IMG/VR virus record: IMGVR_UViG_3300049982_000266
Length of the DNA: 64,000 bases
Strand: one strand, 5' to 3'
From: an uncultured virus (IMG/VR IMGVR_UViG_3300049982_000266)
Taxonomy: Duplodnaviria; Heunggongvirae; Uroviricota; Caudoviricetes
Of the stretch, positions 1 to 64,000 are shown one piece after another; within the stretch, counting starts at the first letter, position 1, and each line of letters opens with the position of its first letter. The translations under genes were made by a program, and so were the position numbers. A model generated the notes under the pieces. That model ran no database searches and had not been told where the DNA came from. It was given only the letters and a program-made list of their open reading frames with translations.

Positions 1-1570
1 CGATCGGGCTCAGCGTGTAGCCGCTGGTGTTGCCCGAGGAGTCCTGCGTGCGCACCCGCGCCTGGAAGTAGGAGCCCGGCTCGACCTCCTCGACGTAGGC
101 GGACTCGGTCCGCGCCACGACCTCCAGTGTCCACGGGGAGACCGGCGCTCGCCCGTCCAGCCCGCCCAGCGAGCGCCAGGAGACGAAGTAGTTGCCCGCG
201 TCGTCGTAGATGGTGCCGTCGGCGTTCTGCGTGACCTGCGGCCACGAGACGGTCGCGACGGCGGCGATGCTGCCGTCCAGGCGCTCGACCGTCGCGCTGT
301 CGACGGAGACCGAAGCGGGAGCCTTCGGGGCCAGCCGGTCGTTCGCGATGTCACCCGTGCCCGGCTGCGGCGCCCGGCTGTTGCTCGACGAGCCGTTGAC
401 GATGCCGTCGACCTTGCGCTTCAGCCGGACGGCCGACTCGACGAAGAGGTCGTTCAACTCGACCGAGACCTGAGCCTGTCCGCCGCGCGGCGCCCACGAG
501 GTCGCGATCGCGCGCACGCGCATCGGCTCGAACGCAGTCGGGCTCGTGCGCCGCTGGTCGTAGCGGATGCGCTCGCCGAGGACGTAGTCGACGCCCGGCT
601 TCGGCCCGCCAGCGGTCAGGTCGCAGACGACCGTGAAGCCCTCGCTGGCGCTCGCCACGCTGCGCAGGGTGGAGTCGGTGATGGCGGCCAGCGTGTCCAC
701 GGCGGTGATGCCGCCGCGCGCCTCGTAGCCCTCGCGGCGGCCGTAGCGCGCACGGGCCGGGACGTTGCGGCGCTCGACGATCGCGCCCTCGTCGCCGATG
801 CCCAGCATGTGCGAGCGGATCGTCCGGCGGCTGCGCTTGCGGGGGCCGCTCGTGACGTCGCGGCCGACGCGCAGCACGACGTCCGGGCGGTCGGTGCCGT
901 AGACCGTGTCGGGCACGAAGAGCCGCAGCGTGAAGCCCGACATCCGCGCGTCGCACATGCCGTTGTCGCAGGCGGCCAGCAGCACCTTCAGCAGATCGAG
1001 CCCGGCGTCGTAGGTGACGCTGTAGTTCGTCGGCCACGGCTGCCCGGCGCTGTCGTGCGTGCTCGTGAAGTCGTAGTTGATCGCGCGGATCGCGTCCCGC
1101 TCACCGGCCGTGCCGTCGTAGAGGGACCTGTCCTTCGCGCGCGCGATGAGCGTCGACATGATCGCGCCGGGCGTGCTGTTGACGAAGGCGTGCTGCGGCT
1201 GGAGGTTGAGGATCTGGCCGCTGTCCATGCCCGGCGTGTAGTCCGCCGGGTAGATGATCGCCCACTCCAGCAGGGCCATGATCCCGCGACCGGCGACCTG
1301 GATGAAGCGACCCTTGCCGCCCGCCGCCGTCGGGTCGTCCCCGTCGTCTTCGAGCAGGTAGCGCTCGGGCCGCTCGACGCCGTCCTCGGACACGGCGATG
1401 TACGCGACGTCGGAGTTGAGCAGGTCGGCGTTGACCCCGTTGCGGGCGTAGTCGCACTTGAACTCGCCGGGGTAGTTGTGCTCGCTCTGTACGCCGAGCC
1501 CGTTGTGGTCGGGCAGCGTGCCGACGAGGTCGCCAGCGAAGTTGTAGAGCCGGAGGGTCGCAGTGCTCAC
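1..1570 (-). CDS. Minor tail protein (Tal/baseplate-hub-like), 3' end truncated by window edge
   Basis: Not in the ORF track because it has no stop in the window. GTG at 1570 overlaps the TGA of the upstream gene. The frame is open to position 2 (MSTATLRLYNFAGDLVGTLPDHNGL...). It follows TMP and Dit and ends in a beta-rich FN3-like stretch (ATVSWPQV...YFVSWR...YFQARVRTQD). Confidence 0.8.
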   Translation of the reverse strand, partial: MSTATLRLYNFAGDLVGTLPDHNGLGVQSEHNYPGEFKCDYARNGVNADLLNSDVAYIAVSEDGVERPERYLLEDDGDDPTAAGGKGRFIQVAGRGIMALLEWAIIYPADYTPGMDSGQILNLQPQHAFVNSTPGAIMSTLIARAKDRSLYDGTAGERDAIRAINYDFTSTHDSAGQPWPTNYSVTYDAGLDLLKVLLAACDNGMCDARMSGFTLRLFVPDTVYGTDRPDVVLRVGRDVTSGPRKRSRRTIRSHMLGIGDEGAIVERRNVPARARYGRREGYEARGGITAVDTLAAITDSTLRSVASASEGFTVVCDLTAGGPKPGVDYVLGERIRYDQRRTSPTAFEPMRVRAIATSWAPRGGQAQVSVELNDLFVESAVRLKRKVDGIVNGSSSNSRAPQPGTGDIANDRLAPKAPASVSVDSATVERLDGSIAAVATVSWPQVTQNADGTIYDDAGNYFVSWRSLGGLDGRAPVSPWTLEVVARTESAYVEEVEPGSYFQARVRTQDSSGNTSGYTLSPI

Positions 1571-2400
1571 AGCAGGAACGCCTCGTACCCGCGCACGTTG
1601 AGCGCCGTCGCTGCCGCCACGTTCTCACCGTAGAAGCGGACCTTCGGGGTCTGGCCGGGGCGCGCCGGTGCGACCGCGCAGTAGCGGCGGCCGGTGTGGT
1701 TGAGTCGCGACAGGATCGGCGCGAAGCCGCCCTCGCCGGTGACGGCCCACGTGCCGCTGTTGACCACGAGCGTCTGCCCGGCCGGGATGCTGCCGACGTA
1801 GGAGAAGGACTCGCCCTCGACTCCGTCGGTCATGTCGACGACGCGCGGGTTGCTCACCGGGCCGGTGATGCGGAAGGTCAGGTTCTCCATCGCGGCGGTG
1901 CTGCGGGCGAACGCCGACAGGGTCAGGTCGACGTTGTGCGTCGAGGCGGAAGCGCCCATCGCGACGGTCTGCGACTGCTCCGTCGCCCCGGCCCAGTAGC
2001 CGGACGGGACGTTGACCTCGACGCCGCACCGCATCCCCAACTGGCCGATCGGCGTCGGGTCCAGGGCGGCGACGACGTCGCCCTGGCACTGGCGCATCGT
2101 GCCGTCGGCGAGGTAGCGCTTGTAGACGCTGAGCCGGTGGGGGTGGACGAGCGCGCGCAGGATCTCGTCCCATGCCGCCTCGACGGCCGCGCGGCTGATC
2201 GACGAGCCGAACCACAGCGCGAGTACGAACGAGCCCGGCCCGTGCACCTTCGGTCGCCACAGTCGACCGGTGCGGTTGGCGACGTTCGCGTCCTCGCCCT
2301 CGGCCGCCGGGGTCCGGTAGAGCCCGCGCCGGTACTCGACGTCACGGTCGTAGCCCTGCGTCAGTTCCCAGTCGTCGACCAACCAGCGCTCGCGGCTCAC
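1567..2400 (-). CDS. Distal tail (Dit-like) minor tail protein
   Basis: C-terminal part of track ORF 1567..3951. The real start is GTG 2400 (GTGA overlap with the TMP stop). It contains the typical 'ITGPVSNPRV...IPAGQTLVVNS' segment and lies directly after TMP. Confidence 0.8.
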   Translation of the reverse strand: MSRERWLVDDWELTQGYDRDVEYRRGLYRTPAAEGEDANVANRTGRLWRPKVHGPGSFVLALWFGSSISRAAVEAAWDEILRALVHPHRLSVYKRYLADGTMRQCQGDVVAALDPTPIGQLGMRCGVEVNVPSGYWAGATEQSQTVAMGASASTHNVDLTLSAFARSTAAMENLTFRITGPVSNPRVVDMTDGVEGESFSYVGSIPAGQTLVVNSGTWAVTGEGGFAPILSRLNHTGRRYCAVAPARPGQTPKVRFYGENVAAATALNVRGYEAFLL

Positions 2401-5400
2401 GCCGGTGCCCCCTCGAAGAGCCCGAGAGCGCCGAGGGTGCGCAGCGACGTGTTGAGGCTGCGCTCGGTCGGCTCGTCGGGCGGGCGGACGATGGTGAGAC
2501 GGATCGCGCCGTCCTCGAAGACCGTGCCGCCGGAGCCGCCGAGTCGGCCGTTGAGGATCGCGTCCATGAGTGCGTTCATCTTGCCCGTGTCCACGACGGT
2601 CTCGGGGACGCCGCGCTCGGCGAGCCGCACGACGGTGCCGCCCGGCGTCGGGTTGACCGTGCCGCCCTGTCCGAGAGCAGCGTGGACGTGGTCGTAGTGG
2701 TCGGCCGCCGCGAGCGGGCGCGTGATCGCGCCATTCTTGATCGAGTAGCCCATCGGCGTGTAGAAGAGTTCGCGCAGCGAGCCGCCGAACTGCGCCTTGA
2801 TGACCTCGAAGATCCGGCGCATCGCGGCGCCGTCCATCGGCCGGGGACCGGCGAGGTCGACCGCGCGGTTCGCGTAGTGGTAGGAGCCCGCCGCGTGCTT
2901 CCCGGTGTTGGTCGAGGTGATCCGGAACGGGGTGCCCGCGCTCTGGAGCGCACGCACCATCGGCCCCCACCCGGCGCCCGGCGGGATGCCGCCGGGCGGC
3001 AGGGCTCCACCCGGCGGGCGCTCGCGGTCGCGGCGCAGCGCCCAGTCGATCGCGGCCTGGATCGCCCGGTGACCACCGGCGGACGCGAGGCGGCCCATGT
3101 CGCCGTGGTTGCTGGCGACGCCGCCGAGCAGCATGCGCGGGCCGCCCATCGCGAAGTCCATGAGGAACTTCGCCGACTCCTGGACGAAGTCGACGACACG
3201 ACCGCCCACGCCCTTCAGGGCATCCCAGCCCGAGCCCGCCGCGCTCTGGATCTTGTCGACGATCCCGCCGAAGGCGAAGTGCTGCATCCCGCCCTTGACG
3301 ACGCCGCCCTTCGCGAACGCCTGGCCGGGCTGCAAGCCGGTCTTCGGCAGGGCGATGCCCGGACGGCGGACGCGGCTGCTGTAGGCGCTGTTGAGCCACT
3401 GAATCGCCTGGTCGGCGCGGACGCCCAGCGACGCCGCGATGCCGCGCGTCGCCTCGGGCACGAGGATGCCCTCGCCCGGCGACGCCGCGACGATCTGCGT
3501 GTCCTTCCCCGGCTTGTAGCCGCCGGGGACGATGCCGCCCTTCGCGAAGTTGGCCGCGATCGGTCCGATCTGCGGGCCGCCGATGCGGCTCGTGACGGCG
3601 TTGAAGCCCCGGATGAGCCCGTTGTTGAGCACGGTGTTGATGACGAAGCGCATGGGGTCGGCGAAGGCCGCGCGCAGCCCGCTCATCGCGTCGGAGACGC
3701 GCTGCCGAGCCTCGCCCGCGCGAGCCCCGAGGTTGTCGCGCAGTTCGGCGTAGCGCTGGCTCGCGTTGTCCCGCGCCTCGCGGGCTCGATCGGTGGCGGC
3801 CGTCTTCGCCTCGTTGAACCGGCCGCTGACGTTGTCCTTCAGTTCGCGGGCTCGGTTGCTCACGTTGTCGCGCGCCTCGGTCCAGCGGGCCGAGACGTTG
3901 TCCTTCAACTCGCGAGCGCGGTTGCTCGCGTTGTCGCGGGCCTCGTTCCACCGGTTGCTCACGTTGTCGCGCAGTTCGGCGGCTCGCTGCGAGACCGTGT
4001 CGCGCGCCTCGTTGAAGCGCCCCGAGACGTTGTCGCGCAGTTCAGAGGCGCGCTGCGAGACGGTGTCGCGGGTCTCGTTCCACCGGGACGAGACGCTGTC
4101 GCGCAACTCCTGCGCCTTCGTGCTCGCGGCGTCGCGCAGTTCGCCGACCTTGTTGCCGACGGAGGTCTTGATCCCCTCCCACGTGGAGTCCGCGTCGGCG
4201 GCCATCTCCAGCCACTTCGTCTTCGCGTCCCCGGCGAAGCCCGCGATGGCCGAGCCCGCCCGGCTGAAGCGCTCGCTCCAGCGATCACCGGCGTTGCCGA
4301 TGCGGCTCGTGAAGGTGTCCCACTCCTGCGAGATCTCGGTCGAGTAGCCGCGCCAGTCCGCAGCGATGGCACCACCGGCCCACGCAAAGCGCTCGCCGAT
4401 GGTCGCGGTGACCTCGTTCGCCTTCGTGGTGATCTTGTCCCAGCCGACCTCGTTGACCGTGCCGACGACCGCGCCGACCCCTGCGCCGATCGCCGCACCG
4501 ATGCCCGTGCCGATGACCGGGACGATCGACCCGATGATGGCGCCGATGCCCGCGCCCTTGCCTGCCGTGGCGAGGATGCCTCCGGCGACCTCGCGGCCCG
4601 ACCCCTCGGCAGAGTCGCCCGCCACGAGCCCCCCGGCGACCTCGCCGCCGATGCCCGCCACCGCGCCGACTCCGGCGCCACGCAGCAGGCGCGGTGCCGC
4701 CGTGCGCGCACCGGCCCCGATACGGCCCGCAGCGCCCCGCAGGCCGCCTCCCGCAGCCGCCCCGGCCGCAGCACCCCCGGCAGCGCCGCCGCCGCCCGCA
4801 GCGCCGCCACCGAGCACGCCGAGGCTCGTCAGGATCCGCGTCAGCCCCGTCAGTCGCGACAGGGTGCGCAGGTTCGCGACCATGCTGCCGACGGCCTTCG
4901 CCGCGAGCCCGAGACCGAGACCGGCGCCAGACAGGGTGAACAGCGCGGTCAGGATCGGCCCGGCGCCGGGGATCTCGGAGATCTTGATGAGCACGTCGAG
5001 GATGAGGTTGAGCACCCCGAAGAGCCCGTCCAGCGTGCCGCCGCCGGTCGCCTCGCCCAACTTCGCGAACAACTCGCCGATCTTCAGGATGAGGTCGCCG
5101 GTCTGGCGCATGACGGGCACGGTGCCGTCGAAGAACTCCTGGAGGCGGCGCTGGCCCTCCTCGCTGCCGGTCCACTTCGCGAAGCGCTCAGCGGCGTCGG
5201 CCAGGTCGCCGAGCAGGGTGTCCCCGGTGGGCATGGCGGCCGTGCCGATGTTGCCGAGCCCTCGGACGACGTCCCCGGTGATGCCGCCGACGATCTTCAG
5301 TTTGTCGTAGGCGCGGTCCAGGAAGCCGGTGATGCCCTTGCTCGGGTCGGCGTCGGAGATCTCGCGCTGCGTGTGGATGAAGTCGCTGAGCCGGTCGATC

Positions 5401-7496
5401 ACCCCGGCGAAGTCCTCGGCCATCTCCTCCAGCACCGGCCCGGCCGAGACGCCGAGGTCGGTGATGATCTGGAGCAGGTCGTCGACCGCCGACGTGCCGT
5501 CCTTCGAGCGGTCGGCGAAGGCGCCCAACTGCCGAGTGAGCGACTGCGTCATCCGGTCGAAGTCGGCCTGGAAGGCGGGGCTACCAGCGAACTCGCCGGA
5601 CTGCTTCGCCGCCTCGCCGAGCCGCTGTGCGACGGCGTAGACGCCGCCCTCTAGGTTGTCCATGAGCGGCAGGCTGGCTTCGAGCCCGTCCTGCACGCCG
5701 GGGAGCAAGCCCTCCTGTGCCGACTCCTTCACCCGGCGCAGGGCGGGGAGCATGGTTCCGTCGAGGAAGCGGGCGAACTCCTGCCCGGCGGGAGACAACT
5801 TGTCCATCGCCTGCGACGCGGCCGTGGCCGCAGCGCCAGTCGCAGCGGTCGCCTCAGTGAGCGACCGCTGCGCGTCGCTGACACTCTGGACGGCGTCGAG
5901 CACGGACTGCTGCGCGTCGGCGTTCGCCTGCGCCGTCTCGCGGATCGTGTCGGACAGCCCGCGCTCGGCCTCGACGACGGCGCGACGCCCCTCGACGCGC
6001 TCCTCGTTGAGCGACCGCTCGGCCTCGATCACCTGCTCGTTCGCCTGGCGGATCCGGTCCTGTGCGGACAGCACCTCCTCGGCGCCGTCGACACCGGCCG
6101 CCTGCGCCTGCTTCGCCGACTCGGCGAGGTCGACGTTGCTCTCGCGGGTCTCGTCGAGCCGGAGGATCGCTTGGCGGTAGGCGAGGTCGGCCTCGCGGCG
6201 GTCCAGGTCGGTGCTCGTGACGCTGCGGTTCGCTGCGTCCAGGCGCTCGCGGGCGCGCTCCACGGCCAGGCTCGCGCCCTCCTCGGACAGCGCGGCGCCC
6301 CGGAGGGTGAACTGGAGGTCTTCCAGGCGCTCGCGCGCCGTCTCGCGGGCTCGCGAGAGGTCTTCGGTGGCACGGAGCGCGTCCTGCTGCGCGGACGTGT
6401 AGGAGCGCTCGGCGGCCTCGACGCGGCGGGACGCCGACTCGATCGTGTCGGCGACCCGGCGGCGGGCCTCCTCGACCCGGCGGGCGCCCTCCTCGGCGGT
6501 CCGGTCGGCAGCCTGCGTGGCGCGCGCGACGTTCTGCTGCGCCTGCGCGACGGCGCGGGCAGCCGACTCGCGCTGCTTCGCGATGGCGGCGGCCTGCTGG
6601 CCCCCGGCGCTCTCCACCTTGCCGAGCGCCTTGACGGCGTCACCGACGCCGCTGAAGCCCGCGATGAGGGTGCCGATGGCGAAGACGCCGCCGCCGATGA
6701 GACCGGGCAGCACGCCGAGCACGCCGACGGCCTGCGAGGCGGACGCGACGACGGCGAAGAGCCCGCCCGCGAGGTTGGTCGCGTAGCCCGCCGCGAGGGC
6801 GATGCCGCTGGCGATGACCGGGAACTTCAGTAGCGGCCCGAGGGACGCGGCGACGCCGCGCAGTCGGTCGAGCCCGGAGATGTTGACCGGCACGTCGATC
6901 GGCCGCTGCGACTGGATGAGGCGGCGCCAGCGCTCGTACTTCGCTCCGGCGGCAGCGGTGTCGGCGTCGACCTTGACGGTGCTCTCGCGATCGCGCGCCG
7001 TCGCGTCGATCTGCGCCTCGGCGGCAGCCGTGTCGGCGTTGACGCCGACGTCGACCTGGCGGCCACGGATGGCCGCGTCGACCTCGGCCTCGGCCTGCGC
7101 GGTGTCGACGTCGAGTTGCACCCGGATCCGCGCGTTGCGGACGGTGGCGAGCGCACGATCGACCTCGCGCTGCACCTGGCGCGCGTCGAGCGCGACGTCG
7201 ACCTGCATCCGGACGCGCTCGCGGGCGATGCGCCGGGCGGTCTCTCGGGCCTGCGTGATGATGCCGCGCGTGTCGATCTCGGCCTTGAAGCGCACGGTCG
7301 CGGCGCGGGAGGCAGCCGTAGCCGCCTCCCGCGCCTGCGTGATGAGACCGCGCGAGTTGATCTCGGCCTGGACGCGGGCTCGGACGGTCCGCGTCTCGGC
7401 GTCGATCTTGCGCTGAAGGTCGCGCGAGAAGCCCCGGACGTCACCCTCGACAGTGACGTGGAGCCTGCCAGCGCTAGCGCCCTCGGGGGTGGTCAC
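2397..7496 (-). CDS. Tape measure protein with C-terminal putative cell-wall peptidase domain
   Basis: 1699 aa, Ala/Gly-rich, with coiled-coil and hydrophobic segments, 11/22-aa W/F-periodic repeats and 'FAKGG/FAFGG' motifs. It ends in H..GSYH...RAVD...HYDHVH and follows the tail chaperone. Confidence 0.95.
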   Translation of the reverse strand: MTTPEGASAGRLHVTVEGDVRGFSRDLQRKIDAETRTVRARVQAEINSRGLITQAREAATAASRAATVRFKAEIDTRGIITQARETARRIARERVRMQVDVALDARQVQREVDRALATVRNARIRVQLDVDTAQAEAEVDAAIRGRQVDVGVNADTAAAEAQIDATARDRESTVKVDADTAAAGAKYERWRRLIQSQRPIDVPVNISGLDRLRGVAASLGPLLKFPVIASGIALAAGYATNLAGGLFAVVASASQAVGVLGVLPGLIGGGVFAIGTLIAGFSGVGDAVKALGKVESAGGQQAAAIAKQRESAARAVAQAQQNVARATQAADRTAEEGARRVEEARRRVADTIESASRRVEAAERSYTSAQQDALRATEDLSRARETARERLEDLQFTLRGAALSEEGASLAVERARERLDAANRSVTSTDLDRREADLAYRQAILRLDETRESNVDLAESAKQAQAAGVDGAEEVLSAQDRIRQANEQVIEAERSLNEERVEGRRAVVEAERGLSDTIRETAQANADAQQSVLDAVQSVSDAQRSLTEATAATGAAATAASQAMDKLSPAGQEFARFLDGTMLPALRRVKESAQEGLLPGVQDGLEASLPLMDNLEGGVYAVAQRLGEAAKQSGEFAGSPAFQADFDRMTQSLTRQLGAFADRSKDGTSAVDDLLQIITDLGVSAGPVLEEMAEDFAGVIDRLSDFIHTQREISDADPSKGITGFLDRAYDKLKIVGGITGDVVRGLGNIGTAAMPTGDTLLGDLADAAERFAKWTGSEEGQRRLQEFFDGTVPVMRQTGDLILKIGELFAKLGEATGGGTLDGLFGVLNLILDVLIKISEIPGAGPILTALFTLSGAGLGLGLAAKAVGSMVANLRTLSRLTGLTRILTSLGVLGGGAAGGGGAAGGAAAGAAAGGGLRGAAGRIGAGARTAAPRLLRGAGVGAVAGIGGEVAGGLVAGDSAEGSGREVAGGILATAGKGAGIGAIIGSIVPVIGTGIGAAIGAGVGAVVGTVNEVGWDKITTKANEVTATIGERFAWAGGAIAADWRGYSTEISQEWDTFTSRIGNAGDRWSERFSRAGSAIAGFAGDAKTKWLEMAADADSTWEGIKTSVGNKVGELRDAASTKAQELRDSVSSRWNETRDTVSQRASELRDNVSGRFNEARDTVSQRAAELRDNVSNRWNEARDNASNRARELKDNVSARWTEARDNVSNRARELKDNVSGRFNEAKTAATDRAREARDNASQRYAELRDNLGARAGEARQRVSDAMSGLRAAFADPMRFVINTVLNNGLIRGFNAVTSRIGGPQIGPIAANFAKGGIVPGGYKPGKDTQIVAASPGEGILVPEATRGIAASLGVRADQAIQWLNSAYSSRVRRPGIALPKTGLQPGQAFAKGGVVKGGMQHFAFGGIVDKIQSAAGSGWDALKGVGGRVVDFVQESAKFLMDFAMGGPRMLLGGVASNHGDMGRLASAGGHRAIQAAIDWALRRDRERPPGGALPPGGIPPGAGWGPMVRALQSAGTPFRITSTNTGKHAAGSYHYANRAVDLAGPRPMDGAAMRRIFEVIKAQFGGSLRELFYTPMGYSIKNGAITRPLAAADHYDHVHAALGQGGTVNPTPGGTVVRLAERGVPETVVDTGKMNALMDAILNGRLGGSGGTVFEDGAIRLTIVRPPDEPTERSLNTSLRTLGALGLFEGAPA
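3715..4140 (-). repeat. Coding tandem repeat (33/66 bp) in tape measure gene
   Basis: Encodes repeated (W/F)NEARD(T/N)VS.RA.EL(R/K)DNVS.R units. Confidence 0.85.
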
Positions 7497-7900
7497 CGGC
7501 GCGGCCTAGCGGTCGCCGCGAGGATCGCGATGCCGCGCTTGGTCGCCTCGTGCGACGGCGCCGCCTTCCGCCTCGGTCGCAGGTGCTCGGGCCGGGGCAC
7601 CTTGATCGTGTCCTTCAGCCGCTTCTCGGCTGCGGTCACGCTCATCACCTCCAGCAGTTGCGCCAGGAACTCCGTGTGGAGCCCCCACCTGTCGAGCACC
7701 CGGTCTTCCGGGGCGGTGCGGTACAGCGAGTCGGGCGGTAGTCCCTTCAGCAGAGTCAGGAAGCGGCGAAGACCTACGAAGCCAGGCTGCTCGGGCTGTC
7801 TCCAGACCCCCCGGAGGTCGACTCCGTAGTGGTGCTGGAAGTCGGCTTCGAGGTCGTCCCATCGCCCTCCGAGGACTCGGAGGGCGAGGACGCTTCCGGG
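7493..7900 (-). CDS. Tail assembly chaperone, -1 frame extension (gpT-like)
   Basis: The frame is open from CCC at 7900 to the stop at 7493: ...RWDDLEADFQHHYGVDLRGVW...FLTLLKGLPPDS... It overlaps the end of the upstream chaperone ORF in the -1 frame. Confidence 0.75.
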   Translation of the reverse strand, partial: PGSVLALRVLGGRWDDLEADFQHHYGVDLRGVWRQPEQPGFVGLRRFLTLLKGLPPDSLYRTAPEDRVLDRWGLHTEFLAQLLEVMSVTAAEKRLKDTIKVPRPEHLRPRRKAAPSHEATKRGIAILAATARPRR

Positions 7901-8391
7901 AGGCTCACGCCGTAGTTCACGAAGAGCCCCTTGACGAGCACGCCGAGGTCTTCCTTGCTCGGCCGGAAGGCGAGCAGGTCGTCGAAGGCGACGTCGCCGA
8001 GGAAGCGGCGGCCCATGTCCTCGATCGCGTCGAGCAGGTCGCGGGGGAGGTTGGGGTTCGCCACGAGCAGGTTGATGACGAGGTCGGTCGCCTCGCGCTG
8101 AGTGTCGCCGGTCTCGCCGGTGACGGCGTCCATCGCCGTCTTGACCAGCAGCGGCAGGTCGAAGTCCAGCGTCTTCAGCGGCGAGAAGACGTCGAGCGGG
8201 ACCTCCAGCGGGAGGTCGTGCAGGTTGCCGTTGAGCCGGATCTTCGGGGGCTCCGGCAGCGCCTCCAGGCGAGCGGCGCGGTCGGCGTCCAGGTCGATCA
8301 AGATGTTCGCGACCGCGCGCACGGGCTCGGTCGGCAGGGCAGGGGTGGTCGAGCGGCGCCGGGCAGGCGTCTTGCTCGCGGTCTCGGTCAC
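7774..8391 (-). CDS. Tail assembly chaperone (gpG-like)
   Basis: GTG 8391 preceded by AGGAG. It lies between the major tail and tape measure genes and has a low-complexity Ser/Thr tail after the putative slip site. Confidence 0.8.
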   Translation of the reverse strand: MTETASKTPARRRSTTPALPTEPVRAVANILIDLDADRAARLEALPEPPKIRLNGNLHDLPLEVPLDVFSPLKTLDFDLPLLVKTAMDAVTGETGDTQREATDLVINLLVANPNLPRDLLDAIEDMGRRFLGDVAFDDLLAFRPSKEDLGVLVKGLFVNYGVSLPEASSPSESSEGDGTTSKPTSSTTTESTSGGSGDSPSSLAS

Positions 8392-8596
8392 TGGTCTCCT
8401 CGGGGGTGGTAGGGCTTCGCGGCGATCCTCGCAGCCGATCGCCGCTTGCGTCGCGCGCACACGCGGCAGGCGACGCCCCCGAACCACCCCCGGCCGGAGA
8501 CGCCGCCTGCCTATCGAGTCCGCCGCTGAAGCCCGGAGCGGCGGACGTCCGAGGCTCGCACCCAACGGCACGTAGCGTCGTGATCCGTAACGCGAC

Positions 8597-8626
8597 GGAG
8601 CCGCCACCCCGAGGGGCAGCGGCTCC
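8597..8626 (-). terminator. Hairpin after major tail gene
   Basis: GGAGCCGC...GCGGCTCC inverted repeat about 12 nt downstream of the stop. Confidence 0.6.
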
Positions 8627-8638
8627 GGTCGGTCCGGG

Positions 8639-9226
8639 CTACGCGGCAGGCGCGAAGGCCGGGTCGTTGCTCATGTCGTACCACGGGTCGCCGACGTCCG
8701 AGCCGAGGATCGAGAGGCGCAGCGGGAGCGTGCTCTCGCTGGTCTTCTCGAAGGTCTGCTCGACGCCCTCGGTCTGCGAGCACTTCGGGATCATGCGACG
8801 GTAGCGCTTCGTGCCGTCGATGATCTCGATGCACGCAGCGACGTCCTCGCGGGAGCCGATGGCCGGGGGCACGAACTTGTAGTACGCGGCGCGGTCGGGC
8901 GGGCCGGTGACGGCCGGGACGAGCGTCACGGCGCCACCGCCGTAGACGGCGCGGAAGTTGTCGGCCGACCACTCCTGGAGGTCGACCTCCAGGCTGGCCG
9001 CGTCCTCGGTCTGGAAGCGCCGGGTCGGGTGGTTCGACTGGTGCGACCGGACCTCCTCGAAGGACGGGTCGGTGCTCCAGCCGAGGGAGTCGGGGGTGAA
9101 GAGCCCGACCTCCTTCCAGCCGGTCGGCATCGCGACCACGGGGCCGTCGGGCGCCACAGTGCCGACAGGGGCGAGGTACACCCTCGCCAACTGTGCGACG
9201 ACGATGCGCGAAGCGTCAGTTGCCAC
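8639..9226 (-). CDS. Major tail (tube) protein
   Basis: 195 aa with 'VYLAPVGT..P...MPTGWKEVG...' typical of actinophage tail tube proteins. GAGGAG RBS, position before the chaperones, and a downstream terminator. Confidence 0.9.
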   Translation of the reverse strand: MATDASRIVVAQLARVYLAPVGTVAPDGPVVAMPTGWKEVGLFTPDSLGWSTDPSFEEVRSHQSNHPTRRFQTEDAASLEVDLQEWSADNFRAVYGGGAVTLVPAVTGPPDRAAYYKFVPPAIGSREDVAACIEIIDGTKRYRRMIPKCSQTEGVEQTFEKTSESTLPLRLSILGSDVGDPWYDMSNDPAFAPAA

Positions 9227-9286
9227 GGGTGTCTCCTCATCACGTCAGGGGGTGTTCCTGGCGGAACGGTAGGAGGCGACGGCCCC

Positions 9287-9754
9287 TTAGGTCGCGTCGA
9301 GGATCGGCTGCGGCGGGTGCACCGTCATCGTGGCCGTCGCGACGGCGCGAGGCTGGCCGGTCGCGAGGGGGGCAGGGCCGAAGCCGCCGTCCGGCTCGAT
9401 CGCGGTGACGACCGTGCGGCCGGGCTCGGCCTCCTGCTCCGGCAGTGCCGCCAGGGCGCCCATGACGGTGAGCAGGATCGTCGTCAGCGCGGCGGGGCTC
9501 AGCGTCCCGTCGCGGTCGCCCAGCACCTCGATCTGCACCTGCGGCTGGATGATCCAGCGGGCTCCTCGCAGGGAGCCGCCAGGCGTCTGCGTAAGGCGCA
9601 CGCGGGGGTACGGGGGCTCGTTGTACGGGCCGACCCGGTTGGGGCCGCCGAGGGCGCGCTCGACCGCCGGATGCGCCAACAGCCACCGACGGGCTTCGGC
9701 GAGCCCGTCGGCGGCTGCTACGGCGACCGCGTCAGGAAGCGCGGCAGTGGTCAC
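9287..9754 (-). CDS. Tail terminator / tail completion protein
   Basis: 155 aa immediately upstream of the major tail gene, with a 'PYPRVRL..PGG...P.VQIEV.G' pattern. Confidence 0.65.
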   Translation of the reverse strand: MTTAALPDAVAVAAADGLAEARRWLLAHPAVERALGGPNRVGPYNEPPYPRVRLTQTPGGSLRGARWIIQPQVQIEVLGDRDGTLSPAALTTILLTVMGALAALPEQEAEPGRTVVTAIEPDGGFGPAPLATGQPRAVATATMTVHPPQPILDAT

Positions 9755-10119
9755 CCGCCGACGATGCCCTTGCGCTTCTGGCCCGCGCGCTCGGCGGCGA
9801 GCACGCGCTCGCGCTCGGTGTCGTCAGCCGTGGCGAGGTAGGCGTTGACCTCGTCCACGCTGTAGGCGCCGGGGTCGTAGGAGCCCGCCTGCGCCTGCTG
9901 CTCGACGAGGTCGGCGACGGCCTGCGGGCCGTCGGTGAGGGCGGCCTCGACCTGCTTCGCGTCCTCCGGGTCCACCTGCGCGTACCCGGCGTTGATGATG
10001 GAGCGGGCGACGTCGTCGGAGACCTCGATCTCCGTGTTGACGAAGTGGTCCTTCTCTTCCAGCCCGAGGCGCGCGGCGGCGGCCGGGGTGAGGGGGTGTG
10101 CAAGCCGGACAGTAGCCAC
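9751..10119 (-). CDS. Small acidic virion-associated protein
   Basis: 122 aa with C-terminal 'YSVDEVNAYL...ERERVLAAERAGQKRKGIV' helical motif. Has its own RBS and class-B promoter motif. Confidence 0.6.
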   Translation of the reverse strand: MATVRLAHPLTPAAAARLGLEEKDHFVNTEIEVSDDVARSIINAGYAQVDPEDAKQVEAALTDGPQAVADLVEQQAQAGSYDPGAYSVDEVNAYLATADDTERERVLAAERAGQKRKGIVGG

Positions 10120-10170
10120 GGGGTCTCCCTGAGGTCGGTGGGTGGCCGCAGCGTAGAGCGCCCGACCGCC

Positions 10171-10701
10171 TTACGTCCGCCGCGCCACGTCGGAGATCCG
10201 ACGGGCGACGTCGGCGACGGCCGAGCCCGCCCATCGGCCACCGCCGTCCGGCTGCTCCGGGTACTCGCTTTCGACGACCCGGTGGTAGTCGCAGGTGACG
10301 GTCGCCCGGACGCGCGTCCCGGCCAGCACCGCCGGGTGGTCGTGGATCTGGCGGGCGACGGCGTCGGGCACGCTCACGCTCTCGCAGCGGCAGTTGATCG
10401 CGTTGGCGATCGACAGGTCGGGGTCGCGAGGGCGGCGTGCGAGTTCGACCTCACCGGTCGGCTGGCCGCCACGCCCCGGCACCTCCAGCACGTAGCGCAG
10501 GTTCGCCGGGATCTCCTGCGAGTCAGCGTGCACGTGCGTCTGCCGGACGCGCTCGTCGCGGGCGGTCATCCAGACCTTGCCGTCCGGCGCCCGGTCGCGC
10601 ATCTCGTCGCGCAGTGCGCGCTTCACACGCTCGACGGCAGGCAGCAGCACGCCGCGAGCCACGTTCTCGTCGAGTCCCCGCGCAGGGACGAAGCGGGTCA
10701 C
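10171..10701 (-). CDS. Neck/tail-completion protein carrying a MuF-type C-terminal-like domain
   Basis: Occupies the HK97 gp10-like position and contains 'KVWMTARDERVRQTH...RRPRDPDL...INCRC'. Confidence 0.6.
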   Translation of the reverse strand: MTRFVPARGLDENVARGVLLPAVERVKRALRDEMRDRAPDGKVWMTARDERVRQTHVHADSQEIPANLRYVLEVPGRGGQPTGEVELARRPRDPDLSIANAINCRCESVSVPDAVARQIHDHPAVLAGTRVRATVTCDYHRVVESEYPEQPDGGGRWAGSAVADVARRISDVARRT

Positions 10702-10704
10702 GAC

Positions 10705-11073
10705 TCACCTCCGGGCAGGGGTGTCCGGCATCTCCGTGCCCGTGCTGACGCGCTCGAAGCCCTCGACGCGCACGTAGTCCACGGTCGGGTCGACGCTGTG
10801 CTTCAGCAGGTTCGCGGCGGCCACCGTCCAGGAACGCTCCCGGCCGCCGATCTCGACGACGAGGTCGGCCTCGGCGACCGGCCAGCAGTCGGGGTCAAGG
10901 CGCAGCCGGACGACGCTGTGGCCGCCCTCCACGTCCTCCGGGGCATAGCCGGGCGCGTGACCCTCGGGATCCCCCCACGACGCCGTAGAGCGGTAGCCGT
11001 GCTCGTCCTCGACGCCGTCGACCCGGCGTCGGACGGCGAGCATCGTGTTCGGCAGCAGGACGCTCACAGCCAC
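10705..11073 (-). CDS. Head-to-tail stopper (putative)
   Basis: 122 aa, 'VRRR...DEHGY...W' pattern, downstream of the adaptor. Confidence 0.6.
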   Translation of the reverse strand: MAVSVLLPNTMLAVRRRVDGVEDEHGYRSTASWGDPEGHAPGYAPEDVEGGHSVVRLRLDPDCWPVAEADLVVEIGGRERSWTVAAANLLKHSVDPTVDYVRVEGFERVSTGTEMPDTPARR

Positions 11074-12005
11074 GGCCCGTCGTCGACCAGCAGTCCGGCA
11101 CGGGCCTGGCGGCTGACGTCGTTGGTCGCGCGCTGGAAGACGTTGATCTGGCGGAACGCACTCAGGCTCTCGATCACCGGCAACGTGCCGACGGCGCCCG
11201 AGCCGCCGCCCTGCGTGTTGGCCGAGCCGACCTCGTCGGAGTAGGTGATGCCCTGGCCCTCGACGTTGACCGAGCGGATGCCGCGCTTCACGCCGATCGT
11301 CGAGGCGACGGGGTGCTGGCGGGCCAGCGCAGCGGCGTGCGCGAGCACGTACCGACGGATCGGGCGGAAGGCCGGGTCACGGGCCGCGTCGATCCCGGTG
11401 AGGTAGGTGACGGTGAAGAGCCCCGTCGCCAGGGCGACGCCGTTCGCGTCGGCCGGACCGAACTCCGGCTGCGCCGAGACGATCTTCAACGGCGTCTCGG
11501 ACAGCAGCCACCCGGAGGGGTGCGCGTACAGCCCGGACTCCACACGCTGCGTCGGCACGATCGGCCGCCCGAGGTACGCCTCGACGTCGGACTGCGCGTC
11601 AAGGATCGCCTCGGCCACGACCTCGCGGACGAGGGGGGTCAGCGGCAACGGGAAGCCCGCCCGTCGGGCGACGACGTCGACCGCGAGCACGAGCCCCGGC
11701 GGGATCTCCTCCGGGGCCGTCGGGATCGGGAACTGCACGACGTCGTTCGTGTCGCGGAAGACCGGCGACTCGGCCGTCTCGCGCCAGTCGATCGCGGCGT
11801 AGTAGAGCCCGTCCGGCGGGGCGTCGAAGGTGAAGCGGTAACGGCCGGGCTCGACGACGGCCGCTGGTCCGACGTTGACGACGGGCGGCGTGGCTCGGGC
11901 GGCGTCAGTGAACAGCAGCAGGCGCTCGACGGCGCCGCCAGCCGGAGCAGGGTCGTACGGCTCGCCGTCGAGCGACGGCGCGTAGTCGAGCGTCACCTGT
12001 GCCAT
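11064..12005 (-). CDS. Head-to-tail adaptor with N-terminal Ig-like extension
   Basis: ATG 12005 after GGGGAG. Contains 'AILDAQSDVEAYLGRPI...VTY..G...IRRYVL..AA...SVNVEGQGITY', an adaptor-like pattern. Confidence 0.7.
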   Translation of the reverse strand: MAQVTLDYAPSLDGEPYDPAPAGGAVERLLLFTDAARATPPVVNVGPAAVVEPGRYRFTFDAPPDGLYYAAIDWRETAESPVFRDTNDVVQFPIPTAPEEIPPGLVLAVDVVARRAGFPLPLTPLVREVVAEAILDAQSDVEAYLGRPIVPTQRVESGLYAHPSGWLLSETPLKIVSAQPEFGPADANGVALATGLFTVTYLTGIDAARDPAFRPIRRYVLAHAAALARQHPVASTIGVKRGIRSVNVEGQGITYSDEVGSANTQGGGSGAVGTLPVIESLSAFRQINVFQRATNDVSRQARAGLLVDDGPWL

Positions 12006-12019
12006 GAGTCCAGTCTCCC

Positions 12020-12298
12020 CTACGCCTTCGCGTACGACGGGATGGTGCAGTCGCCAGCGCTGATCGTCATGCCCAGCCCGAGGTCGCGGTTGAGCCGGGG
12101 GACCTGCGCGCGAGCGGCGTCGCGGATGCGCGTCGCGAACTGCTGCACACTCTCTGAGGGGTCGATCACCATGCGCTGCTCGAAGACGTCCATGCCGCCG
12201 GGCAGCAGCGCGTCGATCGTGAGGAACTGGAAGAGGATGCCGGGCCGCCCGTCCTCGGTCGGCTCGGCGCGCAGGTCGATCGCGATGACGCGGGCCAT
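12020..12298 (-). CDS. Hypothetical protein (possible fibre chaperone)
   Basis: 92 aa, GAGGAG RBS, directly after the collagen tip gene. Confidence 0.55.
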   Translation of the reverse strand: MARVIAIDLRAEPTEDGRPGILFQFLTIDALLPGGMDVFEQRMVIDPSESVQQFATRIRDAARAQVPRLNRDLGLGMTISAGDCTIPSYAKA

Positions 12299-12307
12299 GA
12301 TGCTCCT

Positions 12308-13954
12308 CTAGGCGATGCGCGTGAAGCGCATGTAGGTGCCCTGGTTGATGGTGACGGTGCCGCTGCTGGCGGCGGCGCGGAAGGACGAGACTCCCTGCGA
12401 AGGGGTGACGAACGAGCCGGTGACCTGGAAGGGCAGCGCCGTGCCGCCGCCCGACGCGGTCGCGGCACCGACGGCGGTGCCGTTGGCGATGCCGACGGCC
12501 GAGGACGTCGCCGCCGCCGAGGTGGCCGCCATGAGCGCGATGATGAACTGCGACGGCGTGCCCGGCACGAGGAGGGCGACGCGCAGCGCCGCCGTCGTGG
12601 CGGATCCCTGGTAGAAGCCGTTGATCTCGAAGGCGTAGGTGCCAGCCGCCATCGTGTCCGAGGAGATGACGGTCGTGAGCGCAGTGCCGATGGACAAACC
12701 CGTGCCGCTGTAGCGGTAGGCGCGAGTCGCGTCGATCGGGACGGGGGCGTCCAGGTAGCCCTTCGTGAACATGCGCGCGCCGTAGGTCATGATCTCGGCT
12801 TCGCCGCTGGCGATAGCCGCGCCCGCAGGGGTCGTCGGGCTGTTGGAGATCTTCAGGCGGCCCTGCGGCACCGTGTAGTTGACGTTCGAGGCGGCCAGTG
12901 TGCCGACCCACGTGATCGCCTGCCCGGCGAGGCCGGACACGCTGCTCTGATACTGCGCCTGGTACGAGTCGCCCAACTGGATCATCTGAGCGGTGCCGTT
13001 GGCCCTGAAGCGCCACGCGGTGCCGTCGAAGGTGCAGTTGTGCATGACGTACGAGGCGAGCGTGTCGCCCCACACCGTCATGCGGTCGCCGATCTCGGTG
13101 CCGAAGTTGCCCTTGATCCGCAACTCCGTGGAGTTGCCGCCGTCGCTCCGGAAGAGCGCGATGTCCGACGTCGTGTTGCCGGAGTTCAGGTCAGCCACGA
13201 GCGGGACCATCGCGGCGAGCGGCTGAAGCCACACCGCCTGCGTGATGCCCGCCGTCGGCGCACCGTTCGCGCCGGGGCTGACGTGCAGGCCGCCGGTGAA
13301 GCCGACGTTGCCCGTCCGGTCGACCCGGAAGCGGACCTCGTTCGCCTCGTTGATGTAGAGGATCGCCTGACCCTCGGAGTACCGGATAGCGCCGGTGCCC
13401 CACGTCGAGTTCGGCGCGCGGATGAGCAAGGCGATCTGGTCGGCCTGTGCCGTCGAGGGCTCGACCGTCAGGACGCCGTGGAAGACCGGCTGCGTGCCGC
13501 CACCGCCGCCCGCCGTGGTGCCCGTACCGGCCGGGTACTCCGGCCCGTGCGTCGTGGTCGCTCCGGCATCGAGTGCGAGCGGGACGGTGCCGCCGCCCGA
13601 GGCGCCCTGAGCACCCTGCGCACCCTGAGCACCAGGCACACCCTGCGTGCCCTGCGGGCCGGGCACGGTGCTCGCGGCGCCGGTCGCACCCTGCGGCCCC
13701 TGAGGGCCAGCGACGGTGCTGGCCGCGCCCGTGGCGCCCTGCGGCCCGCTAGCGCCCTGCGGCCCCTGCGGGCCGGTGACGGACGCACCCGGTGCGCCCT
13801 GCGCTCCAGCGGCTCCCTGAGCCCCAGCAGCGCCCTGCGCACCGGTCGCGCCGATGACACCCTGCGGCCCCGCTGAGCCCTGAGCGCCTGCTGCACCCTG
13901 CGCTCCGGCCGCGCCCTGCGGGCCTCTGATGTTGCCGGAGAGTCCCCACGGCAT
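12308..13954 (-). CDS. Collagen-like fibre protein with large beta-rich C-terminal (tip) region
   Basis: N-terminus [14 protein letters not shown] followed by about 110 aa of Gly-X-Y repeats, then a beta-rich domain. Confidence 0.8.
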
Positions 13955-13957
13955 CGG

Positions 13958-14725
13958 CTACGTCAGCGTGTAGACGTCGCCGGAGGACTGGTCGAGGTAC
14001 TGGTCTCCAGCGGTCGCGCCGGTCGTGTTGCCCACCGTCGGCGCGCCGGTCCCGACAAACCAGCGGGTGCCTCGCACGCCCTGGAAACCCTGCGCGCCCT
14101 GTGCTCCCGTGGCGCCCTGCGCACCCGTAGCACCCTGTGCACCGACTGCGCCCTGAGCACCCGTGGCACCGGTCGAGCCGGTCGCGCCCTGAGCACCCTG
14201 CGCTCCGACCGCTCCCTGTGCTCCGGTCGCACCCTGAGCGCCGGTCGAGCCGGTGGCTCCCTGTGCGCCGGTCGCGCCGACGTCACCCTGAGCGCCCGTG
14301 GCACCCTGAGTGCCGACAGCGCCCTGCGTGCCGGTGGCGCCCTGAGCACCGATCGCACCCTGGAAGCCCTGCGCTCCCTGAGCACCGACGGCACCCTGAG
14401 CACCGGTGACACCCTGCGTTCCCTGCGCACCCTCGACGGCGAGCAGCGACCACCCGGCGTTGACGGCGGTGTCGCTGCCGGGGTTACCGGCGGTGCCGGT
14501 CGGCGGCGTACCGACGGCGGGCTCGGGCGACGCGAGCGCGTAGTAGGACGAGCCGCCCCACGAGACCATGTCCCGAGCGGCGTAGGTGGTGCCAGCGGCC
14601 CACGCGCCTCGCGGGTTGAGACCGGAGACACCGGTGACACCCTGTGCGCCCTGGAAGCCCTGAGCACCGACCGCACCCTGGAAGCCCTGCGGGCCACGAA
14701 TGTTGCCAGATACGGTCCACGGCAT
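13958..14725 (-). CDS. Collagen-like fibre protein with CBM5/12-like module
   Basis: ATG 14725. [14 protein letters not shown], Gly-X-Y repeats, '[24 protein letters not shown]', and C-terminal 'RWFVGTGAP...[13 protein letters not shown]'. Confidence 0.8.
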
Positions 14726-14820
14726 CGCCGTCCCACCCGCTTCCTCTGAAGACTGCCGGAACCGTCGCCCACCGGCGGGTCTAACGTCCACCCGACCCGT
14801 GATCCGGTAGAACGGATCTC

Positions 14821-16110
14821 GTGCCCTCGATCTCGGTCTTCACCGCGTCCCACAAGCCCACCTACCTCGACGACGCGTACGCGTCCCTGGCGGACCAGTC
14901 GCTCTCGGACTGGGAGTGGATCCTCGTGCTCAACGGTGGCTGCCGCTGGCGCCCGCCGGAGCCCGACGACCGGGTGCGGATCTTCGAGCGCGACGACCTG
15001 CCCGCCCGTGTCGGCGCCGTGAAGCGCGCGGCCGTCGCGAAGTGCCGGGGCGACGTGCTCGTCGAACTCGACCACGACGACGTCCTCGTGCACACCGCAC
15101 TGCGCGCTGTGCTCGACGCCTTCGACACCCACCCCGACGCCGCGCTCGTCTACTCCGACTGCGCGCAGATCGGCCCCGACGGCAAGCGCGACGACACCCG
15201 CTTCGACGAGCGTCACGGCTGGCGCTACGACGACGTCACGGTCGAGGCTGCGCCCTTCGGCACCCTGGACGTACTGCGCTGCCAGGCGCTCCAGGCGACG
15301 CCCCACAACGTCGGGCTGATTTGGTACGCCCCGAACCACGTGCGCGCCTTCGCGCGGGCGGCCTACGACGTCGCGGGCGGCTACGACGACAGCCGCTACG
15401 TGCTCGATGATCAAGACCTCATGGCGCGGCTCTACCGGGTCGGCTCGTTCGTCCACATCCCCGAGGTGCTGTACCTCCAGCGCTGGCACCCCGGCAACAC
15501 GCAGGTCGAGTCCGGGACCAACGCACAGATCCAGGTCGACACCGTCAACGGCTACGAGAGCACCATCTCCGACCTCGGGCTCGCGTGGTGCAAGCGCACC
15601 GGTCTGCTGCCGCTCGACCTCGGCGCGGCCCACAACGAGCAGCCCGGCTACCTCGGCGTCGACATGCACGAGGGTCCGGGTGTCCACCTCGTCGGCGACG
15701 TCTTCGACGTGCTGGCCGAGTGGCCGGACAACAGCGTCGGCATCGTGCGGGCCTTCGACTTCCTGGAGCACGTCGAGACGCGCGACAAGGTCCGGCTGCT
15801 CAACGAGATCCACCGGGTCCTCGCACATGGCGGGCTCTTCCTCACCATGACGCCGAGCACTGACGGGCGCGGCGCCTGGCAGGATCCGACGCACGTCTCG
15901 GGGTGGAACGAGAACTCGTGGTGGTACTTCACCGACGAGCAGTACGCCGCCTTCGTCCCGGAGATCACCGCGCGCTTCCAGGTCGGCTCGCTGCGCACGA
16001 TGTACCCGAGCGAGTTCCACCGAGCGCACCTCATCCCGTACGTGCTCGGCTTCCTCGTCGCCGACAAGGGTGTCGAGCCCCGACAGGGCGGGCTCCGGCT
16101 CGGCCGCTAG
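14821..16110 (+). CDS. Family-2 glycosyltransferase fused to SAM-dependent methyltransferase
   Basis: GT-A motifs 'ISVFTASH...[13 protein letters not shown]...ELDHDD...DDQDL'. C-terminal 'LDLGAA...GYLGVD...DFLEHV...[10 protein letters not shown]...[13 protein letters not shown]'. The only clearly coding plus-strand gene. Confidence 0.9.
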
Positions 16111-16550
16111 GACAGCGTGTAGAGGTCCCCGGTGTCGAGGTCCAGGTACTCGTCACCGGGGCGCGAGCCGATGATGGTGGTCGGGGCGCCGTGACCCTGG
16201 AAGCGTCGGGTGCCCGTGCCCTCGGCACCGGCCGGTCCCTGCGGGCCGGGCTGGCGGGCGATGTGGTCGGCCTCCTCCGGCGCGATGACGGCGGCCGTCG
16301 CGACGTCGGGCACGTCCGTGCCGGTGGTGGCCCGGAGCATGTAGTGGCCGGGCTCGGCGAAGTAGCCGGTGAGGTTGCCGTCCTCGTCGGTGCGGTACGG
16401 CGTCGGAGCGAGCGTGCGGTTGATGTCGAGGTAGAGCGCGGCCTCGGCGCCGTCGCTGCGCCGGACGATGCGCACGACGTGGTTCGGCATGACGCGGCCG
16501 AGGGTGTTGACCACGGTGACCGGCATGAGCGGCCCGGCGAAGACGGTCAC
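16107..16550 (-). CDS. Putative fibre anchor protein
   Basis: N-terminal beta-sandwich-like 'TDEDGNL...AEPGHY', a short GPQGPAG, and C-terminal 'RRFQGHGAP...GDEYLDLDTGDLY'. Confidence 0.65.
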   Translation of the reverse strand: MTVFAGPLMPVTVVNTLGRVMPNHVVRIVRRSDGAEAALYLDINRTLAPTPYRTDEDGNLTGYFAEPGHYMLRATTGTDVPDVATAAVIAPEEADHIARQPGPQGPAGAEGTGTRRFQGHGAPTTIIGSRPGDEYLDLDTGDLYTLS

Positions 16551-16759
16551 GAGAGCCCCCCGTCGGGGTGGGCAGCCGGAGGCGCCAGGAAGCCGCCCTG
16601 GCCGCCGCCAGGGGGCACGAAGAGGTGTCCGCCGCCGGGGACCGGCGTGCTGCCGAGCCCGCCGCCGAGATCGTCGTCCGGGAGGATGAGGTTGCCGCCC
16701 GGCACAGCCCCGTCGGTCACCCGACCGCCAGGCTTCGAGCGCACGAGCATGACCCTCAT
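16547..16759 (-). CDS. Small Gly-rich hypothetical protein
   Basis: 70 aa. Its stop overlaps the next start, and the ATG is 7 nt after a class-B -10 hexamer. Confidence 0.5.
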   Translation of the reverse strand: MRVMLVRSKPGGRVTDGAVPGGNLILPDDDLGGGLGSTPVPGGGHLFVPPGGGQGGFLAPPAAHPDGGLS

Positions 16760-16856
16760 GGCCCGCAGGCTAGCCGCCGGGGTGACCTTGCGTCCGGCGA
16801 CACGGCGACGGGCGGCCCCCCGGAGGAGACCGCCCGTCGGCGTGGTGCAGCGGCGA

Positions 16857-17360
16857 CTAGGAGTCGCCCTCGCCGCGCTCCTCGACGTTGCGGCCCTCGG
16901 ACGCGCCGCCGAAGCGACCCGTCTCGGAGGCGGCCTCGGCGCGCTGCTTCTCCTGCTCGACGCCCGCCTTCAGCCCCTCGGCCGTCTCGCGGGTGATGGT
17001 GGCACCGGCGGGGGCCAGGAGCCGCGTCTGGACGCGGACGCTGCCCGGCAGGGTGAAGGTCTCGTAGAGGCGCTTCGTGACCTGCACGGTGGTGATGGTG
17101 CCGTCGCCGTAGTCGAGCGCCGACTCCAGGTCGACCTCGTTGCCGTCCTCGTCGACGATCTTGCCGTGCTGCTCGCCGGTCATGCTGCGGAGCCCGGCGC
17201 CGGTGGCGACGTAGTTCGGCTCCTCGATCGACTGGCGGCTGACGGCGGTCGGCGGGGCGACCGGGGCCGCCTCGCTCTCGCTCTTGTCGCTCGTGTTCGC
17301 GTCGGCGGCGCGCTTCTGCGCGGCCTTCTGCGAGGGCTTGTCGGGGGTCTCGTCGGCCAT
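16857..17360 (-). CDS. Hypothetical acidic virion-region protein
   Basis: ATG 17360 after GAGGAG; coding-like composition. Confidence 0.65.
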   Translation of the reverse strand: MADETPDKPSQKAAQKRAADANTSDKSESEAAPVAPPTAVSRQSIEEPNYVATGAGLRSMTGEQHGKIVDEDGNEVDLESALDYGDGTITTVQVTKRLYETFTLPGSVRVQTRLLAPAGATITRETAEGLKAGVEQEKQRAEAASETGRFGGASEGRNVEERGEGDS

Positions 17361-17431
17361 GACGCTCCTCGTGCTCGGGGTCGGTCCTGTGGACGCTACG
17401 GGTCGGTGACCCACTGTGTCGCGCCGACCCC

Positions 17432-17707
17432 TCAGGCGCTCCTCCGACGCCTGACGGGCTGCGTGCGGCCCGCGAAGCGGCGCTCGGCAGCGATGCACCG
17501 GAAGCACGGGCAGACGGCGCGCAGCGCGGCCTTGATGCCGTTGCAGCCCTCGCAGGCTGGCGCCAGATTCCACGCCTTCGTCGGGCCGCCCACGGCGCGC
17601 GGGACGATGTGGTCGACGGTCGTCGCCCGCTCGTCATGGCAGTAGTGGCAGAGCCCGCCGTCGAGCACGAGGACGAGCCCCCTGCGGCTGCCCGTCTTCA
17701 CGCCCAT
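17432..17707 (-). CDS. HNH endonuclease
   Basis: 'CHYC...ATTVDHIVPRAVGG...NLAPACEGCNGIK'. ATG 17707 is 7 nt after TACGGT. Confidence 0.85.
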   Translation of the reverse strand: MGVKTGSRRGLVLVLDGGLCHYCHDERATTVDHIVPRAVGGPTKAWNLAPACEGCNGIKAALRAVCPCFRCIAAERRFAGRTQPVRRRRSA

Positions 17708-17727
17708 CCGACCGACCGTACCGGCGC

Positions 17728-17988
17728 TTAGCCCTCTGCGTCGCGGCGGCGCTTCGCGGCGAGCGCCTGCTGAGCCCCGACCTCCGAGCGGCGGATGGCG
17801 ACGACGTCGTTGTACGCCGACTCGATCGTGTCCTCCGGAGCGCCGAGCGCGGCGGCCAGGTCGGCGGCCGGGCTCTCCGACGAGCCGACGAGCACGAGCA
17901 GCGCCTTCATGTCCCGGCCGCCGGTGCCTTCGGCCGACAGGCGCCAGCCGAGCATCCCGACGATCTGCGCGGCCTCGTGCGGCGTCAC
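17728..17988 (-). CDS. Hypothetical protein, possible HTH
   Basis: GTGA-coupled start; 'SPAADLAAALGAPEDTIESAY'. Confidence 0.5.
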   Translation of the reverse strand: MTPHEAAQIVGMLGWRLSAEGTGGRDMKALLVLVGSSESPAADLAAALGAPEDTIESAYNDVVAIRRSEVGAQQALAAKRRRDAEG

Positions 17989-18230
17989 TCGCCGACGACC
18001 TTCTCGTGCTCGACGCAGCCAAACTCGGCCTTCGTCTCCAACCACGAGGAGACCGTGCCGTCGCCGTTGTTCGCGAAGGCGAGGGGGGTCGAGCGCTCGC
18101 CGCCGAGCAGGTCGCGGTCCTGGTCGCCGATGCGCTGGCAGGTGCCGAACGCCGGGTCGGCCGACGGGTAGAGCGCCGCCTGCGCGCCCTCAGCCCAGTG
18201 CGCGCACGTGCCGCAGCGGCCCTCGCTCAC
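17985..18230 (-). CDS. Cys-rich hypothetical protein
   Basis: 'CGTCAHW...GTC...T.AEFGCVEH'; GTGA-coupled start. Confidence 0.6.
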   Translation of the reverse strand: MSEGRCGTCAHWAEGAQAALYPSADPAFGTCQRIGDQDRDLLGGERSTPLAFANNGDGTVSSWLETKAEFGCVEHEKVVGE

Positions 18231-18397
18231 GCGCGCGCCAGGGCGTTGCGGATGCGCCGCTGCTGCTGGCGGTCCAGCGTCACGGTCTCGACGCCCTTGC
18301 GCACGAGCAGGTCCGGCAGGTACGGCTCCTCGCGCAGCACGGCGTCGCCGTAGACCTTGCGGAGCGCGCGCTCGGCCTGCTCGTGCGTGATCGCTAT
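18227..18397 (-). CDS. Small hypothetical protein, apparent ATA start
   Basis: GGAGG-N5-ATA followed by 56 codons with strong GC3 bias. Its TGA overlaps the next GTG. Confidence 0.45.
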   Translation of the reverse strand: MAITHEQAERALRKVYGDAVLREEPYLPDLLVRKGVETVTLDRQQQRRIRNALARA

Positions 18398-18608
18398 GCC
18401 TGCCTCCGTGGTGGTCTGTGGCGGGGGGTTGTTCTCTCGGGCGCGACCCGTACTTCCGGGGACCCCGCTCCCCTCGCGCCTTCCTGCCGATCGCCTGCTG
18501 CTCTGCCGGTGGACAGCGACCGATGACCCTCATGCGCCTGCGGCGGGCAGCGGGTCCGACCCGAGCACGGTACCGGTGAGCGACTGCTCGACGGCCCCCG
18601 GACACGCC

Positions 18609-18641
18609 GGAGCCCGGCCCCCGTGTGGGGAGCCGGGCTCC
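18609..18641 (-). terminator. Hairpin after major capsid gene
   Basis: GGAGCCCGGC...GCCGGGCTCC inverted repeat. Confidence 0.7.
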
Positions 18642-18659
18642 GTGTCGTGCGGGTCCGGA

Positions 18660-20024
18660 CTAGGCCGGGGCGTCCACGAACCGTCCGTACACGAACGCCT
18701 CGGGACGCGAGACCTCCAGGGCGATCCGCTCCTCCGCGCGCAGCGTCACGACGTTGCGCTCGTAGTTGTCGCGGTTCTCGGTCGAGACCGTGACGGCGAC
18801 CTGCTCGCGGTCGTAGATCTTGGCTCCGGTGCCGAAGCCGCCCAGCAGGAAGCGGCCCTCGACGATCGCCGGGCTGTCGACCACGGCCATGCGCCAGACG
18901 CGCTTCTCGCCGCCGACCGCGACGGACGTGGCGATGGTGTACGCCCCGTTGTCGTCGGTCTCCAACTCGACGTCCTCCCAGTCGAACGGGTGCATGACGA
19001 CACCCGTCGGCTGGAAGTAGGCGAGCATGGCGCGCGTCGCAGCGCGGCGGATGGCGGCCGACTTCTTGTCGCCCGGACGGTCCGCCTGGTTGTAGGTCTG
19101 GACGCCCGGCGTGTTGACGATGCCGGTCATGTCCTCGCCGACGCCCGTGCCGTACAGGATCTCGAAGTCCTCGACCATCTTGATGCCGTCGACCATGTCG
19201 CGGTCGAGCAGGCCGCGCAGGCGCGGCTCGTCGTCCAGGACGTTCCTGTGGACGTCGAGCAGGTGGGCGATCGTGGAGATCGGGTACGTGACAGTGGTCA
19301 GCGTGAGGTCGCTCTTCGGCTTCAGACCGAAGACCTCGCGCCGCTGCACCGCCGGGGCGCCGTTGACGATCGCGAGCGTGTCCTCCTGCTCGCGCTGCGG
19401 GACGACCCGAGCCCGGTTGATGAAGCCGGTCTGGCGCACGCCGTAGAGCACGGCGGCGTTCGTCCGGTCCTGCGGGAAGAGGTCGCGGACCCGGCCCTGA
19501 CGGAGTTCGCGCTGGACGAGGTCGACCTGCTGCGCGCGGCCGAGACCGGGGATCCCGGCGACGAGACCGGCGGTCAGGCCGTGGACGGCCTTGACGCTGA
19601 GGTCGGCCAGGTCGTAGCCCTCGACCTGGAAGGTCTCGCCGAGACGCTTGAAGCCGCTGGCGCGCATCGCCTTGTAGGCGTCGCTCTCGACGTAGCGCTG
19701 GCCGAGGCTCTTCGCCTCGGTGGCGCCCGCGAAGGCGGCACGAGCGGTGTCGGCGGCGTCGCCACCGGCGATCGGCGTGCCGTCCGGCGCGTCGAGGTAC
19801 TGCTGGATGCCGAGCACCTTCTCCTCGGCGGCGATGAGCGAGCGGATCTCGTCCGCCTCGGCCACGGCCTTCAGGTAGGACTTGTGCTCGTCGGTGGAGA
19901 GGACGAACTGGCCGCCCTCCTCGGTCTTCCACGCGCCGCTGAGCCCCTGGATCTCCTGCGCCTTCGTGGCGAGGTGACCCTTCAGTTCGCGGACGCGGGA
20001 CTGGTCGATCTTCGTGTCAGGCAC
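18660..20024 (-). CDS. Major capsid protein, HK97 fold with N-terminal delta/scaffold domain
   Basis: GTG 20024 after GAGAGGG. Coiled-coil N-terminus, 'EAK/SLGQRYVES', 'KPKSDL...TIAH...LDD', 'ILYGTG', 'VMHPFDW' and 'RNVVTLRAEERIAL.V.RPEAFV.G'. Confidence 0.95.
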   Translation of the reverse strand: MPDTKIDQSRVRELKGHLATKAQEIQGLSGAWKTEEGGQFVLSTDEHKSYLKAVAEADEIRSLIAAEEKVLGIQQYLDAPDGTPIAGGDAADTARAAFAGATEAKSLGQRYVESDAYKAMRASGFKRLGETFQVEGYDLADLSVKAVHGLTAGLVAGIPGLGRAQQVDLVQRELRQGRVRDLFPQDRTNAAVLYGVRQTGFINRARVVPQREQEDTLAIVNGAPAVQRREVFGLKPKSDLTLTTVTYPISTIAHLLDVHRNVLDDEPRLRGLLDRDMVDGIKMVEDFEILYGTGVGEDMTGIVNTPGVQTYNQADRPGDKKSAAIRRAATRAMLAYFQPTGVVMHPFDWEDVELETDDNGAYTIATSVAVGGEKRVWRMAVVDSPAIVEGRFLLGGFGTGAKIYDREQVAVTVSTENRDNYERNVVTLRAEERIALEVSRPEAFVYGRFVDAPA

Positions 20025-20187
20025 GGTGGTCCCTCTCGGTACGTGGGCGGCTGTCGCCTGCCCTGCTGACGTGCGGGGGGTGCGTCCCGCCCGGCCAGCG
20101 CCGGGACCGTTCGCTGCTTCACAGCCTCCTGCGCGCTGCGTCCTAACGTCCACTCGACCTCAGGCTGAGGCTGAGGGTTGGCGCGAC

Positions 20188-20220
20188 GGAGCCCCGCCAC
20201 CCGGAAGGGCGCGGGGCTCC
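20188..20220 (-). terminator. Hairpin after protease gene
   Basis: GGAGCCCCGC...GCGGGGCTCC inverted repeat. Confidence 0.65.
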
Positions 20221-20235
20221 GGTCGATCGAGCAGG

Positions 20236-22329
20236 TCAGACGTCGCCGAGCACGACCTCGGCGATGATCGCGTTGCCGCGCGCCAGCAGCGCCGGGTCGA
20301 GCAGCACCTTGCCCTCCATCGCGTCGGGCTCGGCCGTCTTCGCCTCGGGGGCGGCACCGCCGGTGGCAGCAGGGGCCGCAGACGGCGCCGTGCTGTCCGG
20401 AGTGACGCTGGCCGTCGGCAGCGGCTTGTCGGTGTCCACGGCAATGCCAGCGGCCCGCAGGACGGCGAAGAGGTGTTCGGCCGCCGCGCGCAGCCGGGCC
20501 TCGTTCGCGCCGGACAGGACGCGGCCCGCCTTCGTCTCGATCTCGCCGGTGGACAGCCGGGTCTTCACCTGCTGCGCGACGTCGACCACGAGGTCGGGCA
20601 GCGTGTCGAAGGCGTCGACCGGGATCGGCTCGCCGAGGCTCTTGCCCTCGACGACGGTGACCGTCGACAGGTGCACGGGCTCGGGCTCGCCGAGCACGGC
20701 GTCGGCCTCGATCGACTCGGTGTCCAGGGTGTACGGGACGTCGAAGGACTCGACCTCCGTCGGCCCCGGCCCCCACTTGTAGCGGCTGACGATCGCGTGG
20801 TCGTCGAAGGTGGCGACGAGGTCGACGTCGCTCCACTCGTAGCGCGAGTAGCCGTCGCTGTGCGTCTCGACGAGGTCGCCGCGCAGCGCCTTCGCGGCAG
20901 CGGCGCGCACGGCCCGCTGACGCTGCTCGTAGGAGCCCGGCAGCGAGGCGCCGCCGTACATCTTGACCTCGCCGGTGTCGGCGACCGGGACGTCCTTCGT
21001 CTCGACGGCCGGGGTGCTCTTCGCCTCGATCGTCGGGTCGTAGCCGTTGAGCAGGTCGTCGACCGTGATGGGCTCGACGATGAGGGTCTTCTCGCCCGCG
21101 TGGCCCTTGCCGGGAGGGGCGCCGACGGCGTCCTGGTGGCGCAGGTTGCAGTAGCCCTTCGCGCGGGTGCCCATGTGCTTCGAGAGCAGCCGGACGCAGC
21201 GGTCGAAGTCGCCGTCGGTGCCCCACTTGATCTTCGCCGCGCCCTCGCCGGACGTCCAGTAGCGGCGCAACTTCTCGGCGCCGCCCTTGTTCGCGTCGGC
21301 GCCGCCCTCGGCCTTGAACTCCTCGGGGAGCCAGCCCTTCGGCAGCGCGTCGGTGGCGCCGAGCGCGAGCGCGCGGCCGACGATGTGCGCCTTCGCCTCG
21401 ACGCGGTCAGCGGCGCGCGGGTAGGCGCGCACGGCCGCCGTCAGGTCGCCGGTGCTGCGGATCGGGAACGAGCCGTCCGGCAGCGCCGCGTCGCTCTTCG
21501 CCTCGATCGTGCCCATGCCGCCGAGCCCGAGCAGGGTGCGCCGGTGCAGCAGCGCCTTGATCTCGGGGTCGGTGCTGTGCGCCTCGGCGGCGAGTGCCGC
21601 CTGGTCGATCTCGTCCCAGTCGATCTCGCCTTCGGCGGCGGCGTAGAGCGCCGACTCCTCCTCGGTGGGCTCGTCCGGGTCGACGACCTTGACCGGCACG
21701 ACGGTGTCGCCGACGGCGAGGCTCTTGACGCTGAGCGTCATGCTCTCGCTCGCGGCCCCGAAGAGCACCGGGCCGTACTCGAAGAGGTCGAGGCTCTTGA
21801 TGTTGCGGACGCCGTCGCGGCCCTTCGTTGCCTGACCGGGCGGCACGACGTAGCCGATCGACCACTCGCACTCGTCGGTCTCGCTGAAGAACTCGACCGC
21901 CTGGAACGCCTCGCGCGAGCGGGCGCTCTTCATGTTGAAGCGGGTGGTGACGACCAGCGCACCGGCCTCGGCGGGCCACGGCTTGCCGTCCTTCGTCTGC
22001 TTCGGCAGGCGCTCGTCGCCGGGCGGGTACTCCTCGATCTCCTCGGTGCGGGAGACCCAGTCCTTCCAGTCGTGGGACCACACGCCCTTCGGCTTGCGGA
22101 TCTTCAGCGTCTTCGTGTACGCGCCCGGCAGGATCCGGTCGTCCACGTTGTCGACGATGCCGGTGACGCTGACGATCGCGCGCACGAGCCCGTTCGCCTC
22201 GTCGACCTCCAGCAGACCCGAGTGGGGAGCGGCCAGGGCGGGCGTCGCGGACGCGGCCTTGTGCTCCATGCCGGGGATGACGAGAGCCGGGCCGGACCCG
22301 CCCTTGCGCTCCAGCGTCGCAGTGCTCAC
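20236..22329 (-). CDS. HK97-type prohead protease (S78) with long multidomain C-terminal extension
   Basis: 'DNVDDRILPGAY...WSHDW...EWSIGY...LFEYGPVLFGA' core, then 'LPDGSFPI...RALALG..LP.GW', 'LRRYW..GEGAAKI.WG..GDFDRCV' and 'KAGRVLSGANEARL'. Confidence 0.9.
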   Translation of the reverse strand: MSTATLERKGGSGPALVIPGMEHKAASATPALAAPHSGLLEVDEANGLVRAIVSVTGIVDNVDDRILPGAYTKTLKIRKPKGVWSHDWKDWVSRTEEIEEYPPGDERLPKQTKDGKPWPAEAGALVVTTRFNMKSARSREAFQAVEFFSETDECEWSIGYVVPPGQATKGRDGVRNIKSLDLFEYGPVLFGAASESMTLSVKSLAVGDTVVPVKVVDPDEPTEEESALYAAAEGEIDWDEIDQAALAAEAHSTDPEIKALLHRRTLLGLGGMGTIEAKSDAALPDGSFPIRSTGDLTAAVRAYPRAADRVEAKAHIVGRALALGATDALPKGWLPEEFKAEGGADANKGGAEKLRRYWTSGEGAAKIKWGTDGDFDRCVRLLSKHMGTRAKGYCNLRHQDAVGAPPGKGHAGEKTLIVEPITVDDLLNGYDPTIEAKSTPAVETKDVPVADTGEVKMYGGASLPGSYEQRQRAVRAAAAKALRGDLVETHSDGYSRYEWSDVDLVATFDDHAIVSRYKWGPGPTEVESFDVPYTLDTESIEADAVLGEPEPVHLSTVTVVEGKSLGEPIPVDAFDTLPDLVVDVAQQVKTRLSTGEIETKAGRVLSGANEARLRAAAEHLFAVLRAAGIAVDTDKPLPTASVTPDSTAPSAAPAATGGAAPEAKTAEPDAMEGKVLLDPALLARGNAIIAEVVLGDV

Positions 22330-22399
22330 GTGATGCCCTCCTCGGCAGTCGCTTCTCCGGCGGAGGCTACGGCGGCGAGGGGGCTACGGTCGCGCGCAC

Positions 22400-22436
22400 G
22401 ACGACGGCCCGCCCCCAGTGGGGACGGGCCGTCGTC
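22400..22436 (-). terminator. Hairpin upstream of protease promoter
   Basis: GACGACGGCCCG...CGGGCCGTCGTC perfect 12-bp stem. Confidence 0.65.
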
Positions 22437-22651
22437 AGTGCGGCTCAGGCGACGAGGTCGACCTCCCGCTCCCAGGCGGCGCGCTCGGCGCCGCTCATGG
22501 CCGCCCACTCGCGCATCTCGGCGGCGTGACCCTGGCAGGCGCCGGTCTCGGCGTCGAGGCGTCGATCGTGCGGCCGTTGCGAGCGAGCGTCGTGGTCTCC
22601 TGAGGGTGCGGGGGCCGTTCGCCCGGCCCGGCAGGAAGACCGTACCACACC

Positions 22652-23569
22652 TCAGCCGGGGAGCAGGTCTCCGTCGGCGAAGCCCGCGATCGGGCGGCCC
22701 TGCGAAGCGCGCACGAGCGCCCCGGCGCGGCCCAGCGCCCACGTCTCGTGGGGCACGTCGGTCTTGTCCGAGCCCGGCCAGCCCGCCAGCCCGCGCTCGT
22801 ACGCGGTGCTCAGCGCCTTCGCCTCGACCATGCCCTCGGCCATCTGTGCCAGCGACACGAGCGCGGCCGGGGCGTCGTCGGCGAGCCCCTTGCTCTCCCG
22901 CTTCGGCAGGTCGTCGATCGCGGTCAGGTCGGACGCCTTGACGGCCACGCGCTCGTCGGTCGCCTTCCAGCCGTTGCCGTCCTTCGCGTACTTCCGCACG
23001 CGCGCGGCCGGGCCGGTCTTCGAGCCGAAGACAGGCTTGCCGTCCACGCCCGGCACGACGCCGCCGGTGACGATGAGGTCGACCTTGCCTCGGCCGCCGG
23101 ACCACTTCACGAACTGGCCGCGCTTGACCGTGGCCGAGCCCTCCCCGGCCTTGTCCGGGGTCTTGTCGCCCTTGCCCTTGCCGCTGCCGAACGGGGGCGC
23201 CTGCTTCCCGCCGAACGCCTTGCCCTCGGCCAGCAGTGCGAGGTCGTCGGTGTCCTCGAAGAGCCCGCCTCCGACGGTCTCCAGCGTCGGCTCCTCGATC
23301 GGCTCCTCGGCGCCGTCGAGCAGGTCGTCGAAGGACTCCGGCCCCTCGCCGGAGCGCAGCGCCTCGGCCTCGGCGCGCAGCCCGGCGGGCGCAGCCTTGC
23401 CGAACGGCGTGCTGAGCAGCACCTCGGCGGCCTCGGCCTCCTCCACCCCGAGCACGGTCGCGAGCCCCGCCAGCGACTCCACGAGGGCGCCGTTGGGGTT
23501 GCGCACGTCCCACACCCCGGAGCGCATCCAGTCGGTGTTGCCGGGGGTGTCGTCGAACGAGGCGGTCAT
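22652..23569 (-). CDS. Multidomain head-region protein (Tudor/SH3-like domain plus helical domain)
   Basis: AGGAG RBS; 'VKRGQFVKW..GRGKV...GPAARVR.Y' and 'AYERGL...WALGR...DGDLL'. The domains are separated by E-x-K motifs. Confidence 0.65.
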   Translation of the reverse strand: MTASFDDTPGNTDWMRSGVWDVRNPNGALVESLAGLATVLGVEEAEAAEVLLSTPFGKAAPAGLRAEAEALRSGEGPESFDDLLDGAEEPIEEPTLETVGGGLFEDTDDLALLAEGKAFGGKQAPPFGSGKGKGDKTPDKAGEGSATVKRGQFVKWSGGRGKVDLIVTGGVVPGVDGKPVFGSKTGPAARVRKYAKDGNGWKATDERVAVKASDLTAIDDLPKRESKGLADDAPAALVSLAQMAEGMVEAKALSTAYERGLAGWPGSDKTDVPHETWALGRAGALVRASQGRPIAGFADGDLLPG

Positions 23570-23579
23570 GGCGGGCTCC

Positions 23580-26054
23580 TCAGGTCTTCGGCGATGCGAG
23601 CGTGACGCGCTTGCGTGGTTGGGCCACGGTGCCCAGGGCGACGAGCCCCTTGTACCTGTCCTCGCGCTCGCTGTGAGCGACGAGCGCCCTGACCTCCGTC
23701 ATACCAGCGGCTTCCATCTCGGACAGTCGGTGGTGACCGTCGGCAGTCAGAAGTTCGCCCGCCCGGTAGACCAGGAGCGGGGGAGGTACGTCGGCGTTGT
23801 CCTCGCGGGCCTGCCTCAACGACTGGACGCGCTCGTCGTCAGCCGGGTACCGCTGGAACTTGACGGTCCGAAGATCGACCGTCTCCTCGGTGAACCGAAG
23901 GTCGGGGGTGACCATCTCGCCGTCGGCGACGTGTGCCAACTCGTTCACCGCGTGATCGGTGCCGTACGCGGCGTAGGCCGGGTAGCGCTGCTTCACCTGC
24001 TCCCACGAGAGGACTGCCCCCTCTGTGTCGGCCTCGCCCCCCGTACCCCACTCGTTCGGGATCAGGCTGCTCATGCCCAGCGACGCTGCACGCCGGGTCA
24101 GTGCCTTCCGGCGCTCCGGGGTGTCGGCGAGCCGGATCGCGGCGAGCAGGTCAGCGCGGGTGGCGATCGCCCCGGCCGGGGTGTTGATGACCTGCTCGTC
24201 GGTGCTGCCCTCGTCGTCGTCCTCGTCGTAGAAGACGTCGCCCTCGGGGCCGGGGCCGTCGATCATCGGGTCGTACTCGTCGTCGATCGTCGGGCCGTCA
24301 GCCTCGGTGCTGCGCTCGACCTGCCAGGAGCCGACGCCGCCGAGCACGACGACCTCGGCTTCCTCCAGGCAGCCGACACCGGTGCGGGGCGTGGAGAAGA
24401 TCCGCTGCACCGGCACGGTGCCGGTGATGATGTAGGACTCGTCGGTGCTGACACCGCGAGCGAACTGCGCGGCGACCGAGCGGTCGACGCTGAAGGACGA
24501 GAGCGGGCGCAGCGTCACGTCGGCGACGCCCCGGCCGCCGTCGACCGCGTCGACCGCCCACTCCGGCGTGCCGCCGTCGTAGACCTTGTGGCCCCGGTAG
24601 ACCGGGACGTGCGTGATGCCGAGCGAGGCGAAGTAGTCCTGCGTCGCCTCGTACTGCGCGAGCACGAAGGCGCGCATGGAGACCTGCTCCTCGCGAGCCC
24701 GCTCGACGTCTCGGTCCGAGACCCCGAAGTGGTAGTCGACCTCGGCCGTCTCGGTCAGCCCGAAGACCTCCTGCACCGTCTCGTGGAGCACGATGCTGCG
24801 GCCGTTCGCCGACGATCCGAGGGCCCACGCCTGCACGAGCCCGTTGACCCGCTCGGCGCGCTTCTCGGCCCGGAAGGTGTCGGCGTCGACCACGGTGACG
24901 GCGTTGCGCGCGAGCCCGTCGGGGTCCTTCGCCATGAGGGCGTCGAACTGCGCCGTCGGCACGAAGCGGTCGGTGAAGTCGCCCTCGATCACGGAGCCGT
25001 CGAAGCGCTTGCGTGGGGTGCGCAGCAGCGTCATCTCCCCCCGGTCCATCGCCTCCAGGTGGCGCGCATCCTGGTAGGTCAGCATGTCGTCGTCGGCGAC
25101 GTCGTCCATGCGCAGCAGCAGGTCGGCGACGACCTGCGCCTTCGCCACGGAGGCGGCCTCGCGGCGGCCGTCACGCTCCTCGCGGCCCGCCGCGCCGTAG
25201 GCCATGTGCCAGGCGCCGAAGCCCTCGTAGTCCGGCAGCCCTTCCTTGTACGCGCCGACGACCTGCGCAGCGCTGGCGGCCTGCTCGCGGTCGATCCCGG
25301 CGCTCACCGGTGCGACGCCCTCCAGGGGGTCGAAGGTGCCGAGGGTGTCGCCAGAGTCGGCCTCGGGGGCGGCCAAGTTCGCCACGCCGTCGGGCCGTGG
25401 CCGTGTGCCTCCGGCCGGGTCGGTGGTGGGGACGGCCCGCTGAAGCCCTGCGTCGTTGAGCCCGTTGTTGCTCGTCCAGACCATGAAGGCGCCGAGGTTG
25501 TCGAAGCGCAGTGTCGTGGCGGCGTCGTCCCGGCTGGAGCGGACGAAGCCCTGCGGCGGGGTGTCGCCGGTCAGCCACGCGATCTTGCCGTCGGCCGCCT
25601 CCCAGTAGAGGTCGGCTCCGACCGGACTCGCGTCGGGGTCCTGGACGGCGTCCTCGGGCACGTTCGGGCTGTCGGGCGTAGCGCGCTGTGCGCTACGCGG
25701 TCCGGGCTCGTTGCCCTCGGCGTCGGCGATGACCGTGAGGTAGCCGCTGTCCAGCCGCACGACCTTGCTGTCGCTGTCGCGCAGGACGTCGACCCGGCCG
25801 CCCTCGAAGTAGCGCTGCACCGTGCCGGTGCCGCCGCCGAAGATCTTGACCTTCGCGTTGATCTCGATGAAGCGCCCGGCGCGGTCGCGCGGGTGCTGCG
25901 TCTCGCGGAAGGTGCCCCGGCGCTTCACCTGGAGGCTGCGCAGGGCGCGGTCCCGGTGCAGCCCACAGGCGCTCACGCCGCCCAGTGCCAGCACGCCGTC
26001 CAGCAGCGTCTTCGTCTGGACAGTGCTGCGCGAGCAGTACGCACAGCGGCTCAC
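23580..26054 (-). CDS. HPRD-leader multidomain protein with ADP-ribosyltransferase-like and ParB-like domains
   Basis: GTG 26054 overlaps the upstream TGA. Leader 'FRETQHPRDRAGRFIE'; ART motifs 'VYRG', 'LSSFS' and 'EAEVVV'; C-terminal 'PPLLV...DGHHRL'. Confidence 0.8.
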   Translation of the reverse strand: MSRCAYCSRSTVQTKTLLDGVLALGGVSACGLHRDRALRSLQVKRRGTFRETQHPRDRAGRFIEINAKVKIFGGGTGTVQRYFEGGRVDVLRDSDSKVVRLDSGYLTVIADAEGNEPGPRSAQRATPDSPNVPEDAVQDPDASPVGADLYWEAADGKIAWLTGDTPPQGFVRSSRDDAATTLRFDNLGAFMVWTSNNGLNDAGLQRAVPTTDPAGGTRPRPDGVANLAAPEADSGDTLGTFDPLEGVAPVSAGIDREQAASAAQVVGAYKEGLPDYEGFGAWHMAYGAAGREERDGRREAASVAKAQVVADLLLRMDDVADDDMLTYQDARHLEAMDRGEMTLLRTPRKRFDGSVIEGDFTDRFVPTAQFDALMAKDPDGLARNAVTVVDADTFRAEKRAERVNGLVQAWALGSSANGRSIVLHETVQEVFGLTETAEVDYHFGVSDRDVERAREEQVSMRAFVLAQYEATQDYFASLGITHVPVYRGHKVYDGGTPEWAVDAVDGGRGVADVTLRPLSSFSVDRSVAAQFARGVSTDESYIITGTVPVQRIFSTPRTGVGCLEEAEVVVLGGVGSWQVERSTEADGPTIDDEYDPMIDGPGPEGDVFYDEDDDEGSTDEQVINTPAGAIATRADLLAAIRLADTPERRKALTRRAASLGMSSLIPNEWGTGGEADTEGAVLSWEQVKQRYPAYAAYGTDHAVNELAHVADGEMVTPDLRFTEETVDLRTVKFQRYPADDERVQSLRQAREDNADVPPPLLVYRAGELLTADGHHRLSEMEAAGMTEVRALVAHSEREDRYKGLVALGTVAQPRKRVTLASPKT

Positions 26055-28504
26055 CGAAGATCCTTGTTGACCGTGCTGTAGCGGCTCTCGGTCCGGAAGG
26101 TCTCCTCGGTCCCGTCCTCCCAGCGGACCGGCACCTCGTACCACGAAACGTCGCGGCGCAGCCCCTCGAACTTCAGGGCGGGCTCAGCGGTGACCTCGCC
26201 GTAGCGGCCGTCGACCTCGATCTTGTTGCCCGCCACGAGCGACCGTGCCTCGAAGGGCCGGGTGCGCTCGAACTCGGCGCGCTCAGCCTCGCGACGGACC
26301 CGCTCGGCCTCCCGCTCGGCGACGATCTCGCCCCACGTGCGGTAGCCCGCGTAGCCCTTGTCGACGCCGCTCTCGTCGATCGCGACGATGTCGTCCAGGT
26401 GGGCCACGCCCCGGCCGCGCCAGGGGGCGCCAGCCTCCGGGTTCGGCGGGTCCTCGACCGGGATCGAGACTCGGCCGGAGTCGCGGTCCTGCCACAGCAC
26501 GTCGACCCCGTAGCCGTCGCTGGTGACCTTCATCGTGTAGTGCGTGCCCTTCGGCTTCTCCTGGCGGATGCGCACGAGGGAGCCGGGGCGCGGCAGCACG
26601 GCTGCCTCGCCGGTCGTGGCGGCCGTCCAGGCGGTGAAGCCCTCGGGTACAGCGACCTTGTCGCGCTTGCGCTGCTCGGCGGCGGCGGCCTTCGCGGCGG
26701 CCTTCTCGCGCTGCTCTCGGGCCAGGCTCTCGTCCCCGGCGGCGCCGCCCTCGCGGACCTTCGCGCGAGTGAGCACGGTCTGCGCGACGCCGTTGTAGGA
26801 GTCGTGATCCTTGATCGTGCCGCCGAGCACGACGTCGTCGTCGAGATCCCAGTCGTGCGTGCCGGAGGCGAACCACTTGACGACGTTGCCGTCCTCGGTC
26901 ACGAAGGTCAGCAGCGTCGTCGTGCCGTACTGGCCGTCGATCAACTTGCGCCCGGTGACCTTCGCCTTGACGTCGGCGATCTTGTCGCCGACCGCGCCGA
27001 TGTGCTGCGAGTCGGCGGTCGCGTCGGCCTGGCGCTTGCGCTCGGCCTGGACGCCGTCGTGCCGCATCTTCGCGCCGACAGCCGAGATGTAGAGGTTGAG
27101 GTTGCGGCCGGAGATCGACTCGGCGTTCGCCAGGGCGCGCAGGTTGGTCGCGTACTCGCTGTCGCCGTCGATCGTGCGGGCGTACTCGCGGGTGCTGATC
27201 GCGGCGTTGAGCACGTCCTCGTTGTCGAAGGCGTCGCGGATGCGAGCGGCGAAGGCGGGGTCGCCGCCCTTGCGCTCATCCTTGTCCATGTCGCCCGAGA
27301 TGAAGTCCCACACGTAGTCGGCCGTGGGGCTCTTCTCGCCCTTGCGGACGCTGCCGTCGGCGGGCTCAGGGATCGCCGCGTTGTACGCCTGCGCGGCGGC
27401 CTTCGACGTCCAGCCCTTCTCGGCGACGATCGCGAGCGTGACCGTCAGCAGGTCGATCGTGCCGTAGCGGGCCTCTTCCTTCGAGCCGCCGTCGCCCTCC
27501 TCGTCGGGCTGCGGCACCTCCCAGTCCATCATCCAGAGGTTGCTCGGCTTGATGCCGAGGAAGGTCTCCATGCAGTTCGAGCCGACCTGCTGCTGCTGAC
27601 CCTCGGGACCCTGGACGATGTACGTGTCCTTCCGGTCCCGCTGCGAGTGGCAGACGTCGCACTCGCGGGCCTTCGGGCGCTCCAGCAGCGTCGTGCCCTC
27701 GGCGAGCCGGGTGATGAGCCCGGCCTCGGGGTCCCACTGGAGGGTGCCGACGAACGTCCAGCCGTCGTGCCGCACGACCGGGCGGTCGAGGGTCAGGCGA
27801 GCCCGCTCCTCGATCCGGGGGATCGGCAGGCGGTTGCCGTCGGCGTCGGTCGTGATCGTGACCTCGTAGCGCTCGACGTTGTAGCCGAAGCGCTCGGCGA
27901 TGCCAGCGCGCTCGGCTCGCCGGTTCGCCGCGTCGATCTTGGCGATCGCACCGTCGAGGTCGCGAGCGGCGAGTTCGTACTCGGTGTTCGGCTGCGCCTG
28001 CTGCCACTCCTCGTCGGGGATCTGCTCGGTCTCGGTGGTGGGGGCGTCGGGTGCCATGACGTCGTCCACGGCGCGCTGAGCCCGGCCGCTCGGGGCGGCC
28101 GGGACCGGGGCGTCGTCGGGCACCTCGAAGTCGACGACGTCGGGCAGGCTGTCGAGGTCGAAGAGGGTCGCCTCGGCGGGCTCCTGCTCGGGCAGCGCCT
28201 CGACCTTCGTCGGGTCGTCGGTGGGCTTGCCGCCGCCGGGCCGCTCGATGACCGTGACGTGCCCACGGTGGACGCGCACGGTGCTGCCGTCGGCCCGCTG
28301 CACGAGCACGTTGCCGCCGCCCGCGTTGCCGGTCACCGTGCCGGTAGAGCCGCCGAGGATGCGCACGAGGGCGCCGGACTCGATGAAGCGGCCCTCGCGG
28401 TCGCGGGGGTGGTCGGCCTCGCGGAAGAGCGGCTTGCCGAACGCCTTGCCCTCGATCTCGGCGACGACGACGCGTCCGTTGACGAGGGCGAGTGTGCGCG
28501 GCAT
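26051..28504 (-). CDS. HPRD-leader multidomain protein with Zn-ribbon and OB-fold-like domains
   Basis: Leader 'FREADHPRDREGRFIE'; 'CDVCHSQRDRKDTYIV...QVGSNC...FLG'; 'HIGAVGDK...YG...F...GN...WFAS...GTIKDH..YNG..QT.LTR'. Confidence 0.75.
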   Translation of the reverse strand: MPRTLALVNGRVVVAEIEGKAFGKPLFREADHPRDREGRFIESGALVRILGGSTGTVTGNAGGGNVLVQRADGSTVRVHRGHVTVIERPGGGKPTDDPTKVEALPEQEPAEATLFDLDSLPDVVDFEVPDDAPVPAAPSGRAQRAVDDVMAPDAPTTETEQIPDEEWQQAQPNTEYELAARDLDGAIAKIDAANRRAERAGIAERFGYNVERYEVTITTDADGNRLPIPRIEERARLTLDRPVVRHDGWTFVGTLQWDPEAGLITRLAEGTTLLERPKARECDVCHSQRDRKDTYIVQGPEGQQQQVGSNCMETFLGIKPSNLWMMDWEVPQPDEEGDGGSKEEARYGTIDLLTVTLAIVAEKGWTSKAAAQAYNAAIPEPADGSVRKGEKSPTADYVWDFISGDMDKDERKGGDPAFAARIRDAFDNEDVLNAAISTREYARTIDGDSEYATNLRALANAESISGRNLNLYISAVGAKMRHDGVQAERKRQADATADSQHIGAVGDKIADVKAKVTGRKLIDGQYGTTTLLTFVTEDGNVVKWFASGTHDWDLDDDVVLGGTIKDHDSYNGVAQTVLTRAKVREGGAAGDESLAREQREKAAAKAAAAEQRKRDKVAVPEGFTAWTAATTGEAAVLPRPGSLVRIRQEKPKGTHYTMKVTSDGYGVDVLWQDRDSGRVSIPVEDPPNPEAGAPWRGRGVAHLDDIVAIDESGVDKGYAGYRTWGEIVAEREAERVRREAERAEFERTRPFEARSLVAGNKIEVDGRYGEVTAEPALKFEGLRRDVSWYEVPVRWEDGTEETFRTESRYSTVNKDLR

Positions 28505-28543
28505 GGCGGGCAGCCTCTCAGGCTGGACGGGCTTGCGTCGCGG

Positions 28544-28615
28544 TCAGTCCGAGCAGCCTCGGCACTCGGCCGTGACCGGGTTGATCGGGCAGTCACAGGA
28601 GGGGCACTTCTCCAC
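28544..28615 (-). CDS. 23-aa Cys-rich microprotein
   Basis: GAGGGGG-N8-GTG; MEKCPSCDCPINPVTAECRGCSD; fills the intergenic gap exactly. Confidence 0.5.
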   Translation of the reverse strand: MEKCPSCDCPINPVTAECRGCSD

Positions 28616-28620
28616 GTCGT

Positions 28621-28914
28621 TCACCCCCTCGTCGGGGTGCTGAAGACCGCGTCGGCCGGGACGTCGTCGTCGGTCTCCTCGACCGGGACGTCGCCACTCG
28701 TGCCGACGAGGCTGGTGAGGTTCTGGAGCGCGATGAGCACGCTGAGGTCGTCGTCGAGCACGAGCGCGCGGGCTCCGCTGGTCGGGGTGGCGGAGAACTC
28801 CTGCCCCTCGCGGGAGAGCAGCAGGTCGGCGATGCGGTCGCTGCCGCTGACGACGCCGTCGTCGATCGTGACGTCGAAGGGGACGCCCTCGTAGGTGCCT
28901 GTGGCGGTGAACAC
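28621..28914 (-). CDS. Small acidic protein, candidate immunity/inhibitor of the upstream metallopeptidase
   Basis: GTG 28914 after GGAAGGAAG. Directly downstream of the peptidase domain, with its own class-A promoter motif. Confidence 0.6.
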   Translation of the reverse strand: MFTATGTYEGVPFDVTIDDGVVSGSDRIADLLLSREGQEFSATPTSGARALVLDDDLSVLIALQNLTSLVGTSGDVPVEETDDDVPADAVFSTPTRG

Positions 28915-28980
28915 GTGATCTTCCTTCCGGTGGGTGTAGGTGGTGTACGTGACCACCGTACACGTCCTTAGCACGGAGCG

Positions 28981-31900
28981 CTACAGCAGGGCAAGCGTTC
29001 CGAGCATGAAGGCGCGGAAGTCCTCGTCCGCCTGACCCTTGTCGTCGTAGATGTACGGGCTGCCGCCGAAGATCGACTCGATCCCGGTCTGGAAGACCTC
29101 GAACGAGTCGCCCTGGTACTCCTTGCCGGTGTAGGGCTCCAGGAAGTCGTCGCGCCGGGACACCTCGCGGCCGAAGCGGGTGCTCCGGTAGCCGAGCGAC
29201 TGCTTCCGGTTCTTCTCGGCCGCACGGGTGCGCGCGCCGATCTCGGTGCCCTCGTCGGTCGTCCGGCTCCACAGGAAGGCGTCCTCGGCGGCGGCCAGCC
29301 CCGGCACGTGGCGCTCCATGTGGTGACCCAACTCGTGCAGGCTCACCCGGCCGTAGCGCCCCGCGCCCTCGACGCGCTCGGAGCCGTCGGGGCTCAGCGC
29401 GATCACCGACGAGCCGAACGAGTAGTAGCCGCGCTTGACCGTCTTGACGGTGAGCGGCTGCTTCGCCGCCTTCTCCAGCCAGTCGGTCGGGTAGTGCTGC
29501 TCGGCCCAGCGCAGCGCCTTGACGCTCTCGGCCCGCTCGCCCGGCTGGAGGAACCTCATGCTCTTCGCGCCGCGCGGGCCGACCTCGCGGAACTCGGCGA
29601 TGACGGCAGCCGTCGCCCGAGCCCGCGCCGTCGCCAGCGTGATCTTCTCGTCGCGCTGCGCGCGGTTCGCCTCGTCCCGCTTCGCCTGCGCCTCGCGCAG
29701 CCGGTCGAAGGCGGCCTTGACCGACGGGTCCGCCGACGCCTGGTCGCGGGCTTCGGCCAGCAGCCGCCGGGCGGCGTTCGCGTCGTCGGCGTCGCCGAAG
29801 CGGCCGTTGGCCCGCACGCCCTCGGCGGTCTGGAAGCGCCCGCTGCTCAGGCTCCGGACGGCCGCGTCCACGGCGTTCTCCAACGCCTGCTCGTGGGCGC
29901 GCCGCATCGTGTCGACGTCGTTCTGGAAGCGCTGCCGGTCCTCCTCGGTGGTGCGACCCGGCCGGGCGTCCCTCAGCGCCTTCAGGCGGGCCGCAGCGGC
30001 GTCGTGCTCGGTGAGCAGCGCGGCGTAGTCCGGCTCCTGCGAGACGTCGAAGGACGTCGAGCGGTAGGCGGCCATGAAGTCGCCGTCGGGCGTCTCGCCC
30101 CTGGTGCGCAGCCCGGACAGGTGGGCCATCGCGTCGTTGAAGGACGTGAACTGGCCGCCGGTCCGCTCGGAGATGAGCGCGTCCCGGCGGGCGTCGCCGA
30201 GCGCGGTGATGCGCTTGCTCAGGTCGTCGACCTCCTGACGGACCGCCTCGATCTCGTCGGCGGCCGGGCCGTCGATCTCGCGCCGGACCCGCAGGTCGAT
30301 CTCCTCGGCGATCTCGCGACCGGCCGAGCGCAGCACCTCCAACTGCGCCAGCGTCGCCTCGGTCGGCCCGCCGTCAGGAGCGGTCTCCCGGCGAGCCCGG
30401 CGCACGGTGGTGGTCTCCGGCGCCTCGCCGCGCTGAAGGGCGGCCAGGTCGAAGTCGGTCGCGTAGCCGGTGACCTCGACCTCGCCGGTGCCGAAGATGG
30501 CGGGCAGCGCGGCCTTGTAGTCGGCCAGGCGCTCGGTCAGCGGCCGGTCGTCGCGGGCCGGGGGCTCGCGCCGGGCGACGTCACCGATGACGCGCTCGCC
30601 GCTGAGCACCGGCGCGGTGCGGGCCAGCACCCGCATCTCCTCGGTGTAGTCGTTGACGACGCCGAGCCGACGGCGGGTGTCGATCTCCTCCTGCGAGCCC
30701 GCCTCCTCGATCCCGAAGGGGTTGACGCGGAAGGCGCCCTGGAGCCGCCGCAGGCGGTCGTTGAACGGCCCGCTCGCGTAGTCCATGTCGTCGATCCCGG
30801 ACTCGCGGATGCCCTGGAGCGCACGGTCGAAGGTGCGCTCGCCGATCTGCGTGAAGAGCCGCTGGAGGCTCGCCTTCATCTCGGCCTGCTGCTCGGGCGT
30901 CGCGCCGTTGCCGACCATCGCGCGCATCGCCTGGTTCGCGTCGGCGCCGGAGATGCCGAGCCCCTGACCGCGTGCGGCCATCGTCGTCAGGTAGACGCGC
31001 TCGCGGTCCAGGTAGGACTCCAGCGAGCCGGGGAAGTTCGAGTCCCGGCGCTCGCGCCAGTTCTCGATCTTGCGGTTGATCTGCGCGAGGACGGCGGCCT
31101 CGACCTTGTCGGCCTCGGACCGCAGCACGCTCCCGATCTCGCGGCTGCGGCGGTCCAGGATCGTCTCGCGCACGTAGTCCGCTCCGGCGTTGCCGGTGCG
31201 CTGGATCGCCTCGTCGCCGTAGAGGTCGTAGGTCGTGGTCGTGAAGCCGTTGAAGAGCCCCACCCGGACGCCGCTGACGGCCTCGCCGTCGTCGCCCTCG
31301 CCCTCGACGTCCTCGACGTACTCGACGATGCCGGAGACGTCGCGGCCGGTGACGGTGTTCGGGATCGAGATGCGGTCGCCCGCCTTGATCTCGCCGCGCC
31401 CGATGGTCTCGCGGGCCACCGGAGCCGGGGTCGGGATCGGCTTGTCCTCGGGCAGCGGCGGCAGGAACGTGACGGCCTCGCCCGCCTCGTAGTTGCCCTG
31501 CATCGGGCGGCCGAGGTGGGACTCGCCGGTGACCCGGTAGTGCGAGCCGCCGAGGATCGGGACGACCTCGGTGACGCGCATGATGTAGGGGTTGCCGGTG
31601 TCGCCGAAGGTGCCCGCGATGAGGTCGCCGACGCCGATCTCGGCGGCCGTGCCCTGGCGGGTCTGCTGCTCCTCCTCGGTCGGCTCAGGCACCTCCGGCC
31701 CGAACCGGCGGGTCAGCACGACGGCGCGGCCGAAGGGGAGGGTCTGCTCGTCGCGGTCGCCCAGCCCCGGCGTCGAGGTGAGCAGGATCATGTCGGGGTC
31801 CTCGGGGATCTCCCGCCTGCCGGTGATCGTGCGCGCGACGCCGTCGCCGAAGTCCACGACGTCGCCGACGGCCACGTCGAAGGCCGCGACCTTGCCGCTG

Positions 31901-34900
31901 TCCGGCACGCCCATGCCCTCGGCGGCCTCGACGTAGGTGCCGCCGAGCAGGCTGCGCTCGACGCGGCGGCCGTCGGCGTCCTGGATGACGAAGGTGCGGA
32001 TGGCCGTACGGCCCTCCTGCCGGATCGAGACGATCGTGCCCTCGATCTCGGGGTAGCCCTGCGTGGCCGGGATGCGGACCCGCGAGCCCGGCACGAGGCG
32101 GCGCACGAGGCTGGCCCCGGCGGGGCGCTTGCGGCCCCGGCCGCCGAGGTTGACGGCCGCCGAGGTGGAGGCGATCTCCAGGCTGCTCACGGCCGCCAGG
32201 AGCGCCGTGCGGCGCCGCTCAGGGGTGCCGTCGGCCTCGGCCAGCCCGCGCAACGCAGCGGCCAGCGCGGCGCTCTCGTCGGCGCTGAGGGGTTGCCGGG
32301 CGCGGATGCGCGCAGCGGCGGTGCGGACGGCCTCGGGCTGCGCCGGGTCGGTGTCCAGCGCGTAGCCGTTGATGATCCGGCGGCGCGAGGTCGGCAGGCT
32401 CGGGCGGCTCGTCGCCACGGTCCGGCGGTCGTGCGGCGCGGGCGGCGGGACCATGCTCGCGATCTCGGACGGCGTCAGCGTGCGGGCGATCTGGACGACC
32501 TCGGACGGGTCGCCGGTCTCGCTGTAGATGAGCCCGTCGTTGCGGCGCACCTCCAGGCTGCCGTCCTCGTTGATCGCGACGACCTCGCCCTCGCCGCTGC
32601 TGTCGACGAAGCGGTCGCCGACCAGGAGGTCGCCCCACGTGCTGTCCTCCAGCCGGACGGCCGGAGCCGGGGCGGGGACGGTGATCGGCGCGGGGTCGGG
32701 CTCGGGCGTCGGTGCGGGCGCCGGGTCGGCCACGGCGACCGGCCGGGGCGGCAACGCGGGCTCGTCAGTCAGGTCGTCGTCGAGCGAGGTCTGGCCGGGG
32801 ATCTCGGCGCCGGAGACGCGGTGCTCGGGCAGGATCGTCGCGCGCAGCGCCTCCAGCGCCTCACGCTCGGGCTGGTTGTCGGCCTCGCGCACGGCGGCGT
32901 CGAGCACGTCCTCCAGGTCGGCCGCGAGGGCGCCCGCGTTGACCGAGTCGCGGTCCTCGTTGATCTCGTCGGCGTAGACGCTGGCGGCGGTCCGGACGTC
33001 CTGGAGCACGCGGCTGTCGCCGTCGATCGCGTCGGCGGCCTCGGAGACGCGGTCGGCGGCGTCGGCGTCCGGCCGGGGCTCGGCGGTGCCGTCGTCCTGG
33101 AGCCCGCGCCGGTTGAACTCCTCCTGGTAGTCCTCGCGCTCGTCGTAGTCGCGCAGCCCGAGGGCGGCGTACTCGGCGCGCAGGGTCTCGACGCTGCGCT
33201 CGCGCAGGGCGGCCCGGCGACGGCGGCGCTCGCCGCGCGCCATGTCGAAGCCGCTGTCGTTGCCCGTGGCGGTCAGGGCGTCGATCACGCGGTCGAGGTC
33301 GTACTCGGCGTCGTCGTCGGTGGCCGCGAGCCGTGCGCGCAGCGCCTCGAAGTCGTCGTCGAGGTTGGCCCACGCCTGCTCGACGGGCTCGGCCGCCGCG
33401 TCGCGCTCGCGCTGGATCCGGGCGCGGACGTCGGGGTCCAGCCCGTCCTCGCCGGGCCGGGGCCGCTCGGGCAGCGACGTGCTCGTCAGGTCGGTCTCGA
33501 AGTCGGCGACGCGGTCGCCGAGGTCGGCGAAGTCGCCGCGCTGCGCCTCGGGGAGTGCAGCGACCAGGGACCGGATCGCCTCCGGGTTGGTCATCGTGTC
33601 GCGCCGGACGACGCCCTCGGCCTCGTCCTGGCGGCGGTTGCGCTCGGCCGAGATCGCCTCGCGCATGGCGATGAAGCGGTCACGGCCCTCGCGGTCGCCG
33701 CGCTTCAGGTCGCGGGCAGCGGCGATGATCGCCTCGTCGCGGGCGGTGAGGTCGTCGTCGGACAGGTCGCGCAGGTTGACCGGCGCGTCCAGGTCAACGG
33801 CGGGCTCGCCCGCCGGGGCCGGGCCGGTCAGGCGCCGGGCGACACCGGTCGGGCCGAAGAGGATTGCGCCCTCGGCGCCGCTGTCCTCGCGGCGTCCCTG
33901 AAAGCGGATCTCGGCGCGGCCGAACTGGTCGGTCCCGTCGGCCTCACGGGACAGGATGAGCACCGGCGACTGGCCCTCGCGGTACTCGATCCGGTCGCCG
34001 GGCTTCAGGTCCGCGACGGGGACGACCTCGAACGCCTCGCCGCCGTCCGTCATGCCGCGCGTCTCGCGCTGCTCGCCCGGCATCGGGGCGTCGTTCGGGC
34101 GGCTGAAGACCCGAGCGCGGGTGTAGCGGCTGCCGCCCTGGAGGCGCACGAACTCGGTGCGGCCCTCGGCGTTCACGATCTCGACGCGGCCGTCCATCGT
34201 GTAGCGGACGAAGCGGCCCCGGCTCTCCTGCGCGCGCAGGAGCGGACCCTGCCCGCCACCGGGCGTCATGCTGTCGGCCCGGTGCTCCGGCATCTGGATC
34301 ACGAGGTCGGCGCCGTCGGGCATCTCGGTCGCGGGCACGCCGAGCGTGTAGCCGTCGGACAGCAGCGGGGCGTCGGCCTCGGCCTGCGCGCGGGCGCGGG
34401 CGTCGCTCTGCGCCTGCTCGGCCTCCTGCTGCTGCGCCCACGTGCCGGTGTAGCCGCGCTCGGTGTCGAAGGCGGCGCGCTCGCGGATGAGGGCGGCCAG
34501 CAGGCGGCGGCCCTCGCCGTCGCGCCAGCCCTGGATCGTCGGCCCCATGTCGGCGGTGTCAGGGAACGCCTCGGCGCCCTCGGCCGAGCGCAGCGCGCCG
34601 AGCCGCTTGCCGAACTCGACGGCGTCGGCCTCGCTCTTCAGGTTCGCCGTCGGCAGGCTCATGCCGAGCCCGGTGCCGAGGTGGCGGACGCTGAAGCCCT
34701 CGCCCCGGCCGCCCTTGACGGCGAAGAGCGCGGTCCCGGCGATCGGCCGGACGTCGCGCTCGGCGCTCTCGCGCAGGGCGGTCGCGCTCTTCTCGCTGAC
34801 GCCCTCGGCCTCGGCCCGACGGAGCAGGTCGGCCTTCAGGTCGGCGATCCGCTGCGCCTTCGTCTTGCCCTTGCCGACCTCCTCCTCGGTGCGGTCGTCG

Positions 34901-36021
34901 GTCCCCTCGGGGTCGACCTCGACGACGCGGACCTCGTGGCCCTCGCCCCGGTAGTGGGCGTACTCGCCCTCGACGGCCTGCACGGCGAGTTCGCGGCGGC
35001 TGCTCCAGCGCAGCACGCTCCAGCCGCCCAGCCCCTCGCCCCGGCTGTAGCGCTCGGCGCGCTCGCGGCTCTTGCGGGCGCTCTCCCGCTCGGCCTCGGC
35101 GGTCTCGCGGGCGTCGGCCAGCAGGTACTCGCGGGTGTCGACGTAGACCCACGGGTTCGGGTCGGCGCGCTCCAGCAGGAAGCGGTTGTCCTCCTCGCTC
35201 GCCATCTCGTAGGCGAGCCCACGCCGCTCGGCGGTGTTCTTCAGCGTCTTCGTGCGCTCGCGGCCGTCGGGTCCGGCCGGGGCGTCCAGACGGGCGCGGA
35301 AGCGGAAGTAGGAGCCGCCGCGCAGCCCGCGCGACTGGTAGTTGACCTTGCTCCCCTGGAGCACCATCTCGGGCGAGGAGTAGCGGTCGTTCGTACCGGT
35401 CTTGCCGAACTTCGCGGCAGCGATCGCGGCCTCGACCTCGTCGGCGACGCGCTCGTGCTCGGCGGCGCGGCGCTGCTCGGCGGCGGCGCGGTCCTCGGGC
35501 TTGCCGGGGCCGACGGCGACGGCGTGCGAGTAGGCGCGGCTCTTGCTCTGCCGCTCCTCGAAGGTGCCGTCCGGCAGGGTGACACGAGTGAGCCGGGTGC
35601 CCTTCGCGGCGCGACGCGGCTTCGTGGTGGCGGCGCTGGTCGCGTCGTCGGGAGCGGCGGCGATCGGATCGTCGACCGGCAGATCCTCGCGCTCGTCGGT
35701 CTCGTCGACCTCGGCCTCGTCGGGCTGCTCCGGCAGGTCGGCGGGCGCGTCCTCGGGCTTGTCGGTCGGCTGCGCGCCATCGGGCCGCGCCTGCACCGTG
35801 AGGTAGTTGCGGTGGACGGAGATGACCTTGCCGTCGCTGCTGCGCTTGACGGCGATCCGGCCGCCGCCGAGGTTGCGCTCGACGGTGCCGGTCGTGCCCC
35901 CGGCCCCCCAGATCGAGACCGTGGCGCCCTTCTCGATGAAGCGCCCCTTGCGGTCGCGCGGGTGCAGGTTCTCGTCGAACTTCGGCCGCGCGGCCTTGTG
36001 CTCAGGGAGGGTCGCCGTCAT
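28981..36021 (-). CDS. Giant (about 2346 aa) HPRD-leader polyvalent protein with KOW/SH3-like repeats and C-terminal zincin metallopeptidase
   Basis: Leader 'FDENLHPRDRKGRFIE'; six 'L/I..GD.I/V' repeats; C-terminal 'SLHELGHHME...DDF.EPYTGKEY...EVF..G.E'. Start 36021 chosen from promoter spacing (track start 36030). Confidence 0.85.
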   Translation of the reverse strand: MTATLPEHKAARPKFDENLHPRDRKGRFIEKGATVSIWGAGGTTGTVERNLGGGRIAVKRSSDGKVISVHRNYLTVQARPDGAQPTDKPEDAPADLPEQPDEAEVDETDEREDLPVDDPIAAAPDDATSAATTKPRRAAKGTRLTRVTLPDGTFEERQSKSRAYSHAVAVGPGKPEDRAAAEQRRAAEHERVADEVEAAIAAAKFGKTGTNDRYSSPEMVLQGSKVNYQSRGLRGGSYFRFRARLDAPAGPDGRERTKTLKNTAERRGLAYEMASEEDNRFLLERADPNPWVYVDTREYLLADARETAEAERESARKSRERAERYSRGEGLGGWSVLRWSSRRELAVQAVEGEYAHYRGEGHEVRVVEVDPEGTDDRTEEEVGKGKTKAQRIADLKADLLRRAEAEGVSEKSATALRESAERDVRPIAGTALFAVKGGRGEGFSVRHLGTGLGMSLPTANLKSEADAVEFGKRLGALRSAEGAEAFPDTADMGPTIQGWRDGEGRRLLAALIRERAAFDTERGYTGTWAQQQEAEQAQSDARARAQAEADAPLLSDGYTLGVPATEMPDGADLVIQMPEHRADSMTPGGGQGPLLRAQESRGRFVRYTMDGRVEIVNAEGRTEFVRLQGGSRYTRARVFSRPNDAPMPGEQRETRGMTDGGEAFEVVPVADLKPGDRIEYREGQSPVLILSREADGTDQFGRAEIRFQGRREDSGAEGAILFGPTGVARRLTGPAPAGEPAVDLDAPVNLRDLSDDDLTARDEAIIAAARDLKRGDREGRDRFIAMREAISAERNRRQDEAEGVVRRDTMTNPEAIRSLVAALPEAQRGDFADLGDRVADFETDLTSTSLPERPRPGEDGLDPDVRARIQRERDAAAEPVEQAWANLDDDFEALRARLAATDDDAEYDLDRVIDALTATGNDSGFDMARGERRRRRAALRERSVETLRAEYAALGLRDYDEREDYQEEFNRRGLQDDGTAEPRPDADAADRVSEAADAIDGDSRVLQDVRTAASVYADEINEDRDSVNAGALAADLEDVLDAAVREADNQPEREALEALRATILPEHRVSGAEIPGQTSLDDDLTDEPALPPRPVAVADPAPAPTPEPDPAPITVPAPAPAVRLEDSTWGDLLVGDRFVDSSGEGEVVAINEDGSLEVRRNDGLIYSETGDPSEVVQIARTLTPSEIASMVPPPAPHDRRTVATSRPSLPTSRRRIINGYALDTDPAQPEAVRTAAARIRARQPLSADESAALAAALRGLAEADGTPERRRTALLAAVSSLEIASTSAAVNLGGRGRKRPAGASLVRRLVPGSRVRIPATQGYPEIEGTIVSIRQEGRTAIRTFVIQDADGRRVERSLLGGTYVEAAEGMGVPDSGKVAAFDVAVGDVVDFGDGVARTITGRREIPEDPDMILLTSTPGLGDRDEQTLPFGRAVVLTRRFGPEVPEPTEEEQQTRQGTAAEIGVGDLIAGTFGDTGNPYIMRVTEVVPILGGSHYRVTGESHLGRPMQGNYEAGEAVTFLPPLPEDKPIPTPAPVARETIGRGEIKAGDRISIPNTVTGRDVSGIVEYVEDVEGEGDDGEAVSGVRVGLFNGFTTTTYDLYGDEAIQRTGNAGADYVRETILDRRSREIGSVLRSEADKVEAAVLAQINRKIENWRERRDSNFPGSLESYLDRERVYLTTMAARGQGLGISGADANQAMRAMVGNGATPEQQAEMKASLQRLFTQIGERTFDRALQGIRESGIDDMDYASGPFNDRLRRLQGAFRVNPFGIEEAGSQEEIDTRRRLGVVNDYTEEMRVLARTAPVLSGERVIGDVARREPPARDDRPLTERLADYKAALPAIFGTGEVEVTGYATDFDLAALQRGEAPETTTVRRARRETAPDGGPTEATLAQLEVLRSAGREIAEEIDLRVRREIDGPAADEIEAVRQEVDDLSKRITALGDARRDALISERTGGQFTSFNDAMAHLSGLRTRGETPDGDFMAAYRSTSFDVSQEPDYAALLTEHDAAAARLKALRDARPGRTTEEDRQRFQNDVDTMRRAHEQALENAVDAAVRSLSSGRFQTAEGVRANGRFGDADDANAARRLLAEARDQASADPSVKAAFDRLREAQAKRDEANRAQRDEKITLATARARATAAVIAEFREVGPRGAKSMRFLQPGERAESVKALRWAEQHYPTDWLEKAAKQPLTVKTVKRGYYSFGSSVIALSPDGSERVEGAGRYGRVSLHELGHHMERHVPGLAAAEDAFLWSRTTDEGTEIGARTRAAEKNRKQSLGYRSTRFGREVSRRDDFLEPYTGKEYQGDSFEVFQTGIESIFGGSPYIYDDKGQADEDFRAFMLGTLALL

Positions 36022-36064
36022 GCCGGGCATCGTGCCGTGCGGGCTGCCCTAGCGTCGCCCCGGC

Positions 36065-36244
36065 TCACGCCGTCGTGACGTTGCCCTGACGGTCGACCTT
36101 CAGCCCGGCGGCCTCGGCCGCCTTGATGGCCGCCGCCTTGCTCTCGTGGAAGCGCACGTCGCGCATCGGCACGATCGAGTCGCCGAGGGTGAAGGCGTAC
36201 GCCGCGTTCGCGACGAGGTACCGGAGACGCATCCCGAGTGCCAC
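36065..36244 (-). CDS. Small hypothetical protein (59 aa)
   Basis: AGGGAG RBS and GTG 36244, strong GC3 bias (MALGMRLRYLVANAAYAFTLGDS...), preceded by a class-A motif. Below the track length cut-off. Confidence 0.6.
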   Translation of the reverse strand: MALGMRLRYLVANAAYAFTLGDSIVPMRDVRFHESKAAAIKAAEAAGLKVDRQGNVTTA

Positions 36245-36301
36245 TGGTGCTCCCTGCTAGATCCGGCTCGCTCGGCCGGGCTGAGAGCAGCGTACACCCG
36301 C

Positions 36302-38749
36302 TTAGCCGGTCCGGCGCCTCGGGGCTGCGACGAACTTGCCGGACGCCTTCGCTCGGTGGAGAAGCCTGCACCGGCAGTTCGCGGTCTCGCGCACCGGCGC
36401 GAGCGGGTCACCGGGGAAGCGCAGCAGCGCCCCGCCCACCTCGAAGGGCTTGCCGACGTCGCGCTTCTGGCCGTCGGCCTTCGTGTGCGTGTCGCGGACC
36501 AGCGAGTCGCGACGGGACAGCCACGAGCGCTCGACGTCGGTCAGCGTGCCGTCGCGCTCCAGGACGGCCACCACGGCGTCGCGAGCGCCCTCCAGAGCGG
36601 CCGTCGTGGTCTGCACCGCGAGCCCCTGCGCCCACGAGCGCTGTGCCTCGGCCAGCGCCCGGATCGCGTCGGCGATCGCGGCCACGTCGGCACCGGCCTG
36701 GTCGAGTGCGTTGATCGTGTCGGCGATGATCCGGGCCTGTCGCGACGCGCTCTCGCCGACGAGCCCCATGACGCCGTCGACCACGCGCCCCACGGTCCGC
36801 AGGATCTTCGCGGGCAGCGCCTTGCGCTCCACCGGCAGCAGGTCGCGCAGCAGCGCCTCCACGGCCTCAGCAGCGGCCGGATCGACGACCTCCTGGACGG
36901 CGGTCACCGCCTCGGTCTCCCAGCGGTCCTCGTCGGCGATGCGGACCGCGTCGAGCGCCTTCTCCCCAACACGGGTGTCGACGGCGTACTGCGCCTCCCA
37001 GTGGCGCGTGCCCTTGCGCTCACGCGGGCTGCCGAGGCGGGCCAGGCTGCGCTCGACCTGGCGCTCGGCCAGAGCCTCCAGGGCGGCCGTGACGCCGCTC
37101 TCGGTGGTGGCCCTCAGCCCGTCGTCGAGCGTGGACTCCTGCCTGTCGCCCTCCAGGTCGTCGGCCTTGACCTCGCGCGGCCGGACCTGGATCTGCCTCC
37201 GGATCGGGATGACGCGGGCGCCGAGGCTCTTGCCCTCCAGCAGCCCCTTCGTGCCGAGCCCGCCGGTGGCCGCAGCGACCGCGTCGGCCGGGCTCATGCC
37301 GCCGTTCTCGCGGGCACGGGCCTGCTCCTCGACGGCGTCCGCGCCCGCTACCGGCTCGGAGGCGGCAGCGTCGTCGTCCGGCGCGGCTGTGCCCGTCGGC
37401 GCGTCGGCGGGGGCAGTGCCGGTCTGCTCGGGCGGGGCGAGTCCGAGGGCTTCGGCGTCAGCCTCTCGGGTCGGGATCGGCGTCTTGCCAGCGGCGACGT
37501 AGAGGGCGCGGGTGATCGCCGTGTCCTCGATGTCGTCGGCCTGGCCGGAGAGCACGGCGTAGGAGCGGATGCTGCGCAGACCGGCTGCGACCTCTTCACG
37601 TGCCTCCAAGCGCTTCGCTGCGGCGGCCCGCTGAAGCACCTCAATGTCGGAGGTGTCCAGGTAGCCGAAGAGGTTGTCCTCGGTGTCGGCGTCGAAGGCC
37701 GAGACGATGAGGTCGTTGTGGTTGCGCTGCGTCCCGGTCCAGAACGCGTAGCCCTCCTCCTCCGCGTTGGCGAAGGTGCGGTCGGCCGCGTTGCCCAACT
37801 GCGACTCGGGCACGCCGAAGGCGACCAGCATCTCGACCTTCGCGTTGCGCGAGGTCGCCTGGTACTGCATGTCGCGGGGGCGTGCGGCGACGTCCACGAA
37901 GGACAACTCGCCGGAGATCACCGACAACTTCCCGGCCTCGGTCGGGCCGCGCCCGAACTTGCTTTCGAGGCGGTCCATCTCGCCGGTCGTGAGCCCGGCG
38001 CCGCCCTTCTCGGGCGCCTTGACGCCGAGCACGCCGCCGGGGCGCCCGTCGTTGCGCATGAAGGACACGTTGTAGAGGCGGCTGAAGTAGTCGAGTTCGA
38101 CCGACAGCCCGGCGGCCTCCAGCGGCGTCATCGCGGCGTAGGGGTCCAGCGGGTGCGGCTCGCGGATCCAGATGACCTTGTCCCAGTCGACGTGGCGCGG
38201 CGTGCCGCCGCCGACCGGGTCGACCTCGACGTGGCTGACCGGATCGGCGCCGGTGCCGGGCATGAGGCGCGTGCGGCCGGGCGGCAGCAGGTCGAGCCGG
38301 GTGATCTCGCCACGGTTGCTCATCGTCTTCTCGACGAAGGCGCCCTTGCGGCTGAGGAGCACCTGCACGCTCAGGCGCTTGCGGAACGCCCGGCCGGTCT
38401 CCAGCGGGTTCGCCTGCCGGTTGAGCACCCGGTACAGCGGGTGGTCGTCGAGCGGGTCCCCGCCGGGCTCGATCCCCTCGCGCAGCCGGAAGGGGAGCCG
38501 GGCCTGGTTCGCGGCGATGACGTCGACCGGCTTGAACACCCACACGACGCGCTCGTAGCCCTCGGCGATCGCGCGCTCGATCGGCCACGCCTTCGCTCGC
38601 TGCTGGCCGGGCAGGGTGACGCCCGCCGAGGCGATCGCGGCGTAGTAGGACGAGAGGACGACCTTCTCCTCCATGCCCTCCGGCCGACCGTCCTTCGAGG
38701 ACAGGTTGGCCGGGCGCAGGGTCGGGAAGAGCGTGCGGCCCCGAGCCAT
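36302..38749 (-). CDS. Portal protein fused to MuF (phage Mu gpF-like) minor head domain
   Basis: HK97-type portal motifs 'DHPLYRVLN..NP', 'F.RNDGRPGGVL', 'VAFGVP..LG...TFANAEE'. C-terminal 'WLSRRDSLVRDTH..ADGQ...F.VGG..LRFPGDP...ETANCRC'. Confidence 0.92.
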   Translation of the reverse strand: MARGRTLFPTLRPANLSSKDGRPEGMEEKVVLSSYYAAIASAGVTLPGQQRAKAWPIERAIAEGYERVVWVFKPVDVIAANQARLPFRLREGIEPGGDPLDDHPLYRVLNRQANPLETGRAFRKRLSVQVLLSRKGAFVEKTMSNRGEITRLDLLPPGRTRLMPGTGADPVSHVEVDPVGGGTPRHVDWDKVIWIREPHPLDPYAAMTPLEAAGLSVELDYFSRLYNVSFMRNDGRPGGVLGVKAPEKGGAGLTTGEMDRLESKFGRGPTEAGKLSVISGELSFVDVAARPRDMQYQATSRNAKVEMLVAFGVPESQLGNAADRTFANAEEEGYAFWTGTQRNHNDLIVSAFDADTEDNLFGYLDTSDIEVLQRAAAAKRLEAREEVAAGLRSIRSYAVLSGQADDIEDTAITRALYVAAGKTPIPTREADAEALGLAPPEQTGTAPADAPTGTAAPDDDAAASEPVAGADAVEEQARARENGGMSPADAVAAATGGLGTKGLLEGKSLGARVIPIRRQIQVRPREVKADDLEGDRQESTLDDGLRATTESGVTAALEALAERQVERSLARLGSPRERKGTRHWEAQYAVDTRVGEKALDAVRIADEDRWETEAVTAVQEVVDPAAAEAVEALLRDLLPVERKALPAKILRTVGRVVDGVMGLVGESASRQARIIADTINALDQAGADVAAIADAIRALAEAQRSWAQGLAVQTTTAALEGARDAVVAVLERDGTLTDVERSWLSRRDSLVRDTHTKADGQKRDVGKPFEVGGALLRFPGDPLAPVRETANCRCRLLHRAKASGKFVAAPRRRTG

Positions 38750-38752
38750 GCG

Positions 38753-38968
38753 CTACTCCCCTCGTCCGAGCAGGAGACCGACCATCACGGCGAGCGCGCT
38801 GAGCGCGGCGTAGCCGAGCAGCCGGTCGGTCTTGAAGGCGACGAGGACGAGCCCCACGACGCCCACGAGCACGAGCAGCAGCGCGAGCATGTCGCGCAGC
38901 ACGCGCAGGTCGACCGACGTCGTCGGCAGCCCGCGACGCGGCTCGTCGTCGAGGTCGGGGAAGGTCAC
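38753..38968 (-). CDS. Small two-TM membrane protein
   Basis: Two hydrophobic stretches; immediately upstream of portal. Confidence 0.7.
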   Translation of the reverse strand: MTFPDLDDEPRRGLPTTSVDLRVLRDMLALLLVLVGVVGLVLVAFKTDRLLGYAALSALAVMVGLLLGRGE

Positions 38969-39014
38969 GAGGCGCAGCGTACGGAGCGGCGGCCCTTGCG
39001 TCCCGCTGCGGCGC

Positions 39015-39314
39015 TCAGTCCGTGTCCTCGGAGCCCCGAGTGCCGCGCTTCTTCCGCTCGCCGATCGGCCCGCCGCGCAGGTGCTCGTTGTTGATGACGG
39101 CCTCGCAGGGCTCGTCCTTCACGTCGTCGAACGGCCTGCGGCAGCCGTTGCAGTAGACGTCGAGCACTTCCACGCGGGTCTTCTCCGCGACCCGGATGCT
39201 GCCCCTGCGGGCGGCGTACCGGGCCTGTGGGAGTTGCAGCGAGACGTAGGCGGCGCCTACCCACTGGTGGTCGGCGGTGGCGGCACTGGCGGCTTGCTCG
39301 ACGAGCGCGGTCAT
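39015..39314 (-). CDS. Hypothetical protein (CxxC)
   Basis: 99 aa, AGGGA RBS, 'VYCNGCRRPF...C...HLRGGP'. Confidence 0.6.
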   Translation of the reverse strand: MTALVEQAASAATADHQWVGAAYVSLQLPQARYAARRGSIRVAEKTRVEVLDVYCNGCRRPFDDVKDEPCEAVINNEHLRGGPIGERKKRGTRGSEDTD

Positions 39315-39501
39315 GCACGTCCCTACGGAGCAGCGACGCTTCGACCGAGGGTGGCGGCCTCACGTCATCGGGAGGGGGGGAAGCGACACGGCGTGTCGTG
39401 GCCGGGTTGCACAGCCGTGTCTATCCCTGAGGTACACGTCGAGGGTACTTCTAACCGGGCGTGACCGAAACGTGTCGGTCCGCAGTCCGAAGGGTCGAAC
39501 C

Positions 39502-41280
39502 TCAGTTCACGAGCAGGCGGGCGCCCTGCTTCGGCGGCGCCAGCATCGGCTCGTAGAAGCCGAGCAGCACGGCCTCGCCACGGTCAGGGCTCGACAGCCC
39601 ACGCCGCTTCAGCGACGGCTTGCCCTCGATCGTGGTCTCGCCGCGCGAGTTCGTCCCCATGCCAGGGCTCCCCAACTGCGCGAGCGTCTTGCGGTCGACG
39701 CGCAGCCGGATCGGCCGCCGGGAGTCGCGCGGCTGCACGAGCGAGCGCAGCGCCAGCCACATCTCGGCGCGCTTGTTGGCTGGACGGAAGGTTGCATCGT
39801 CGGCCTCGCGGTAGGTGCCCTCGGAGACCACGACGCGCACGATCTCGGCGTCGTGGATGCCCTCCTCGGCCCACGACTCCAGGACGCCGCAGACGCCCCA
39901 GCCGATACCGATGGCGTCGACCTTGACGCGGATCTTGTGCTCGGTCCCGAGCCGCTGACGGATCTTCTCGGCGAGCCGGATCTGCGCGAGCACCTTGCCC
40001 GCGACGTCGTTGACGTTCGTGTTCGTCTGGCCCGACGAGGTGTGCACGATCTTCGCCAGGTCGCCCGCCATGTCCGGCCCGCGCCAGGGCGGCGTGATGA
40101 TGCGCGAGATCGCCAGTTCGTCGCCGCCGTCGGCCGCGACGTCGACCCCGAGCCGGATCCACGAGCCGGGGTGGACGTAGTCCTCCTCCTCGATCTCGGG
40201 GATGCCGAGGTCGCACAGGCGGACGTCCAGGTCGTGCACGACCTCGTCGTCGGTGAGCGCCTGCGCCGCGTCCTCCAGCCACCCGCTCGGGATCGCTCGG
40301 TCCGGGCCGCCCTTCGGGAAGCGCGCGAGCACCTTCGCCTGGACGTAGGACGAGTCGGCGCCGTGGAGTTCGATCGTCTCGCGGACGGCGGTGATGCTCG
40401 CCAGGTGGAGCGCCAGCCGGTGCGGCGGCACCTCCGGCGGACACGAGCGGCAGCGCTCGGTCTTCTCGCCGGTGAGGTTCGGGGTGTCCATCGCCGAGAT
40501 CGGCAGGACGAGCACGTCGTCCTCGTTGCACAGCGTCTCGAACCAGCCGCCCTCGCCCTCGGTCGGCGGGTTGCCGATGGCGACCATGCTCGTGCCCTCG
40601 GCGGTCAGCAGGGCGCGCAGGTTGCGGCCGACCCGCATGCCGATGCCGCCCGCCTCATCCACGATGAGCATGAGGTGCGGGGAGTGGAGACCCTGGACGG
40701 CGGTCTCGTTGTGGGGCGCGGCGCCGATGCCGTGCGCGACGACCGTCTCCTGGCCCTGCGACGTCGCCATCTTCAACTGCGTCACGTCGGTCACGCCCGG
40801 TAGCCCGGCGCGCTTGTGGGCGCGACGGATCTCCGGCCAGATGATCGTGCGCACTTGATCGAACTTCGCGGCGATCGTCACGACCTGGCCGGTGCCGACC
40901 GGCCAGACGTTCGCGTGCCAGAGCACCGCGCGCGAGACCGACCACGTCTTGCCGGTCGAGAACGCCGACGGGACGGCGATGCGGTCGTGGTGCGGGATCG
41001 AGTCGAGCAGCCGCTTCGGGATGCTCCAGGTGCGCTCTCCGAGGACGTCCTCGACGAAGCCGAGCGGGTCGTCCTGCCACAGCCCGAAGGGCGTGCCCAT
41101 CTCGCGGTCGGCGATCTGGAGCACGGCCTTGACGTCGCGCTCGTTGAGCCCTCGGTAGAAGCCGCGCCGCACCTCGACGGGCAGGTCGACGAGGTCCCGA
41201 AGCAGGCGGGACGCCTCGGGGCTCTTGCGCCGGGTCGCGGACTGGCCCACCTCCCGGACGGCGGTGGCCGTGGCGGTCAC
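39502..41280 (-). CDS. terL: Terminase large subunit
   Basis: Walker A-like 'AFSTGKTW', Walker B 'LIVDEAGG', 'AIGNP', nuclease 'LGVDVAADGGD', 'VDAIGIG', 'N.RAEMW' and 'SPDRGEA'. Confidence 0.95.
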   Translation of the reverse strand: MTATATAVREVGQSATRRKSPEASRLLRDLVDLPVEVRRGFYRGLNERDVKAVLQIADREMGTPFGLWQDDPLGFVEDVLGERTWSIPKRLLDSIPHHDRIAVPSAFSTGKTWSVSRAVLWHANVWPVGTGQVVTIAAKFDQVRTIIWPEIRRAHKRAGLPGVTDVTQLKMATSQGQETVVAHGIGAAPHNETAVQGLHSPHLMLIVDEAGGIGMRVGRNLRALLTAEGTSMVAIGNPPTEGEGGWFETLCNEDDVLVLPISAMDTPNLTGEKTERCRSCPPEVPPHRLALHLASITAVRETIELHGADSSYVQAKVLARFPKGGPDRAIPSGWLEDAAQALTDDEVVHDLDVRLCDLGIPEIEEEDYVHPGSWIRLGVDVAADGGDELAISRIITPPWRGPDMAGDLAKIVHTSSGQTNTNVNDVAGKVLAQIRLAEKIRQRLGTEHKIRVKVDAIGIGWGVCGVLESWAEEGIHDAEIVRVVVSEGTYREADDATFRPANKRAEMWLALRSLVQPRDSRRPIRLRVDRKTLAQLGSPGMGTNSRGETTIEGKPSLKRRGLSSPDRGEAVLLGFYEPMLAPPKQGARLLVN

Positions 41281-41483
41281 TCGGGGCAGTACCTCATGTG
41301 GAGCGCCAGGGCACTCGCGGCCTTCGTCCCGTCGATCACGGTCGAGCCGTCCCCGGCGATGGAGCCATCCACACGCAGCACGACGGGTCGGCCGCAGCAC
41401 GACGGCAGCAGATGGAGCGTGACGCGGACGTCCTGGTCCCGCTCCCGCTGGACCGGCGGCGCCGGTCGCTGCTGCTCGTGCAT
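41277..41483 (-). CDS. Small hypothetical protein coupled to terL
   Basis: 68 aa. Its TGA overlaps the terL GTG, and the ATG is 7 nt after a class-B -10 hexamer. Confidence 0.55.
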   Translation of the reverse strand: MHEQQRPAPPVQRERDQDVRVTLHLLPSCCGRPVVLRVDGSIAGDGSTVIDGTKAASALALHMRYCPE

Positions 41484-41510
41484 GGGGCGGATGATCCCCC
41501 TGTCGCGGGG

Positions 41511-41852
41511 CTAGCGTCGCGCCGAGAGATCCTTCAGCACGCGGGCGATCGTGCCGTCGAACAACTGCGTCGGCCGCCAGACGTAGACGGCGTGCTGCTT
41601 CGCCAGGGCGTCGATCCACTCCTGCTGCGCGGCCGACGGCTGCTCGCGCTCGCGCTTGTTCTCGACGTAGATCGTCTCGCCGGTGATCTTGTTGACGATG
41701 CAGTCGTCGGGGTAGCCCGCGACCGAGCCCTTCGAGCGGCGGGTGTGGTAGTAGAGCAGCCCAAGCGTCTTGCACAGGAGCCGCACCTGCTCTTCGAGGT
41801 GGGACTCCAGCATCTCGCGGGCCATGCGCTGCTGCCCGGCGTTGAGGGTCAT
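41511..41852 (-). CDS. VRR-NUC (PD-(D/E)xK) nuclease
   Basis: 'E..L...V...YHT..S...AGYPD...YVENKRE...S.AQ.EWI..L...VWRP'. Confidence 0.85.
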   Translation of the reverse strand: MTLNAGQQRMAREMLESHLEEQVRLLCKTLGLLYYHTRRSKGSVAGYPDDCIVNKITGETIYVENKREREQPSAAQQEWIDALAKQHAVYVWRPTQLFDGTIARVLKDLSARR

Positions 41853-42271
41853 CCCGTGCGCACGAGGACGAGGGGGCACCGGCACGGCCGCGTCACGAGG
41901 TCTTCGCGCTGGTGCAGGTCCGGGTCCGGGCAGGGGTCCTCCCGGTGGAAGCACTTGCCGCGCAGGTCGGTGTCGACGCGCCGGGTGCACTCGACGGTCT
42001 CGCCGTGATCCTCGTGCCCGCAGCCGGGGCAGGGCTGGCCGCTGAAGAGCCGGTCGCACGACGTCGTACAGGCGCGCACGCCGCCCGGCTGGCCGACGGG
42101 CAGGTGGATGGCGAAGGTGCCGCCCCGCTCGTCGATCCAGCCGTGCCGGTGGTCCGGCGTGACGAAGGTGAAGAGCGACGGGTGCCCGTTGCCCCACGCC
42201 CGGAGCACGGGCTCGCCGACCTGCCGGGCGATCGCCCGCGTCCGGCGGACACTGAGGATCCGGACGCCCAC
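41849..42271 (-). CDS. Cys/His-rich hypothetical protein
   Basis: Coupled start and stop; several CxxC/H motifs. Confidence 0.5.
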   Translation of the reverse strand: MGVRILSVRRTRAIARQVGEPVLRAWGNGHPSLFTFVTPDHRHGWIDERGGTFAIHLPVGQPGGVRACTTSCDRLFSGQPCPGCGHEDHGETVECTRRVDTDLRGKCFHREDPCPDPDLHQREDLVTRPCRCPLVLVRTG

Positions 42272-42441
42272 TACTGCGGCTCCACGCCGGGCGGCAACAG
42301 GCAGCCCGCGCCGACGTACAGGTTGCCGCCCTGCTGCTCGCACTTCGCCGTCTCGAAGCGCACGATCTGTGCGACGAGCGCGACGAAGACGAGCACGACG
42401 GCGGCGACCACGACGGCGGAGGTGACGTCCTGGCGCCTCAC
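42271..42441 (-). CDS. Small membrane protein
   Basis: 56 aa, one TM segment followed by 'C.QQGG...C'; GTGA coupling. Confidence 0.5.
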   Translation of the reverse strand: MRRQDVTSAVVVAAVVLVFVALVAQIVRFETAKCEQQGGNLYVGAGCLLPPGVEPQ

Positions 42442-42881
42442 CGGCCGCGCCGGATCTGCGCGATGCGCGCGGTGCTGAGGTTGGCCGCGCGCGCCACCTC
42501 GACGTTGCTCAGCCCCTCGGCGAGCATGGTCTGCACGGCCTCACCCCGGATCTCGGTGAGGGCGCCCTCGTCGCGCTTCAGCCGCCAGAACGCCTCGCCC
42601 ATCTCGGCCGCCACGATCTCGGCGTCGGCCACCTCAGGGGCGGGCTGTCCGGCGGGGATGGTCGCGGCGATCGGACCGAAGAGGCGGCGGCTCAGGTGCG
42701 CGAGCCGGTAGACCTGGACGGGCTGCCTGCCCTCGTTCCGCAGCAGGTGCAGGCAGGCCGCGTCACGCGCGGCACGGGTCTGCTCGATCCGGGGCTGGAC
42801 GTCGGCGAGCAGCGCGGCAGCGGACTGCGCGCGCTTCGCCGGATCCTTGATCCGTCGGATGCTGGCGGGGGTGGAAGCCAT
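42438..42881 (-). CDS. HTH DNA-binding protein (tandem HTH)
   Basis: C-terminal 'GLSNVEVARAANLSTARIAQIR' and an internal HTH-like repeat; AGGAG RBS. Confidence 0.7.
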   Translation of the reverse strand: MASTPASIRRIKDPAKRAQSAAALLADVQPRIEQTRAARDAACLHLLRNEGRQPVQVYRLAHLSRRLFGPIAATIPAGQPAPEVADAEIVAAEMGEAFWRLKRDEGALTEIRGEAVQTMLAEGLSNVEVARAANLSTARIAQIRRGR

Positions 42882-42911
42882 GTCGTCTCGTGATCTCCTG
42901 GTCATAGGGGG

Positions 42912-42944
42912 AAGCGGGTGTACGAGATCACCGTACACCCGCTT
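42912..42944. promoter_or_regulatory. Perfect 13-bp inverted repeat made of two class-A motifs (candidate operator)
   Basis: AAGCGGGTGTACG-N7-CGTACACCCGCTT directly upstream of the HTH gene. Confidence 0.7.
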
Positions 42945-42946
42945 GC

Positions 42947-43228
42947 CTAGTCGCCGGGGATGACGTGCACCTGCGCGATGATCCAGACCTTCGCGGGGTC
43001 GGAGGGCGGCGGGCTGCCCGGCGGCACGTCGTCCGGATCGTGCTCGGACCACTGCACGGTGACCCCGCCGTAGGGCGTGTGCCCGGCGGCGCGAGCGGAG
43101 TCGCGAACGCGCCGAGAGGCTGCGGCGACGACGTCGTCATAGCCTCCCGGCGCGTCTCGTGCGGCACGGTCGACGGCGTAGACGCCGCCCCACCACGGCA
43201 GGGTGCTCGGGTCGGTCACGGGCTCCAT
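42947..43228 (-). CDS. Hypothetical protein
   Basis: 93 aa; ATG 6 nt after TACGGT. Confidence 0.6.
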   Translation of the reverse strand: MEPVTDPSTLPWWGGVYAVDRAARDAPGGYDDVVAAASRRVRDSARAAGHTPYGGVTVQWSEHDPDDVPPGSPPPSDPAKVWIIAQVHVIPGD

Positions 43229-43247
43229 CCGCAGACCGTACCCCGGC

Positions 43248-43895
43248 TTACTTCAGGTTGGCGGGAAGGCTCACCTTCAGCCCCTCGGCCTTGTAGCCCT
43301 CGCGCAGCGCGCGGGCGTGCTCCGGCCCGAGCCAGCGCTTCACGAGCGCCAGCATGTACCAGCGGAAGACGCGGCCGTGGCTGCCGCCCTCGCGGTCGTC
43401 GCGGTCGTCGCAGTGTGCGGCGGCCATGAGGTGCGCGACCTCGTGCAGCACGACGTACGGGTCGACGAGCGCGCCGGTCCAGCCGTCGACCGTGTTCGCG
43501 ACGCGGCCCTGCACGCCGAGGCGGATCTTCGGCAGCCACTTCCCCCGGTACTGGAAGCGGGCGCCGGTGTGCGCCCGGCCGGAGCCGCCCCGGTGGACGT
43601 CCACGAGGATGCGGCCGATGACGTCCTTCCGTCCGTAGGGCACGTAGCGGCTCTGCACGCCCAGCCACGAGGGGCGGCAGGTGCGCTTCCACCACGCGCT
43701 GCGCACGATGCGGTCGACGTACGCCTGCGCGGCCTCCAGCGTGCCGTCCAGGGGCGGCGCCGGGCACGTCAGGCGCGCCCGGTCCTCACCCCGGTAGGTC
43801 CTCATCCGGCCGGGGGCCAGCCGAGCCTCAACCGGGTCCGGGAGGAGGGCTTCCAGTTCCGGGCTGTCGAGCACGGCGTCCAGTTCGGCGCTCAC
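43248..43895 (-). CDS. HEXXH metallohydrolase (TIGR04338/Rv0185-like)
   Basis: 'AQAYVDRI...VVLHEVAHL...SHGRVF...L...LGPEHA.AL..GY..EGL'. Confidence 0.7.
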   Translation of the reverse strand: MSAELDAVLDSPELEALLPDPVEARLAPGRMRTYRGEDRARLTCPAPPLDGTLEAAQAYVDRIVRSAWWKRTCRPSWLGVQSRYVPYGRKDVIGRILVDVHRGGSGRAHTGARFQYRGKWLPKIRLGVQGRVANTVDGWTGALVDPYVVLHEVAHLMAAAHCDDRDDREGGSHGRVFRWYMLALVKRWLGPEHARALREGYKAEGLKVSLPANLK

Positions 43896-44254
43896 CGCCA
43901 GTCGCTCACGTCGAGCCCGGCGGCGACGGCGACCTTGCGGCAGCGGTCCCGCATGGTGACGGCGGCGGCGCGGCTCGCGCGCTCCTCGGCCGTCTCGGCG
44001 TCCTGGCCGACCGACACGTAGGTGTCGGCGTAGTCCCACAGACAGAAGAGGGCGTCGGCGACCTGCTCGGGCGTGCCGTCGAAGGTGAGCCGCAGCCGGT
44101 AGCCCTTGCCCGTGCGGATCTTGCGGCCCGCCTTGTAGGCGGCGGTGACCATCTCGCCGCCCGCGTAGCCGGAGTTGGCCGTCTGGCCCTGGCCGACGCT
44201 GCTCCCGCTGAAGTCGCTGTCGAAGACGCCCGGCATGTCGATCGTGGTCTGCAT
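43892..44254 (-). CDS. Hypothetical protein
   Basis: 120 aa, GAGAGG RBS, preceded by a class-A motif and an extended -10. Confidence 0.65.
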   Translation of the reverse strand: MQTTIDMPGVFDSDFSGSSVGQGQTANSGYAGGEMVTAAYKAGRKIRTGKGYRLRLTFDGTPEQVADALFCLWDYADTYVSVGQDAETAEERASRAAAVTMRDRCRKVAVAAGLDVSDWR

Positions 44255-44568
44255 CTGTGCCTCTCCGTCCCGGTCGCTCGCCGGGCTCAGGACACAAGGA
44301 TACCACAGTCCCGTACACCGGCTTAGCGATCTACCCGCTCTGACCTGCGGTTACGCGGGGCTGGAGCGCCCGACACGCCGTGACACGCCGTACGCGCGTG
44401 CCTCGGCGAGCACGTCGTCGGCCAGCGGCAGGAAGTCCTCCGGCAGCGGCGCGCCGACCTGCGCGGCGTCGATCGCCCGCGAGGTCGCACGCTGGAGCCG
44501 CCCGAGCCGGTACATGAGCGCCGGATCCCACTCGCCCGCCTGCGGGCCGTGGTTGGTTGGGCCGAGGG

Positions 44569-44886
44569 TCATCCGCCCCACCGGAGTCGCCGCGTGCGCT
44601 CAGCGGCGCTCTCGACCGGCTCGGCGGGCGCCTCGGGCGGCGGGCCGTCGTCGACCGCATCCGGGTCCGGCACGGTGACCATGAAGCGGCACTGCTCCGT
44701 CGTGGTGACGACGACCTCGACGACGTTCTCGTCGATCGGGTTGATGATCCCGATGAGCGCGTCCGGGTCGACCGAGCCGTACAGGCTGACGCTGACGTCG
44801 AGGACACCGAGGTCGTGCCGGATCTCGCACAGCCCGTCCTCGTCAGGCTGCGCATCGCGGGAGACCGCGAGCAGGCGCTCGGTCAT
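44569..44886 (-). CDS. Hypothetical protein
   Basis: ATGA-coupled to the upstream gene. Confidence 0.5.
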   Translation of the reverse strand: MTERLLAVSRDAQPDEDGLCEIRHDLGVLDVSVSLYGSVDPDALIGIINPIDENVVEVVVTTTEQCRFMVTVPDPDAVDDGPPPEAPAEPVESAAERTRRLRWGG

Positions 44887-45227
44887 GCGACCCCTGCCTT
44901 CGCAGCGCTGCGACGCAAGCGATCGGCGAGTCGCTGCACCGACGAGCCGTCGTTGCCGGTCAGATGTTCGACGGCGCCGAGCGCTGCCCCCGCGCAGTCG
45001 AGCAGTTCGTCGATCACCTCGTCGAGCGTGTGCGTAACGCCCTTGCGGGGGTTCTCGCCGAGGTAGCCCCGGAGAGCGTCCTGCACCTCGCCGGACTCCT
45101 CGCCGACCTTCGTGATGCGGCGCCACAGGTGTGCTTCGGGATCGAGGTCGGGCGGGTACTGCGCGTTGATCCACCGCGAGAAAGCGGCGACAGCCTCGGC
45201 GACCTGCTCTCCAGCCTCGGCGCTCAC
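44883..45227 (-). CDS. MazG-like nucleotide pyrophosphohydrolase
   Basis: 'KVGEESGEV..A..G..G.NPRKG.TH...V..EL.D' matches the actinobacterial MazG-like pattern. Confidence 0.85.
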   Translation of the reverse strand: MSAEAGEQVAEAVAAFSRWINAQYPPDLDPEAHLWRRITKVGEESGEVQDALRGYLGENPRKGVTHTLDEVIDELLDCAGAALGAVEHLTGNDGSSVQRLADRLRRSAAKAGVA

Positions 45228-45601
45228 GCCTCGCCCTTCAGGCGGGCGGCGATCGAGCCCGCGAGGTCGCGCACGCGGTCCTCGGCCAGCGGGGTCTCGT
45301 GCGCCAGCGCGAGGGTCAGCATGGCGATCGAGGTGCAGCCGTGGGCGGTGCGGCGGTCCAGGTCGTGAGTACCGGCCACGATCTCGCTGACGGCCTTACC
45401 GAAGGTGTCCCACGCGGGGTCGGTGTGCTCGATCCCCCAGTCGGCGTCGTAGGCCATGTCGAGCAGGTCGGCGACGGTGGCGCCGCGCTTCGAGGGGAAG
45501 CGGTCGAGGATCGCGTCGCGCATCTCGGGGGACACGACGCTCTCGGCCGCGAGTTCGATCTTCGTGAGCACGGTGCTGTAGTCCAGGGTCGGGGCGGTCA
45601 T
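45224..45601 (-). CDS. Hypothetical protein
   Basis: GGAGA RBS; coupled stop. Confidence 0.55.
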   Translation of the reverse strand: MTAPTLDYSTVLTKIELAAESVVSPEMRDAILDRFPSKRGATVADLLDMAYDADWGIEHTDPAWDTFGKAVSEIVAGTHDLDRRTAHGCTSIAMLTLALAHETPLAEDRVRDLAGSIAARLKGEA

Positions 45602-45633
45602 GGGGTCTCCGGGGGGTCGGGGGGCAGGGATGG

Positions 45634-46251
45634 TCACGGGCAGTCCGCCCGCAGGGCGTCGATCGCCGCCGTGTCCTCCGGGCTGAAGGACAGACGGTAC
45701 TTCCGCTTGATCTTGACGTAGGTGTCGACGTACAGGCAGGTGCCGGACGGGTCCGGCGGCTCCCACGCCGACGGGCCTCGGTCGCCCTTGCGGGCGTTCT
45801 CCCGACCCTCGACGGCGAGCAGGTTCTCGGGGTCGTTCGCGAAGGCGACGCGCCGGTCACGCCCCCACTCCGAGGCGCCGTGGCGGTAGGCGTCCGAGAG
45901 CGCGACGACGTGGTCGATCTGCACGTCGTCGCTCGTGCCGGTGCCCCGGATGAAGGCGATGGTCCGGCCCGTGTACGGGTCGTCGAGCACACCCTGGAGC
46001 ACCGTGCAGTCGTCGTCGGCGACGACCTCGGCGCGCAGGTCGCGGGCGAGCACGTCGTTGCGGGTGTCGCACCCGTTGCCGTCAGGGTCGCGCCAGCCGG
46101 AGCCGAACACCTCGCGGACGTACGGCGGGCTGTCGACGGAGATCCGGCCGGTGACGAGCCCGTCGTCCTGCGCGACCTCGAAGCCGATGGCGCCGACCGT
46201 GACCAGCGCCAGCGCGGCGACCACGGCGCCGCCGGTGGCGGGCCGCCTCAC
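45634..46251 (-). CDS. Secreted HNH / DUF1524-family endonuclease
   Basis: N-terminal signal-like segment; 'NGCDTRNDVLARD...DPYTG...IDHVVALSDA...FANDPENLLAV...N..KGD..P..W.P'. Confidence 0.88.
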   Translation of the reverse strand: MRRPATGGAVVAALALVTVGAIGFEVAQDDGLVTGRISVDSPPYVREVFGSGWRDPDGNGCDTRNDVLARDLRAEVVADDDCTVLQGVLDDPYTGRTIAFIRGTGTSDDVQIDHVVALSDAYRHGASEWGRDRRVAFANDPENLLAVEGRENARKGDRGPSAWEPPDPSGTCLYVDTYVKIKRKYRLSFSPEDTAAIDALRADCP

Positions 46252-46889
46252 GGGCGCAGCGGGTCCAGTGCCCGCCCCGTGAAGGGCTCAGGGCGCGTCT
46301 CGGCCCCGAGGTACAGCGGGTGGCCGGGGAAGCCCGCCTGCGTCGTCTTCAGGGCCAGCAGGCGGTCTCCGAGCAGGTCGACCATCTCGGCGTGCCGGGA
46401 GCGCCAGGACGCGGACTCCAGCCCGCGCGGCTTGCGCCTGCCCGCCCGGTTGACCGCCCCGGCGTGGTGGCCCCAGCCCGCGACGACCTGCGCGGGCTGG
46501 CACGCCTCCAGCATCGCCAGGATGACCTCGTCGTTGAGCGGCCCGCACGGCGGCACGCCTCCATGCGCGCCGTCGAACGAGCGGTAGATGCCGCGCGGGT
46601 CGGTGCTGCGCAGCGCGAAGGCGTTGAGCACGAGCAGCCCGCCTGAGCCCCAGTCGCGGGCGAAGCCGAGGCAGCGCCGGACGGTCGGGTCGACGACAAA
46701 GGCGTCGGCCGTCGAGGGGTTGAGCATGACGAAGGCGGTCATCGGCAGGTCGGGGTTCCAGCGCCGCGCCAGGGCGTACCGGTAGACCCGGTCGGCGCTG
46801 AAGACGGCCGTGCCCGCGCCCCACTCCGGGTGCGGCTTGTCGGCGACCTCGGTGACGAGCCCGCCGGTGCGCAAGCCCATGACGCTCAC
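46248..46889 (-). CDS. DUF1643 family protein
   Basis: 'YRYAL.R.W...FVMLNPSTADA..DPTVRRC..FA..WG...NAFA.RSTDP...GWG...HPLY'. Confidence 0.9.
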   Translation of the reverse strand: MSVMGLRTGGLVTEVADKPHPEWGAGTAVFSADRVYRYALARRWNPDLPMTAFVMLNPSTADAFVVDPTVRRCLGFARDWGSGGLLVLNAFALRSTDPRGIYRSFDGAHGGVPPCGPLNDEVILAMLEACQPAQVVAGWGHHAGAVNRAGRRKPRGLESASWRSRHAEMVDLLGDRLLALKTTQAGFPGHPLYLGAETRPEPFTGRALDPLRP

Positions 46890-47152
46890 GCGGCCTCGGT
46901 CTCGTGCTCCAGGACGGACAGGGACGCGCCGTTCGGCACGGCGAGCCCGACACCCCGCAGGTAGGTGATCGCGGCCTCCAGGGCGTGCTCCGGGTCGCTG
47001 GCGTGCACGGTGAACAGCAGCGCCGCGCAGCCGAAGCCGGGGGCGCCGAGCATGCCTCCCTCGGGGAGCGCGTCGATCGCGTCCTCGAAGGCGCCGAGGT
47101 AAGCCTCGCTGCCGGTCAACGTCACGGCGTACTCCCGCTGCACGTTGCCCAT
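46886..47152 (-). CDS. Hypothetical protein, possible HicB-like antitoxin
   Basis: Acidic 88 aa, 'FTVHA.D...ALEAA', directly downstream of the HicA-like gene; GAGGAGG RBS. Confidence 0.45.
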   Translation of the reverse strand: MGNVQREYAVTLTGSEAYLGAFEDAIDALPEGGMLGAPGFGCAALLFTVHASDPEHALEAAITYLRGVGLAVPNGASLSVLEHETEAA

Positions 47153-47187
47153 GACGGTCCTCCTCGTGTTGATGGCGCTGACGGTGC

Positions 47188-47466
47188 TCAGAGTCGCACC
47201 CCCGCCCGCGCTAGTTCGCGCCGAGAGTTGCGGTCTCCCCGGTGGTCGCTCGGGGTGAGCGCGAAGGACACCGGCCGGACCAGCGGGCCGTCGCCTTTGA
47301 AGGTGACCTCCCCGTGAACCGGCGAGCCCTGCGCGTCAACCACGTGGCGCAGTCCGCGCGGCGGGCTCCAGCGCGGGTGCCCCTTCGCTGTGGGGTCGAA
47401 CTCCCAGCCTGCCGCGCGGCAGGCGTCGTGCACGTCCCGCAGGCGGCGGGGCACGTCGATCGGCAT
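47188..47466 (-). CDS. HicA-like (dsRBD-fold) toxin
   Basis: 'AAGWEF...KGH.RW.PP...V.F..TPSD.RG.RN...L.RAGV'. Confidence 0.65.
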   Translation of the reverse strand: MPIDVPRRLRDVHDACRAAGWEFDPTAKGHPRWSPPRGLRHVVDAQGSPVHGEVTFKGDGPLVRPVSFALTPSDHRGDRNSRRELARAGVRL

Positions 47467-47591
47467 GTGGATCTCCTCGTCGTGGTTGGGGGTCGCTCTC
47501 CCCCGTGACTCCATCACCGTACACCGGCTTACCGACAGAACGAGGGCGACCCGCCGAGGAAGTCTCGACGGGCCGTCCGACAGTCCGTGGC

Positions 47592-47738
47592 TCAGCAGCC
47601 AGGCGGCCAGCCCCTCGCGGGCGGGAAGCCGCCCTTGCGGCGCCACTCGCGCAGGTCCGCCAGGGCGGCTCGCGCCTCCTCGGCGTCGCCGTCGGCGGCA
47701 GCGCGCGCCCAGCGGGAGCGGCAGGCGTCGGGGTCCAT
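47592..47738 (-). CDS. Small hypothetical protein
   Basis: 'MDPDAC...L.EW..KGGFPP' short phage-type ORF. Confidence 0.55.
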   Translation of the reverse strand: MDPDACRSRWARAAADGDAEEARAALADLREWRRKGGFPPARGWPPGC

Positions 47739-47740
47739 CG

Positions 47741-48085
47741 TCACCCCCCCGCTGCGACGTGGTCGCGGACGCTGACGCGCTCGCGAGTCGGGACGGTCCA
47801 GGACCGGGTCGGCAGGTGGAAGACGCCGACCGAGGTGTTGACGCGCGGGCCGCTCAGCAGCGAGATCTTCCGGCGCTCGGCGTTGACGCGCTTGACCAGC
47901 GCCTTGCGGTCGTTCGTCCGGAAGACCACGACGGCCTGCGCCGGGACGTCCTCCCACACGGCTGCACCGTCGGAGGTGTGGCGGCCGAGGAAGCGGCTGA
48001 AGGGCGGGACGTCGAGCACGACGGCCCACGTCTTGCGCGCCTCGCAGCGCACCTTCGCGCCGTTCGCGGTGACGATCATCGGCAT
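47741..48085 (-). CDS. Hypothetical protein
   Basis: GGGAG RBS; preceded by a class-A motif. Confidence 0.55.
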   Translation of the reverse strand: MPMIVTANGAKVRCEARKTWAVVLDVPPFSRFLGRHTSDGAAVWEDVPAQAVVVFRTNDRKALVKRVNAERRKISLLSGPRVNTSVGVFHLPTRSWTVPTRERVSVRDHVAAGG

Positions 48086-48389
48086 GGCGGCTCCCGTGCT
48101 CGGGGACCGGTCGCTCCCCGGTCCATCCAGGGGACCGTACACCTGCTTAGCGCGAGGTGGCAAGCCGCCCCGCGCCGACCCTCAACCTCTACCTGAGGGT
48201 TACTTCGTCTCCAGGGCGGGCGGCCACGTCTTCGCCGCCTCGGGCTCCAGATCGGTCAGCAGGTAGTGGCCGGAGTTGCCCGAGTCCAGCCGCACGTAGC
48301 GCCGGGTACAGTCGCCCTTGCCGACCGTCTCGTACGCCTCGCCCCGGTGACGGCCGCGCACGATGACGCGCTCCCCGGCCGGACGGCCC

Positions 48390-48743
48390 TCAGTGGTCGT
48401 GAGCACGGGTCTTCCTCTCGGCACGGTGCTCGCGCCACGCGAGCACCTGGAAGGTGAACATGCTGCGGCTCGCCAGGAGCGCCGCCGCGAGCCCCGCCAG
48501 CGTCAGCGGCAGGCGCCACGTCAGCCCCTCGCCGTACCGGTCGAACTGCTCGATCACGCACTGTCCGGCGAAGCAGATGTAGGACACGAGCGCGAACATG
48601 CTCGGGCGCTCGACCATCACCGGGCCATGCTCGCTGCGCTGCTCGAAGCGCTCCTGCACGGCCTTGAAGATGATGAGCACGAGGATGATGCCGAAGCCAG
48701 TGACAAGGGCTCGGGCGAGGTCGAGCAGGAACACGTAGGACAT
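48390..48743 (-). CDS. Membrane protein, paralog 1 of 3
   Basis: Three hydrophobic segments; 'LDLARAL...EQ...TWRLPL'. Confidence 0.7.
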   Translation of the reverse strand: MSYVFLLDLARALVTGFGIILVLIIFKAVQERFEQRSEHGPVMVERPSMFALVSYICFAGQCVIEQFDRYGEGLTWRLPLTLAGLAAALLASRSMFTFQVLAWREHRAERKTRAHDH

Positions 48744-48752
48744 GGCCCGACG

Positions 48753-49253
48753 CTACGCCGGGTCAGCGGGCAGCGTCGCGCCGTAGCCGGTCTCCTCGCG
48801 CAGCAGCCGGACGAAGGTGGCCGGGTCGCGCCCGGCCTTGCTCCAGCCCTGCGCGTCGCGCGTCAGCCACTCCTCCAGCAGCAGGTCGAGGGCGCTGCGC
48901 CCCCGGCCGTGGGGTTCGGTCGGCCGGTCGCCGACGTACTCGGGCAGCACGTAGACCTTGCAGCGGTCGCGGGCCAGCGAGAGCCGGGCGATCGCCCCTT
49001 CCTTGTGGAGCACGGACAGGGTGCCGCTCGCGGTGCCGTGGTGCCAGCCGGTGTGCGCGGCCAGTTCCTTCCACGTGCAGCCGTGCCCCATCGCACCCCT
49101 CAGCGCCCTCAGGGCGTCCCGCTGGCGCTTGCGGGTGGTGCCGTCCCCGTCGGCCTCGATCGCCCGCCTGGCGGACGTCTCGGACCCGCTCCAGCCGGAC
49201 GTCCCGGCGTAGGGAGTCAGGGGCTCCTCGGGCTCTCCGTCGAAGTCGGTCAC
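48753..49253 (-). CDS. Winged-helix-like hypothetical protein
   Basis: 'GCTWKELA..TGWHHGTASGTLSVLHKEG.I.RL...R..C.VYV'. Confidence 0.65.
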   Translation of the reverse strand: MTDFDGEPEEPLTPYAGTSGWSGSETSARRAIEADGDGTTRKRQRDALRALRGAMGHGCTWKELAAHTGWHHGTASGTLSVLHKEGAIARLSLARDRCKVYVLPEYVGDRPTEPHGRGRSALDLLLEEWLTRDAQGWSKAGRDPATFVRLLREETGYGATLPADPA

Positions 49254-49504
49254 GATGCGATCTCCTCGGGGCTCGGGTCGTACAGGGCTTCGTAGCGCAG
49301 CAGCAGGGCGCGCAGCATCCCGTTCTCCTCGCGCAGTTCGGTGACCTCGTCCTCGGCCGCCTCGTAGTGCTCGGCCAGCCGGTCGTGCGCCGCGAGCAGG
49401 TTGCCGAGCGTCTTGACCTTGACCGGGTTGGGATCGTCGTCGCCGCGCTGCGCGATGACCCGACGGGCGACGCTGACGGCGCGCACGGCGTCGTGCTCGG
49501 TCAT
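49250..49504 (-). CDS. Hypothetical coiled-coil protein
   Basis: Coupled start and stop. Confidence 0.5.
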   Translation of the reverse strand: MTEHDAVRAVSVARRVIAQRGDDDPNPVKVKTLGNLLAAHDRLAEHYEAAEDEVTELREENGMLRALLLRYEALYDPSPEEIAS

Positions 49505-49956
49505 CACGGGCGCTCGCCCTTCGCCAGTCGCCGGTCGATCTCGGCGGCGATGAGGGCGCCCGCCTTGACGAGCATGCGGAGCGCGGTCGGGCCGGGCTTC
49601 CAGGCGTCCTCGCCCCACGGCCACATCGCCGGACTCGGCCCGGCCACCTCCCCGGCCGCCACCCGGTCGAGGTAGCACCACGCGGCCCATGCCAACTCGT
49701 CGGCGTGCTCAGCGTCGTGCTCGTCGGCGTAGCCCTCCTCGGTGTGCTGGCGGGCGCGCTCGGCCGAGATGAGGGCCGCGCCGGTCACCGGCTCCAGCCA
49801 CACGGGCCGTCCGGCGTCGAAGGCGGCGCGCGCCAGGTCCGGCGACAGCAGGTGCCCGCAGGCGCCGGTGAAGACGTGGCCGCCTCGCGGGTCGACCTTC
49901 CCGAGCACCTTCGCGAGCGGCTGCTCGCACTCCGGGCACTGCACGATCGCGGTCAC
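49504..49956 (-). CDS. Conserved phage protein (AERxRQ...WPW...LVKAGALI domain) with N-terminal Zn ribbon
   Basis: 'ISAERARQ..EEG...EHD...LA.AA.CY...WPW...WKP...LVKAGALIAAEIDR'. Confidence 0.7.
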   Translation of the reverse strand: MTAIVQCPECEQPLAKVLGKVDPRGGHVFTGACGHLLSPDLARAAFDAGRPVWLEPVTGAALISAERARQHTEEGYADEHDAEHADELAWAAWCYLDRVAAGEVAGPSPAMWPWGEDAWKPGPTALRMLVKAGALIAAEIDRRLAKGERP

Positions 49957-50264
49957 AGGCGTGCTCCTCGTCGGGTGGTGACGTCGACACAGCAGCGGCC
50001 GTCGTCGAGTCGGTGGAAGTAGAGGGTGGGGGCGTTCGCGACGAGCAGCACGGGGCTCATGCCGCCGATGTTCGTCCAGCCGTTCTCGGTCACGACCGAC
50101 CAGCGGAAGCGGCCCTCGGGGACGGGCTCGCCGGGCGCTCGGTCGGGCTGCTCGATCCACGCACGGCCCGTTTCGGGCAGCCTGCCCCCGGCGAGCAGCA
50201 CCGCCGCGTAGTTGCGACGGAGGCGGGCGACGAGCGCGTCCGAGGTGCGTCGGGAGACGTACAC
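49953..50264 (-). CDS. Hypothetical protein
   Basis: Tightly packed ORF with coupled stop. Confidence 0.5.
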   Translation of the reverse strand: MYVSRRTSDALVARLRRNYAAVLLAGGRLPETGRAWIEQPDRAPGEPVPEGRFRWSVVTENGWTNIGGMSPVLLVANAPTLYFHRLDDGRCCVDVTTRRGARL

Positions 50265-50265
50265 C

Positions 50266-50478
50266 TCAGGTCGCGACGACGTGCATGCCGACCCCGAAGT
50301 CGTGCTCGGTGGAGTCGCAGCCAGGGCCGTTCGAGCACTCCGACAGGACCACGGGCTCCCCGGCGTACTCGCCGCAGAGCGGGCAGTCGACGCCCTTGTC
50401 GGCGTCGGCCTGCGACACGGGCACGAAGCCGTCGTTGTCGCAGTCGAGCGCGGGTCCGGGGGTCAGGTCTTCAGCCAC
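50266..50478 (-). CDS. Small Cys-rich protein
   Basis: GTG 7 nt after TACGCT of a class-A motif; CxxC motifs. Confidence 0.55.
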   Translation of the reverse strand: MAEDLTPGPALDCDNDGFVPVSQADADKGVDCPLCGEYAGEPVVLSECSNGPGCDSTEHDFGVGMHVVAT

Positions 50479-50498
50479 GATCCCTAGCGTACAGGTGC

Positions 50499-50873
50499 TT
50501 AGCGGTAGGTCCAGGTCGGACGCGCCCGGCGACCGTCGTCGTTCTTCGCCCTGAAGCCCGGCACCTCGCAGTAGATGAGCGCGCTGTAGGTGCCGAGGGT
50601 GATGGCGACGACGCGCACCGGCAGCGGCCAGTCGGCGACGTGCCCGAGGCTGCGCAGTTCGAGCACCACGGCCAGGAAGACGAAGAGCGCGAAGGACAGC
50701 AGCGGCGTCACGATCATGTACGGCGGCGGGTAGCCCTCCTGCGCCGCCTCGGTGCCGCGCTTGTACGCGATCTTCACCACGAGCCCGACGAGCACGACGC
50801 CCAGCAGGGCCATGACACAGCGCACGACGTCCAGCCCGACGTAGGCAGTGAACGGCTCGACTGCGGGGTCCAT
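50499..50873 (-). CDS. Membrane protein, paralog 2 of 3
   Basis: 'LDVVRCV...LE...DWPLPV'; ATG 7 nt after TACCGT. Confidence 0.7.
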   Translation of the reverse strand: MDPAVEPFTAYVGLDVVRCVMALLGVVLVGLVVKIAYKRGTEAAQEGYPPPYMIVTPLLSFALFVFLAVVLELRSLGHVADWPLPVRVVAITLGTYSALIYCEVPGFRAKNDDGRRARPTWTYR

Positions 50874-50911
50874 GCGTCGCACGGTACGCTCCCCGGTTTC
50901 GGCCGTCAGCA

Positions 50912-51739
50912 CTAGGCGCTGTGGCGCTCCAGCGACGGGTACCTCACCGACCGCTTCGTGTCGACGAACACGACGTCCCTGGAGACGCCCAGTCGCTCGG
51001 CGATCTCGGTCGGCCCCAGCCCCTCGGCGAGCAGCCGGTGCACCTCGGCGCGGCGCTCGGCGACGTCCATCTTCGCGCGGAAGGCGGGGCTCTCGTCGTC
51101 GAGCGCGGCGCCGGGGATGAGGTTGCCCTTGTCGTCGTACGCCCCCGGCACGCGCCAGCCTGCACGCTTCGCGCGCATGGCGGTGATGGTGCTCGGGCCG
51201 CGTCGGTCGCCGATCTCACGGTACAGCCGGTCGATCCGGTCGGCGGTCGTGCGGGTCATCTTCTCGTACAGGTCGATGTCCCGGCAGTTCACGCCGACCT
51301 GCTTGGTCATCCACTCCAGGGTCCAGCCGAGCCGCTGGAGGCTGCCGATCTGCTGACGGGCGCGCTTGCGGTCGCCCCAGTAGGTCTTCGCCTGGATCTC
51401 CTCGGCGGTCAGCGCCAGCATCTTGCGCAACTGCGGGCGGCGGGTCTCCAGCGCGTGCCCGGCCAGGACGGGGTGCAGCACCTTCCAGGAGAGCCCCGAG
51501 GCGCGGGTGAGGTCGTTGATCGTGACACCGGGCTCCATGAGGCTCAGGAGGTGCGCCTGCGCCTTCGCGAGCATGTCGAAGACGTGGCCCTCCTCGCGCT
51601 GACGGAGGTCGCGGATGAGCCCGGCGCGGTTGTGCGCTCGCAGGCAGCAGTCGCCCTTGCAGCCCCGGAAGTACCCGCGCTCGGTGTTGTGCGGGAAGGC
51701 GGGGTCGGCCAGGACGGCAGGGTCAGCAGGCTTCGGCAT
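50912..51739 (-). CDS. Multi-HTH DNA-binding protein with N-terminal Cys/His motif
   Basis: 'HNTERGY.RGCK..CC', 'GVTINDLTRASGLS', 'GWTLEWM..QVG' and 'GLGPTEIAERLGVSRD.V'. Confidence 0.7.
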   Translation of the reverse strand: MPKPADPAVLADPAFPHNTERGYFRGCKGDCCLRAHNRAGLIRDLRQREEGHVFDMLAKAQAHLLSLMEPGVTINDLTRASGLSWKVLHPVLAGHALETRRPQLRKMLALTAEEIQAKTYWGDRKRARQQIGSLQRLGWTLEWMTKQVGVNCRDIDLYEKMTRTTADRIDRLYREIGDRRGPSTITAMRAKRAGWRVPGAYDDKGNLIPGAALDDESPAFRAKMDVAERRAEVHRLLAEGLGPTEIAERLGVSRDVVFVDTKRSVRYPSLERHSA

Positions 51740-51800
51740 GGATCTCCTCGGGGTGACGCCGGTCGCTCACCGGCAGCAGGGAGCGTACCCCGGCTTAGTC

Positions 51801-52064
51801 TCAGGCGTCGAGCCCGGAGGCGCGAGCGTCCTCGCGGGCCGCCTCCAGGATGACGTTGCGCATCGCCCGGCACTGCGCCAGCGTGTAGCCGTAGCGCGGC
51901 ACGCCGGGCAGTTCCGGGTCGTCGCGCAGGCGGACGCCGACCTGCCCGAGCACGCGCGGCGCGGACAGCGGCAGCACGAGGGTGCGCTTGCGCTTGCGGG
52001 CTCCCTCGGCCGTCGCGATGGTCTCGTCGAGGATGCCCAGCATCTCCGTGATGGCGAGCCCCAT
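51801..52064 (-). CDS. Hypothetical protein
   Basis: Coupled to the upstream stop. Confidence 0.5.
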   Translation of the reverse strand: MGLAITEMLGILDETIATAEGARKRKRTLVLPLSAPRVLGQVGVRLRDDPELPGVPRYGYTLAQCRAMRNVILEAAREDARASGLDA

Positions 52065-52558
52065 CACGCCCCCAGCGCTTCGAGCAGGTCCGGCTCGGGC
52101 TCGTCGACACCGCCGCGCGCGTCCCGCTCGGCCTGCTCGCGCGCCCACGGCATCGCGACGGCGTACGCGGCGTCGAGGCGCTGCTGCTCGCGCACGGCCA
52201 GCCCGCTCTCAGCCAGCGTCTCGATCCCGGCCTCCAGGTGCTCGGCGATCTGCTGCACGCGACGCGGGGTCGCGTTGAGGCGGCACAGCCCGAGGTAGCG
52301 CAGCGCGTCGGTCAGCGACGGCAGGGGGAGCGGCTGCTCGGCGATCTGGCGGGCGGCTTCCGGCGCGAGGTCGTTGACGACGCACAGCGCCGAGCAGTAC
52401 CACTGCGCGCGCTTCGCGATGCCGTCCGGCATGGCGACGTACAGGCGGATCCAGCCGACAGGTGGGTGCCCCTGCCCTCGGCTCTCGCCGCAGCGGGGGG
52501 TCGGACAGACCGACCCCTCCGGCGGCCACTTCTCGTGCTCGGAGAACGCCTTAGCCAC
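52064..52558 (-). CDS. Hypothetical Zn-binding protein
   Basis: AGGAGG RBS; 'CPTPRC...YCSALC'. Confidence 0.55.
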   Translation of the reverse strand: MAKAFSEHEKWPPEGSVCPTPRCGESRGQGHPPVGWIRLYVAMPDGIAKRAQWYCSALCVVNDLAPEAARQIAEQPLPLPSLTDALRYLGLCRLNATPRRVQQIAEHLEAGIETLAESGLAVREQQRLDAAYAVAMPWAREQAERDARGGVDEPEPDLLEALGA

Positions 52559-53024
52559 GGAACCTCCTGCGGGCGTAGCACTGGCAGCAGACGTCGCGTT
52601 GCTGCCCGGCGGGGTGCCACCAATGCCCGCCCGAGCGGCGGCAGCGCAGGCGGCCCAGCAGCGACGGCGGCTGGCCGATGACGACCTCGACGAAGGCGAC
52701 GCCCATCGCCTCGCGGCGCGGCGTCTCGCGCACGAGGTGGTCCGGGTGGTCGCCGGGTTGCGGCTGCCGGTACTCAGCAAGCGCGGACATGCTTTCCCTT
52801 CGGGCCGCCCTGGCGGGGGCCGCCGTGGCGCATGTAGTCGGCGTAGCGGATCGCGTGGACGCGCTCGCGCTCCTCGGGGGTGACGCCGTGCTGGTGGTCG
52901 TGTCCGGCGCGCTTCGCCGCGCGCTTGCTCGGGAAGCCCTCCTGGATCACGCCGCAGGGGCAGCCGAACCACGCACCCGCGAACGGATCGCTCCCGACCG
53001 TCGGCGTGCCGCAGGGGGGCGCCG

Positions 53025-53372
53025 TCACTTGCCGACCTGGCGCAGCGCGCCGTCCGGGCTCAGGTGCGGGCCGAGGTGGTGGCGCCGCTCTAGGCAGTCC
53101 ATGTCGCACTTGCGCGCCCCGCAGACCGTGCAGCGGGTCGCCTTGCCCGGTCCCCACGTGCCGCCGATGACCGAGCCGAGCGTCAGGTCGGCGTCGGCGA
53201 CATGACCGCCCTGGCCGGGCGGCGCCCACTCCACCCACACGTGCGCGTGGTTGCCCGAGCACTGGTCGCAGGTGCCGCCGGGGTTGTCCGAGGGGTGCCG
53301 GTGCCCGTAGCACTCGGGGACGACCGGCCACGGCGGAACGGACGGGTCGCGCTCGGTCATGGCGGGGATCAT
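53025..53372 (-). CDS. Cys/His-rich hypothetical protein
   Basis: Multiple CxxC/H motifs; ATGA coupling. Confidence 0.5.
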   Translation of the reverse strand: MIPAMTERDPSVPPWPVVPECYGHRHPSDNPGGTCDQCSGNHAHVWVEWAPPGQGGHVADADLTLGSVIGGTWGPGKATRCTVCGARKCDMDCLERRHHLGPHLSPDGALRQVGK

Positions 53373-53770
53373 CGCACGCGCTTGGTCGTGCAGTAGCCAC
53401 CCGACACGCGACAGGTCGGCGGTGGCGGGTCGTCGGGCTCGAAGGGCTGCCCGCAGTCGACGCACGCCAGGACGGGCGTCTCGCCGTTGCGGCCCTCGTG
53501 GTCCCACGTCGACCCGCACTGCTCGCAGCGCCAGCCGTCGGCGTCGACCTCGCAGTCGACGAGGTCGCCGGTCTTCGCTCGGCAGACCGGGCAGTGCATC
53601 GTCACCTCGACCTCGCCGTCGGGCGCGGCCGTCGAGTGCGGCCGGACGGTGATCGGGCCGTTGTGCGGCGGCCCCTCCAGGACCGGGCCGTAGGAGTAGA
53701 GCGTGAGGTCGGTGATGGCGCGCACGCCGTCCTCGCGCTCCTCGCTCGCGTTGACGCGGTACTCGGTCAC
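53369..53770 (-). CDS. Multi-Zn-ribbon hypothetical protein
   Basis: CPVC, CEQC, CVDC; GTGA coupling. Confidence 0.55.
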   Translation of the reverse strand: MTEYRVNASEEREDGVRAITDLTLYSYGPVLEGPPHNGPITVRPHSTAAPDGEVEVTMHCPVCRAKTGDLVDCEVDADGWRCEQCGSTWDHEGRNGETPVLACVDCGQPFEPDDPPPPTCRVSGGYCTTKRVR

Positions 53771-54687
53771 TGGTCGTCGACTCCCTTGATCGGCAGGGCG
53801 GCCCCCAGGTTCTGCTCCCGGCTGTCGCGCAGGCGGTCGGCCGCGTCGCGCAACTGCTTCTCGGCGCGCTCCATGTCGTGCGTCGCCCGCTGCACGGCCT
53901 CGTCGCCGCGCAGGGCTGCGCGCACGACGTTGCCGATGTGCTCGGTCCGGCCGAGCCCCAGCCCCCGGAAGCCGGTCAACTGGATCCCGGCGTGCTGCTC
54001 GAACGTCCACTGCACGTTGCGCATCTCGGCCAGTTGCCCCTCCAGCGTCGCGATCCGCTGGCGCATGTTCGCGGTGTTGCGGTCGTGGGCGGTCTCGGCC
54101 GCCTTGTAACCCTGCTGGTAGGCGGCCTGGATCTCCTCGGGCGTGCTCTCGCGGCGCGAGCCCGGCACGGCCCCGGCAGCGCGGAGCATCTGCACGAGCC
54201 ACGAGCGGTTGATCATGCGCTGCTCGGGGGTCAACTCCTGGCGCGGTGCCTGTTTCACCACACGCAGGGTGCCGAGCGTCTTCGCGCCGGTCTCCTCGTC
54301 GACCTTCGGTGCGGTCGCGGCCAGCAGCCCCCAGCCGTGCGGCAGATCGTCCTTCACGATCGCCGGGTCGGCGACGACCATCCAGAAGTAGTCGACGCGC
54401 TCACCGAAGACCTCGGCCTTCGCCGGGTTGCGCAGTTCGGCGAGGTAGTCGCTGCGCGAGCACTTGACCTCGAAGGCGTGCAGGTCGAAGCCCCGGCTCT
54501 TCCACAGCCCCAGCGCCAGCGCGTCGATCGTGCGCCTGCCGTCGAAGCCCGCCGCGTCGCGCACGTGCGTCAGGAAGGCGAACTCGCCCGAGCCGCCGTT
54601 GCCGTCGCGGGTATGCCGGGTCTCCAGCATCCGCAGCATCTCGGCCTCGGTGTAGAGCGGCCGGGCGCGCTGCTTCGAGGCGGTCAC
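53767..54687 (-). CDS. MmcB-like PD-(D/E)xK nuclease with C-terminal coiled coil
   Basis: 'RTIDALAL.LW.SRG...AFEVKCSRSDYLAEL..PAKA...D.FW.V...DDLP.GWGL'. Confidence 0.8.
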   Translation of the reverse strand: MTASKQRARPLYTEAEMLRMLETRHTRDGNGGSGEFAFLTHVRDAAGFDGRRTIDALALGLWKSRGFDLHAFEVKCSRSDYLAELRNPAKAEVFGERVDYFWMVVADPAIVKDDLPHGWGLLAATAPKVDEETGAKTLGTLRVVKQAPRQELTPEQRMINRSWLVQMLRAAGAVPGSRRESTPEEIQAAYQQGYKAAETAHDRNTANMRQRIATLEGQLAEMRNVQWTFEQHAGIQLTGFRGLGLGRTEHIGNVVRAALRGDEAVQRATHDMERAEKQLRDAADRLRDSREQNLGAALPIKGVDDQ

Positions 54688-54956
54688 TGGCGGACTCTTC
54701 CGTCGTCGGTGATGCAGCAGGCGCCGACGTAGCCGGGGCCGATCCGGCGGCCGAGCCCGCGCATCGGGTCGCCGACGGCGATCGCCTCTCCGCACTGCAC
54801 GCACTCCCCACCCCACCGGGCGGCGAAGACGGACGGGAGGCGCAGCAGGCGGGCCTTGCGTGCCCGCTCAGCGGCCTCCCCGCCGTCCCGGCCGGTGCAG
54901 TCGGCGCACTGGTCCAGGATCATGTCGTGGCGCTCGCAGCGCTCCTCGGTGCTCAC
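54684..54956 (-). CDS. Cys-rich hypothetical protein
   Basis: 'CERHDM...CADC...ARWGGEC..CG..I..GD'. Confidence 0.55.
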   Translation of the reverse strand: MSTEERCERHDMILDQCADCTGRDGGEAAERARKARLLRLPSVFAARWGGECVQCGEAIAVGDPMRGLGRRIGPGYVGACCITDDGRVRQ

Positions 54957-55101
54957 CGGCCGATGAGGGAGTTGATGACGCGGTCGACGCGGTCGCGGAC
55001 GAGGCGGACCTCCACCCCGGCCGGGCTCCATGCGGCGTCAGCGCGCCAGCCGTTCGTCTTGTCGCTCACGTGTCTCCTCGCAGGTCGCTGCGCGCTGTGC
55101 G

Positions 55102-55359
55102 CTAGCGGTCGATCCGTCGGATGCCCCCGGCGTCGTACACCTGGCGGGCTAGGTAGGAGTCCGTCACGCGCGCCGCTCGGGCGATCGTGGACATGGGGAC
55201 GCCGAGGTCGTGCAGGCGCTTCGCGGCCTCCGTGCGAGCCGAGCGCAGTGCCCGCAGGTACGCCTCGACCTCGCTGATCCGGCTAGCCAGGAGGTCGAGG
55301 AGAGCGCGGTCGTCGCGCGCCTCCTCGACCTCCTGGTCGAGCCGTGCGGGATCGAGCAC
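55102..55359 (-). CDS. Small HTH-like protein
   Basis: Coiled coil followed by 'LGVPMSTIARAARVT'. Confidence 0.55.
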   Translation of the reverse strand: MLDPARLDQEVEEARDDRALLDLLASRISEVEAYLRALRSARTEAAKRLHDLGVPMSTIARAARVTDSYLARQVYDAGGIRRIDR

Positions 55360-55640
55360 TACTGGCCGGTGTCGACCTGAGTGCCCTGCGGGGCAGCCTG
55401 CGCCTCGTCGGCGGGCGCCTGCTCGGGCTGCGAGCCCTCGGCGTTGAGAGCCGGGTGGGCCGCCGCGTAGTCCCGCTCGCGCTGCGCCTCGGCGAGAGCC
55501 GCGCGCGCCTCCTCGACGGCCTCGGTCGCTGCCGTCTGCTTCTGCACAGCAGCGTCGAACTTCTGCTGCGCCTTGTCCGCCGTCGCGCTCGCCCTGTCCA
55601 GGGTCTTGCGCGCGGCCTCGGTCCTGTCGCCCTTCGGCAC
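55359..55640 (-). CDS. Ala-rich coiled-coil protein
   Basis: GAGAGGA RBS, GTG 55640. Confidence 0.55.
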   Translation of the reverse strand: MPKGDRTEAARKTLDRASATADKAQQKFDAAVQKQTAATEAVEEARAALAEAQRERDYAAAHPALNAEGSQPEQAPADEAQAAPQGTQVDTGQ

Positions 55641-55712
55641 GGGTGGATCCTCTCGGGGTGGGGTGGGGTGGTGCACCGGCGGGCTCACGGCGAGCCCGCC
55701 GGGTCGTGCTGC

Positions 55713-56180
55713 CTAGAAGGGGGGCTCGTCGCTCCAGCCGCCCCCGCCGCCGCCCGAGGACGGGGTCGCCCACGGGTCGTCGACCGGCGGACCCTGCGGC
55801 TGCTGGAAGCCGCCGCGCGACGCCTTCGTCACCTTCGCGGTCGCCCACTTCAGGGACGGGCCGACCTCGTCGACCTCCATCTCCATGACGGTGCGCTTCT
55901 CGCCTTCCTTCGTCTCGTACGAGCGCTGCTTCAGCCGCCCCTGCACGATGACGGCAGCGCCCTTGCTCAGCGACTCGGCGACGTTCTCGGCCGCCTGCCG
56001 CCAGACCGAGCAGCGCATGAAGAGCGGGTCCATGTCCTTCCACTCGTTCGTCGTCTTGTCGAACATGCGCGGGGTGCTCGCGACGGTGAAGTTCGCGACC
56101 GCAGCCCCCGAGGGGGTGAAGCGCAACTCCGGGTCCGCCGTCAGGTTCCCGACGACGGTGATGATGGTGTCTCCGGCCAC
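55713..56180 (-). CDS. ssb: Single-stranded DNA-binding protein
   Basis: '[37 protein letters not shown]...[13 protein letters not shown]...DEVGPSL...DEPPF', the canonical actinomycete SSB pattern. Confidence 0.97.
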
Positions 56181-56239
56181 GTGCGTCTTCTCTCTAGTCA
56201 GAGTCCTCGCGGCGTCTTCGCCGCACCTCGGATCTTGCC

Positions 56240-56746
56240 CTACACGTCCGACGGAACGGGCTCCGGACGCGCCGTGTCGCCGGTCGACTTCTCGGCCCCC
56301 GGTTCGGATCCGAAGAGCGCCGCGCGGGCGCGCTGCTCGGCCGTGCGGTGCGTCTCGCGCGCACGGCGGACGCTGTCGCACTCCTCGGCGAAGGCGAGCG
56401 CGGCGTCGGTCGCGGCGTGCCAGGTGGTGAACCACGCCTTGCTCTGCTCCTCGAAGTCGAGCGCCCGCGCGGCCGGGCCGATCGCGACGCTGTAGCGCTG
56501 GTTGCGCTCGACGACCGACGGCAGCGACGAGTAGGACGACGGCTCGCCCTCGTCGCGCACGATCGCGAAGACGCCGCTGTAGCCGTCCCGGCCGCCGACG
56601 GTCGCCTCGCGCACGTGCCAGTGCAGCCGCAGGCGGCCGGTCTCCTCGTCGGGCAGTTCGAGCGGCCCGCGCTTGTCGTTGCTCGCGTGGTCGTTGCGGC
56701 TGCGCCGGACGCTGCTGACGGTGCCAGGGCGGGGGGTGATGGTCAT
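56240..56746 (-). CDS. Hypothetical protein
   Basis: GGAGGA RBS; ATGA coupling. Confidence 0.55.
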
Positions 56747-57039
56747 CGGGTCCTCCGGGTCGGCTTGCTCGGGTCTTCCTCGGGCGGCCCCGTCCACTGC
56801 CAGACGGTGCCGGTGACGTCGATCGTCGGGTTCGCGACGGTGCGCTTCGTCGCCTTGTACGGGCCGACGAGCGGGCGCCGGTCCTCGTGCTCGATCGTGT
56901 GCGCCTCGGCGTCGCGCATGACCTTCCAGTCAGCCTCGGAGTACCAGCGGCTCGCCAGCGGGCCGCCCTCGCAGACCATGAGCGGCCCGGCCTTCAGCGC
57001 CGCTGCACGGGCGACCTGGGCCTTGTTGCGCTGCGCCAC
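56743..57039 (-). CDS. Hypothetical protein
   Basis: 98 aa, 'CEGGPL...WY'. Confidence 0.55.
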
Positions 57040-58734
57040 CTAGACGCCGCCGTCTTCGTCGGGCTCGGAGCCGTCCTCGGGGTCGGAGGGCTCGCCGACG
57101 ACGAGGTCGTCGAGCAGGTCGGCCGGGTCCTCACGCTCGCCCTCGGCGACAGCGGCGTCCAGCGCGGCCTCGTCGATCGGGTCGCCCAGCGGCTCCTCGC
57201 GGGCGGCGCCGATGAGCCGCCAGGGCTCCTCCGGCGCGAGCGGGTTGGCCGGGGGCGGGGTGCCCTGCGGGGCGATCCACACCTGCCCCTCGAAGGCGAA
57301 CTGCGCGGTCGGCCCGTCGGCCAGCGGCGGAGTCTCGACGAGGATCAGGTCGTCCTCGGTGCCGGAGCCACCGAGCAGCGTGCCGCCCTCGGTGAGCGCG
57401 ACGTGGACGTGGTCGTCGTGCGGCATCCCGACGTGCTCGGGGACCGGCGCCTCGCCCATCGCCTCGGCGGCCGTCGGGCCGTGGAGCGCGCGCTGCTCGG
57501 CCTTCGCGGCGTCACGGACGGCCTGCGGGACCCAGTCGGCGCCGGTGCCGTGCCGGTAGCGCTCCTCCATGACCGAGCGGACGACGAGCCCGATCGCCTG
57601 CGCCTGCCAGCCGTGCACGTAGGTGAGCCCGGTGCTGACGCTGTGCGTCGCGTCCTCGCCGTCGTAGTAGTCGCTGTCGAGGTTGCCCGGCGTCGGGATG
57701 CCGCCGGGGATCTCGACCTTCACGCCGTAGCGGCGCTTCTTCCGCCAGGGGGTGCGCTTCAGCCAGTGCTCGGACTCGGTCAGCGTCGCGGTCGCGCGGT
57801 AGATGCCCTCGGGCATCGGCACCAGGATCTCGGCGCTCTCAGTGGCGACCTCACGGCGCTCGTACCCGCCGCCGATCTCGCGGTTGATGTTCACGTAGAG
57901 GTGGCGCCAGTGGCCCCAGCGCGGAATCTCCTCGCCCATGACGTCGGCGACGTGGCCCTTCCAGTGGAAGACCCACTGCCCGAGCGAGTCGCGGTAGAGC
58001 CGGACGGAGGTCTCACGGCTCTCGCCGAGCCGGGGCGTCAGGTACTCCACGACGCGCGGCATGACGCCCTCCAGTCGCAGGTACGCCTTGCCGACGTAGG
58101 GCACGGCGACGTTGAGCCCGAGCCCGTTGTCGCCGTCGCCGGTGCCGATCTTCACGGTGAGGTCGAGGTCGAACTCGGGCTTGCGGTAGATCTCGGCGCT
58201 CGCCTCGATCTGGCGCACGGCCGGGGCCTCCAGCACGGCCTTGTCGACGACGCGGCCAGCGCGGTCGACGGCGACGGTGCGGCGACGGCGGCAGCGCAGG
58301 CACACCGGCCAGCCGGGCGTGCGGTCGGGGTCGATCAACGGCTGGCCGAGCACCTTGCGCCGGTGGTTCTGCTCGGCGGCCCGCTTCACAGCCTGCGCGT
58401 GCTCGCGCTCGCGCCACTGCCGCGCCTTCTCCTCGTACTCCGCCCGGTAGCCCTTCCAGGGGTCCCAGCGGCCCCACAGCGGCTTCGGCAGGGTGTACGG
58501 GTCCTCGACGTCCCAGCGACAGCCCAGCAGGGCGCAGGCGGGGTTGCGCGGCACGCGGACGGCGGCGAAGGCGCGCAGGTGGAAGCGGCGGCTACGGCCG
58601 ATGCCCGTGCGCTTCGCCTCCTGGAAGGCGTACAGGTGGACCAGGGCGCCCCGGTCGTCGTGGTCGGTGCGCAGCCACTCCCACAGGCGGGCGAGCAGGT
58701 CGAGCAGGATCGGCGGGAGCATTCGTCGCAGCAT
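57040..58734 (-). CDS. Large hypothetical protein with acidic tail
   Basis: About 564 aa; ATG 7 nt after TACGGT; no family recognised. Confidence 0.65.
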   Translation of the reverse strand: MLRRMLPPILLDLLARLWEWLRTDHDDRGALVHLYAFQEAKRTGIGRSRRFHLRAFAAVRVPRNPACALLGCRWDVEDPYTLPKPLWGRWDPWKGYRAEYEEKARQWREREHAQAVKRAAEQNHRRKVLGQPLIDPDRTPGWPVCLRCRRRRTVAVDRAGRVVDKAVLEAPAVRQIEASAEIYRKPEFDLDLTVKIGTGDGDNGLGLNVAVPYVGKAYLRLEGVMPRVVEYLTPRLGESRETSVRLYRDSLGQWVFHWKGHVADVMGEEIPRWGHWRHLYVNINREIGGGYERREVATESAEILVPMPEGIYRATATLTESEHWLKRTPWRKKRRYGVKVEIPGGIPTPGNLDSDYYDGEDATHSVSTGLTYVHGWQAQAIGLVVRSVMEERYRHGTGADWVPQAVRDAAKAEQRALHGPTAAEAMGEAPVPEHVGMPHDDHVHVALTEGGTLLGGSGTEDDLILVETPPLADGPTAQFAFEGQVWIAPQGTPPPANPLAPEEPWRLIGAAREEPLGDPIDEAALDAAVAEGEREDPADLLDDLVVGEPSDPEDGSEPDEDGGV

Positions 58735-58788
58735 GATCCGCACCGTACCGGGGTTCGAGTCTCTGGCACGGTGCGGACACGCCGAGAT

Positions 58789-59391
58789 CTACGGCCCCTC
58801 GTTCACCTTCAGCGCGGCGGGGTCGATCACCGGCACCTCGTCGTCGGGGTCCTCGTCGTAGGGCACGACGTCGGTCTCCTCGTCGTCGACCGGCTCGGCC
58901 GCGACGTCCTCGGCCGCGACGACGGCCTCGTCGCCGACCTCGACCTCGTCCTGCTGCTCGGTCGGGACCGGGATGACCGGCTGGCCGTCGAGCACGGCAC
59001 CGGCGGCGTTGCCCGTGGTGACCTGCCCTGCCTCGGCCGCCACCTTCGCCGGGTCGGCCGCCGTGATGACGCCGCCCGCCCGCTGGAGTCGGTCGGCGAT
59101 GCCCGTCGGCTTCAGCACGGTCGAGTACGTCGTCTGGCCGGTGAAGTAGCAGACCGCGATGTTGAGGATCACGTTGCCGAGGTCGAAGGTCCCTCCGGCG
59201 GCGATGATGCTCGTGAGCGCGCCGCCAACGAGGGCCAGCACGAGCAGGAGCACGCGCTGCACTTCGCTGCGCGTCACCCGCTTCGTGACGAGCCCGACGA
59301 GGATCGGCAGCACGACGCCGACGATCACGGTCAGGAGCGAGGTGTCGAGCGACACGACGGCCGTCGGCACCTCCAGGGCGAGCACGGTCAT
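58789..59391 (-). CDS. Holin (putative)
   Basis: Directly after the endolysin; three TM segments, 'VLPILVGLVTK...LKPTG', and an acidic tail. Confidence 0.8.
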   Translation of the reverse strand: MTVLALEVPTAVVSLDTSLLTVIVGVVLPILVGLVTKRVTRSEVQRVLLLVLALVGGALTSIIAAGGTFDLGNVILNIAVCYFTGQTTYSTVLKPTGIADRLQRAGGVITAADPAKVAAEAGQVTTGNAAGAVLDGQPVIPVPTEQQDEVEVGDEAVVAAEDVAAEPVDDEETDVVPYDEDPDDEVPVIDPAALKVNEGP

Positions 59392-59392
59392 G

Positions 59393-60703
59393 TCAGCGTC
59401 CGATCATCTTGGAGGCGGTGGCGGGGCCGACGACGCCGTCCCCGGTGAGTCCGTGGAGCCGCTGCCAGGCGGCCACCTTGCGCTTCGTGGCGGGGCCGAA
59501 GTAGCCGTCCTGTGCGGCGCCGACGATGCGCTGCACCTGCTTCACGTCGTTGCCCTTCGAGCCCTGGCGCAGCACGCGGCTGTACCACGTCGGCTTCGTC
59601 GGGGCCGGGGCCGGGGCCGGGACGGCGCGCAGGCGACGGGCGGTCATCGGCCCAACGATGCCGTCGGCCGCGAGCCCGGCGGTGCGCTGGAAGCCGACGA
59701 CGGCTGCGTGCGTGGCCGGACCGAAGATCCCGTCGTCCTTCAGCCCGAGCGCCCGCTGGAGCGCCTTGACGTCCGTGCCGCGCGAACCCTGGCGCAGCGT
59801 GCGCTTCCACCACGTCGGGACCGGCGGGGCGGCCGGAGCGACGGCCTCGTTGTGCGCCACGTGCGCGGCGTCGGCGGGGCTGAGCGGCTGCTGGAGGCTC
59901 GCCAGGGCGGCGAGGGTCTTCGGGCCGACGATGCCGTCGGCCTCCAGCCCCTTCGCCCGCTGGAACGCCTTGACGGCCTTGTCGGTCATCGGGCCGAAGA
60001 CGCCGTCGGCGGTGATGCCCAACTTCGCCTGAAGGTTCGCGACGGTCTGGCCGCGCGATCCGAGACGCATGTAGCCCTGCTGCGGGCTGTACGGCTCGGG
60101 AGTCGGGACCGGCACCGGCTGGCCGTCGAGGCGGGCGCGGGTCATGCCTCGCCAGTCGAGCCGGAGCGCGTGGTCGGGCTTGCGCTTGCTCCACTCGCGG
60201 TGCAGGACGATCTTCTCGGCGGGCCACCCCTGGAGGCGGCAGATCGCGGCCGACATGCGGATGATCGCGTCGATCTGCTGCGCGGTCGCCTGCTCGCCGA
60301 CGCCGTCGTTCTCGATCTCGACGCCGATGTAGTAGCCGTTGCCGCCGACGTCGTCGGTCAGCCCGCGAGCCCGCGCGTCGCCAGACGGGGCGACGCCGCG
60401 CTTCGTCTCGTCGAGCACCCGGCGTGAGCCCTTGCCCGCGTGGTTCGCGAGGTTGAGGCTGACGACGGTGATGACGCCGGAGCGGCTGACGTGCAGGTTG
60501 CACAGCGGGCCGGGCAGGTCGCTGCGGCCGTTGATGCAGATGCCGAGGGCGCCGCTGTCGCCGGAGCGAGCCGACGACGCGGTGTGGTGGAGCATGAGCC
60601 CCACGGGGGACAGGGTGCCTCGGCCTCGGGTCGCGTAGCCCGCGATGACGCGGACGTCGCAGCCCTCCGCTCGCAGGGCCGCTACAGGGTCGCGCATCGC
60701 CAC
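59393..60703 (-). CDS. Endolysin: N-acetylmuramoyl-L-alanine amidase plus three peptidoglycan-binding domains
   Basis: 'LHHTA...GRSDLPGPLCN...ANHAG.G...IGVEIEN...HREW..RK.D', then three 'LR.GS.G..V..LQ..LG...DG.FGP.T...V..FQ...GL..DG.VGP.T' repeats. Confidence 0.95.
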   Translation of the reverse strand: MAMRDPVAALRAEGCDVRVIAGYATRGRGTLSPVGLMLHHTASSARSGDSGALGICINGRSDLPGPLCNLHVSRSGVITVVSLNLANHAGKGSRRVLDETKRGVAPSGDARARGLTDDVGGNGYYIGVEIENDGVGEQATAQQIDAIIRMSAAICRLQGWPAEKIVLHREWSKRKPDHALRLDWRGMTRARLDGQPVPVPTPEPYSPQQGYMRLGSRGQTVANLQAKLGITADGVFGPMTDKAVKAFQRAKGLEADGIVGPKTLAALASLQQPLSPADAAHVAHNEAVAPAAPPVPTWWKRTLRQGSRGTDVKALQRALGLKDDGIFGPATHAAVVGFQRTAGLAADGIVGPMTARRLRAVPAPAPAPTKPTWYSRVLRQGSKGNDVKQVQRIVGAAQDGYFGPATKRKVAAWQRLHGLTGDGVVGPATASKMIGR

Positions 60704-61023
60704 AGGGGGCTCCAGGCTCGATCCGGGGGTGGACGCCTCAGCGTCGCCGGAGAGCGGGCCTAGCGTCGCGTCGAGGCTTCGCGTACAGCCTCCTCCATGA
60801 GCGCGACGACGATCGGCAGCAGGTCGCAGGCGGCGCAGTCGGCCGGTGGGCGCCGAGCGTGGGCGAGGTAGGCGTGCAGGCGGGCGAGGACGTCGGTGGG
60901 CTCCATGCCCTCCCTAGACGTCGGACCTCGGCGGCTTGTCCGGTCGCAGACCGAGCGCGAGCCACGAGAGGGAGCCGAGTACCCACGCGCCAGCCCCCAG
61001 CAGGGCGGCACGCAGGTTCGGGC

Positions 61024-61323
61024 TCATCGCGTGCGGTATGCCGGAGGGCGCCAGTCGACCTTCATGCTCGCGAGCACGTAGGCGGTTGTCATGGCGAAGG
61101 CGGCGAAGGCGAGCGGCGTGCGCCAGGTGAAGGTGTCGTCGTGCACGTGCTCCAGGACCCCTGCTGCGACAAGGAACAGCAGCGCGGCGTGCGACAGGAG
61201 CCCGAGCATCCGGGCACGCTCGTGGCGGCCGATCCAGGCGATGCGCAGCAGGAAAAGCGCGAGCAGGAAGCCGCAGCCGCCCACGACGAGCCGCAGCAGG
61301 TCGAGCGTCGTCCAGCCGTCCAT
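61024..61323 (-). CDS. Membrane protein, paralog 3 of 3
   Basis: 'LDLLRLV...LEH...TWRTPL'. Confidence 0.7.
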   Translation of the reverse strand: MDGWTTLDLLRLVVGGCGFLLALFLLRIAWIGRHERARMLGLLSHAALLFLVAAGVLEHVHDDTFTWRTPLAFAAFAMTTAYVLASMKVDWRPPAYRTR

Positions 61324-61338
61324 GCCGACAGGGTGCCC

Positions 61339-61566
61339 CTACGCGGGGCTTGCGTCACTCCGAGGGCGCACGGAGATCTCGTAGCGGCTCGGGATCCCCG
61401 GCAGGCGGCGCGACGTGAGCCGGTGGCCGTCGGCGGCGGCTCGCTTGCGCAGGCAGTCGATCGTGGCGCCGAGGGCGGTCTCGCGCCGGTGGTTCGGGAC
61501 CACGACGGTCCCGGCTTCCTTCAGGCGGGCGTATGCCTCGTCGGCTCGCGCTGTGCTTCGGGCCAT
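61339..61566 (-). CDS. Small basic hypothetical protein
   Basis: 75 aa; ATG 6 nt after TACTGT. Confidence 0.45.
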   Translation of the reverse strand: MARSTARADEAYARLKEAGTVVVPNHRRETALGATIDCLRKRAAADGHRLTSRRLPGIPSRYEISVRPRSDASPA

Positions 61567-61876
61567 GCACCCACAGTAGGCGGCGAGGGGGCTAGATGCC
61601 GCCCGAGCCGCCGAGCACGGCGGCGATCGCCGCTCCCACGCTGCTGACGGTGGCGAGCCCCAGCGCGGCCTCGCGGCGGCGCATCGGCAGCCGTGGGGCT
61701 CGCAGCATGACGTCGGGGAGCCGGTGCCAGGGGGCGGCCGGGATGGCTGCTCCGGCGGGGCTCTGCTGCCATGATCGGTCGATGGCCGTGTTCAACGGGG
61801 GCGCCTCTCGGGGGGTCGAGTGCGTGCTCGGGCAAATGTGACAGGTCGGCAACGATCCGTCTACCCGCCGTGGGCT

Positions 61877-62125
61877 TCAGACCACCATCGTCGGCAGGAT
61901 CGCCGCGACGGCCTCCCGGCGGCTGCGGCACCACGACGAGGACTGGCCCCACGGCCCGGCCGCGCGCCAGTAGCCTCCCCGGCGCAGCGAGACCTCGCCG
62001 ATGACCTGCGGCTCGTTCATGTCGGGCCAGACCTGCGTGACGCGGTAGGTCTTCACGCCGCTCGTGGCGCCGTCGTCCAGGGTCTCGTAGCGGACCTTGC
62101 CGGGGCCGGTCTCTGTGGTGGTCAC
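61877..62125 (-). CDS. Hypothetical protein
   Basis: GGAGG RBS; GTGA coupling. Confidence 0.5.
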   Translation of the reverse strand: MTTTETGPGKVRYETLDDGATSGVKTYRVTQVWPDMNEPQVIGEVSLRRGGYWRAAGPWGQSSSWCRSRREAVAAILPTMVV

Positions 62126-62310
62126 GCTGCCTCCAGGGTGGCGAGGTCGACGCCGAGCGCGGCGACCTGTGCGGGGGTGGTGGGCTCGGGGGCGCCGAAC
62201 GAGCCGTGCAGGAGCACACCGTTCGCGGCCCGGACGACGAAGACGGTGCGCGCCGGGCAGGAGTAGGTGACCTGCTCGACGGTGTTGCCGAGGGCGTCGC
62301 GCATCTTCAC
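62122..62310 (-). CDS. Small hypothetical protein
   Basis: Coupled at both ends. Confidence 0.45.
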   Translation of the reverse strand: MKMRDALGNTVEQVTYSCPARTVFVVRAANGVLLHGSFGAPEPTTPAQVAALGVDLATLEAA

Positions 62311-62483
62311 ACCGCACGCTCGCTGAGGTAGTAGTCCGAGAGCCCCTGGCCGTCGGCCGGGCAGATGACCTCGTAGACCATGCCGCTGCCGTGGCGGGCG
62401 GGGTGGCTGAGGGTGCCGGGGTGGCGGTCGCCGCACTCGTCGCAGATGACCGTGATGGTCTCGGGGTGGCTGGTCATCGTCAT
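62307..62483 (-). CDS. Small CxxC protein (58 aa)
   Basis: ATG 6 nt after TGTGGTACGGT; 'ICDECGDRH...VICP'. Confidence 0.5.
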   Translation of the reverse strand: MTMTSHPETITVICDECGDRHPGTLSHPARHGSGMVYEVICPADGQGLSDYYLSERAV

Positions 62484-62513
62484 GCGGCAACCGTACCACA
62501 GCCGTACACCGGC

Positions 62514-62927
62514 TTAGCGGACCGGACCGACGTACTCGAAGCGCGGGACGTAGCCGTCCTCCCGGACCATCCTCGTGCCGAGGCGGTCGACCTGTGCCGC
62601 CGTCATCGTCAGGCGCTCCGGGTGAGCCGGGTGCAGCCACGCCTCGAAGTCCTCACGGGTGCGCACCGCCAGCGCAGGGCCGCTCTTCGCCCCGTCCTGC
62701 TGGAGCGCCACGTAGACCACGACCTCGCGCTCGCCGACCTGCTCGAAATCGAAGCGGAAGCCGCCGTCCGCCATCTCGGAGGTGCGCGAGGTCGGCACGT
62801 ACAGCCGCTCGGCGTTCGCGTCGTGCGCGAGCCCGAGCACGAGGTAGATCGGCCCCTTGTAGTGGCGGTAGATGCCCGCGAGCACCTGACCCTTCACCTG
62901 CGGCCCGAGGGCGTCTTCAGCGGTCAC
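62514..62927 (-). CDS. DUF1653 family protein
   Basis: 'GIYRHYKG..YLVLGLAH...E..VVY.AL...VR...F...PRFEY'. Confidence 0.85.
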   Translation of the reverse strand: MTAEDALGPQVKGQVLAGIYRHYKGPIYLVLGLAHDANAERLYVPTSRTSEMADGGFRFDFEQVGEREVVVYVALQQDGAKSGPALAVRTREDFEAWLHPAHPERLTMTAAQVDRLGTRMVREDGYVPRFEYVGPVR

Positions 62928-63092
62928 GGGCTTCCTCCGGGGTGATCGAGACGATCGAGTAGTGCACGGGGTTCTCCTGCCAGCCGCCGGTCAGCAGCGG
63001 GGCCGAGGGCTCGTAGTTGTAGTCCTCGCGCAGCGTCTCGGCGTCGGCGGCGCTCATCCGCAGCACGACGAGCACCGAGGGCTCCGGGGACG

Positions 63093-63611
63093 TCACGCGG
63101 GCTCGTGCTGCGGGCCGAGCACGACGTCGGCGTCCAGGGTCAGCAGGTCGTTCGGGGCGTAGCGCCAGCCCTGCGCCGTCAGCGGGTCGCGGAAGGTGAC
63201 GATGAGCCCCTTCGCGGCCCAGCCGAAGCGCTCGGCGGCCCGGTGCCAGCCCTGCACGAGCGCGCGGCCCTTCGCGTTGTAGACCCAGCCGCCCTCCCGA
63301 GCGACGAGCCCGCGAGCGTTGCCGACACGCTTCGCGGCAGCGCCGATGCTCCCGGCGCCGCGCACCCGTCCGACGAAGAGCAGCCCGAGCGTGCCGGACT
63401 CCTCGGCGCCGGTCCAGCGCGGGTCGGTGTCGGCCGTCGAGCGCACGACGAGCGCGTCTACGCGGGGCAGGCGACCGGCGAGCCGGGCATCGTCGAGGAC
63501 ACGGTGGACGGCGAGCATCTGCCGGTAGGTGCCGGTCAGGCTCTCGTGCTTCATCCAGCGGCCGTCGCTGGCCCGGCGCCACAGGACGCGGTGGGGAGCC
63601 TCGGCGATCAT
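63093..63611 (-). CDS. Hypothetical protein
   Basis: ATGA-type coupling; coding-like composition. Confidence 0.5.
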   Translation of the reverse strand: MIAEAPHRVLWRRASDGRWMKHESLTGTYRQMLAVHRVLDDARLAGRLPRVDALVVRSTADTDPRWTGAEESGTLGLLFVGRVRGAGSIGAAAKRVGNARGLVAREGGWVYNAKGRALVQGWHRAAERFGWAAKGLIVTFRDPLTAQGWRYAPNDLLTLDADVVLGPQHEPA

Positions 63612-63779
63612 GCCTCGACCTCGAAGGTGTAGCGCGGCGCCGGTGCCGTCGGTGCGGTTCGCGCCGTAGGACAGCGCCGGGTCTCGCTCATGCGGTGCTC
63701 CTGGAGGTTGGGGCTCCGGGTTCGCTCCCCGCTGCCGTGAGAGCACCGTACACTGGCTTAGCGATGCTGGCAAACGAGC

Positions 63780-63803
63780 GGCCCGGAGGGAGTCCTCCGG
63801 GCC
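63780..63803 (-). terminator. Hairpin downstream of HTH gene
   Basis: GGCCCGGAGG-GAGT-CCTCCGGGCC perfect stem. Confidence 0.65.
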
Positions 63804-63817
63804 GTCGCCTGCTCGAC

Positions 63818-64000
63818 TCAGCGGTGCGCGCCGCCACGGGGGCGGAAAGCCACCCCGGCAGCCGCGAGCATCCGGTGCACGGAGCCGTACGCGCGGCCGT
63901 GCCGGTCGGCGAGCGCGCGGATGCTGGAGCCCGCCACGTAGGCGTTCACCATCTGGCGGGTCAGCGTGTCTCGGGCGTCGCCCTTCACACGCTCGCCGTG
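63818..64000 (-). CDS. Small actinobacterial HTH protein (5' end outside window)
   Basis: 'G..R...AY.AGSSIRALA..HGRAYGSVHRML..AGV.FRPRGG'. Confidence 0.8.
   Translation of the reverse strand, partial: HGERVKGDARDTLTRQMVNAYVAGSSIRALADRHGRAYGSVHRMLAAAGVAFRPRGGAHR

Follow-up and report, generated by a model that had tools for sequence, protein, structure and literature searches.

Three genes on the minus strand of the 64,000-nucleotide stretch of viral DNA analysed here (the window) may encode the subunits that make up a single collagen-like accessory fibre of an actinobacterial phage, held together by a non-covalent plug-and-socket joint between trimers. We place this reading, which is drawn from sequence comparisons, slightly above even confidence. 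The genes are A, a putative anchor of 147 aa (16107-16550), B, a putative extender of 255 aa (13958-14725), and C, a putative tip of 548 aa (12308-13954). Each gene holds half of a connector domain that is made whole elsewhere and for this reason the products would probably join end to end. The preliminary description of this DNA had quoted the termini of A, B and C and these were borne out, the open reading frames being present on the minus strand with the ends as given. It was also right that C does not end in the C-terminal half of the connector, as a globular domain was found there instead.

The connector, which we call the node, is a contiguous stretch of ~50 residues located between two triple helices in most phage collagen-like fibres. 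It reads W..G.G.P...GD.YLD...G..Y, followed by a loop of 6-8 residues and then by W...GNI.GP.G. This one-piece unit had been cited in the preliminary description; a pattern scan of viral contigs shows that it exists and that no other form is as common among the 136 distinct matches. A node HMM of 59 positions was built from 30 contiguous nodes of other phages. The C-ends of A and B were found to map to positions 2-36 of this profile and the N-ends of B and C to positions 42-59 without any overlap, and therefore the break falls in the node loop. Profile-profile alignment (hhalign) placed the C-half family on node columns 2-38 (probability 98.9, E 1.7e-17) and the N-half family on columns 42-61 (probability 96.9, E 1.9e-10), matches that are far beyond chance. 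The two motifs are thus complementary, non-overlapping halves of a domain that is contiguous elsewhere, in agreement with the preliminary description.

None of A, B and C holds a full contiguous node within one chain, each having only part of it. When all six frames of the 64 kb were scanned with regular expressions, the start motif W...GN..G..G appeared at the N-termini of B and C only and the end motif GD.Y.D...G..Y....stop at A and B only. The N-halves of B and C differ at 2 of 14 residues and the C-tails of A (YTLS) and B (YTLT) are near-identical. The C-half of B shares between 20/34 and 21/31 residues with contiguous nodes. If B and C are read through, Y-TLT-x-P-M-P-W aligns without a gap to Y-EKTGASA-W of contiguous nodes. 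The node is not represented by any Pfam model, and the PDB searches yielded nothing beyond a weak motif match to the iridovirus protein VP88 (8hif), whose matched region is undescribed in the available part of the published text on this protein. The literature searched does not describe a collagen node split in this way, and as far as we found this arrangement in collagen-like fibres is undescribed in print.

Genes B and C share one reading frame with TAG-CCG alone between them. Their junction (13952-13963, minus strand) reads ACG TAG CCG ATG, with CCG TGG next, and is therefore in frame with a one-codon spacer. No Shine-Dalgarno sequence was obvious at this junction and no significant RNA structure was found there (z -1.24). 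We considered a split-node cassette to be a C-half end followed within ~16 nt by an M.W...GNI start, and B/C shows this arrangement with a gap of 3 nt. The A/B pair is an exception to this spacing; the two genes are not adjacent in the window and a 1.3-kb gene on the opposite (plus) strand fills the interval. The gene order consists of a protein with its own N-terminal domain, one two-ended protein and a protein whose distal end is globular. The three genes are coded beside the capsid gene in the window, and a head or neck position of the fibre is suggested by the gene order of the window alone; in isolates the cassette sits among tail genes.

Gene A starts with GTG at 16550 and ends with TAG, and the start is backed by the segment AGPL[ML]PVTVVNTL which is conserved in proteins P0002 and P0003. 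The product has an N-terminal beta-rich domain of ~100 aa, four Gly-X-Y triplets and the C-half of the node (aa 111-147, 16110-16220, minus strand), which is of the type with P before GD and maps to profile positions 3-36 with 27.3 bits. It has no PHROG family and no Pfam family even at E <= 1; the N-terminal domain matched neither phage_tail_N (PF08400) nor CarboxypepD_reg (PF13620), and the protein, with four triplets only, did not match Collagen (PF01391). Atlas look-alikes were observed in CarboxypepD_reg-like and phage_tail_N+collagen clusters (score 0.86, TM 0.62-0.71), which are leads only, and the fold predicted from the single sequence was unusable (pLDDT 33.8). Two homologues of A were found among 55 candidates. 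A tblastn search of the phage collection matched neither A nor C, the sole match to A in a metagenome scan was a spurious collagen one in DNA of 45% GC, and outside the node a BLASTP comparison of A with Vash gp18 found nothing significant. A genome scan based on the capsid turned up a single relative, which lies in Streptosporangium oxazolinicum and has no collagen genes nearby. Together, the homologue, capsid-based genome and metagenome scans found no close relative of the window's phage in which A and B travel together.

Gene B starts with ATG at 14725, just after a purine-rich GGAAGCGGGTGGGA stretch, and ends with TAG; this start is of the M[AP]W form that all relatives have. The layout of its product is an N-half, 10 triplets, a globular insert of 80 aa, ~33 triplets and a C-half. 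The N-half (14684-14725, minus strand) places residues 3-20 on profile positions 42-59 with 12.2 bits. The C-half (aa 216-255, 13961-14080, minus strand) lacks the P before GD and maps to positions 2-36 with 37.5 bits. The protein scored 77.7 bits against Pfam Collagen (PF01391; E 5.6e-22, cut-off 27.2) and matched phrog_5073, tail fiber protein, at E 9e-45. The insert (aa 39-118, 14372-14611, minus strand) resembles carbohydrate-binding module 5/12, but its score against CBM_5_12 (E 5e-5, 23.7 bits) is under the 26.2 cut-off and this assignment is therefore a lead only.

Gene C encodes an N-half, ~115 residues of interrupted collagen and a globular C-terminal region of 424 aa. The N-half maps to node profile positions 42-59 with 14.1 bits and the collagen was recognised by Pfam (PF01391) with 30.0 bits (E 4.4e-7, cut-off 27.2). 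The distal region (12311-13582, minus strand) is a putative receptor-binding tip with protein homologues, of which there were 26 at E <= 1e-3 and 5 at <= 1e-30, with its own record counted. It also forms the end of four longer fibre-like proteins. As an example, P0007, which ends in a C-type distal region, starts with VPWTLNGRLTG and carries a GDSL/SGNH esterase domain. No sequence match of the tip was found in the PDB or in PHROG.

The chain of an anchor, one two-ended extender and a tip was also observed in phages of Corynebacterium, Nocardia and Mycobacterium. It had been proposed that homologous loci be checked for the same split point, and the same node loop was found to be cut in five phages, with gaps of 3-16 nt, namely in EmiRose gp24/25/26, NBR1 orf16/17/18, KYD2, prophiGD05-1 gp67/68/69 and phiGD17-1 gp24/25/26. 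In these phages 9 of the 10 C-half ends are followed by an M.W...GNI start within ~16 nt. All five IMG/VR contigs examined contain the same three-gene chain cut at that loop, although the start of the first protein could not be placed in L138. In a reverse test, 51 distinct IMG/VR genes starting with MAW...GNI.GP were collected and 47 of them lie directly after a node-ended gene according to the script (48 with L193). Single-chain counterparts with the same module order occur as well (Vash gp18 and phiBT1 gp49).

Comparison of seven anchors showed that only their C-terminal 28-82 residues are in common, and eight tips had nothing in common at E < 1e-3. Since the anchors and the tips are otherwise unrelated, the joint is the sole conserved part between cassettes. 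Tips without collagen, such as NBR1 orf18 and prophiGD05-1 gp69, still begin with M[AG]W and lack any other domain for attachment, and some tips starting with M[AGP]W are only 106-125 aa long. We noticed that the residue before GD/ND seems to vary with the partner. When P is present at this position, the partner was observed to be an extender or a long collagen protein in 13/19 junctions, but when P is absent, a tip or a short protein was the partner in 24/30. A bears the signature of a first junction (RPGD) and B that of a second junction (no P), which fits the order A, B, C.

In the assembly that we propose, the ends of A and B, which hold the node's first three-quarters, would form the socket. 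The plug would be the last strand, M-P-W-x-x-x-G-N-I, at the starts of B and C, where it leads straight into the triple helix of the same protein. The N-terminal beta-rich domain of A may fix the fibre to the virion, and a B trimer would then plug into A and a C trimer into B; the docking, the trimeric state and the A-B-C order are what we infer from these termini. The distal globular region of C probably binds the host and would be the changeable tip of the fibre. At a rise of ~0.29 nm per collagen residue, a fibre made of A, B and C would be roughly 75-85 nm long. By profile mapping, the C-ends of A and B are without the last node strand; related upstream proteins in the reverse test retain it in 14 of 51 cases by script and in ~16 by eye, and another 6-8 carry a tail after the C-half. 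Where the upstream protein has its own W strand, the plug would not be filling a vacant strand position, and these proteins argue against a simple rule of a missing last strand.

We tentatively extend this proposal, with less than even confidence, to a split node that would serve as a general portable plug-and-socket connector for the trimeric collagen-like fibres of actinobacterial phages. Any protein starting with M-[APG]-W-xxx(-GNI) could then be hung on any node-ended protein, and relatives with their own W strand would dock by strand exchange and not by simple complementation. If this is true, phages could swap anchors, spacers and tips, whether receptor-binding or enzymatic, gene by gene.

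The same termini could be mere end caps or folding nuclei that arose by gene fission at a recombination-prone node, in which case the proteins would attach to the virion separately (or in part) without any contact between plug and socket. The upstream proteins with a complete node that still have a MAW gene next to them would be expected from such caps, as would the 15 of 136 distinct matches in the forward scan that are protein-ending C-halves without a neighbouring M.W gene. We nevertheless consider end caps rather unlikely, because they leave the short tips without any other means of attachment and do not account for the placement of nearly all MAW genes behind a node-ended gene, for the conservation of the joint alone among unrelated anchors and tips, or for halves that do not overlap in the profile. 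A plug-and-socket contact might also form between copies of B, whose own C-half and N-half could bind each other to give polymers and fibres of variable length. The similarity of the two N-halves and of the two C-tails presents no obvious bar to B-B docking. However, exactly one two-ended gene was present in every readable chain, first and second junctions tend to differ in the residue before GD/ND and the gaps of 3-16 nt suggest coupled and roughly equimolar synthesis, which together make self-polymerisation of B improbable. Of the architecture that the preliminary description had put forward, the order of anchor, extender and tip holds in that it recurs in distant actinophages with only the joint conserved, whereas its head-to-tail polymerising extender and variable fibre length are unsupported.

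The remaining explanations concern the B/C junction itself. Read-through or recoding of its in-frame TAG would fuse B to C covalently and leave the node whole, and the common frame, the one-codon spacer and a loop of canonical length are what such a fusion would need; in-frame junctions were also somewhat more frequent than one in three (7/9, 14/26 and ~12/21 by eye). We regard this as very improbable since many junctions are out of frame, for example NBR1 orf17/18 (4 nt) as against its relative KYD2 (3 nt), and prophiGD05-1 gp67/68 (16 nt) which has a ribosome-binding site. Each of the three stop codons occurs at junctions, 1.3 kb lie between A and B and the B/C junction is without RNA structure. 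Recoding of TAG (code 15) is further opposed by its use as the stop of 17/43 genes here, capsid and tail-tube included, by extensions past the capsid and tail-tube stops that look non-coding (GC3 0.74 and 0.63) and by the lack of tRNA genes in the window. That B and C are one fibre gene which a recent nonsense mutation has disrupted is scarcely credible: the junction is indeed colinear with an intact node, but a proper ATG stands one codon past the stop, a stop with an M.W start recurs in many unrelated phages with differing stops and spacers, and the A/B pair has the same halves though it is not adjacent. Read-through, TAG recoding and gene damage are all unlikely to explain B/C, and the joint between separate subunits is the reading that we favour.

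The node sequence is the same as that of single-chain actinophage tail fibres, which include Streptomyces phage Vash gp18, phiBT1 gp49 and many IMG/VR fibres. Vash gp18 and phiBT1 gp49 follow the module order of A-C, with an N-terminal domain, node, collagen and distal globular region, but each is one polypeptide whereas here the chain is cut twice, both times in the node loop, to give three genes. In chaperone-usher pili, a subunit whose fold is short of the final beta strand takes up the N-terminal strand of the subunit that follows, which makes the fold complete. This donor-strand idea is the same as that of the proposed joint; however, pilins are monomeric Ig-like polymerising subunits without homology to these proteins, while the units here would be trimers with three-strand joints in a chain of fixed order, and many relatives of A and B keep their own last strand. 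SPP1 gp12 is a single small collagen-like decoration protein of the capsid that forms a trimer and is coded beside the capsid gene. It resembles A-C in being collagen-like and in the position of its gene, but it is a single protein without node halves. The term collagen-like is mentioned in the SPP1 genome paper (PMC6316719).

The EPclA-D proteins of EHEC prophages are trimeric phage fibre proteins with a globular-collagen-globular-collagen-globular layout, and their N-terminal PfN domain was noted to be like the carboxypeptidase regulatory domain in the portion of the report available (Ghosh et al. 2012, PMC3368898). The Atlas pointer for A is a cluster of the kind to which PfN was likened there (PMC3368898). 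EPclA-D are single polypeptides with PfN, PCoil, Pf2 and PfC, none of which Pfam finds in A, B or C, and that portion of the report describes no split joint (PMC3368898). The T4 long tail fibre (gp34, gp35, gp36 and gp37; see PMC5537660) is likewise a chain of several gene products joined at their ends, the last of them being the receptor-binding protein. It is not collagen-like and shares no sequence with A-C. To our knowledge, its joints are not recognised as a single domain divided between two proteins.

If the joint is real, it would account for the virion attachment of many actinophage proteins annotated as minor tail or hypothetical, including tips of barely 100 residues that have no attachment domain. 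For the cassettes of Corynebacterium, Nocardia, Mycobacterium and Streptomyces-type phages, it would show which subunit recognises the host, and it would add a new type of joint to the few known routes to multi-protein phage fibres. Furthermore, it would offer protein engineers a short natural connector with which trimeric collagen-like rods could be coupled end to end without covalent bonds. For annotation, an in-frame stop within a collagen node need not indicate a broken gene or recoding.

The gene between A and B (14821-16110, plus strand, 429 aa) encodes a fusion of a family 2 glycosyltransferase and a SAM methyltransferase, with Pfam scores of 27.2 bits for Glycos_transf_2 (cut-off 23.3) and 27.8 bits for Methyltransf_11 (cut-off 21.2). 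It is the only clear plus-strand gene of the window in the GC3 gene list, and its stop overlaps the stop of A. A full-length homologue with 37% identity was found in Synechococcus phage S-CRM01.

In the window, the termini quoted in the preliminary description for the three collagen-like fibre genes, A (putative anchor, 16107-16550), B (two-ended, putative extender, 13958-14725) and C (putative tip, 12308-13954), all on the minus strand, were confirmed. A six-frame scan of the window found the start motif W...GN..G..G only at the N-termini of B and C and the terminal motif GD.Y.D...G..Y....stop only in A and B. B and C share a reading frame, with only TAG and a single proline codon between them (ACG TAG CCG ATG CCG TGG); A is separated from B by an opposite-strand gene of 429 aa. 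The public gene calls for A (P0001, 139 aa) and C (P0006, 452 aa, beginning 96 residues into the ORF) are apparently shorter than the ORFs. Relatives support both ORF starts, MPW for C and GTG for A.

The one-piece unit, or node (W..G.G.P...GD.YLD...G..Y-loop-W...GNI.GP.G), had been described as usually contiguous in phage collagen-like fibres. Scanning IMG/VR with a degenerate DNA pattern that encodes GD.YLD...G..Y gave at least 130 loci with at least 153 matches, at least 136 of them distinct. Among the 136 distinct matches listed, a script assigned 38 to full contiguous nodes, so the unit does exist, 22 to contiguous nodes with another continuation, 20 to a stop within seven residues followed by an M.W gene, 15 to a stop with no such gene following and five to a stop after the W strand. 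The other 36 were filed as "not node" and by eye were mostly contiguous nodes missed by the filter; five tandem node copies at one locus (L005) were filed in this way. A stricter filter left 45 distinct contiguous nodes among the matches listed, of which 30 were aligned to build an HMM of 59 positions. No model for the node was found in Pfam.

Against this HMM, residues 216-253 of B match positions 2-36 (37.5 bits) and residues 111-145 of A match positions 3-36 (27.3 bits), while residues 3-20 of both B and C match positions 42-59 (12.2 and 14.1 bits respectively). Profile-profile comparison placed nine C-halves, the node parts that end such proteins, at columns 2-38 (probability 98.9, E 1.7e-17) and nine N-halves, the node parts that begin them, at columns 42-61 (probability 96.9, E 1.9e-10). 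The two motifs are thus complementary halves of one unit, as had been proposed. Reading through the B/C junction gives Y-TLT-x-P-M-P-W, which aligns gap-free to Y-EKTGASA-W of the contiguous node. Together these matches place the cut in the loop, with GD.Y.L. on one side and.W...GNI on the other, both predicted to be strands from their sequence pattern. PDB searches found no relative, apart from a motif that matches weakly in a capsid protein of an iridovirus. This is the capsid anchor protein SGIV VP88 (8hif chain y4), where residues 356-386 match the node profile with E 8e-5; it is not collagen-like and is the sole solved structure carrying the motif.

The read-through junction peptide matched seven phage records by tblastn at E <= 0.01 and 24 at E <= 10. 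In nine of the 24 the match crosses two annotated genes (EmiRose and NBR1, two records each, NOC3, KYD2, prophiGD05-1, phiGD17-1 and prophiGD17-1); in others it lies within one tail fibre gene as annotated, such as Vash gp18 or phiBT1 gp49. A three-gene chain as in the window was observed at every locus read: EmiRose gp24/25/26, NBR1 orf16/17/18, KYD2, prophiGD05-1 gp67/68/69 and phiGD17-1 gp24/25/26. In these chains the first protein is small and combines an N-terminus of its own with a C-half; the second begins MAW...G.[IL].GP.G and has a C-half at its end; the last begins M[AG]W and its C-terminal end is a globular domain. A node-profile search of five IMG/VR contigs found the chain in all five, although the first protein was not resolved in one; another has a 28-residue tail behind the first C-half. 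The split is found in other phages too. Similarity among seven anchors was confined to the C-terminal 28-82 residues and eight tips gave no match to each other at E < 1e-3 (all-against-all BLASTP), and the joint is the only conserved part of the cassettes. Four clear relatives of the C globular region were found over its full length (E 2.3e-78 to 9.7e-144), and in each case the region forms the end of a longer fibre-like protein. P0007 is one of these; it begins VPWTLNGRLTG and has a GDSL/SGNH esterase domain, and the other three differ from it at the N-terminus.

Comparative evidence makes the three-part architecture well supported. Donation of the last strand in trans, as first proposed, would be a plausible joint between the fibre proteins; it may work like donor-strand complementation in pili, to which it is unrelated. 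The head-to-tail polymerisation envisaged for the extender is unsupported, as each readable chain holds exactly one two-ended protein. Forty-nine junctions, which include related phages that are not independent and a few spurious rows, were sorted by the presence of proline before GD/ND. With proline the partner was an extender or long-collagen protein in 13 of 19 junctions, and without it a tip or short protein in 24 of 30. A carries RPGD and B carries TAGD, which is consistent with the order A, B, C.

The MAW...GNI.GP start pattern gave a complete list of 53 loci with 51 distinct genes, and the gene ending -23 to +15 nt from each ATG was taken as upstream. By script, these upstream genes end as a node truncated behind its third strand (25 of 51), as a complete node that has a W strand of its own plus a short tail (14), as a C-half with a longer tail (8) or without a node (4). 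Inspection by eye moves L193 to the first class, and L167 and the second L151 gene to the complete-node class. Thus 47-48 of the 51 genes lie directly behind a node-ended gene, and among these about 16 upstream proteins are not missing the W strand. At the complete-node junctions (L151, L154, L158, L160, L161, L174, L178, L180, L188, L195 and L196) the upstream protein ends with its own W strand (e.g. ...FQFDGTQWRMIF...) and the downstream gene nonetheless starts MAWQPKGNIKGP, overlapping the upstream ORF by 14-23 nt in six cases. Such junctions might represent strand exchange instead of complementation, or no contact. In an anchor family (L137/L156, L170, L177, L182 and L190) a tail lies between the C-half and the MAW gene; these tails end ...G[MI]IPGG. 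or ...LIPGGS and some are proline-rich.

Read-through or recoding of the B/C stop is very unlikely, as junction frames are mixed (seven in frame and two out for the isolates and window, 14 and 12 in the reverse sample, and by eye about 12 and nine among the matches listed in the forward sample), the spacer is 4 nt in NBR1 but 3 nt in its relative KYD2, and all three stop codons are found at junctions. In addition, 17 of 43 window genes end in TAG, sequence past the capsid and tail-tube TAGs looks non-coding, no tRNA gene was detected in the window and the junction RNA shows no unusual degree of structure (z -1.24). In-frame junctions are in excess, perhaps because the split arose through point changes in a contiguous node. 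That B and C are one broken gene is harder still to credit, because the stop followed by an M.W start is recurrent. A less likely alternative, to which the complete-node class and C-halves without a partner nearby lend some weight, is that the fibre proteins make no contact at all.

Our literature search found no description of a collagen node split in this way. The nearest known systems are multi-protein fibres such as the T4 long tail fibre, donor-strand complementation in pili, single-chain actinophage fibres and E. coli prophage collagen-like proteins. The single-chain actinophage fibres have an intact node, unlike A, B and C, and Vash gp18 has the module order of the three-gene cassette but in a single chain. 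The E. coli prophage proteins, EPclA-D, have a similar bead-and-rod layout but in one polypeptide (PMC3368898).

The window has a GC content of 71-76% and nearly all its clear genes are on the minus strand. A phage structural module surrounds A, B and C: a prohead protease (20236-22383, Peptidase_S78), the major capsid protein (18660-20153, Phage_capsid E 1.6e-34), a weakly matched head-tail adaptor (11064-11942), a head-morphogenesis-like protein and a tail terminator, the tail tube protein (8639-9226, Phage_TTP_17 E 1.9e-29) and a 1702-aa ORF (2397-7505) whose size and position suggest the tape measure. A 92-aa ORF (12020-12298, minus strand) without a family match follows the TAG of C directly, with no change of frame, and might encode a fibre assembly factor. 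No close relative of this phage was found in the collections searched (tblastn with A and C, homologue, capsid-based and metagenome scans).

The gene between A and B, a glycosyltransferase-2 and methyltransferase fusion (14821-16110), is the sole clear plus-strand gene of the window. It lies exactly between them, its stop overlaps that of A (16107-16110), and a homologue in Synechococcus phage S-CRM01 is 37% identical. As B and C have many Gly-X-Thr and Gly-X-Ser triplets in their collagen regions, one could speculate that it glycosylates the fibre. The collagen of B is interrupted by an insert (14372-14611, minus strand) with a sub-threshold CBM 5/12 match (23.7 bits), and that of the L140 anchor, a first-chain protein from IMG/VR, by another (19.6 bits); these may form sugar-binding beads along the fibre. 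In Mycobacterium phage Gladiator (L146, 2378-3738), the C-terminus of collagen-like gp7 reads ...GKLYVVTQ and the N-terminus of gp8, which overlaps it, reads VTPSLRFWNGSAF. The pair resembles the other internal node type (...YVVAEDGLLYFFDGTSF...), and cluster-A-like mycobacteriophages may have in it a split node of a second kind.

Follow-up and report, generated by a model that had tools for sequence, protein, structure and literature searches.

A recurrent E-x-K motif in head proteins of an uncultured phage as a candidate recognition site of its S78 maturation protease

The window analyzed here, the whole 64-kb stretch of the uncultured virus record IMGVR_UViG_3300049982_000266, contains a head module whose genes (capsid, protease, p305, p854, p817, p2349 and portal-MuF) all lie on the minus strand, to which every coordinate below refers. 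The source phage is large and actinobacterial. The major capsid protein, with an HK97 fold and an N-terminal delta or scaffold region, is encoded by a 497-aa ORF at 18660..20153 (Pfam PF05065, E 1.6e-34); its database call, P0121, has 454 aa and starts at V44 of this ORF, and hhalign matches the protein to HK97 gp5 with a probability of 99.9 from residue 217 on. The multi-domain head maturation protease (697 aa, 20236..22329) was assigned through PF04586 (29 bits, cutoff 21), phrog_80 and phrog_6439, and its residues H86 and S157 are invariant across 62 sequences. The S78 domain covers residues 43-203 and is followed by small helical and beta domains joined by linkers (AlphaFold model m7b7dc0a308d2). 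The remaining genes encode p305 (305 aa, 22652..23569), the cargo proteins p854 (23580..26144; database call P0433, 824 aa), p817 (26051..28504) and p2349 (28981..36030), and an 815-aa portal-MuF fusion at 36302..38749 (PF04860, E 1.1e-39; PF04233, weak; phrog_2662), modeled as a portal domain at about residues 56-446, a linker at 447-533 and a MuF domain at 534-803 (AlphaFold model m98e3bb211fb4).

A sequence-only reading of this DNA had proposed that a hydrophobic residue followed by E-x-K and a small residue recurs across all head proteins as a single proteolytic maturation code. Every site it listed is present in the translations, and we identified others: LERK/G and VEAK/A in the protease, LESK/F and RERK/G in the portal protein, and three in the capsid delta region (the slash marks the putative cut). 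Pooled over capsid, protease, p305 and portal, E-x-K occurs 26 times, compared with 8.0 expected from composition (Poisson p 3.6e-7), with observed and expected counts of 13 and 3.2 in the protease, 6 and 2.1 in the portal, 4 and 1.2 in the capsid, and 3 and 1.5 in p305. None of 11 control patterns (KxE, DxK, ExR, EK, ExxK, ExxxK, KxxE, KxxxE, QxK, AxK and DxR) is enriched in these four core head proteins, and when 1072 combinations of residue pair and spacing were scanned in them without preselection, E-x-K ranked first; ranks 2-3, ExxxL and KxL, are parts of the same E-x-K-x-L motif. Among the remaining window proteins, the 36 with a length of 80 aa or more contain E-x-K at the level of chance (14 vs 13.3 expected), as does the cargo set of p854, p817, p2349 and p117 (7 vs 9.1). 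Because the cargo proteins are not enriched as whole proteins and fit the motif at N-terminal sites only, extending the code to all head proteins was an overstatement. A stricter form, E-[AG]-K-[AS]-[FL]-G, has exactly five copies in the six-frame translation of the 64 kb, located in five different head proteins.

Relatives show a similar enrichment in capsid and protease. Streptomyces phage Gilgamesh (MN234216), whose capsid is 43.5% identical to that of the window, shares the gene order: the portal-MuF fusion comes first, then a giant protein of 4624 aa, an S78 protease into which a domain is inserted, and the capsid. E-x-K is frequent in its protease (7 vs 1.75 expected) and capsid (6 vs 1.98), while its tail proteins and its giant protein gp48 (6 vs 5.8) are at chance; E-x-K/S sites occur in both capsid and protease, the capsid boundary reads IEEK/SLG, and LEVK/AAR precedes an HPRD motif. 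The Gilgamesh protease is annotated just as a “hydrolase” and shows a Nudix-like signature by eye, whereas the window protease has small helical domains instead; the homolog P0038 has a Pfam NUDIX match. Across 119 protease homologs we counted 764 E-x-K against 412 expected, with control patterns at 0.43-0.94 times expectation, although a few conserved columns account for much of this excess and the homologs do not count as independent samples. Within these homologs, the motif is rarer than expected in the folded S78 domain (57 vs 102) and enriched in the remainder (706 vs 307). Similarly, at 21 genome loci the motif is enriched in protease (50 vs 25.7) and capsid (64 vs 25.0) genes, and neither in downstream genes (25 vs 23.8) nor in other upstream genes (33 vs 39.4).

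In the capsid, TEAK/SLG (K148 of the ORF, 19701..19721) is the proposed delta-domain boundary and adjoins the conserved capsid body on its upstream side. Lys is present in 120/120 family members, with [SGT]-L-[GSA] next; Glu occupies P3 in 45 of the 120 and Gln is common there, so that many boundary sites among relatives are without Glu at this position. An alternative or additional site, LSVK/AVH (K188, 19581..19601; residue 145 in the 454-aa numbering), also has Lys in 120/120, and its spacing to the LR.GRVRDL motif, by sequence counting, resembles that in HK97.

The known proteases of the same family provide the closest comparison. The HK97 capsid reads TFNK/SLG at residues 100-106, where we take the cut to fall between K103 and S104, and T5 pb8 reads RHLK/AVN at residues 156-162, presumably cut between Lys and Ala. 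HK97 gp4/gp5 and T5 pb11/pb8 share with the window phage the protease family (MEROPS S78, PF04586), the capsid fold, the N-terminal delta or scaffold region and, as proposed for the window phage, a cut that follows Lys and precedes Ser or Ala. The tetrapeptide K/SLG of HK97 also occurs in the window capsid, protease and portal. K148 is not a proven positional counterpart of the HK97 cut: the hhalign match begins only at window residue 217, which leaves K148 69 residues upstream of the alignment start, compared with 26 for HK97 K103, and the two cannot be aligned. The HK97 and T5 proteases differ in being single-domain proteins of about 210-225 aa, and neither phage has a portal-MuF fusion or giant cargo proteins. 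Their head proteins display no E-x-K enrichment and no Glu preference at P3, so the Glu preference is without experimental precedent. The available text of PMC13517437 describes cutting after Lys by both proteases.

We built a scoring matrix from the capsid boundary sites of 119 relatives, excluding the window's own capsid site. Its best non-capsid matches in the whole window are protease K563, portal K507, protease K202, protease K24 and p305 K251; these five reach at least 11 bits, whereas shuffles contain 0.59 hits of that strength on average and 0/300 shuffles contain five. The top protease match, VEGK/SLG (K563, 20632..20652; 15.6 bits), falls in a low-confidence segment of the model and is not conserved, with a residue in that column in just 16/120 sequences. 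TLSVK/SLA (K202, 21715..21738; 14.9 bits) is not an E-x-K site and has no Glu at P3; it marks the end of the S78 domain, directly upstream of the low-confidence segment 204-215, and its Lys is found in 115/119 homologs. On the other flank, MEHK/AAS (K24, 22249..22269) lies in the pLDDT<50 segment 1-42, with Lys in 118/118 homologs, Glu at P3 in 70 and Leu at P4 in 89.

Further protease sites have a similar placement. IEAK/S, VETK/D and GEVK/M (K437, K445 and K456; 20953..21030) share the pLDDT<50 linker 436-459, where K456 is Lys in 69/84 homologs, with Glu at P3 in 47; IETK/AGRVLS (K600, 20512..20541) occupies the low-confidence segment 597-605, with Lys in 97/118 homologs, Glu at P3 in 89 and A-G-R next in 86 to 112; and PEAK/T and MEGK/V (K664 and K674; 20299..20349) lie in the C-terminal tail, in the low-confidence segment 636-677. 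Taking low pLDDT as no more than a proxy for flexibility, 11/13 E-x-K lysines fall in segments with pLDDT<50, compared with 2/26 other lysines (Fisher p 3e-6), and 11/13 Glu residues in these segments stand two residues ahead of a Lys. Short proteases of relatives are without residues 208-495, and the module joints coincide with candidate sites. These placements suggest that the S78 protease may process itself, as had been proposed, with the exception of K258 and K313, which sit inside modeled helices and are probably structural rather than cut.

For the portal-MuF junction, the model is consistent with cutting at some of the proposed positions only. The linker (37151..37411; low-confidence segments 447-456 and 458-533) holds LEGK/SLG (K507, 37220..37240), which scores 15.1 bits and is unique to the window phage among its relatives, and REVK/ADD (K528, 37157..37177), whose column has Lys in 63/77, Glu in 47/77 and Ala at P1' in 42/77. 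MEEK/VVL (K29, 38654..38674) lies in the low-confidence N-terminal segment 1-55, with Lys in 96/121 relatives and Glu at P3 in 72/121. The other three sites probably have a structural role instead of being cut: K264 is Arg in 82/121 relatives and part of the structural motif DR[ILV]E.[RK]FG, in which Arg dominates, and K579 and K643 are in folded parts. Across the portal family, E-x-K hardly exceeds expectation (280 vs 240.6), and KxE behaves similarly. In p305, AEGK/AFG (K117, 23210..23230) is among the five occurrences of the six-residue form; since residues 2-71 correspond to a separate protein of 77-81 aa in 10 Kitasatospora or Streptomyces relatives, K117 is located at a fusion joint. The second p305 site, VEAK/ALS (K251, 22808..22828), scores 11.2 bits.

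The cargo proteins share HPRDxxGRFIE and a conserved beta-rich N-terminal domain (35761..35982 in p2349, common to p817 and p854). This domain matched 201 representatives at E<=0.001, most of which carry it N-terminally in proteins that reach 7217 aa. The candidate sites precede it: IEGK/AFG in p817 (K20, 28436..28456), 12 residues upstream of the motif's His; PEHK/AAR in p2349 (K12, 35986..36006), 11 residues upstream; and, with Gln instead of Glu, LQVK/RRG in the p854 leader, followed by HPRDRAGRFIE (25860..25943). Within the family, 91/108 members have a conserved Lys 9-16 residues upstream of the motif, with Glu at P3 in 50 and Gln in 13, and mainly Leu, Val or Trp at P4. The conserved N-terminal Lys about 11 residues ahead of the domain is compatible with leader processing of the cargo. 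The proposed wholesale cutting of these proteins as polyproteins is unsupported: internally they show no E-x-K enrichment, and p2349 has an HExxH motif of its own.

T4 gp21, which cuts at L/I-x-E sites, acts in a phage whose internal proteins bear capsid-targeting leaders; there the conserved part precedes the cut and is removed, whereas the conserved domain of the window cargo comes after the putative cut and would stay. A single protease motif that recurs in the capsid, in the protease and in proteins that are packaged or ejected is also a feature of T4 gp21 and phiKZ/SPN3US gp245 in the available accounts, although these belong to another protease clade and have Glu at P1 where the window phage has Lys. 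The available text of PMC10052503 gives small-x-Glu as the gp245 motif and describes N-terminal propeptides that are taken off and contain several motif copies. Giant multi-domain head-associated proteins, and MuF fused to other modules, are likewise expected to be processed in polyvalent and MuF-toxin systems: cutting by their own metallopeptidase domains is proposed for polyvalent proteins of giant phages (Iyer et al. 2017, PMC5512222), and a Microbacterium phage survey calls proteins of >4400 aa “likely processed” (PMC7302621). In their available text, these sources describe metallopeptidase self-cutting or give no site, and name neither a Lys motif nor a role for S78.

Taken together, the sequence patterns, the models and the analogy with known systems make it reasonably probable that a hydrophobic residue, E-x-K and then Ala, Ser or another small residue form the preferred recognition site of the phage's own S78 protease, which would cut after Lys; both the cutting and its assignment to this protease are putative. 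The best placed of three alternatives, though itself unlikely, is a conserved short linear motif for binding or assembly, which would not be cut and might, for instance, attach linkers and N-terminal leaders to the delta domain, to the portal or to the inner face of the capsid. At several conserved sites, the conserved residues after the Lys do resemble part of a binding element (ETK-AGRVLS in the protease, E-x-K-A-R-R before HPRD, E-x-K-[VA]-V-L at the portal N-terminus), and in the cargo the conserved part follows the Lys, the reverse of the T4 leader. However, an invariant Lys with a small residue next agrees with the Lys specificity of HK97 and T5 (available text of PMC13517437) and with HK97 K/SLG, and the sites sit in flexible linkers that join swappable modules and are otherwise not conserved, a placement that fits cutting better than docking.

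We give still less credence to a structural or compositional by-product with no shared function, arising from e/g positions of helices and coiled coils or from charged linkers in Lys-poor, high-GC proteins. It would suit the three delta-region sites of the capsid (ELK, EHK and EEK; 19818..19988), which align with E-x-K in 50, 23 and 62 of about 120 family members, respectively: the HK97 delta region is helical, helix or coiled-coil packing could be their cause, and E-x-R is also raised in the capsid family (2.16-fold over expectation). Portal K264 and the helical protease K258 and K313 fit it as well. Against it, the enrichment is limited to the i,i+2 spacing with Glu first, 11/13 protease sites lie outside helices, the six-residue form recurs in five different proteins and has no further copy in six frames, and tail, tape-measure and other proteins of like composition are at chance. 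Processing or modification by another agent, such as the metallopeptidase-like C-terminus of p2349 (HELGHH at residues 2232-2237; compare the polyvalent proteins), a host protease or a lysine-directed modification, is very improbable, as that C-terminus has no family match, the S78 protease and its classical substrate, the capsid, show the motif most strongly, and the relatives' neighboring upstream genes, pooled, are at chance.

With the S78 protease as the cutting enzyme, the protease, the capsid with its delta domain, portal-MuF, p305 and the HPRD-domain cargo would co-assemble into a prohead, where the enclosed protease would cut exposed linkers. Cutting at TEAK/SLG, and perhaps at another site further in, would free the capsid body from the delta region, which would itself be chopped. 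The protease would cut itself on both flanks of its catalytic domain (K24 and K202) and between its small C-terminal domains; portal-MuF would be cut in its flexible linker at K507 and K528 and near its N-terminus at K29; p305 would be split at K117; and the cargo proteins would lose N-terminal leaders of 10-30 residues. Glu at P3 would be a preference of this actinophage clade, in which Gln is tolerated, and not a general feature of S78 proteases.

The window is 72% G+C and carries nearly all of its genes on the minus strand. Profile searches recognised a phage head module in it, comprising the large terminase (39502-41775 (-)), an 815-aa portal-MuF fusion (36302-38749 (-)), an S78 head protease of 697 aa (20236-22329 (-)) and an HK97-fold capsid protein (18660-20153 (-)). 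The same module includes proteins that we name by their length in amino acids: p305 (22652-23569 (-)) and a "cargo set" formed by p2349 (28981-36030 (-)), p817 (26051-28504 (-)), p854 (23580-26144 (-)) and p117. Tail genes come after the capsid gene, among them a tape measure of 1699 aa whose helical repeats are apolipoprotein-like (2397-7496 (-)), and a tail fibre protein with collagen repeats is encoded at 12308-13957 (-). In the longest terminase ORF, the first ~250 residues form an Arg-rich extension without a profile match, the PHROG match starting at residue 254; the true start probably lies further downstream.

The sequence-only reading had proposed that Glu-any residue-Lys (E-x-K), followed by a small residue, recurs across all head proteins at domain boundaries as one proteolytic code, and the sites that it listed are all present in the window proteins. 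We compared E-x-K counts with analytic expectations derived from each protein's own composition, using the remaining window genes and related loci as controls. Pooled over capsid, protease, p305 and portal, 26 motifs were found versus 8.0 expected (p 3.6e-7), with 13 vs 3.2 in the protease, 6 vs 2.1 in the portal, 4 vs 1.2 in the capsid and 3 vs 1.5 in p305. In 36 further window proteins, each 80 aa or longer, the count was 14 vs 13.3, and the tape measure was at chance (3 vs about 2.7; the tail fibre lay outside the scored gene set). The motif is therefore characteristic of these four head proteins and not of all of them, since the cargo set holds 7 vs 9.1 expected. None of 11 control patterns was enriched in the core head proteins. 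As a guard against post-hoc choice of the motif, we scored every combination of residue pair and spacing whose expectation reached 2, 1072 in total. E-x-K ranked first, followed by ExxxL and KxL, both of which belong to one E-x-K-x-L motif with it; elsewhere in the window its rank was 889 of 1550. An extended version, E-[AG]-K-[AS]-[FL]-G, is found exactly five times when the whole 64 kb is translated in six frames, once each in capsid, protease, p305, p817 and portal. The E-x-K observation is real and specific.

The capsid protein matches PF05065 (E 1.6e-34) and aligns with HK97 gp5 in hhalign (probability 99.9 over 255 columns). At the proposed boundary of its N-terminal delta region, K148/SLG (the slash marks the proposed cut after Lys, numbered in the ORF), the tetrapeptide is the same as at the HK97 site, the Lys is invariant in 120/120 family members and the residues that follow are [SGT]-L-[GSA]. 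Two positions before this Lys, at P3, Glu occupies 45 of the 120 sequences and Gln is frequent. Over the capsid family E-x-K reaches 2.97 times expectation, and E-x-R is also raised (2.16 times). A second invariant lysine, K188 (LSVK/AVH), is an alternative boundary candidate: the alignment to HK97 begins only at residue 217, which places K148 69 residues upstream of the aligned region compared with 26 for the HK97 site, and it is K188 that stands at an HK97-like distance. Alignment of the N-arm was tried as a way of fixing the boundary and was set aside, as HK97 K103 could not be aligned with alignments starting at residue 217. Elsewhere in the capsid, FGLKPKSD (residues ~272-279; region 19318-19341 (-)) aligns with HK97 ALKPESD, which contains the crosslinking Lys169, and the C-terminal ENRDNYERN aligns with HK97 EDRDNFVKN; given these alignments, HK97-type chainmail crosslinks may be present in this phage.

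Residues 100-106 of HK97 gp5 read TFNK/SLG and residues 156-162 of T5 pb8 read RHLK/AVN, and we take the exact cuts to be K103/S104 in the former and within RHLK/AVN in the latter. Neither phage is enriched in E-x-K, HK97 giving 1, 1 and 2 vs 1.1, 1.1 and 1.7 expected and T5 giving 4, 1 and 2 vs 4.3, 1.3 and 1.9. Both proteases cleave after Lys, according to a recent article (PMC13517437, 2026, citing Duda 2013 and Zivanovic 2014). Cleavage after Lys without E-x-K enrichment in HK97 and T5 indicates that Lys and a small following residue (P1') are family traits; a preference for Glu at P3 would be new.

The protease matches PF04586 at 29 bits (cutoff 21; E 1.4e-6) and the head maturation protease family phrog_80 (E 1.2e-12). 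H86 and S157, the latter in WSIGY, are invariant across 62 aligned homologs, and a BLAST alignment places H86 no more than two residues away from HK97 H65; H65 and S114 are presumably the HK97 catalytic residues. An AlphaFold model, built with 62 of 120 homologs after those with large labelled inserts were left out, has a mean pLDDT of 74.7 and consists of a confident S78 domain (~43-203), small domains and low-confidence segments that join them. Taking low pLDDT as a proxy only for flexibility, 11/13 E-x-K lysines lie in low-confidence segments versus 2/26 of the other lysines (Fisher p 3e-6), and 11 of the 13 Glu residues in these segments have a Lys two positions further on. The columns of K24 and K202, one on either side of the catalytic domain, hold Lys in 118/118 and 115/119 homologs, respectively; K202 has Ser instead of Glu at P3. 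Across 119 homologs, which are mutually related so that the counts are not independent events, E-x-K occurs 764 times vs 412 expected, exceeding 1.5 times expectation in 81 and falling below expectation in 11, while eight control patterns range from 0.43 to 0.94 of expectation. Much of this excess is held by a few conserved columns (K24, K600, K456, K339 and K313 of the query); the S78 domain is depleted (57 vs 102) and the remainder enriched (706 vs 307).

The homologs carry differing inserted domains at differing places, once N-terminal to the protease domain. A 2H/LigT phosphoesterase is present in 39/45 scanned homologs, and further inserts include Nudix, LysM, an intein and DUF5824. Kitasatospora proteases of 380-393 aa consist of the S78 domain and a part matching window residues ~495-645, a short layout that identifies residues 208-495 of the window protease as an insert; Pfam at relaxed thresholds returned nothing usable for its C-terminal part. 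Within 39 inserted LigT domains E-x-K is not significantly depleted (3 vs 6.0 expected, p 0.15), their low raw density being due to low Lys content. The nearest E-x-K lies within 40 residues downstream in 22/39 and upstream in 15/39, so that flanking of these inserts by the motif is suggestive only.

Portal and MuF matches fall within one polypeptide. PF04860 is matched with E 1.1e-39 and phrog_2662 covers residues 43-796; PF04233 (MuF) is weak, at 20.9 bits below a cutoff of 29.6, and the head morphogenesis families phrog_2468 and phrog_3517 match residues 541-807. In an AlphaFold model (pLDDT 78.3) based on a 61-sequence alignment, the window's own sequence plus 60 of 120 homologs, K29 lies in the disordered N-terminus and K507 and K528 in the linker (447-533) that joins portal to MuF, with K264, K579 and K643 inside folded parts. 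For the portal model alone, this split is not significant (3/6 E-x-K lysines in low-confidence segments vs 5/21 others). The portal family shows no general enrichment (280 vs 240.6, 1.16 times, not different from 1.11 for KxE). Two of its columns are conserved, an N-terminal E-x-K/[VA]-V-L (Lys in 96/121) and a linker R-x-x-E-T-K/A-A (Lys in 63/77); K264 belongs to a structural motif in which Arg dominates, and K507 is unique to this phage. Some portal-MuF relatives (among P0278, P0283, P0284, P0356 and P0357) carry extra, MuF-toxin-like C-terminal domains, namely ADP-ribosyltransferase (PF03496), acetyltransferase (PF00583/PF13508) or PF07737.

For p305, a separate small gene in Kitasatospora relatives corresponds to its first 70 residues, which places AEGK/AFG at a fusion joint. 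Pfam at relaxed thresholds gave no usable match to p305, and an Atlas search returned weak leads only (Tudor-like, DUF5824; scores 0.81, TM <0.5).

The cargo proteins p2349 (domain at 35761-35982 (-)), p817 and p854 share a beta-rich N-terminal domain with the motif HPRDxxGRFIE (HPRD), which has no usable Pfam match at relaxed thresholds and is nameless in Pfam. A full-library search found 201 representatives at E<=0.001, mostly N-terminal, in proteins of up to 7217 aa, and the domain may serve in head targeting or DNA binding. Among the best 150 of the 201, 118 have the motif in their first 120 residues, 66 of these with an E-x-K upstream, most commonly 11 residues before the His. When the window's three proteins were left out and at least 14 upstream residues required, 91 of the remaining 108 had a Lys 9-16 residues upstream of HPRD, indicating that a conserved N-terminal site exists in cargo proteins. 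Around this Lys, P3 is Glu in 50, Gln in 13 and Asp in 8, P4 is Leu in 37, Val in 13 and Trp in 9, and P1' is Ala in 41, Val in 20 and Arg in 15; p854 has the Gln form, LQVK/RRG. In the cargo bodies E-x-K is no commoner than chance by the composition-based count, leaving unsupported the proposal that cargo is cut up as polyproteins.

Other features of these proteins were also recorded. The N-termini of the protease (MSTATLERK, 22303-22329 (-)) and of p2349 (MPGMTATLPEHK, 35995-36030 (-)) both have T-A-T-L followed by E-x-K and may represent a common leader. Near its end, p2349 carries an HExxH-type SLHELGHHMER (residues 2230-2240, 29311-29343 (-)), which may denote a zincin-like peptidase of the polyvalent-protein self-processing kind; the C-terminal 299 aa have no Pfam match at E<=1 except DUF3435 (E 0.2). 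In p854, residues ~495-604 (23580-24800 (-)) weakly match dinitrogenase reductase ADP-ribosyltransferase (E 0.003-0.006, below cutoff), and the core at 324-612 corresponds to stand-alone, often duplicated genes of 340-355 aa in Kitasatospora relatives.

A scoring matrix covering P5 to P3' of the capsid boundary site was derived from 119 relatives, excluding the window's own site, and scanned against all called window proteins. Capsid K148 scored 16.1 bits, followed by protease K563 (15.6), portal K507 (15.1), protease K202 (14.9), protease K24 (11.8) and p305 K251 (11.2), ahead of the first non-head match (10.3). Five non-capsid matches thus reach at least 11 bits, compared with a shuffle mean of 0.59 and 0/300 shuffles reaching five. 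Both of the top non-capsid matches, K563 and K507, are unique to this phage.

Among cultured phages, Streptomyces phage Gilgamesh is the closest, with 43.5% capsid identity and head genes in the same order. Across 23 of its proteins, E-x-K is raised in the protease (7 vs 1.75) and capsid (6 vs 1.98), with 6 vs 5.8 in the giant gp48 and 1 vs 3.05 in the tape measure; Gordonia phage ChisanaKitsune gives 7 vs 1.7 (capsid), 9 vs 4.4 (portal) and 6 vs 4.7 (protease). Over 21 related loci (L005-L025, the distant L026-L029 being dropped), proteases (n=16) show 50 vs 25.7 and capsids (n=20) 64 vs 25.0, compared with 33 vs 39.4 in other upstream plus-strand ORFs (n=91), 25 vs 23.8 in downstream plus-strand ORFs (n=101) and 18 vs 21.0 in minus-strand ORFs. 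Co-variation of Glu versus Gln at P3 between the capsid boundary and the protease sites was also compared over these 21 loci and set aside as evidence: Kitasatospora relatives combine a capsid Q-x-K/SLG with short proteases holding about equal ExK and QxK, but L005 and L007, whose capsid site likewise carries Gln, show protease ExK/QxK counts of 5/0 and 7/0, and the groups are closely related. Genes related to the window capsid are found in chromosomes of Streptosporangiales, Kitasatospora and Streptomyces as well as on contigs of 100-165 kb. A 127,106 bp contig belongs to the database cluster of the window capsid protein, and the record of one relative, Microtetraspora malaysiensis, is labelled plasmid by its source; it is possible that the element is a large phage or a phage-plasmid.

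In T4, one protease motif is common to many head proteins and N-terminal propeptides. The conserved Lys before HPRD in the cargo family could mark a T4-type capsid-targeting leader, which would direct packaging and be removed by the head protease. Work on SPN3US also describes a single protease motif in many head proteins and N-terminal propeptides (PMC10052503), and other reports propose processing of giant phage proteins by their own metallopeptidase domains (PMC5512222) or call such proteins 'likely processed' (PMC7302621). A literature search of limited coverage turned up no report of an E-x-K or Lys motif in the heads of actinophages.

On the basis of motif statistics and site placement, a code read by the head protease is our best explanation, and a reasonably probable one, for part of the sites. 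These are the capsid sites at the boundary and in the delta region, the protease sites in linkers and beside domains, the portal sites at the N-terminus and in the portal-MuF linker, the joint in p305 and the N-terminal leaders of the cargo proteins. More tentatively, and with the balance of our judgement somewhat against it, the protease could be a cargo carrier, a self-cutting polyprotein, in a family of roughly 100-150-kb actinobacterial phages. Its C-terminal part would then consist of exchangeable modules (2H phosphoesterase/LigT, Nudix, LysM, small helical domains) flanked by E-x-K/small sites, so that maturation would free them in the head for delivery to the host. After assembly, this code would also free MuF, with any fused toxin, from the portal ring, and it would trim the leaders off giant HPRD-domain cargo; Glu at P3 would represent a clade-specific change in the specificity of an S78 protease.

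If the sites are cut, the composition of the mature head would be predictable from sequence, including the capsid N-terminus, free MuF, the free small domains and enzymes that the protease carries, and the mature termini of the giant ejected proteins. If true, the principle of one protease, one motif and many head proteins, as in T4 and phiKZ-like phages, would be extended to HK97-type proteases, and a cheap, concrete test would be at hand for a large, almost unstudied set of phages and prophages of Streptosporangiales, Kitasatospora and Streptomyces. It would also suggest that the protease gene serves as a slot for the delivery of host-directed enzymes.

Follow-up and report, generated by a model that had tools for sequence, protein, structure and literature searches.

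The window analysed here, a 64,000-nucleotide stretch of DNA from an uncultured virus, would contain the head module of a high-GC siphophage or prophage of actinobacteria. The features on which the analysis turns are the following.

39502-41775, minus strand: TerL, the large terminase (phrog_2, 2.3e-21), at the upstream end of the head module
36302-38749, minus strand: portal-MuF fusion, 815 aa (Pfam Phage_portal, 1.1e-39; phrog_2662, 1.6e-59)
28981-36030, minus strand: cargo1, 2349 aa, with leader, acidic linker, long body and C-terminal zincin-like domain
35776-35997, minus strand: leader of cargo1, residues about 12-85 (HMM E 1.5e-31)
28984-29787, minus strand: zincin-like C-terminal domain of cargo1, residues 2082-2349, HELGH at 2232 (phrog_8561, 4.9e-8)
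28621-28914, minus strand: small ORF, ~97 aa from GTG 28914, preceded by an RBS-like 'ggaaggaag'
26051-28504, minus strand: cargo2, 817 aa, with leader, acidic linker and phrog_2319 payload
28235-28438, minus strand: leader of cargo2, residues about 23-90 (HMM E 2.9e-30)
23580-26054, minus strand: cargo3, 824 aa, GTG start at 26054, with leader, linker, probable ADP-ribosyltransferase (ART) and possible ParB-like C-terminus
25716-25922, minus strand: leader of cargo3, residues about 45-113 when counted from 26054 (HMM E 3.8e-29)
22652-23569, minus strand: 305-aa ORF, leaderless, with two E-x-K sites
20236-22329, minus strand: S78 prohead protease polyprotein, 697 aa (Peptidase_S78, 1.4e-6, 29 bits against a cut-off of 21; phrog_80, 1.2e-12)
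18660-20153, minus strand: HK97-fold major capsid protein, MCP (Phage_capsid, 1.6e-34; phrog_10, 2.8e-35)

The three cargo genes are thus bracketed by the portal-MuF fusion and the HK97-type protease, whose genes are separated by about 14 kb. In HK97 the protease gene comes directly after the portal gene. The block of large genes that the initial annotation placed inside the head operon at this point is confirmed. The Pfam Phage_Mu_F match in the portal-MuF protein is below cut-off (6.1e-4), the protease polyprotein also contains a phrog_6439 domain, and the MCP has a scaffold-like region at its N-terminus. Cargo3 begins with a GTG that overlaps the stop codon of cargo2 as GTGA, a start shared by the database gene call P0014.

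All three cargo proteins, otherwise unrelated, had been said to begin with the same module, and this is what we observe. The leader is a ~65-aa N-terminal module made up of the motif [WF]-D-E-x-x-HPRDxxGRF and a small beta-barrel, and it is followed by an acidic linker. In pairwise BLASTP it is all that cargo1-3 have in common (E 5e-23, 5e-17 and 2e-14; 47-52% identity), no segment outside it being better than E 0.18, and a six-frame HMM scan of the window finds exactly three full copies (E 1e-29 to 1e-31). The module itself has a net charge of +3 to +8, and the 60 aa past each leader carry -12, -11 and -6, in agreement with the linker described earlier. In the AF2 model of the cargo2 N-terminus, pLDDT is <50 for residues 1-25 and about 90 for residues 30-100, which form five strands; over motif plus barrel pLDDT is about 87-94. 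The predicted barrel superposes best on Spt5 KOW (VIA, Z 8.4, rmsd 2.5, 58 residues) and also on NusG KOW and Tudor domains. On the strength of this model the barrel is SH3-like (KOW/Tudor/SH3), as the initial annotation had it, although matches at this level (Z<=8.4, Foldseek E of at least 0.015) are those of generic folds and imply no function. The module has no match in Pfam, NCBIfam, PHROGs or PDB, and we found no paper on it in the literature; it looks like an undescribed tag on phage head-carried, probably injected proteins.

Behind the linkers lie payloads whose first labels fared unequally. The zincin-like domain of cargo1 also matches phrog_19443 'minor head protein' (8.7e-5), though nothing in Pfam, and among the matches listed it is found at or near the C-terminus of 40 of 123 leader proteins, with HExxH in 39 of the 40. 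Judged by its homologues, the domain is more aptly seen as a conserved, mostly C-terminal module of a backbone protein than as a single payload open to swapping. Several segments of the cargo1 body are homologous to giant leader-bearing proteins, nearly over the full length in the case of P0024, and by homology cargo1 is a backbone polyvalent-type protein. Homologues of the small ORF at 28621-28914, detected by tblastn, immediately follow the backbone cargo gene in phage Gilgamesh (gp49) and in loci L009 and L014, and another is present on L015. The cargo2 payload (phrog_2319, 2.1e-61, residues 187-585) is found both in leader-bearing proteins and within larger fusions, and the Atlas lists phage look-alikes without a leader, about 400 aa long. 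A cargo3 fragment matches Pfam DRAT below cut-off (E 2.9e-4), and R487, S520, E565 and E567 are invariant in 8/8 homologues, in keeping with a probable R-S-ExE ADP-ribosyltransferase. The ParB label did less well: the C-terminus reaches ParBc_2 at a weak E of 0.19 and is possibly ParB-like.

Candidate processing sites are concentrated in the same region. Among 31 window proteins there are 23 E-x-K↓[S/A/V] sites, 22 of them in the block from portal-MuF to MCP; the other 24 window proteins scored have one, with none in TerL or in the 1699-aa tape measure. The protease polyprotein alone has nine, against 0.96 expected, a number reached in 0 of 300 shuffles. E-x-K↓[SAV] is a head-specific, protease-type site. 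A 'K↓SLG' site is found in the MCP ('TEAK↓SLG', residues 148/149), the protease and the portal linker, and these are the four letters around the HK97 gp5 cleavage point; because MAFFT left the window's 'EAK↓SLG' and HK97 'FNK↓SLG' unaligned, the MCP cleavage point itself is a putative one. In the portal-MuF protein the site ('LLEGK↓SLG', residue 507) lies in a low-complexity linker, where an E-[TG]-K↓[AS]-L site is conserved, which makes it doubtful that MuF stays on the portal, as had been supposed.

The initial annotation had also proposed that the leader is exposed by cleavage at the preceding Lys. Cargo1 (Lys12, 'LPEHK↓AARP', encoded at 35995-35997) and cargo2 (Lys20, 'EIEGK↓AFGK', encoded at 28445-28447) fit this, since their candidate sites are of the head-specific type, whereas cargo3 ('SLQVK↓RRGT', Lys encoded at 25923-25925) lacks the P3 Glu. 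Two of the three cargo proteins thus have an E-x-K site shortly before the leader, within a part for which disorder is predicted; the cargo2 Lys falls within the segment of pLDDT <50. Across the listed leader family, [DE]xK[AVISLT] occurs 6-26 aa upstream of the module in 50 of 124 cases, compared with 110 of 2620 control windows. Only 40% of these modules have the strict site, and this and the missing P3 Glu of cargo3 count against the preferred reading given below. The peptide before the Lys is short and variable (4 aa in P0022), and internal leaders in fused relatives are likewise preceded by a Lys site. The 305-aa protein has two sites, 'LAEGK↓AFGG' and 'MVEAK↓ALST', but no family match, and it carries no leader (hhalign probability 2.4% against the leader profile). 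In relatives its C-terminal domain turns up again where cargo units end: homologous domains are C-terminal in P0112, P0098 and P0090 and stand just before the leader in P0066 and P0041.

Leader relatives number 315 at E<=1e-3 among 1.84 billion 50%-identity cluster representatives. Among the proteins listed, 98 of 124 full modules are N-terminal, and most leader-bearing relatives among the matches listed are proteins of 1000-5000 aa with the leader in that position. As the profile search had been meant to check, leader homologues do sit in head modules. In 17 of 21 IMG/VR loci a gene for portal, MuF, terminase, protease or MCP lies <=3 ORFs away (raw count; 15/19 once two near-duplicate pairs are merged), and the other 4 of the 21 have no head gene nearby, one of them lying in a tail module. 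In the loci examined, the leader gene usually follows directly after the portal or portal-MuF gene: a portal homologue is upstream in 11/13 module-bearing genome loci, a portal-MuF fusion is directly upstream of the module gene in all 7 loci scanned, and L009 and L014 have protease and MCP genes downstream. The order is portal-MuF gp46, 81-aa gp47, gp48 in Streptomyces phage Gilgamesh, and gp72 then gp73 in Gordonia phage Sixama, where the leader is on gp73 only and gp75, an ART encoded between portal and protease, is leaderless. Free-standing cargo genes, as first described, are true of the window; elsewhere, many relatives are single giant proteins beginning with the leader, or fused units with an internal one, such as P0012 and P0013, which run leader, cargo2-like unit, leader, cargo3-like unit.

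Payloads of the relatives vary as predicted and include ART, Zeta toxin, MTase-helicase, GNAT, UvrD, tRNA nucleotidyltransferase and others. These are typical of polyvalent injected effectors as the text of PMC5512222 presents them, which supports the reading of head-packaged effectors. The cassette could alternatively be mainly a DNA-level recombination junction for payload swapping, with little protein function; the downstream payloads are highly mosaic, with units alone or fused, and an analogy would be the pre-toxin demarcation motifs of polymorphic toxins. We consider this very improbable, given that the three leaders are only 68-71% identical in nucleotides (longest exact run 16 nt), that the motif is kept as amino acids across hosts of 37-72% GC, and that AF2 predicts a well-folded domain.

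The short HPRDxxGRF motif also occurs alone, between the domains of canonical polyvalent proteins, with 4-8 copies inside covalently fused ones. Copies are a domain-sized median of 259 aa apart (91 spacings, 23 motif-only proteins) and flank Pfam domains such as ART-PolyVal, InPase, GNAT, FtsK and MuF. The motif immediately follows the MuF domain in a classical MuF protein of 307 aa (IMG/VR contig) and in P0076, and it is absent from SPP1 gp7, a MuF protein without cargo. These positions, and the internal leaders retained in fused relatives, would suit a junction or processing motif where a polyprotein is cut, through self-cleavage or by a conserved protease, for example the backbone zincin, so that effector domains are released in the capsid or after injection, N-terminal copies being remnants of gene fission. 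No self-cleaving chemistry is known to fit HPRD. Zincin-type peptidases have been proposed to process polyvalent proteins, according to the text of PMC5512222, but the cargo1 zincin family is absent from 24/24 motif-only proteins, and those sampled have no Pfam MPTase match. The motif is also ordered in the AF2 model, not an exposed loop, which counts against processing. It is strictly conserved at the N-terminus of free-standing genes, which have no preceding unit to be cut away from, and freeing the domain behind it therefore cannot be its whole role. We regard processing as an unlikely explanation on the whole. The copies inside covalently fused polyvalent proteins and behind the MuF domain count against the leader as a prohead address, since none is needed there; the shared tag stands, but addressing is only one possible role for a motif that also marks covalent junctions.

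Our preferred reading, to which we give a probability of about 45%, is that cargo1-3 are head-packaged polyvalent effectors and that the leader is an address or junction module of the cargo unit, trimmed by the prohead protease. The interval between portal-MuF and the HK97-type protease would then encode head-internal, probably injected polyvalent-type effectors. Each cargo unit consists of a short peptide predicted to be disordered (ending in E-x-K in cargo1 and cargo2), the motif, the predicted five-stranded SH3/KOW-like barrel, the acidic linker and the payload. Motif and barrel together would most likely direct the unit to a conserved procapsid part close to the portal, the best docking candidates being MuF and the portal, and the S78 protease would then cut the N-terminus at the Lys. 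The cassette would mark unit boundaries, whether as separate genes, as in the window, or within one giant protein, as in many relatives. Against this reading stand the conservation of the motif in phyla whose phages differ in the family of their prohead protease, the leaderless ART of Sixama and the IMG/VR loci that have no head gene nearby. What survives of the earlier reading is the shared leader, the head context and the varied payloads; free-standing genes become one variant of the arrangement, the zincin is better seen as a backbone module, and a MuF that stays on the portal is doubtful.

The leader might instead act at or after ejection, either as an N-terminal threading or pilot domain, the first part to go into the portal-tail channel, or as a nucleic-acid- or host-factor-binding barrel that places the effector on incoming DNA or a host target. 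Many KOW/Tudor/SH3-like domains bind nucleic acids or peptides, the module is positively charged ahead of an acidic linker, and it heads very long proteins that would need passage through the tail; the portal is bound by SPP1 gp7 (MuF), as the main text of Jamet et al. (2017, PMC5576092) has it. We think this improbable: the fold matches are the generic ones given above, no DNA-binding or host-binding family is matched, and internal leaders and motif-only repeats between domains would go unexplained.

The nearest known counterparts include the phage-type polyvalent proteins, described in the text of Iyer, Burroughs, Anand, de Souza & Aravind (2017, PMC5512222) as giant and multi-domain. Their genes adjoin those for portal, MuF and head, and packaging and injection are predicted for them. 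Proteins related to those of the window bear the hallmark ART-PolyVal, InPase, MTase-SNF2 helicase dyad, GNAT, 2H, Zeta toxin and zincin domains. In the window, however, the cargo is split into three genes, and cargo1-3 match none of Pfam's polyvalent-specific models. The main text of that paper mentions neither the leader nor the HPRDxxGRF junction motif ('GRF' and 'SH3' occur 0 times each). For MuF polymorphic toxins, the main text of PMC5576092 describes a MuF gene that immediately follows the portal gene and has a variable toxin downstream of it, and 'motif', 'linker' and 'cleav' have 0 occurrences there. The motif right behind the MuF domain of the 307-aa protein is a point in common, whereas the window MuF is portal-fused and toxin-free and the effectors are separate genes opening with the motif.

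In the account of PMC7411985, T4 IPI-III and Alt, with their capsid targeting sequence, and the SPN3US ejection proteins are injected head proteins that lose a short propeptide from the N-terminus to the prohead protease, and cargo1 and cargo2 similarly have peptides of 12 and 20 aa ending in a head-specific E-x-K site. The removed peptide is the address in T4, whereas the conserved element of the window lies past the site; the window protease belongs to another family (S78, HK97-type), and no scaffolding core is evident. Of the KOW/Tudor/SH3-like barrels the leader shares the predicted five-stranded fold but no sequence relationship, and its HPRDxxGRF element has no counterpart in them. With HK97 the window shares the portal type, the S78 protease, the HK97-fold MCP with its scaffold-like N-terminal region and the 'K↓SLG' site, and it differs in the inserted cargo, in the MuF on its portal and in the 697-aa protease polyprotein.

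The whole window has a GC content of 71-76%, and GC3-guided ORF calling together with family scans places a co-directional structural operon on the minus strand, running from the large terminase (TerL) to the tape measure:

41775-39502, minus strand: large terminase (TerL)
Between large terminase and portal-MuF, minus strand: 99-aa ORF
38749-36302, minus strand: portal-MuF fusion (Phage_portal 1.1e-39; phrog_2662 1.6e-59; MuF part at residues 684-796)
36030-28981, minus strand: cargo1, 2349 aa
28914-28621, minus strand: small ORF
28504-26051, minus strand: cargo2, 817 aa
26054-23580, minus strand: cargo3, 824 aa
23569-22652, minus strand: 305-aa ORF
22329-20236, minus strand: S78 prohead protease, 697 aa (Peptidase_S78 29 bits, cut-off 21)
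20153-18660, minus strand: HK97-fold MCP (Phage_capsid 1.6e-34)
After the MCP, minus strand: connector and tail genes, with the tape measure at 7496-2397

The order of HK97-family portal, S78 protease and HK97-fold MCP confirms an HK97-like head module; NCBIfam equivalog models score under their cut-offs. In HK97 the protease gene lies immediately 3′ of the portal gene, whereas here about 14 kb of cargo genes separate the two, and because of this difference we regard the interval as an insertion. The measured length bears out the initial annotation, which had described extra kilobases inside the head operon relative to the HK97 order. Flanked by TerL, portal-MuF, S78 protease and MCP, the cargo genes have a polyvalent-type gene setting. 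Cargo3 begins at a GTG that overlaps the cargo2 stop codon (GTGA), and the same start was chosen in the independent database gene call P0014. Megablast matched the window to no known phage. The head-tail connector genes include another fragment resembling MuF, of 176 aa and free-standing (10171-10701; phrog_2468, 3.1e-15, C-terminal part of the profile only), and a fusion of glycosyltransferase family 2 and methyltransferase (14821-16110, plus strand), antisense within the operon, looks like a moron.

The N-terminal module is all that BLASTP finds in common among the three cargo proteins (E of 5e-23, 5e-17 and 2e-14; 47-52% identity), and a six-frame HMM scan returns exactly three full leader copies in the window, so the two methods agree with the earlier claim that one module starts three otherwise unrelated large proteins. 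Invariant columns in the core leader alignment number 28, with F, E, H-P-R-D-R, G-R-F-I-E and G-T-G-T-V among them. Because the three leaders are 68-71% identical in nucleotides, with a longest exact run of 16 nt, we consider them old paralogues and not recent duplications. The linker reported to follow each module is indeed acidic, with net charges of -12, -11 and -6 over 60 residues.

To model the leader, we used AlphaFold2 on residues 1-100 of cargo2 with 13 aligned sequences (mean pLDDT 77.7). Residues 1-25, including Lys20, fall below a pLDDT of 50, while residues 31-100 average 86-94 and form five strands. Comparison of the predicted barrel by VIA-align gave KOW as the best match (Z 8.4), followed by NusG KOW and Tudor domains (6-7.8); Foldseek returned the same kinds of fold at E of 0.015 or higher, with no match in PDB or BFVD at E<=1e-3, and the closest structural match in BFVD was gp73 of Gordonia phage Sixama. 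Based on these matches, the SH3-like label given earlier stands for the modeled five-stranded small barrel at the level of fold, which implies no function. The leader sequence has no match in Pfam even at E<=10, nor in NCBIfam or PHROGs (v4); a profile search of PDB sequences gave nothing related, only spurious WD-like and nanobody rows, and a text search with HPRD-type motif strings found unrelated phosphoproteomics papers only.

A profile built from the three window copies was searched against 1.84 billion 50%-identity cluster representatives and matched 315 of them at E<=1e-3 (105 at <=1e-10). A head-operon setting and variable payloads had been anticipated for such a profile; payloads do vary, and the loci examined are mostly in head modules. 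Local re-scanning of 150 proteins listed among the 315 matches gave two classes. Class A, with the full module, comprises 123 proteins among the matches listed, the window's own included; leaving the window's own aside, 98 of 124 full modules among these listed proteins are N-terminal and 26 are internal. Many class A proteins are 2000-5000 aa long, and their payloads include ART exoenzyme, an Eco57I-type MTase plus SNF2 helicase dyad, GNAT and UvrD. Class B (24 proteins among the matches listed) carries only a motif of about 20 residues, [WF]DExxHPRDxxG[RQK][FW], in 4-8 copies per protein at a median spacing of 259 aa. These copies bracket polyvalent-type Pfam domains (ART-PolyVal, InPase, GNAT, FtsK, topoisomerase IB, 2H/Acb1, Zeta toxin, C39 peptidase and MuF). 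A word-index search of longer proteins added 57 relatives, named in their sources 'hypothetical protein' or with a generic automatic label, and extended the payloads to NUDIX, peptidoglycan-binding domains, and tRNA nucleotidyltransferase with HD.

At the loci examined, the relatives usually lie near portal genes. A tblastn search with the leader found Streptomyces phage Gilgamesh, in which gp48 (4624 aa) has the leader at residues ~26-77. This gene is just downstream of gp46, a 'portal and MuF-like fusion protein', with the 81-aa gp47 alone between them. A more distant leader used as the tblastn query weakly matched Sixama gp73, which is directly 3′ of portal gp72 and has an annotated ADP-ribosyltransferase and a maturation protease downstream. 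Scanning genome contigs yielded 16 loci, 13 of them with the module, from Nonomuraea, Planomonospora, Streptosporangium, Actinomadura and Nocardioides. A portal homologue lies upstream in 11 of the 13, the other two being contigs of 6.1 and 2.4 kb; the immediate upstream gene is a portal-MuF fusion in 7/7 loci scanned, and protease, or protease plus MCP, lies downstream at two loci (L009 and L014). Motif-only proteins of a cyanobacterial MAG likewise sit between the portal gene and the head maturation protease gene. In IMG/VR, a narrow three-sequence profile found 1 locus in a first scan and a broader alignment found 22, of which 21 were scanned against PHROGs over at most three flanking same-strand ORFs per side. 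A portal, MuF, terminase, protease or MCP PHROG occurs within these ORFs at 17/21 loci, or 15/19 after merging the near-duplicate pairs L032/L033 and L037/L039, both counts being descriptive because they were made without a random-locus control. The remaining loci have only phrog_6439 (L024), an endolysin (L026), nothing (L038), or baseplate and tail-fibre genes (L040).

Individual loci also hold unusual arrangements. The L040 contig (37% GC) encodes, at 9953-10546 and beside baseplate and tail-fibre genes instead of head genes, a protein of 197 aa whose residues 22-41 hold the motif and which has a PBECR2 nuclease match below threshold. The ORF at L027:7229-10957 has an S78 protease domain (107-180), an HPRD motif (474-494) and a full leader (924-974), and appears to be a protease fused to a leader-led unit. 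In Actinomadura violacea (L014:4320-8659), the portal-MuF protein has an additional C-terminal extension of about 280 aa; the ORF after it combines an HPRD motif with a PHROG match of the ART exoenzyme type and precedes a leader-bearing gene. Two genes past the portal at L002 (9662-13114), an 1150-aa protein combines HPRD motifs with tRNA nucleotidyltransferase and HD phosphohydrolase; the relative P0181 has an identical Pfam set, and the L002 protein may be an injected tRNA-repair cargo.

Many relatives encode one giant backbone protein, of which cargo1 is the orthologue: its body has several segments in common with giant relatives and nearly full-length homology to one of them, P0024. Homologues of the small ORF at 28914-28621 come directly after the backbone gene at L009, at L014 and in Gilgamesh, where the homologue is gp49, and the contig L015 carries a further one; the product of the small ORF is acidic, has no match in the family libraries and could be a chaperone or inhibitor. 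Other genomes encode the payloads of cargo2 (phrog_2319) and cargo3 in separate proteins, each with a leader. In the relatives P0012 and P0013 the two are joined: one leader comes before the cargo2-like part, and a second, internal one, kept in the fusion, before the cargo3-like part. A conserved stretch of about 50 residues ending in Lys precedes internal leaders, and the tail of this stretch has its homologue in cargo2 at residues 1-20 ('PRTLALVNGRVVVAEIEGK'). The 305-aa ORF's C-terminal domain recurs at the C-terminal ends of units or immediately ahead of the leader that follows; the ORF itself has no leader, and the idea that it is a fourth leader protein in degenerate form was rejected (probability 2.4% by hhalign). 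We conclude that the cassette is the start mark of a unit, in separate genes or in a single polypeptide.

Our main reading, to which we give a probability of roughly 45%, is that the cargo proteins would be polyvalent effectors inside the head, that a conserved component of the procapsid, close to the portal, would be where the motif-plus-barrel cassette directs each unit, and that the S78 protease would trim the cargo N-terminus. What argues most strongly that the motif does more than release a unit from an upstream domain is its invariance where free-standing genes begin. The strongest counter to an address is that the motif punctuates covalently fused proteins as well, where an address is superfluous; for this reason a junction-processing role for the motif stays alive, though we think it rather unlikely. 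Weaker still are a leader that acts at ejection or after entry, which we find improbable, and a cassette with a purely DNA-level role in recombination, to which we give very little credence.

Next to this proposed head-internal role of the effectors stand their payloads, in which, for the window cargo proteins, there is no polyvalent-specific Pfam match at E<=0.01 and a zincin HExxH, a sub-threshold ART and a weak ParB are seen. The zincin-like domain is the last ~270 residues of cargo1 and occurs at or near the C-terminus in 40 of the 123 class A proteins among the matches listed. Its initial designation as a zincin is upheld by the HExxH, retained in 39/40 homologous domains, and not by searches of Pfam and PDB sequences, where this C-terminus has no match. 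Its absence from 24/24 motif-only proteins led us to reject the domain as the motif's general reader. The ADP-ribosyltransferase assignment of cargo3 is similarly divided: cargo3 scores 16-20 bits against DRAT, below the cut-off of 25, and 1/8 homologues match DRAT, while R487, S520, E565 and E567 (P0014 numbering) are invariant in 8/8 aligned homologues. We take Arg, Ser and Glu-x-Glu to be the catalytic signature of R-S-E ADP-ribosyltransferases. An hhalign comparison of the cargo3 family with an ART-bearing protein returned the HPRD motif alone. At the cargo3 C-terminus the ParB match is weak (ParBc_2, E 0.19), and the sequence contains 'DGHHR', which presumably bears on a ParB/Srx nuclease identity. 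PDB sequences gave nothing usable for the three cargo proteins; in the Atlas, the cargo3 payload had no match and the cargo2 payload matched unnamed phage clusters only.

To map candidate protease-type sites, we scored 31 window proteins for E-x-K-[SAV], with 23 sites found (a slash marks the candidate cut in the sequences that follow):

Portal-MuF: 4 sites, reached by 0/300 shuffles
Cargo1: 3 sites
Cargo2: 1 site
305-aa ORF: 2 sites
Protease: 9 sites against 0.96 expected, 0/300 shuffles
MCP: 3 sites, 2/300 shuffles
All other proteins together: 1 site
TerL: 0 sites
Tape measure (1699 aa): 0 sites

K-S-L-G is common to the MCP (TEAK/SLG), the protease (VEGK/SLG), the portal-MuF linker (LEGK/SLG) and HK97 gp5 (FNK/SLG, residues 103/104). 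The gp5 scaffold domain, of 102 residues, ends at that point (PMC12749128). MAFFT did not place the MCP and gp5 K/SLG sites in one column, so the likeness is a motif-level parallel only. The candidate Lys sites of cargo1 (residue 12) and cargo2 (residue 20) lie a few residues ahead of the leader, where disorder is predicted; the preceding Lys of cargo3 (LQVK/RR) is missing the Glu. Across the family, [DE]xK[AVISLT] occurs 6-26 residues upstream of 50/124 modules, against 110/2620 random windows from the same proteins. The pre-Lys peptides are short and variable (minimum 4 residues, in the relative P0022), conservation begins past the Lys, and these peptides are themselves unlikely to be the address.

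Equivalent sites in relatives are found at the protease N-terminus and C-terminal region, the portal N-terminus, the portal-MuF linker and the cargo N-terminus. In the window, the Pro/Ala/Glu-rich linker (residues about 440-535) contains LLEGK/SLG (507) and PREVK/ADD (528), and the linker site reads E-T-K/A-L at L004, L006 and L008 and E-N-K/A-L at L005. Since linker sites are kept at an equivalent place in relatives, the sequences suggest that the prohead protease cuts MuF off the portal. It had been proposed that MuF stays on the portal without a toxin; the protein does end after MuF, while the linker sites predict that MuF is cut away. The same map predicts that the 697-aa protease is a polyprotein, and its S78 domain, phrog_6439 domain (residues 347-412) and nine sites indicate that it probably also supplies scaffold-like or internal peptides.

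The motif also occurs beside MuF itself. In a 307-aa classical MuF protein directly after the portal gene of an IMG/VR contig, MuF (PF04233, residues 90-195) is followed by the motif at 205-228 and a short C-terminal domain, and in the relative P0076 MuF (938-1059) is followed by the motif at 1068-1088; SPP1 gp7, a MuF protein without cargo, was searched for the motif, which is absent. Because of this pattern, the window order of portal-MuF and then motif-starting genes looks, at the sequence level, like a split form of MuF-motif-effector fusions. A broader proposal, which we regard as possible but doubtful, is that [WF]DExxHPRDxxGRF would be a cross-phylum short linear motif tethering each cargo unit of polyvalent and MuF-linked effectors to a MuF/portal hub within the procapsid, and that in actinophages an added SH3-like barrel would have made it a self-contained leader.

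If the tethering reading is true, the leader would be a portable tag that decides which proteins a siphophage loads into its head and injects, and the portal-MuF-then-leader order would represent MuF-motif-toxin fusions that have been split. Both polyvalent proteins and MuF toxins are presumed to travel in phage heads, and the leader or motif would offer a mutable handle on packaging selection. It is present in hundreds of protein clusters, tied to portal-proximal genes, and would aid annotation of many 'hypothetical' giant phage proteins; if the leader is an address, proteins of choice could be tagged with it and so loaded into siphophage capsids.

In the portions of the literature available to us, the leader as a domain, HPRDxxGRF as a cross-phylum junction motif, the keeping of a leader per unit through gene fusion and fission, and the head-specific E-x-K map appear to be undescribed; LPD1-40 of Iyer et al. 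might include the leader module. Earlier reports already describe polyvalent proteins as head-packaged, injected multi-domain effectors near portal and MuF genes (PMC5512222), MuF toxins as head-packaged effectors near the portal (PMC5576092), and protease-trimmed N-terminal propeptides on ejection proteins of T4 and SPN3US (PMC7411985). MuF polymorphic toxins have an N-terminal MuF and a C-terminal toxin in one protein, whereas in the window MuF is C-terminal in the portal protein, and family scans found no MuF in the three cargo proteins. In T4-type cargo the removed propeptide is itself the conserved targeting element, whereas in the window family conservation starts after the Lys.
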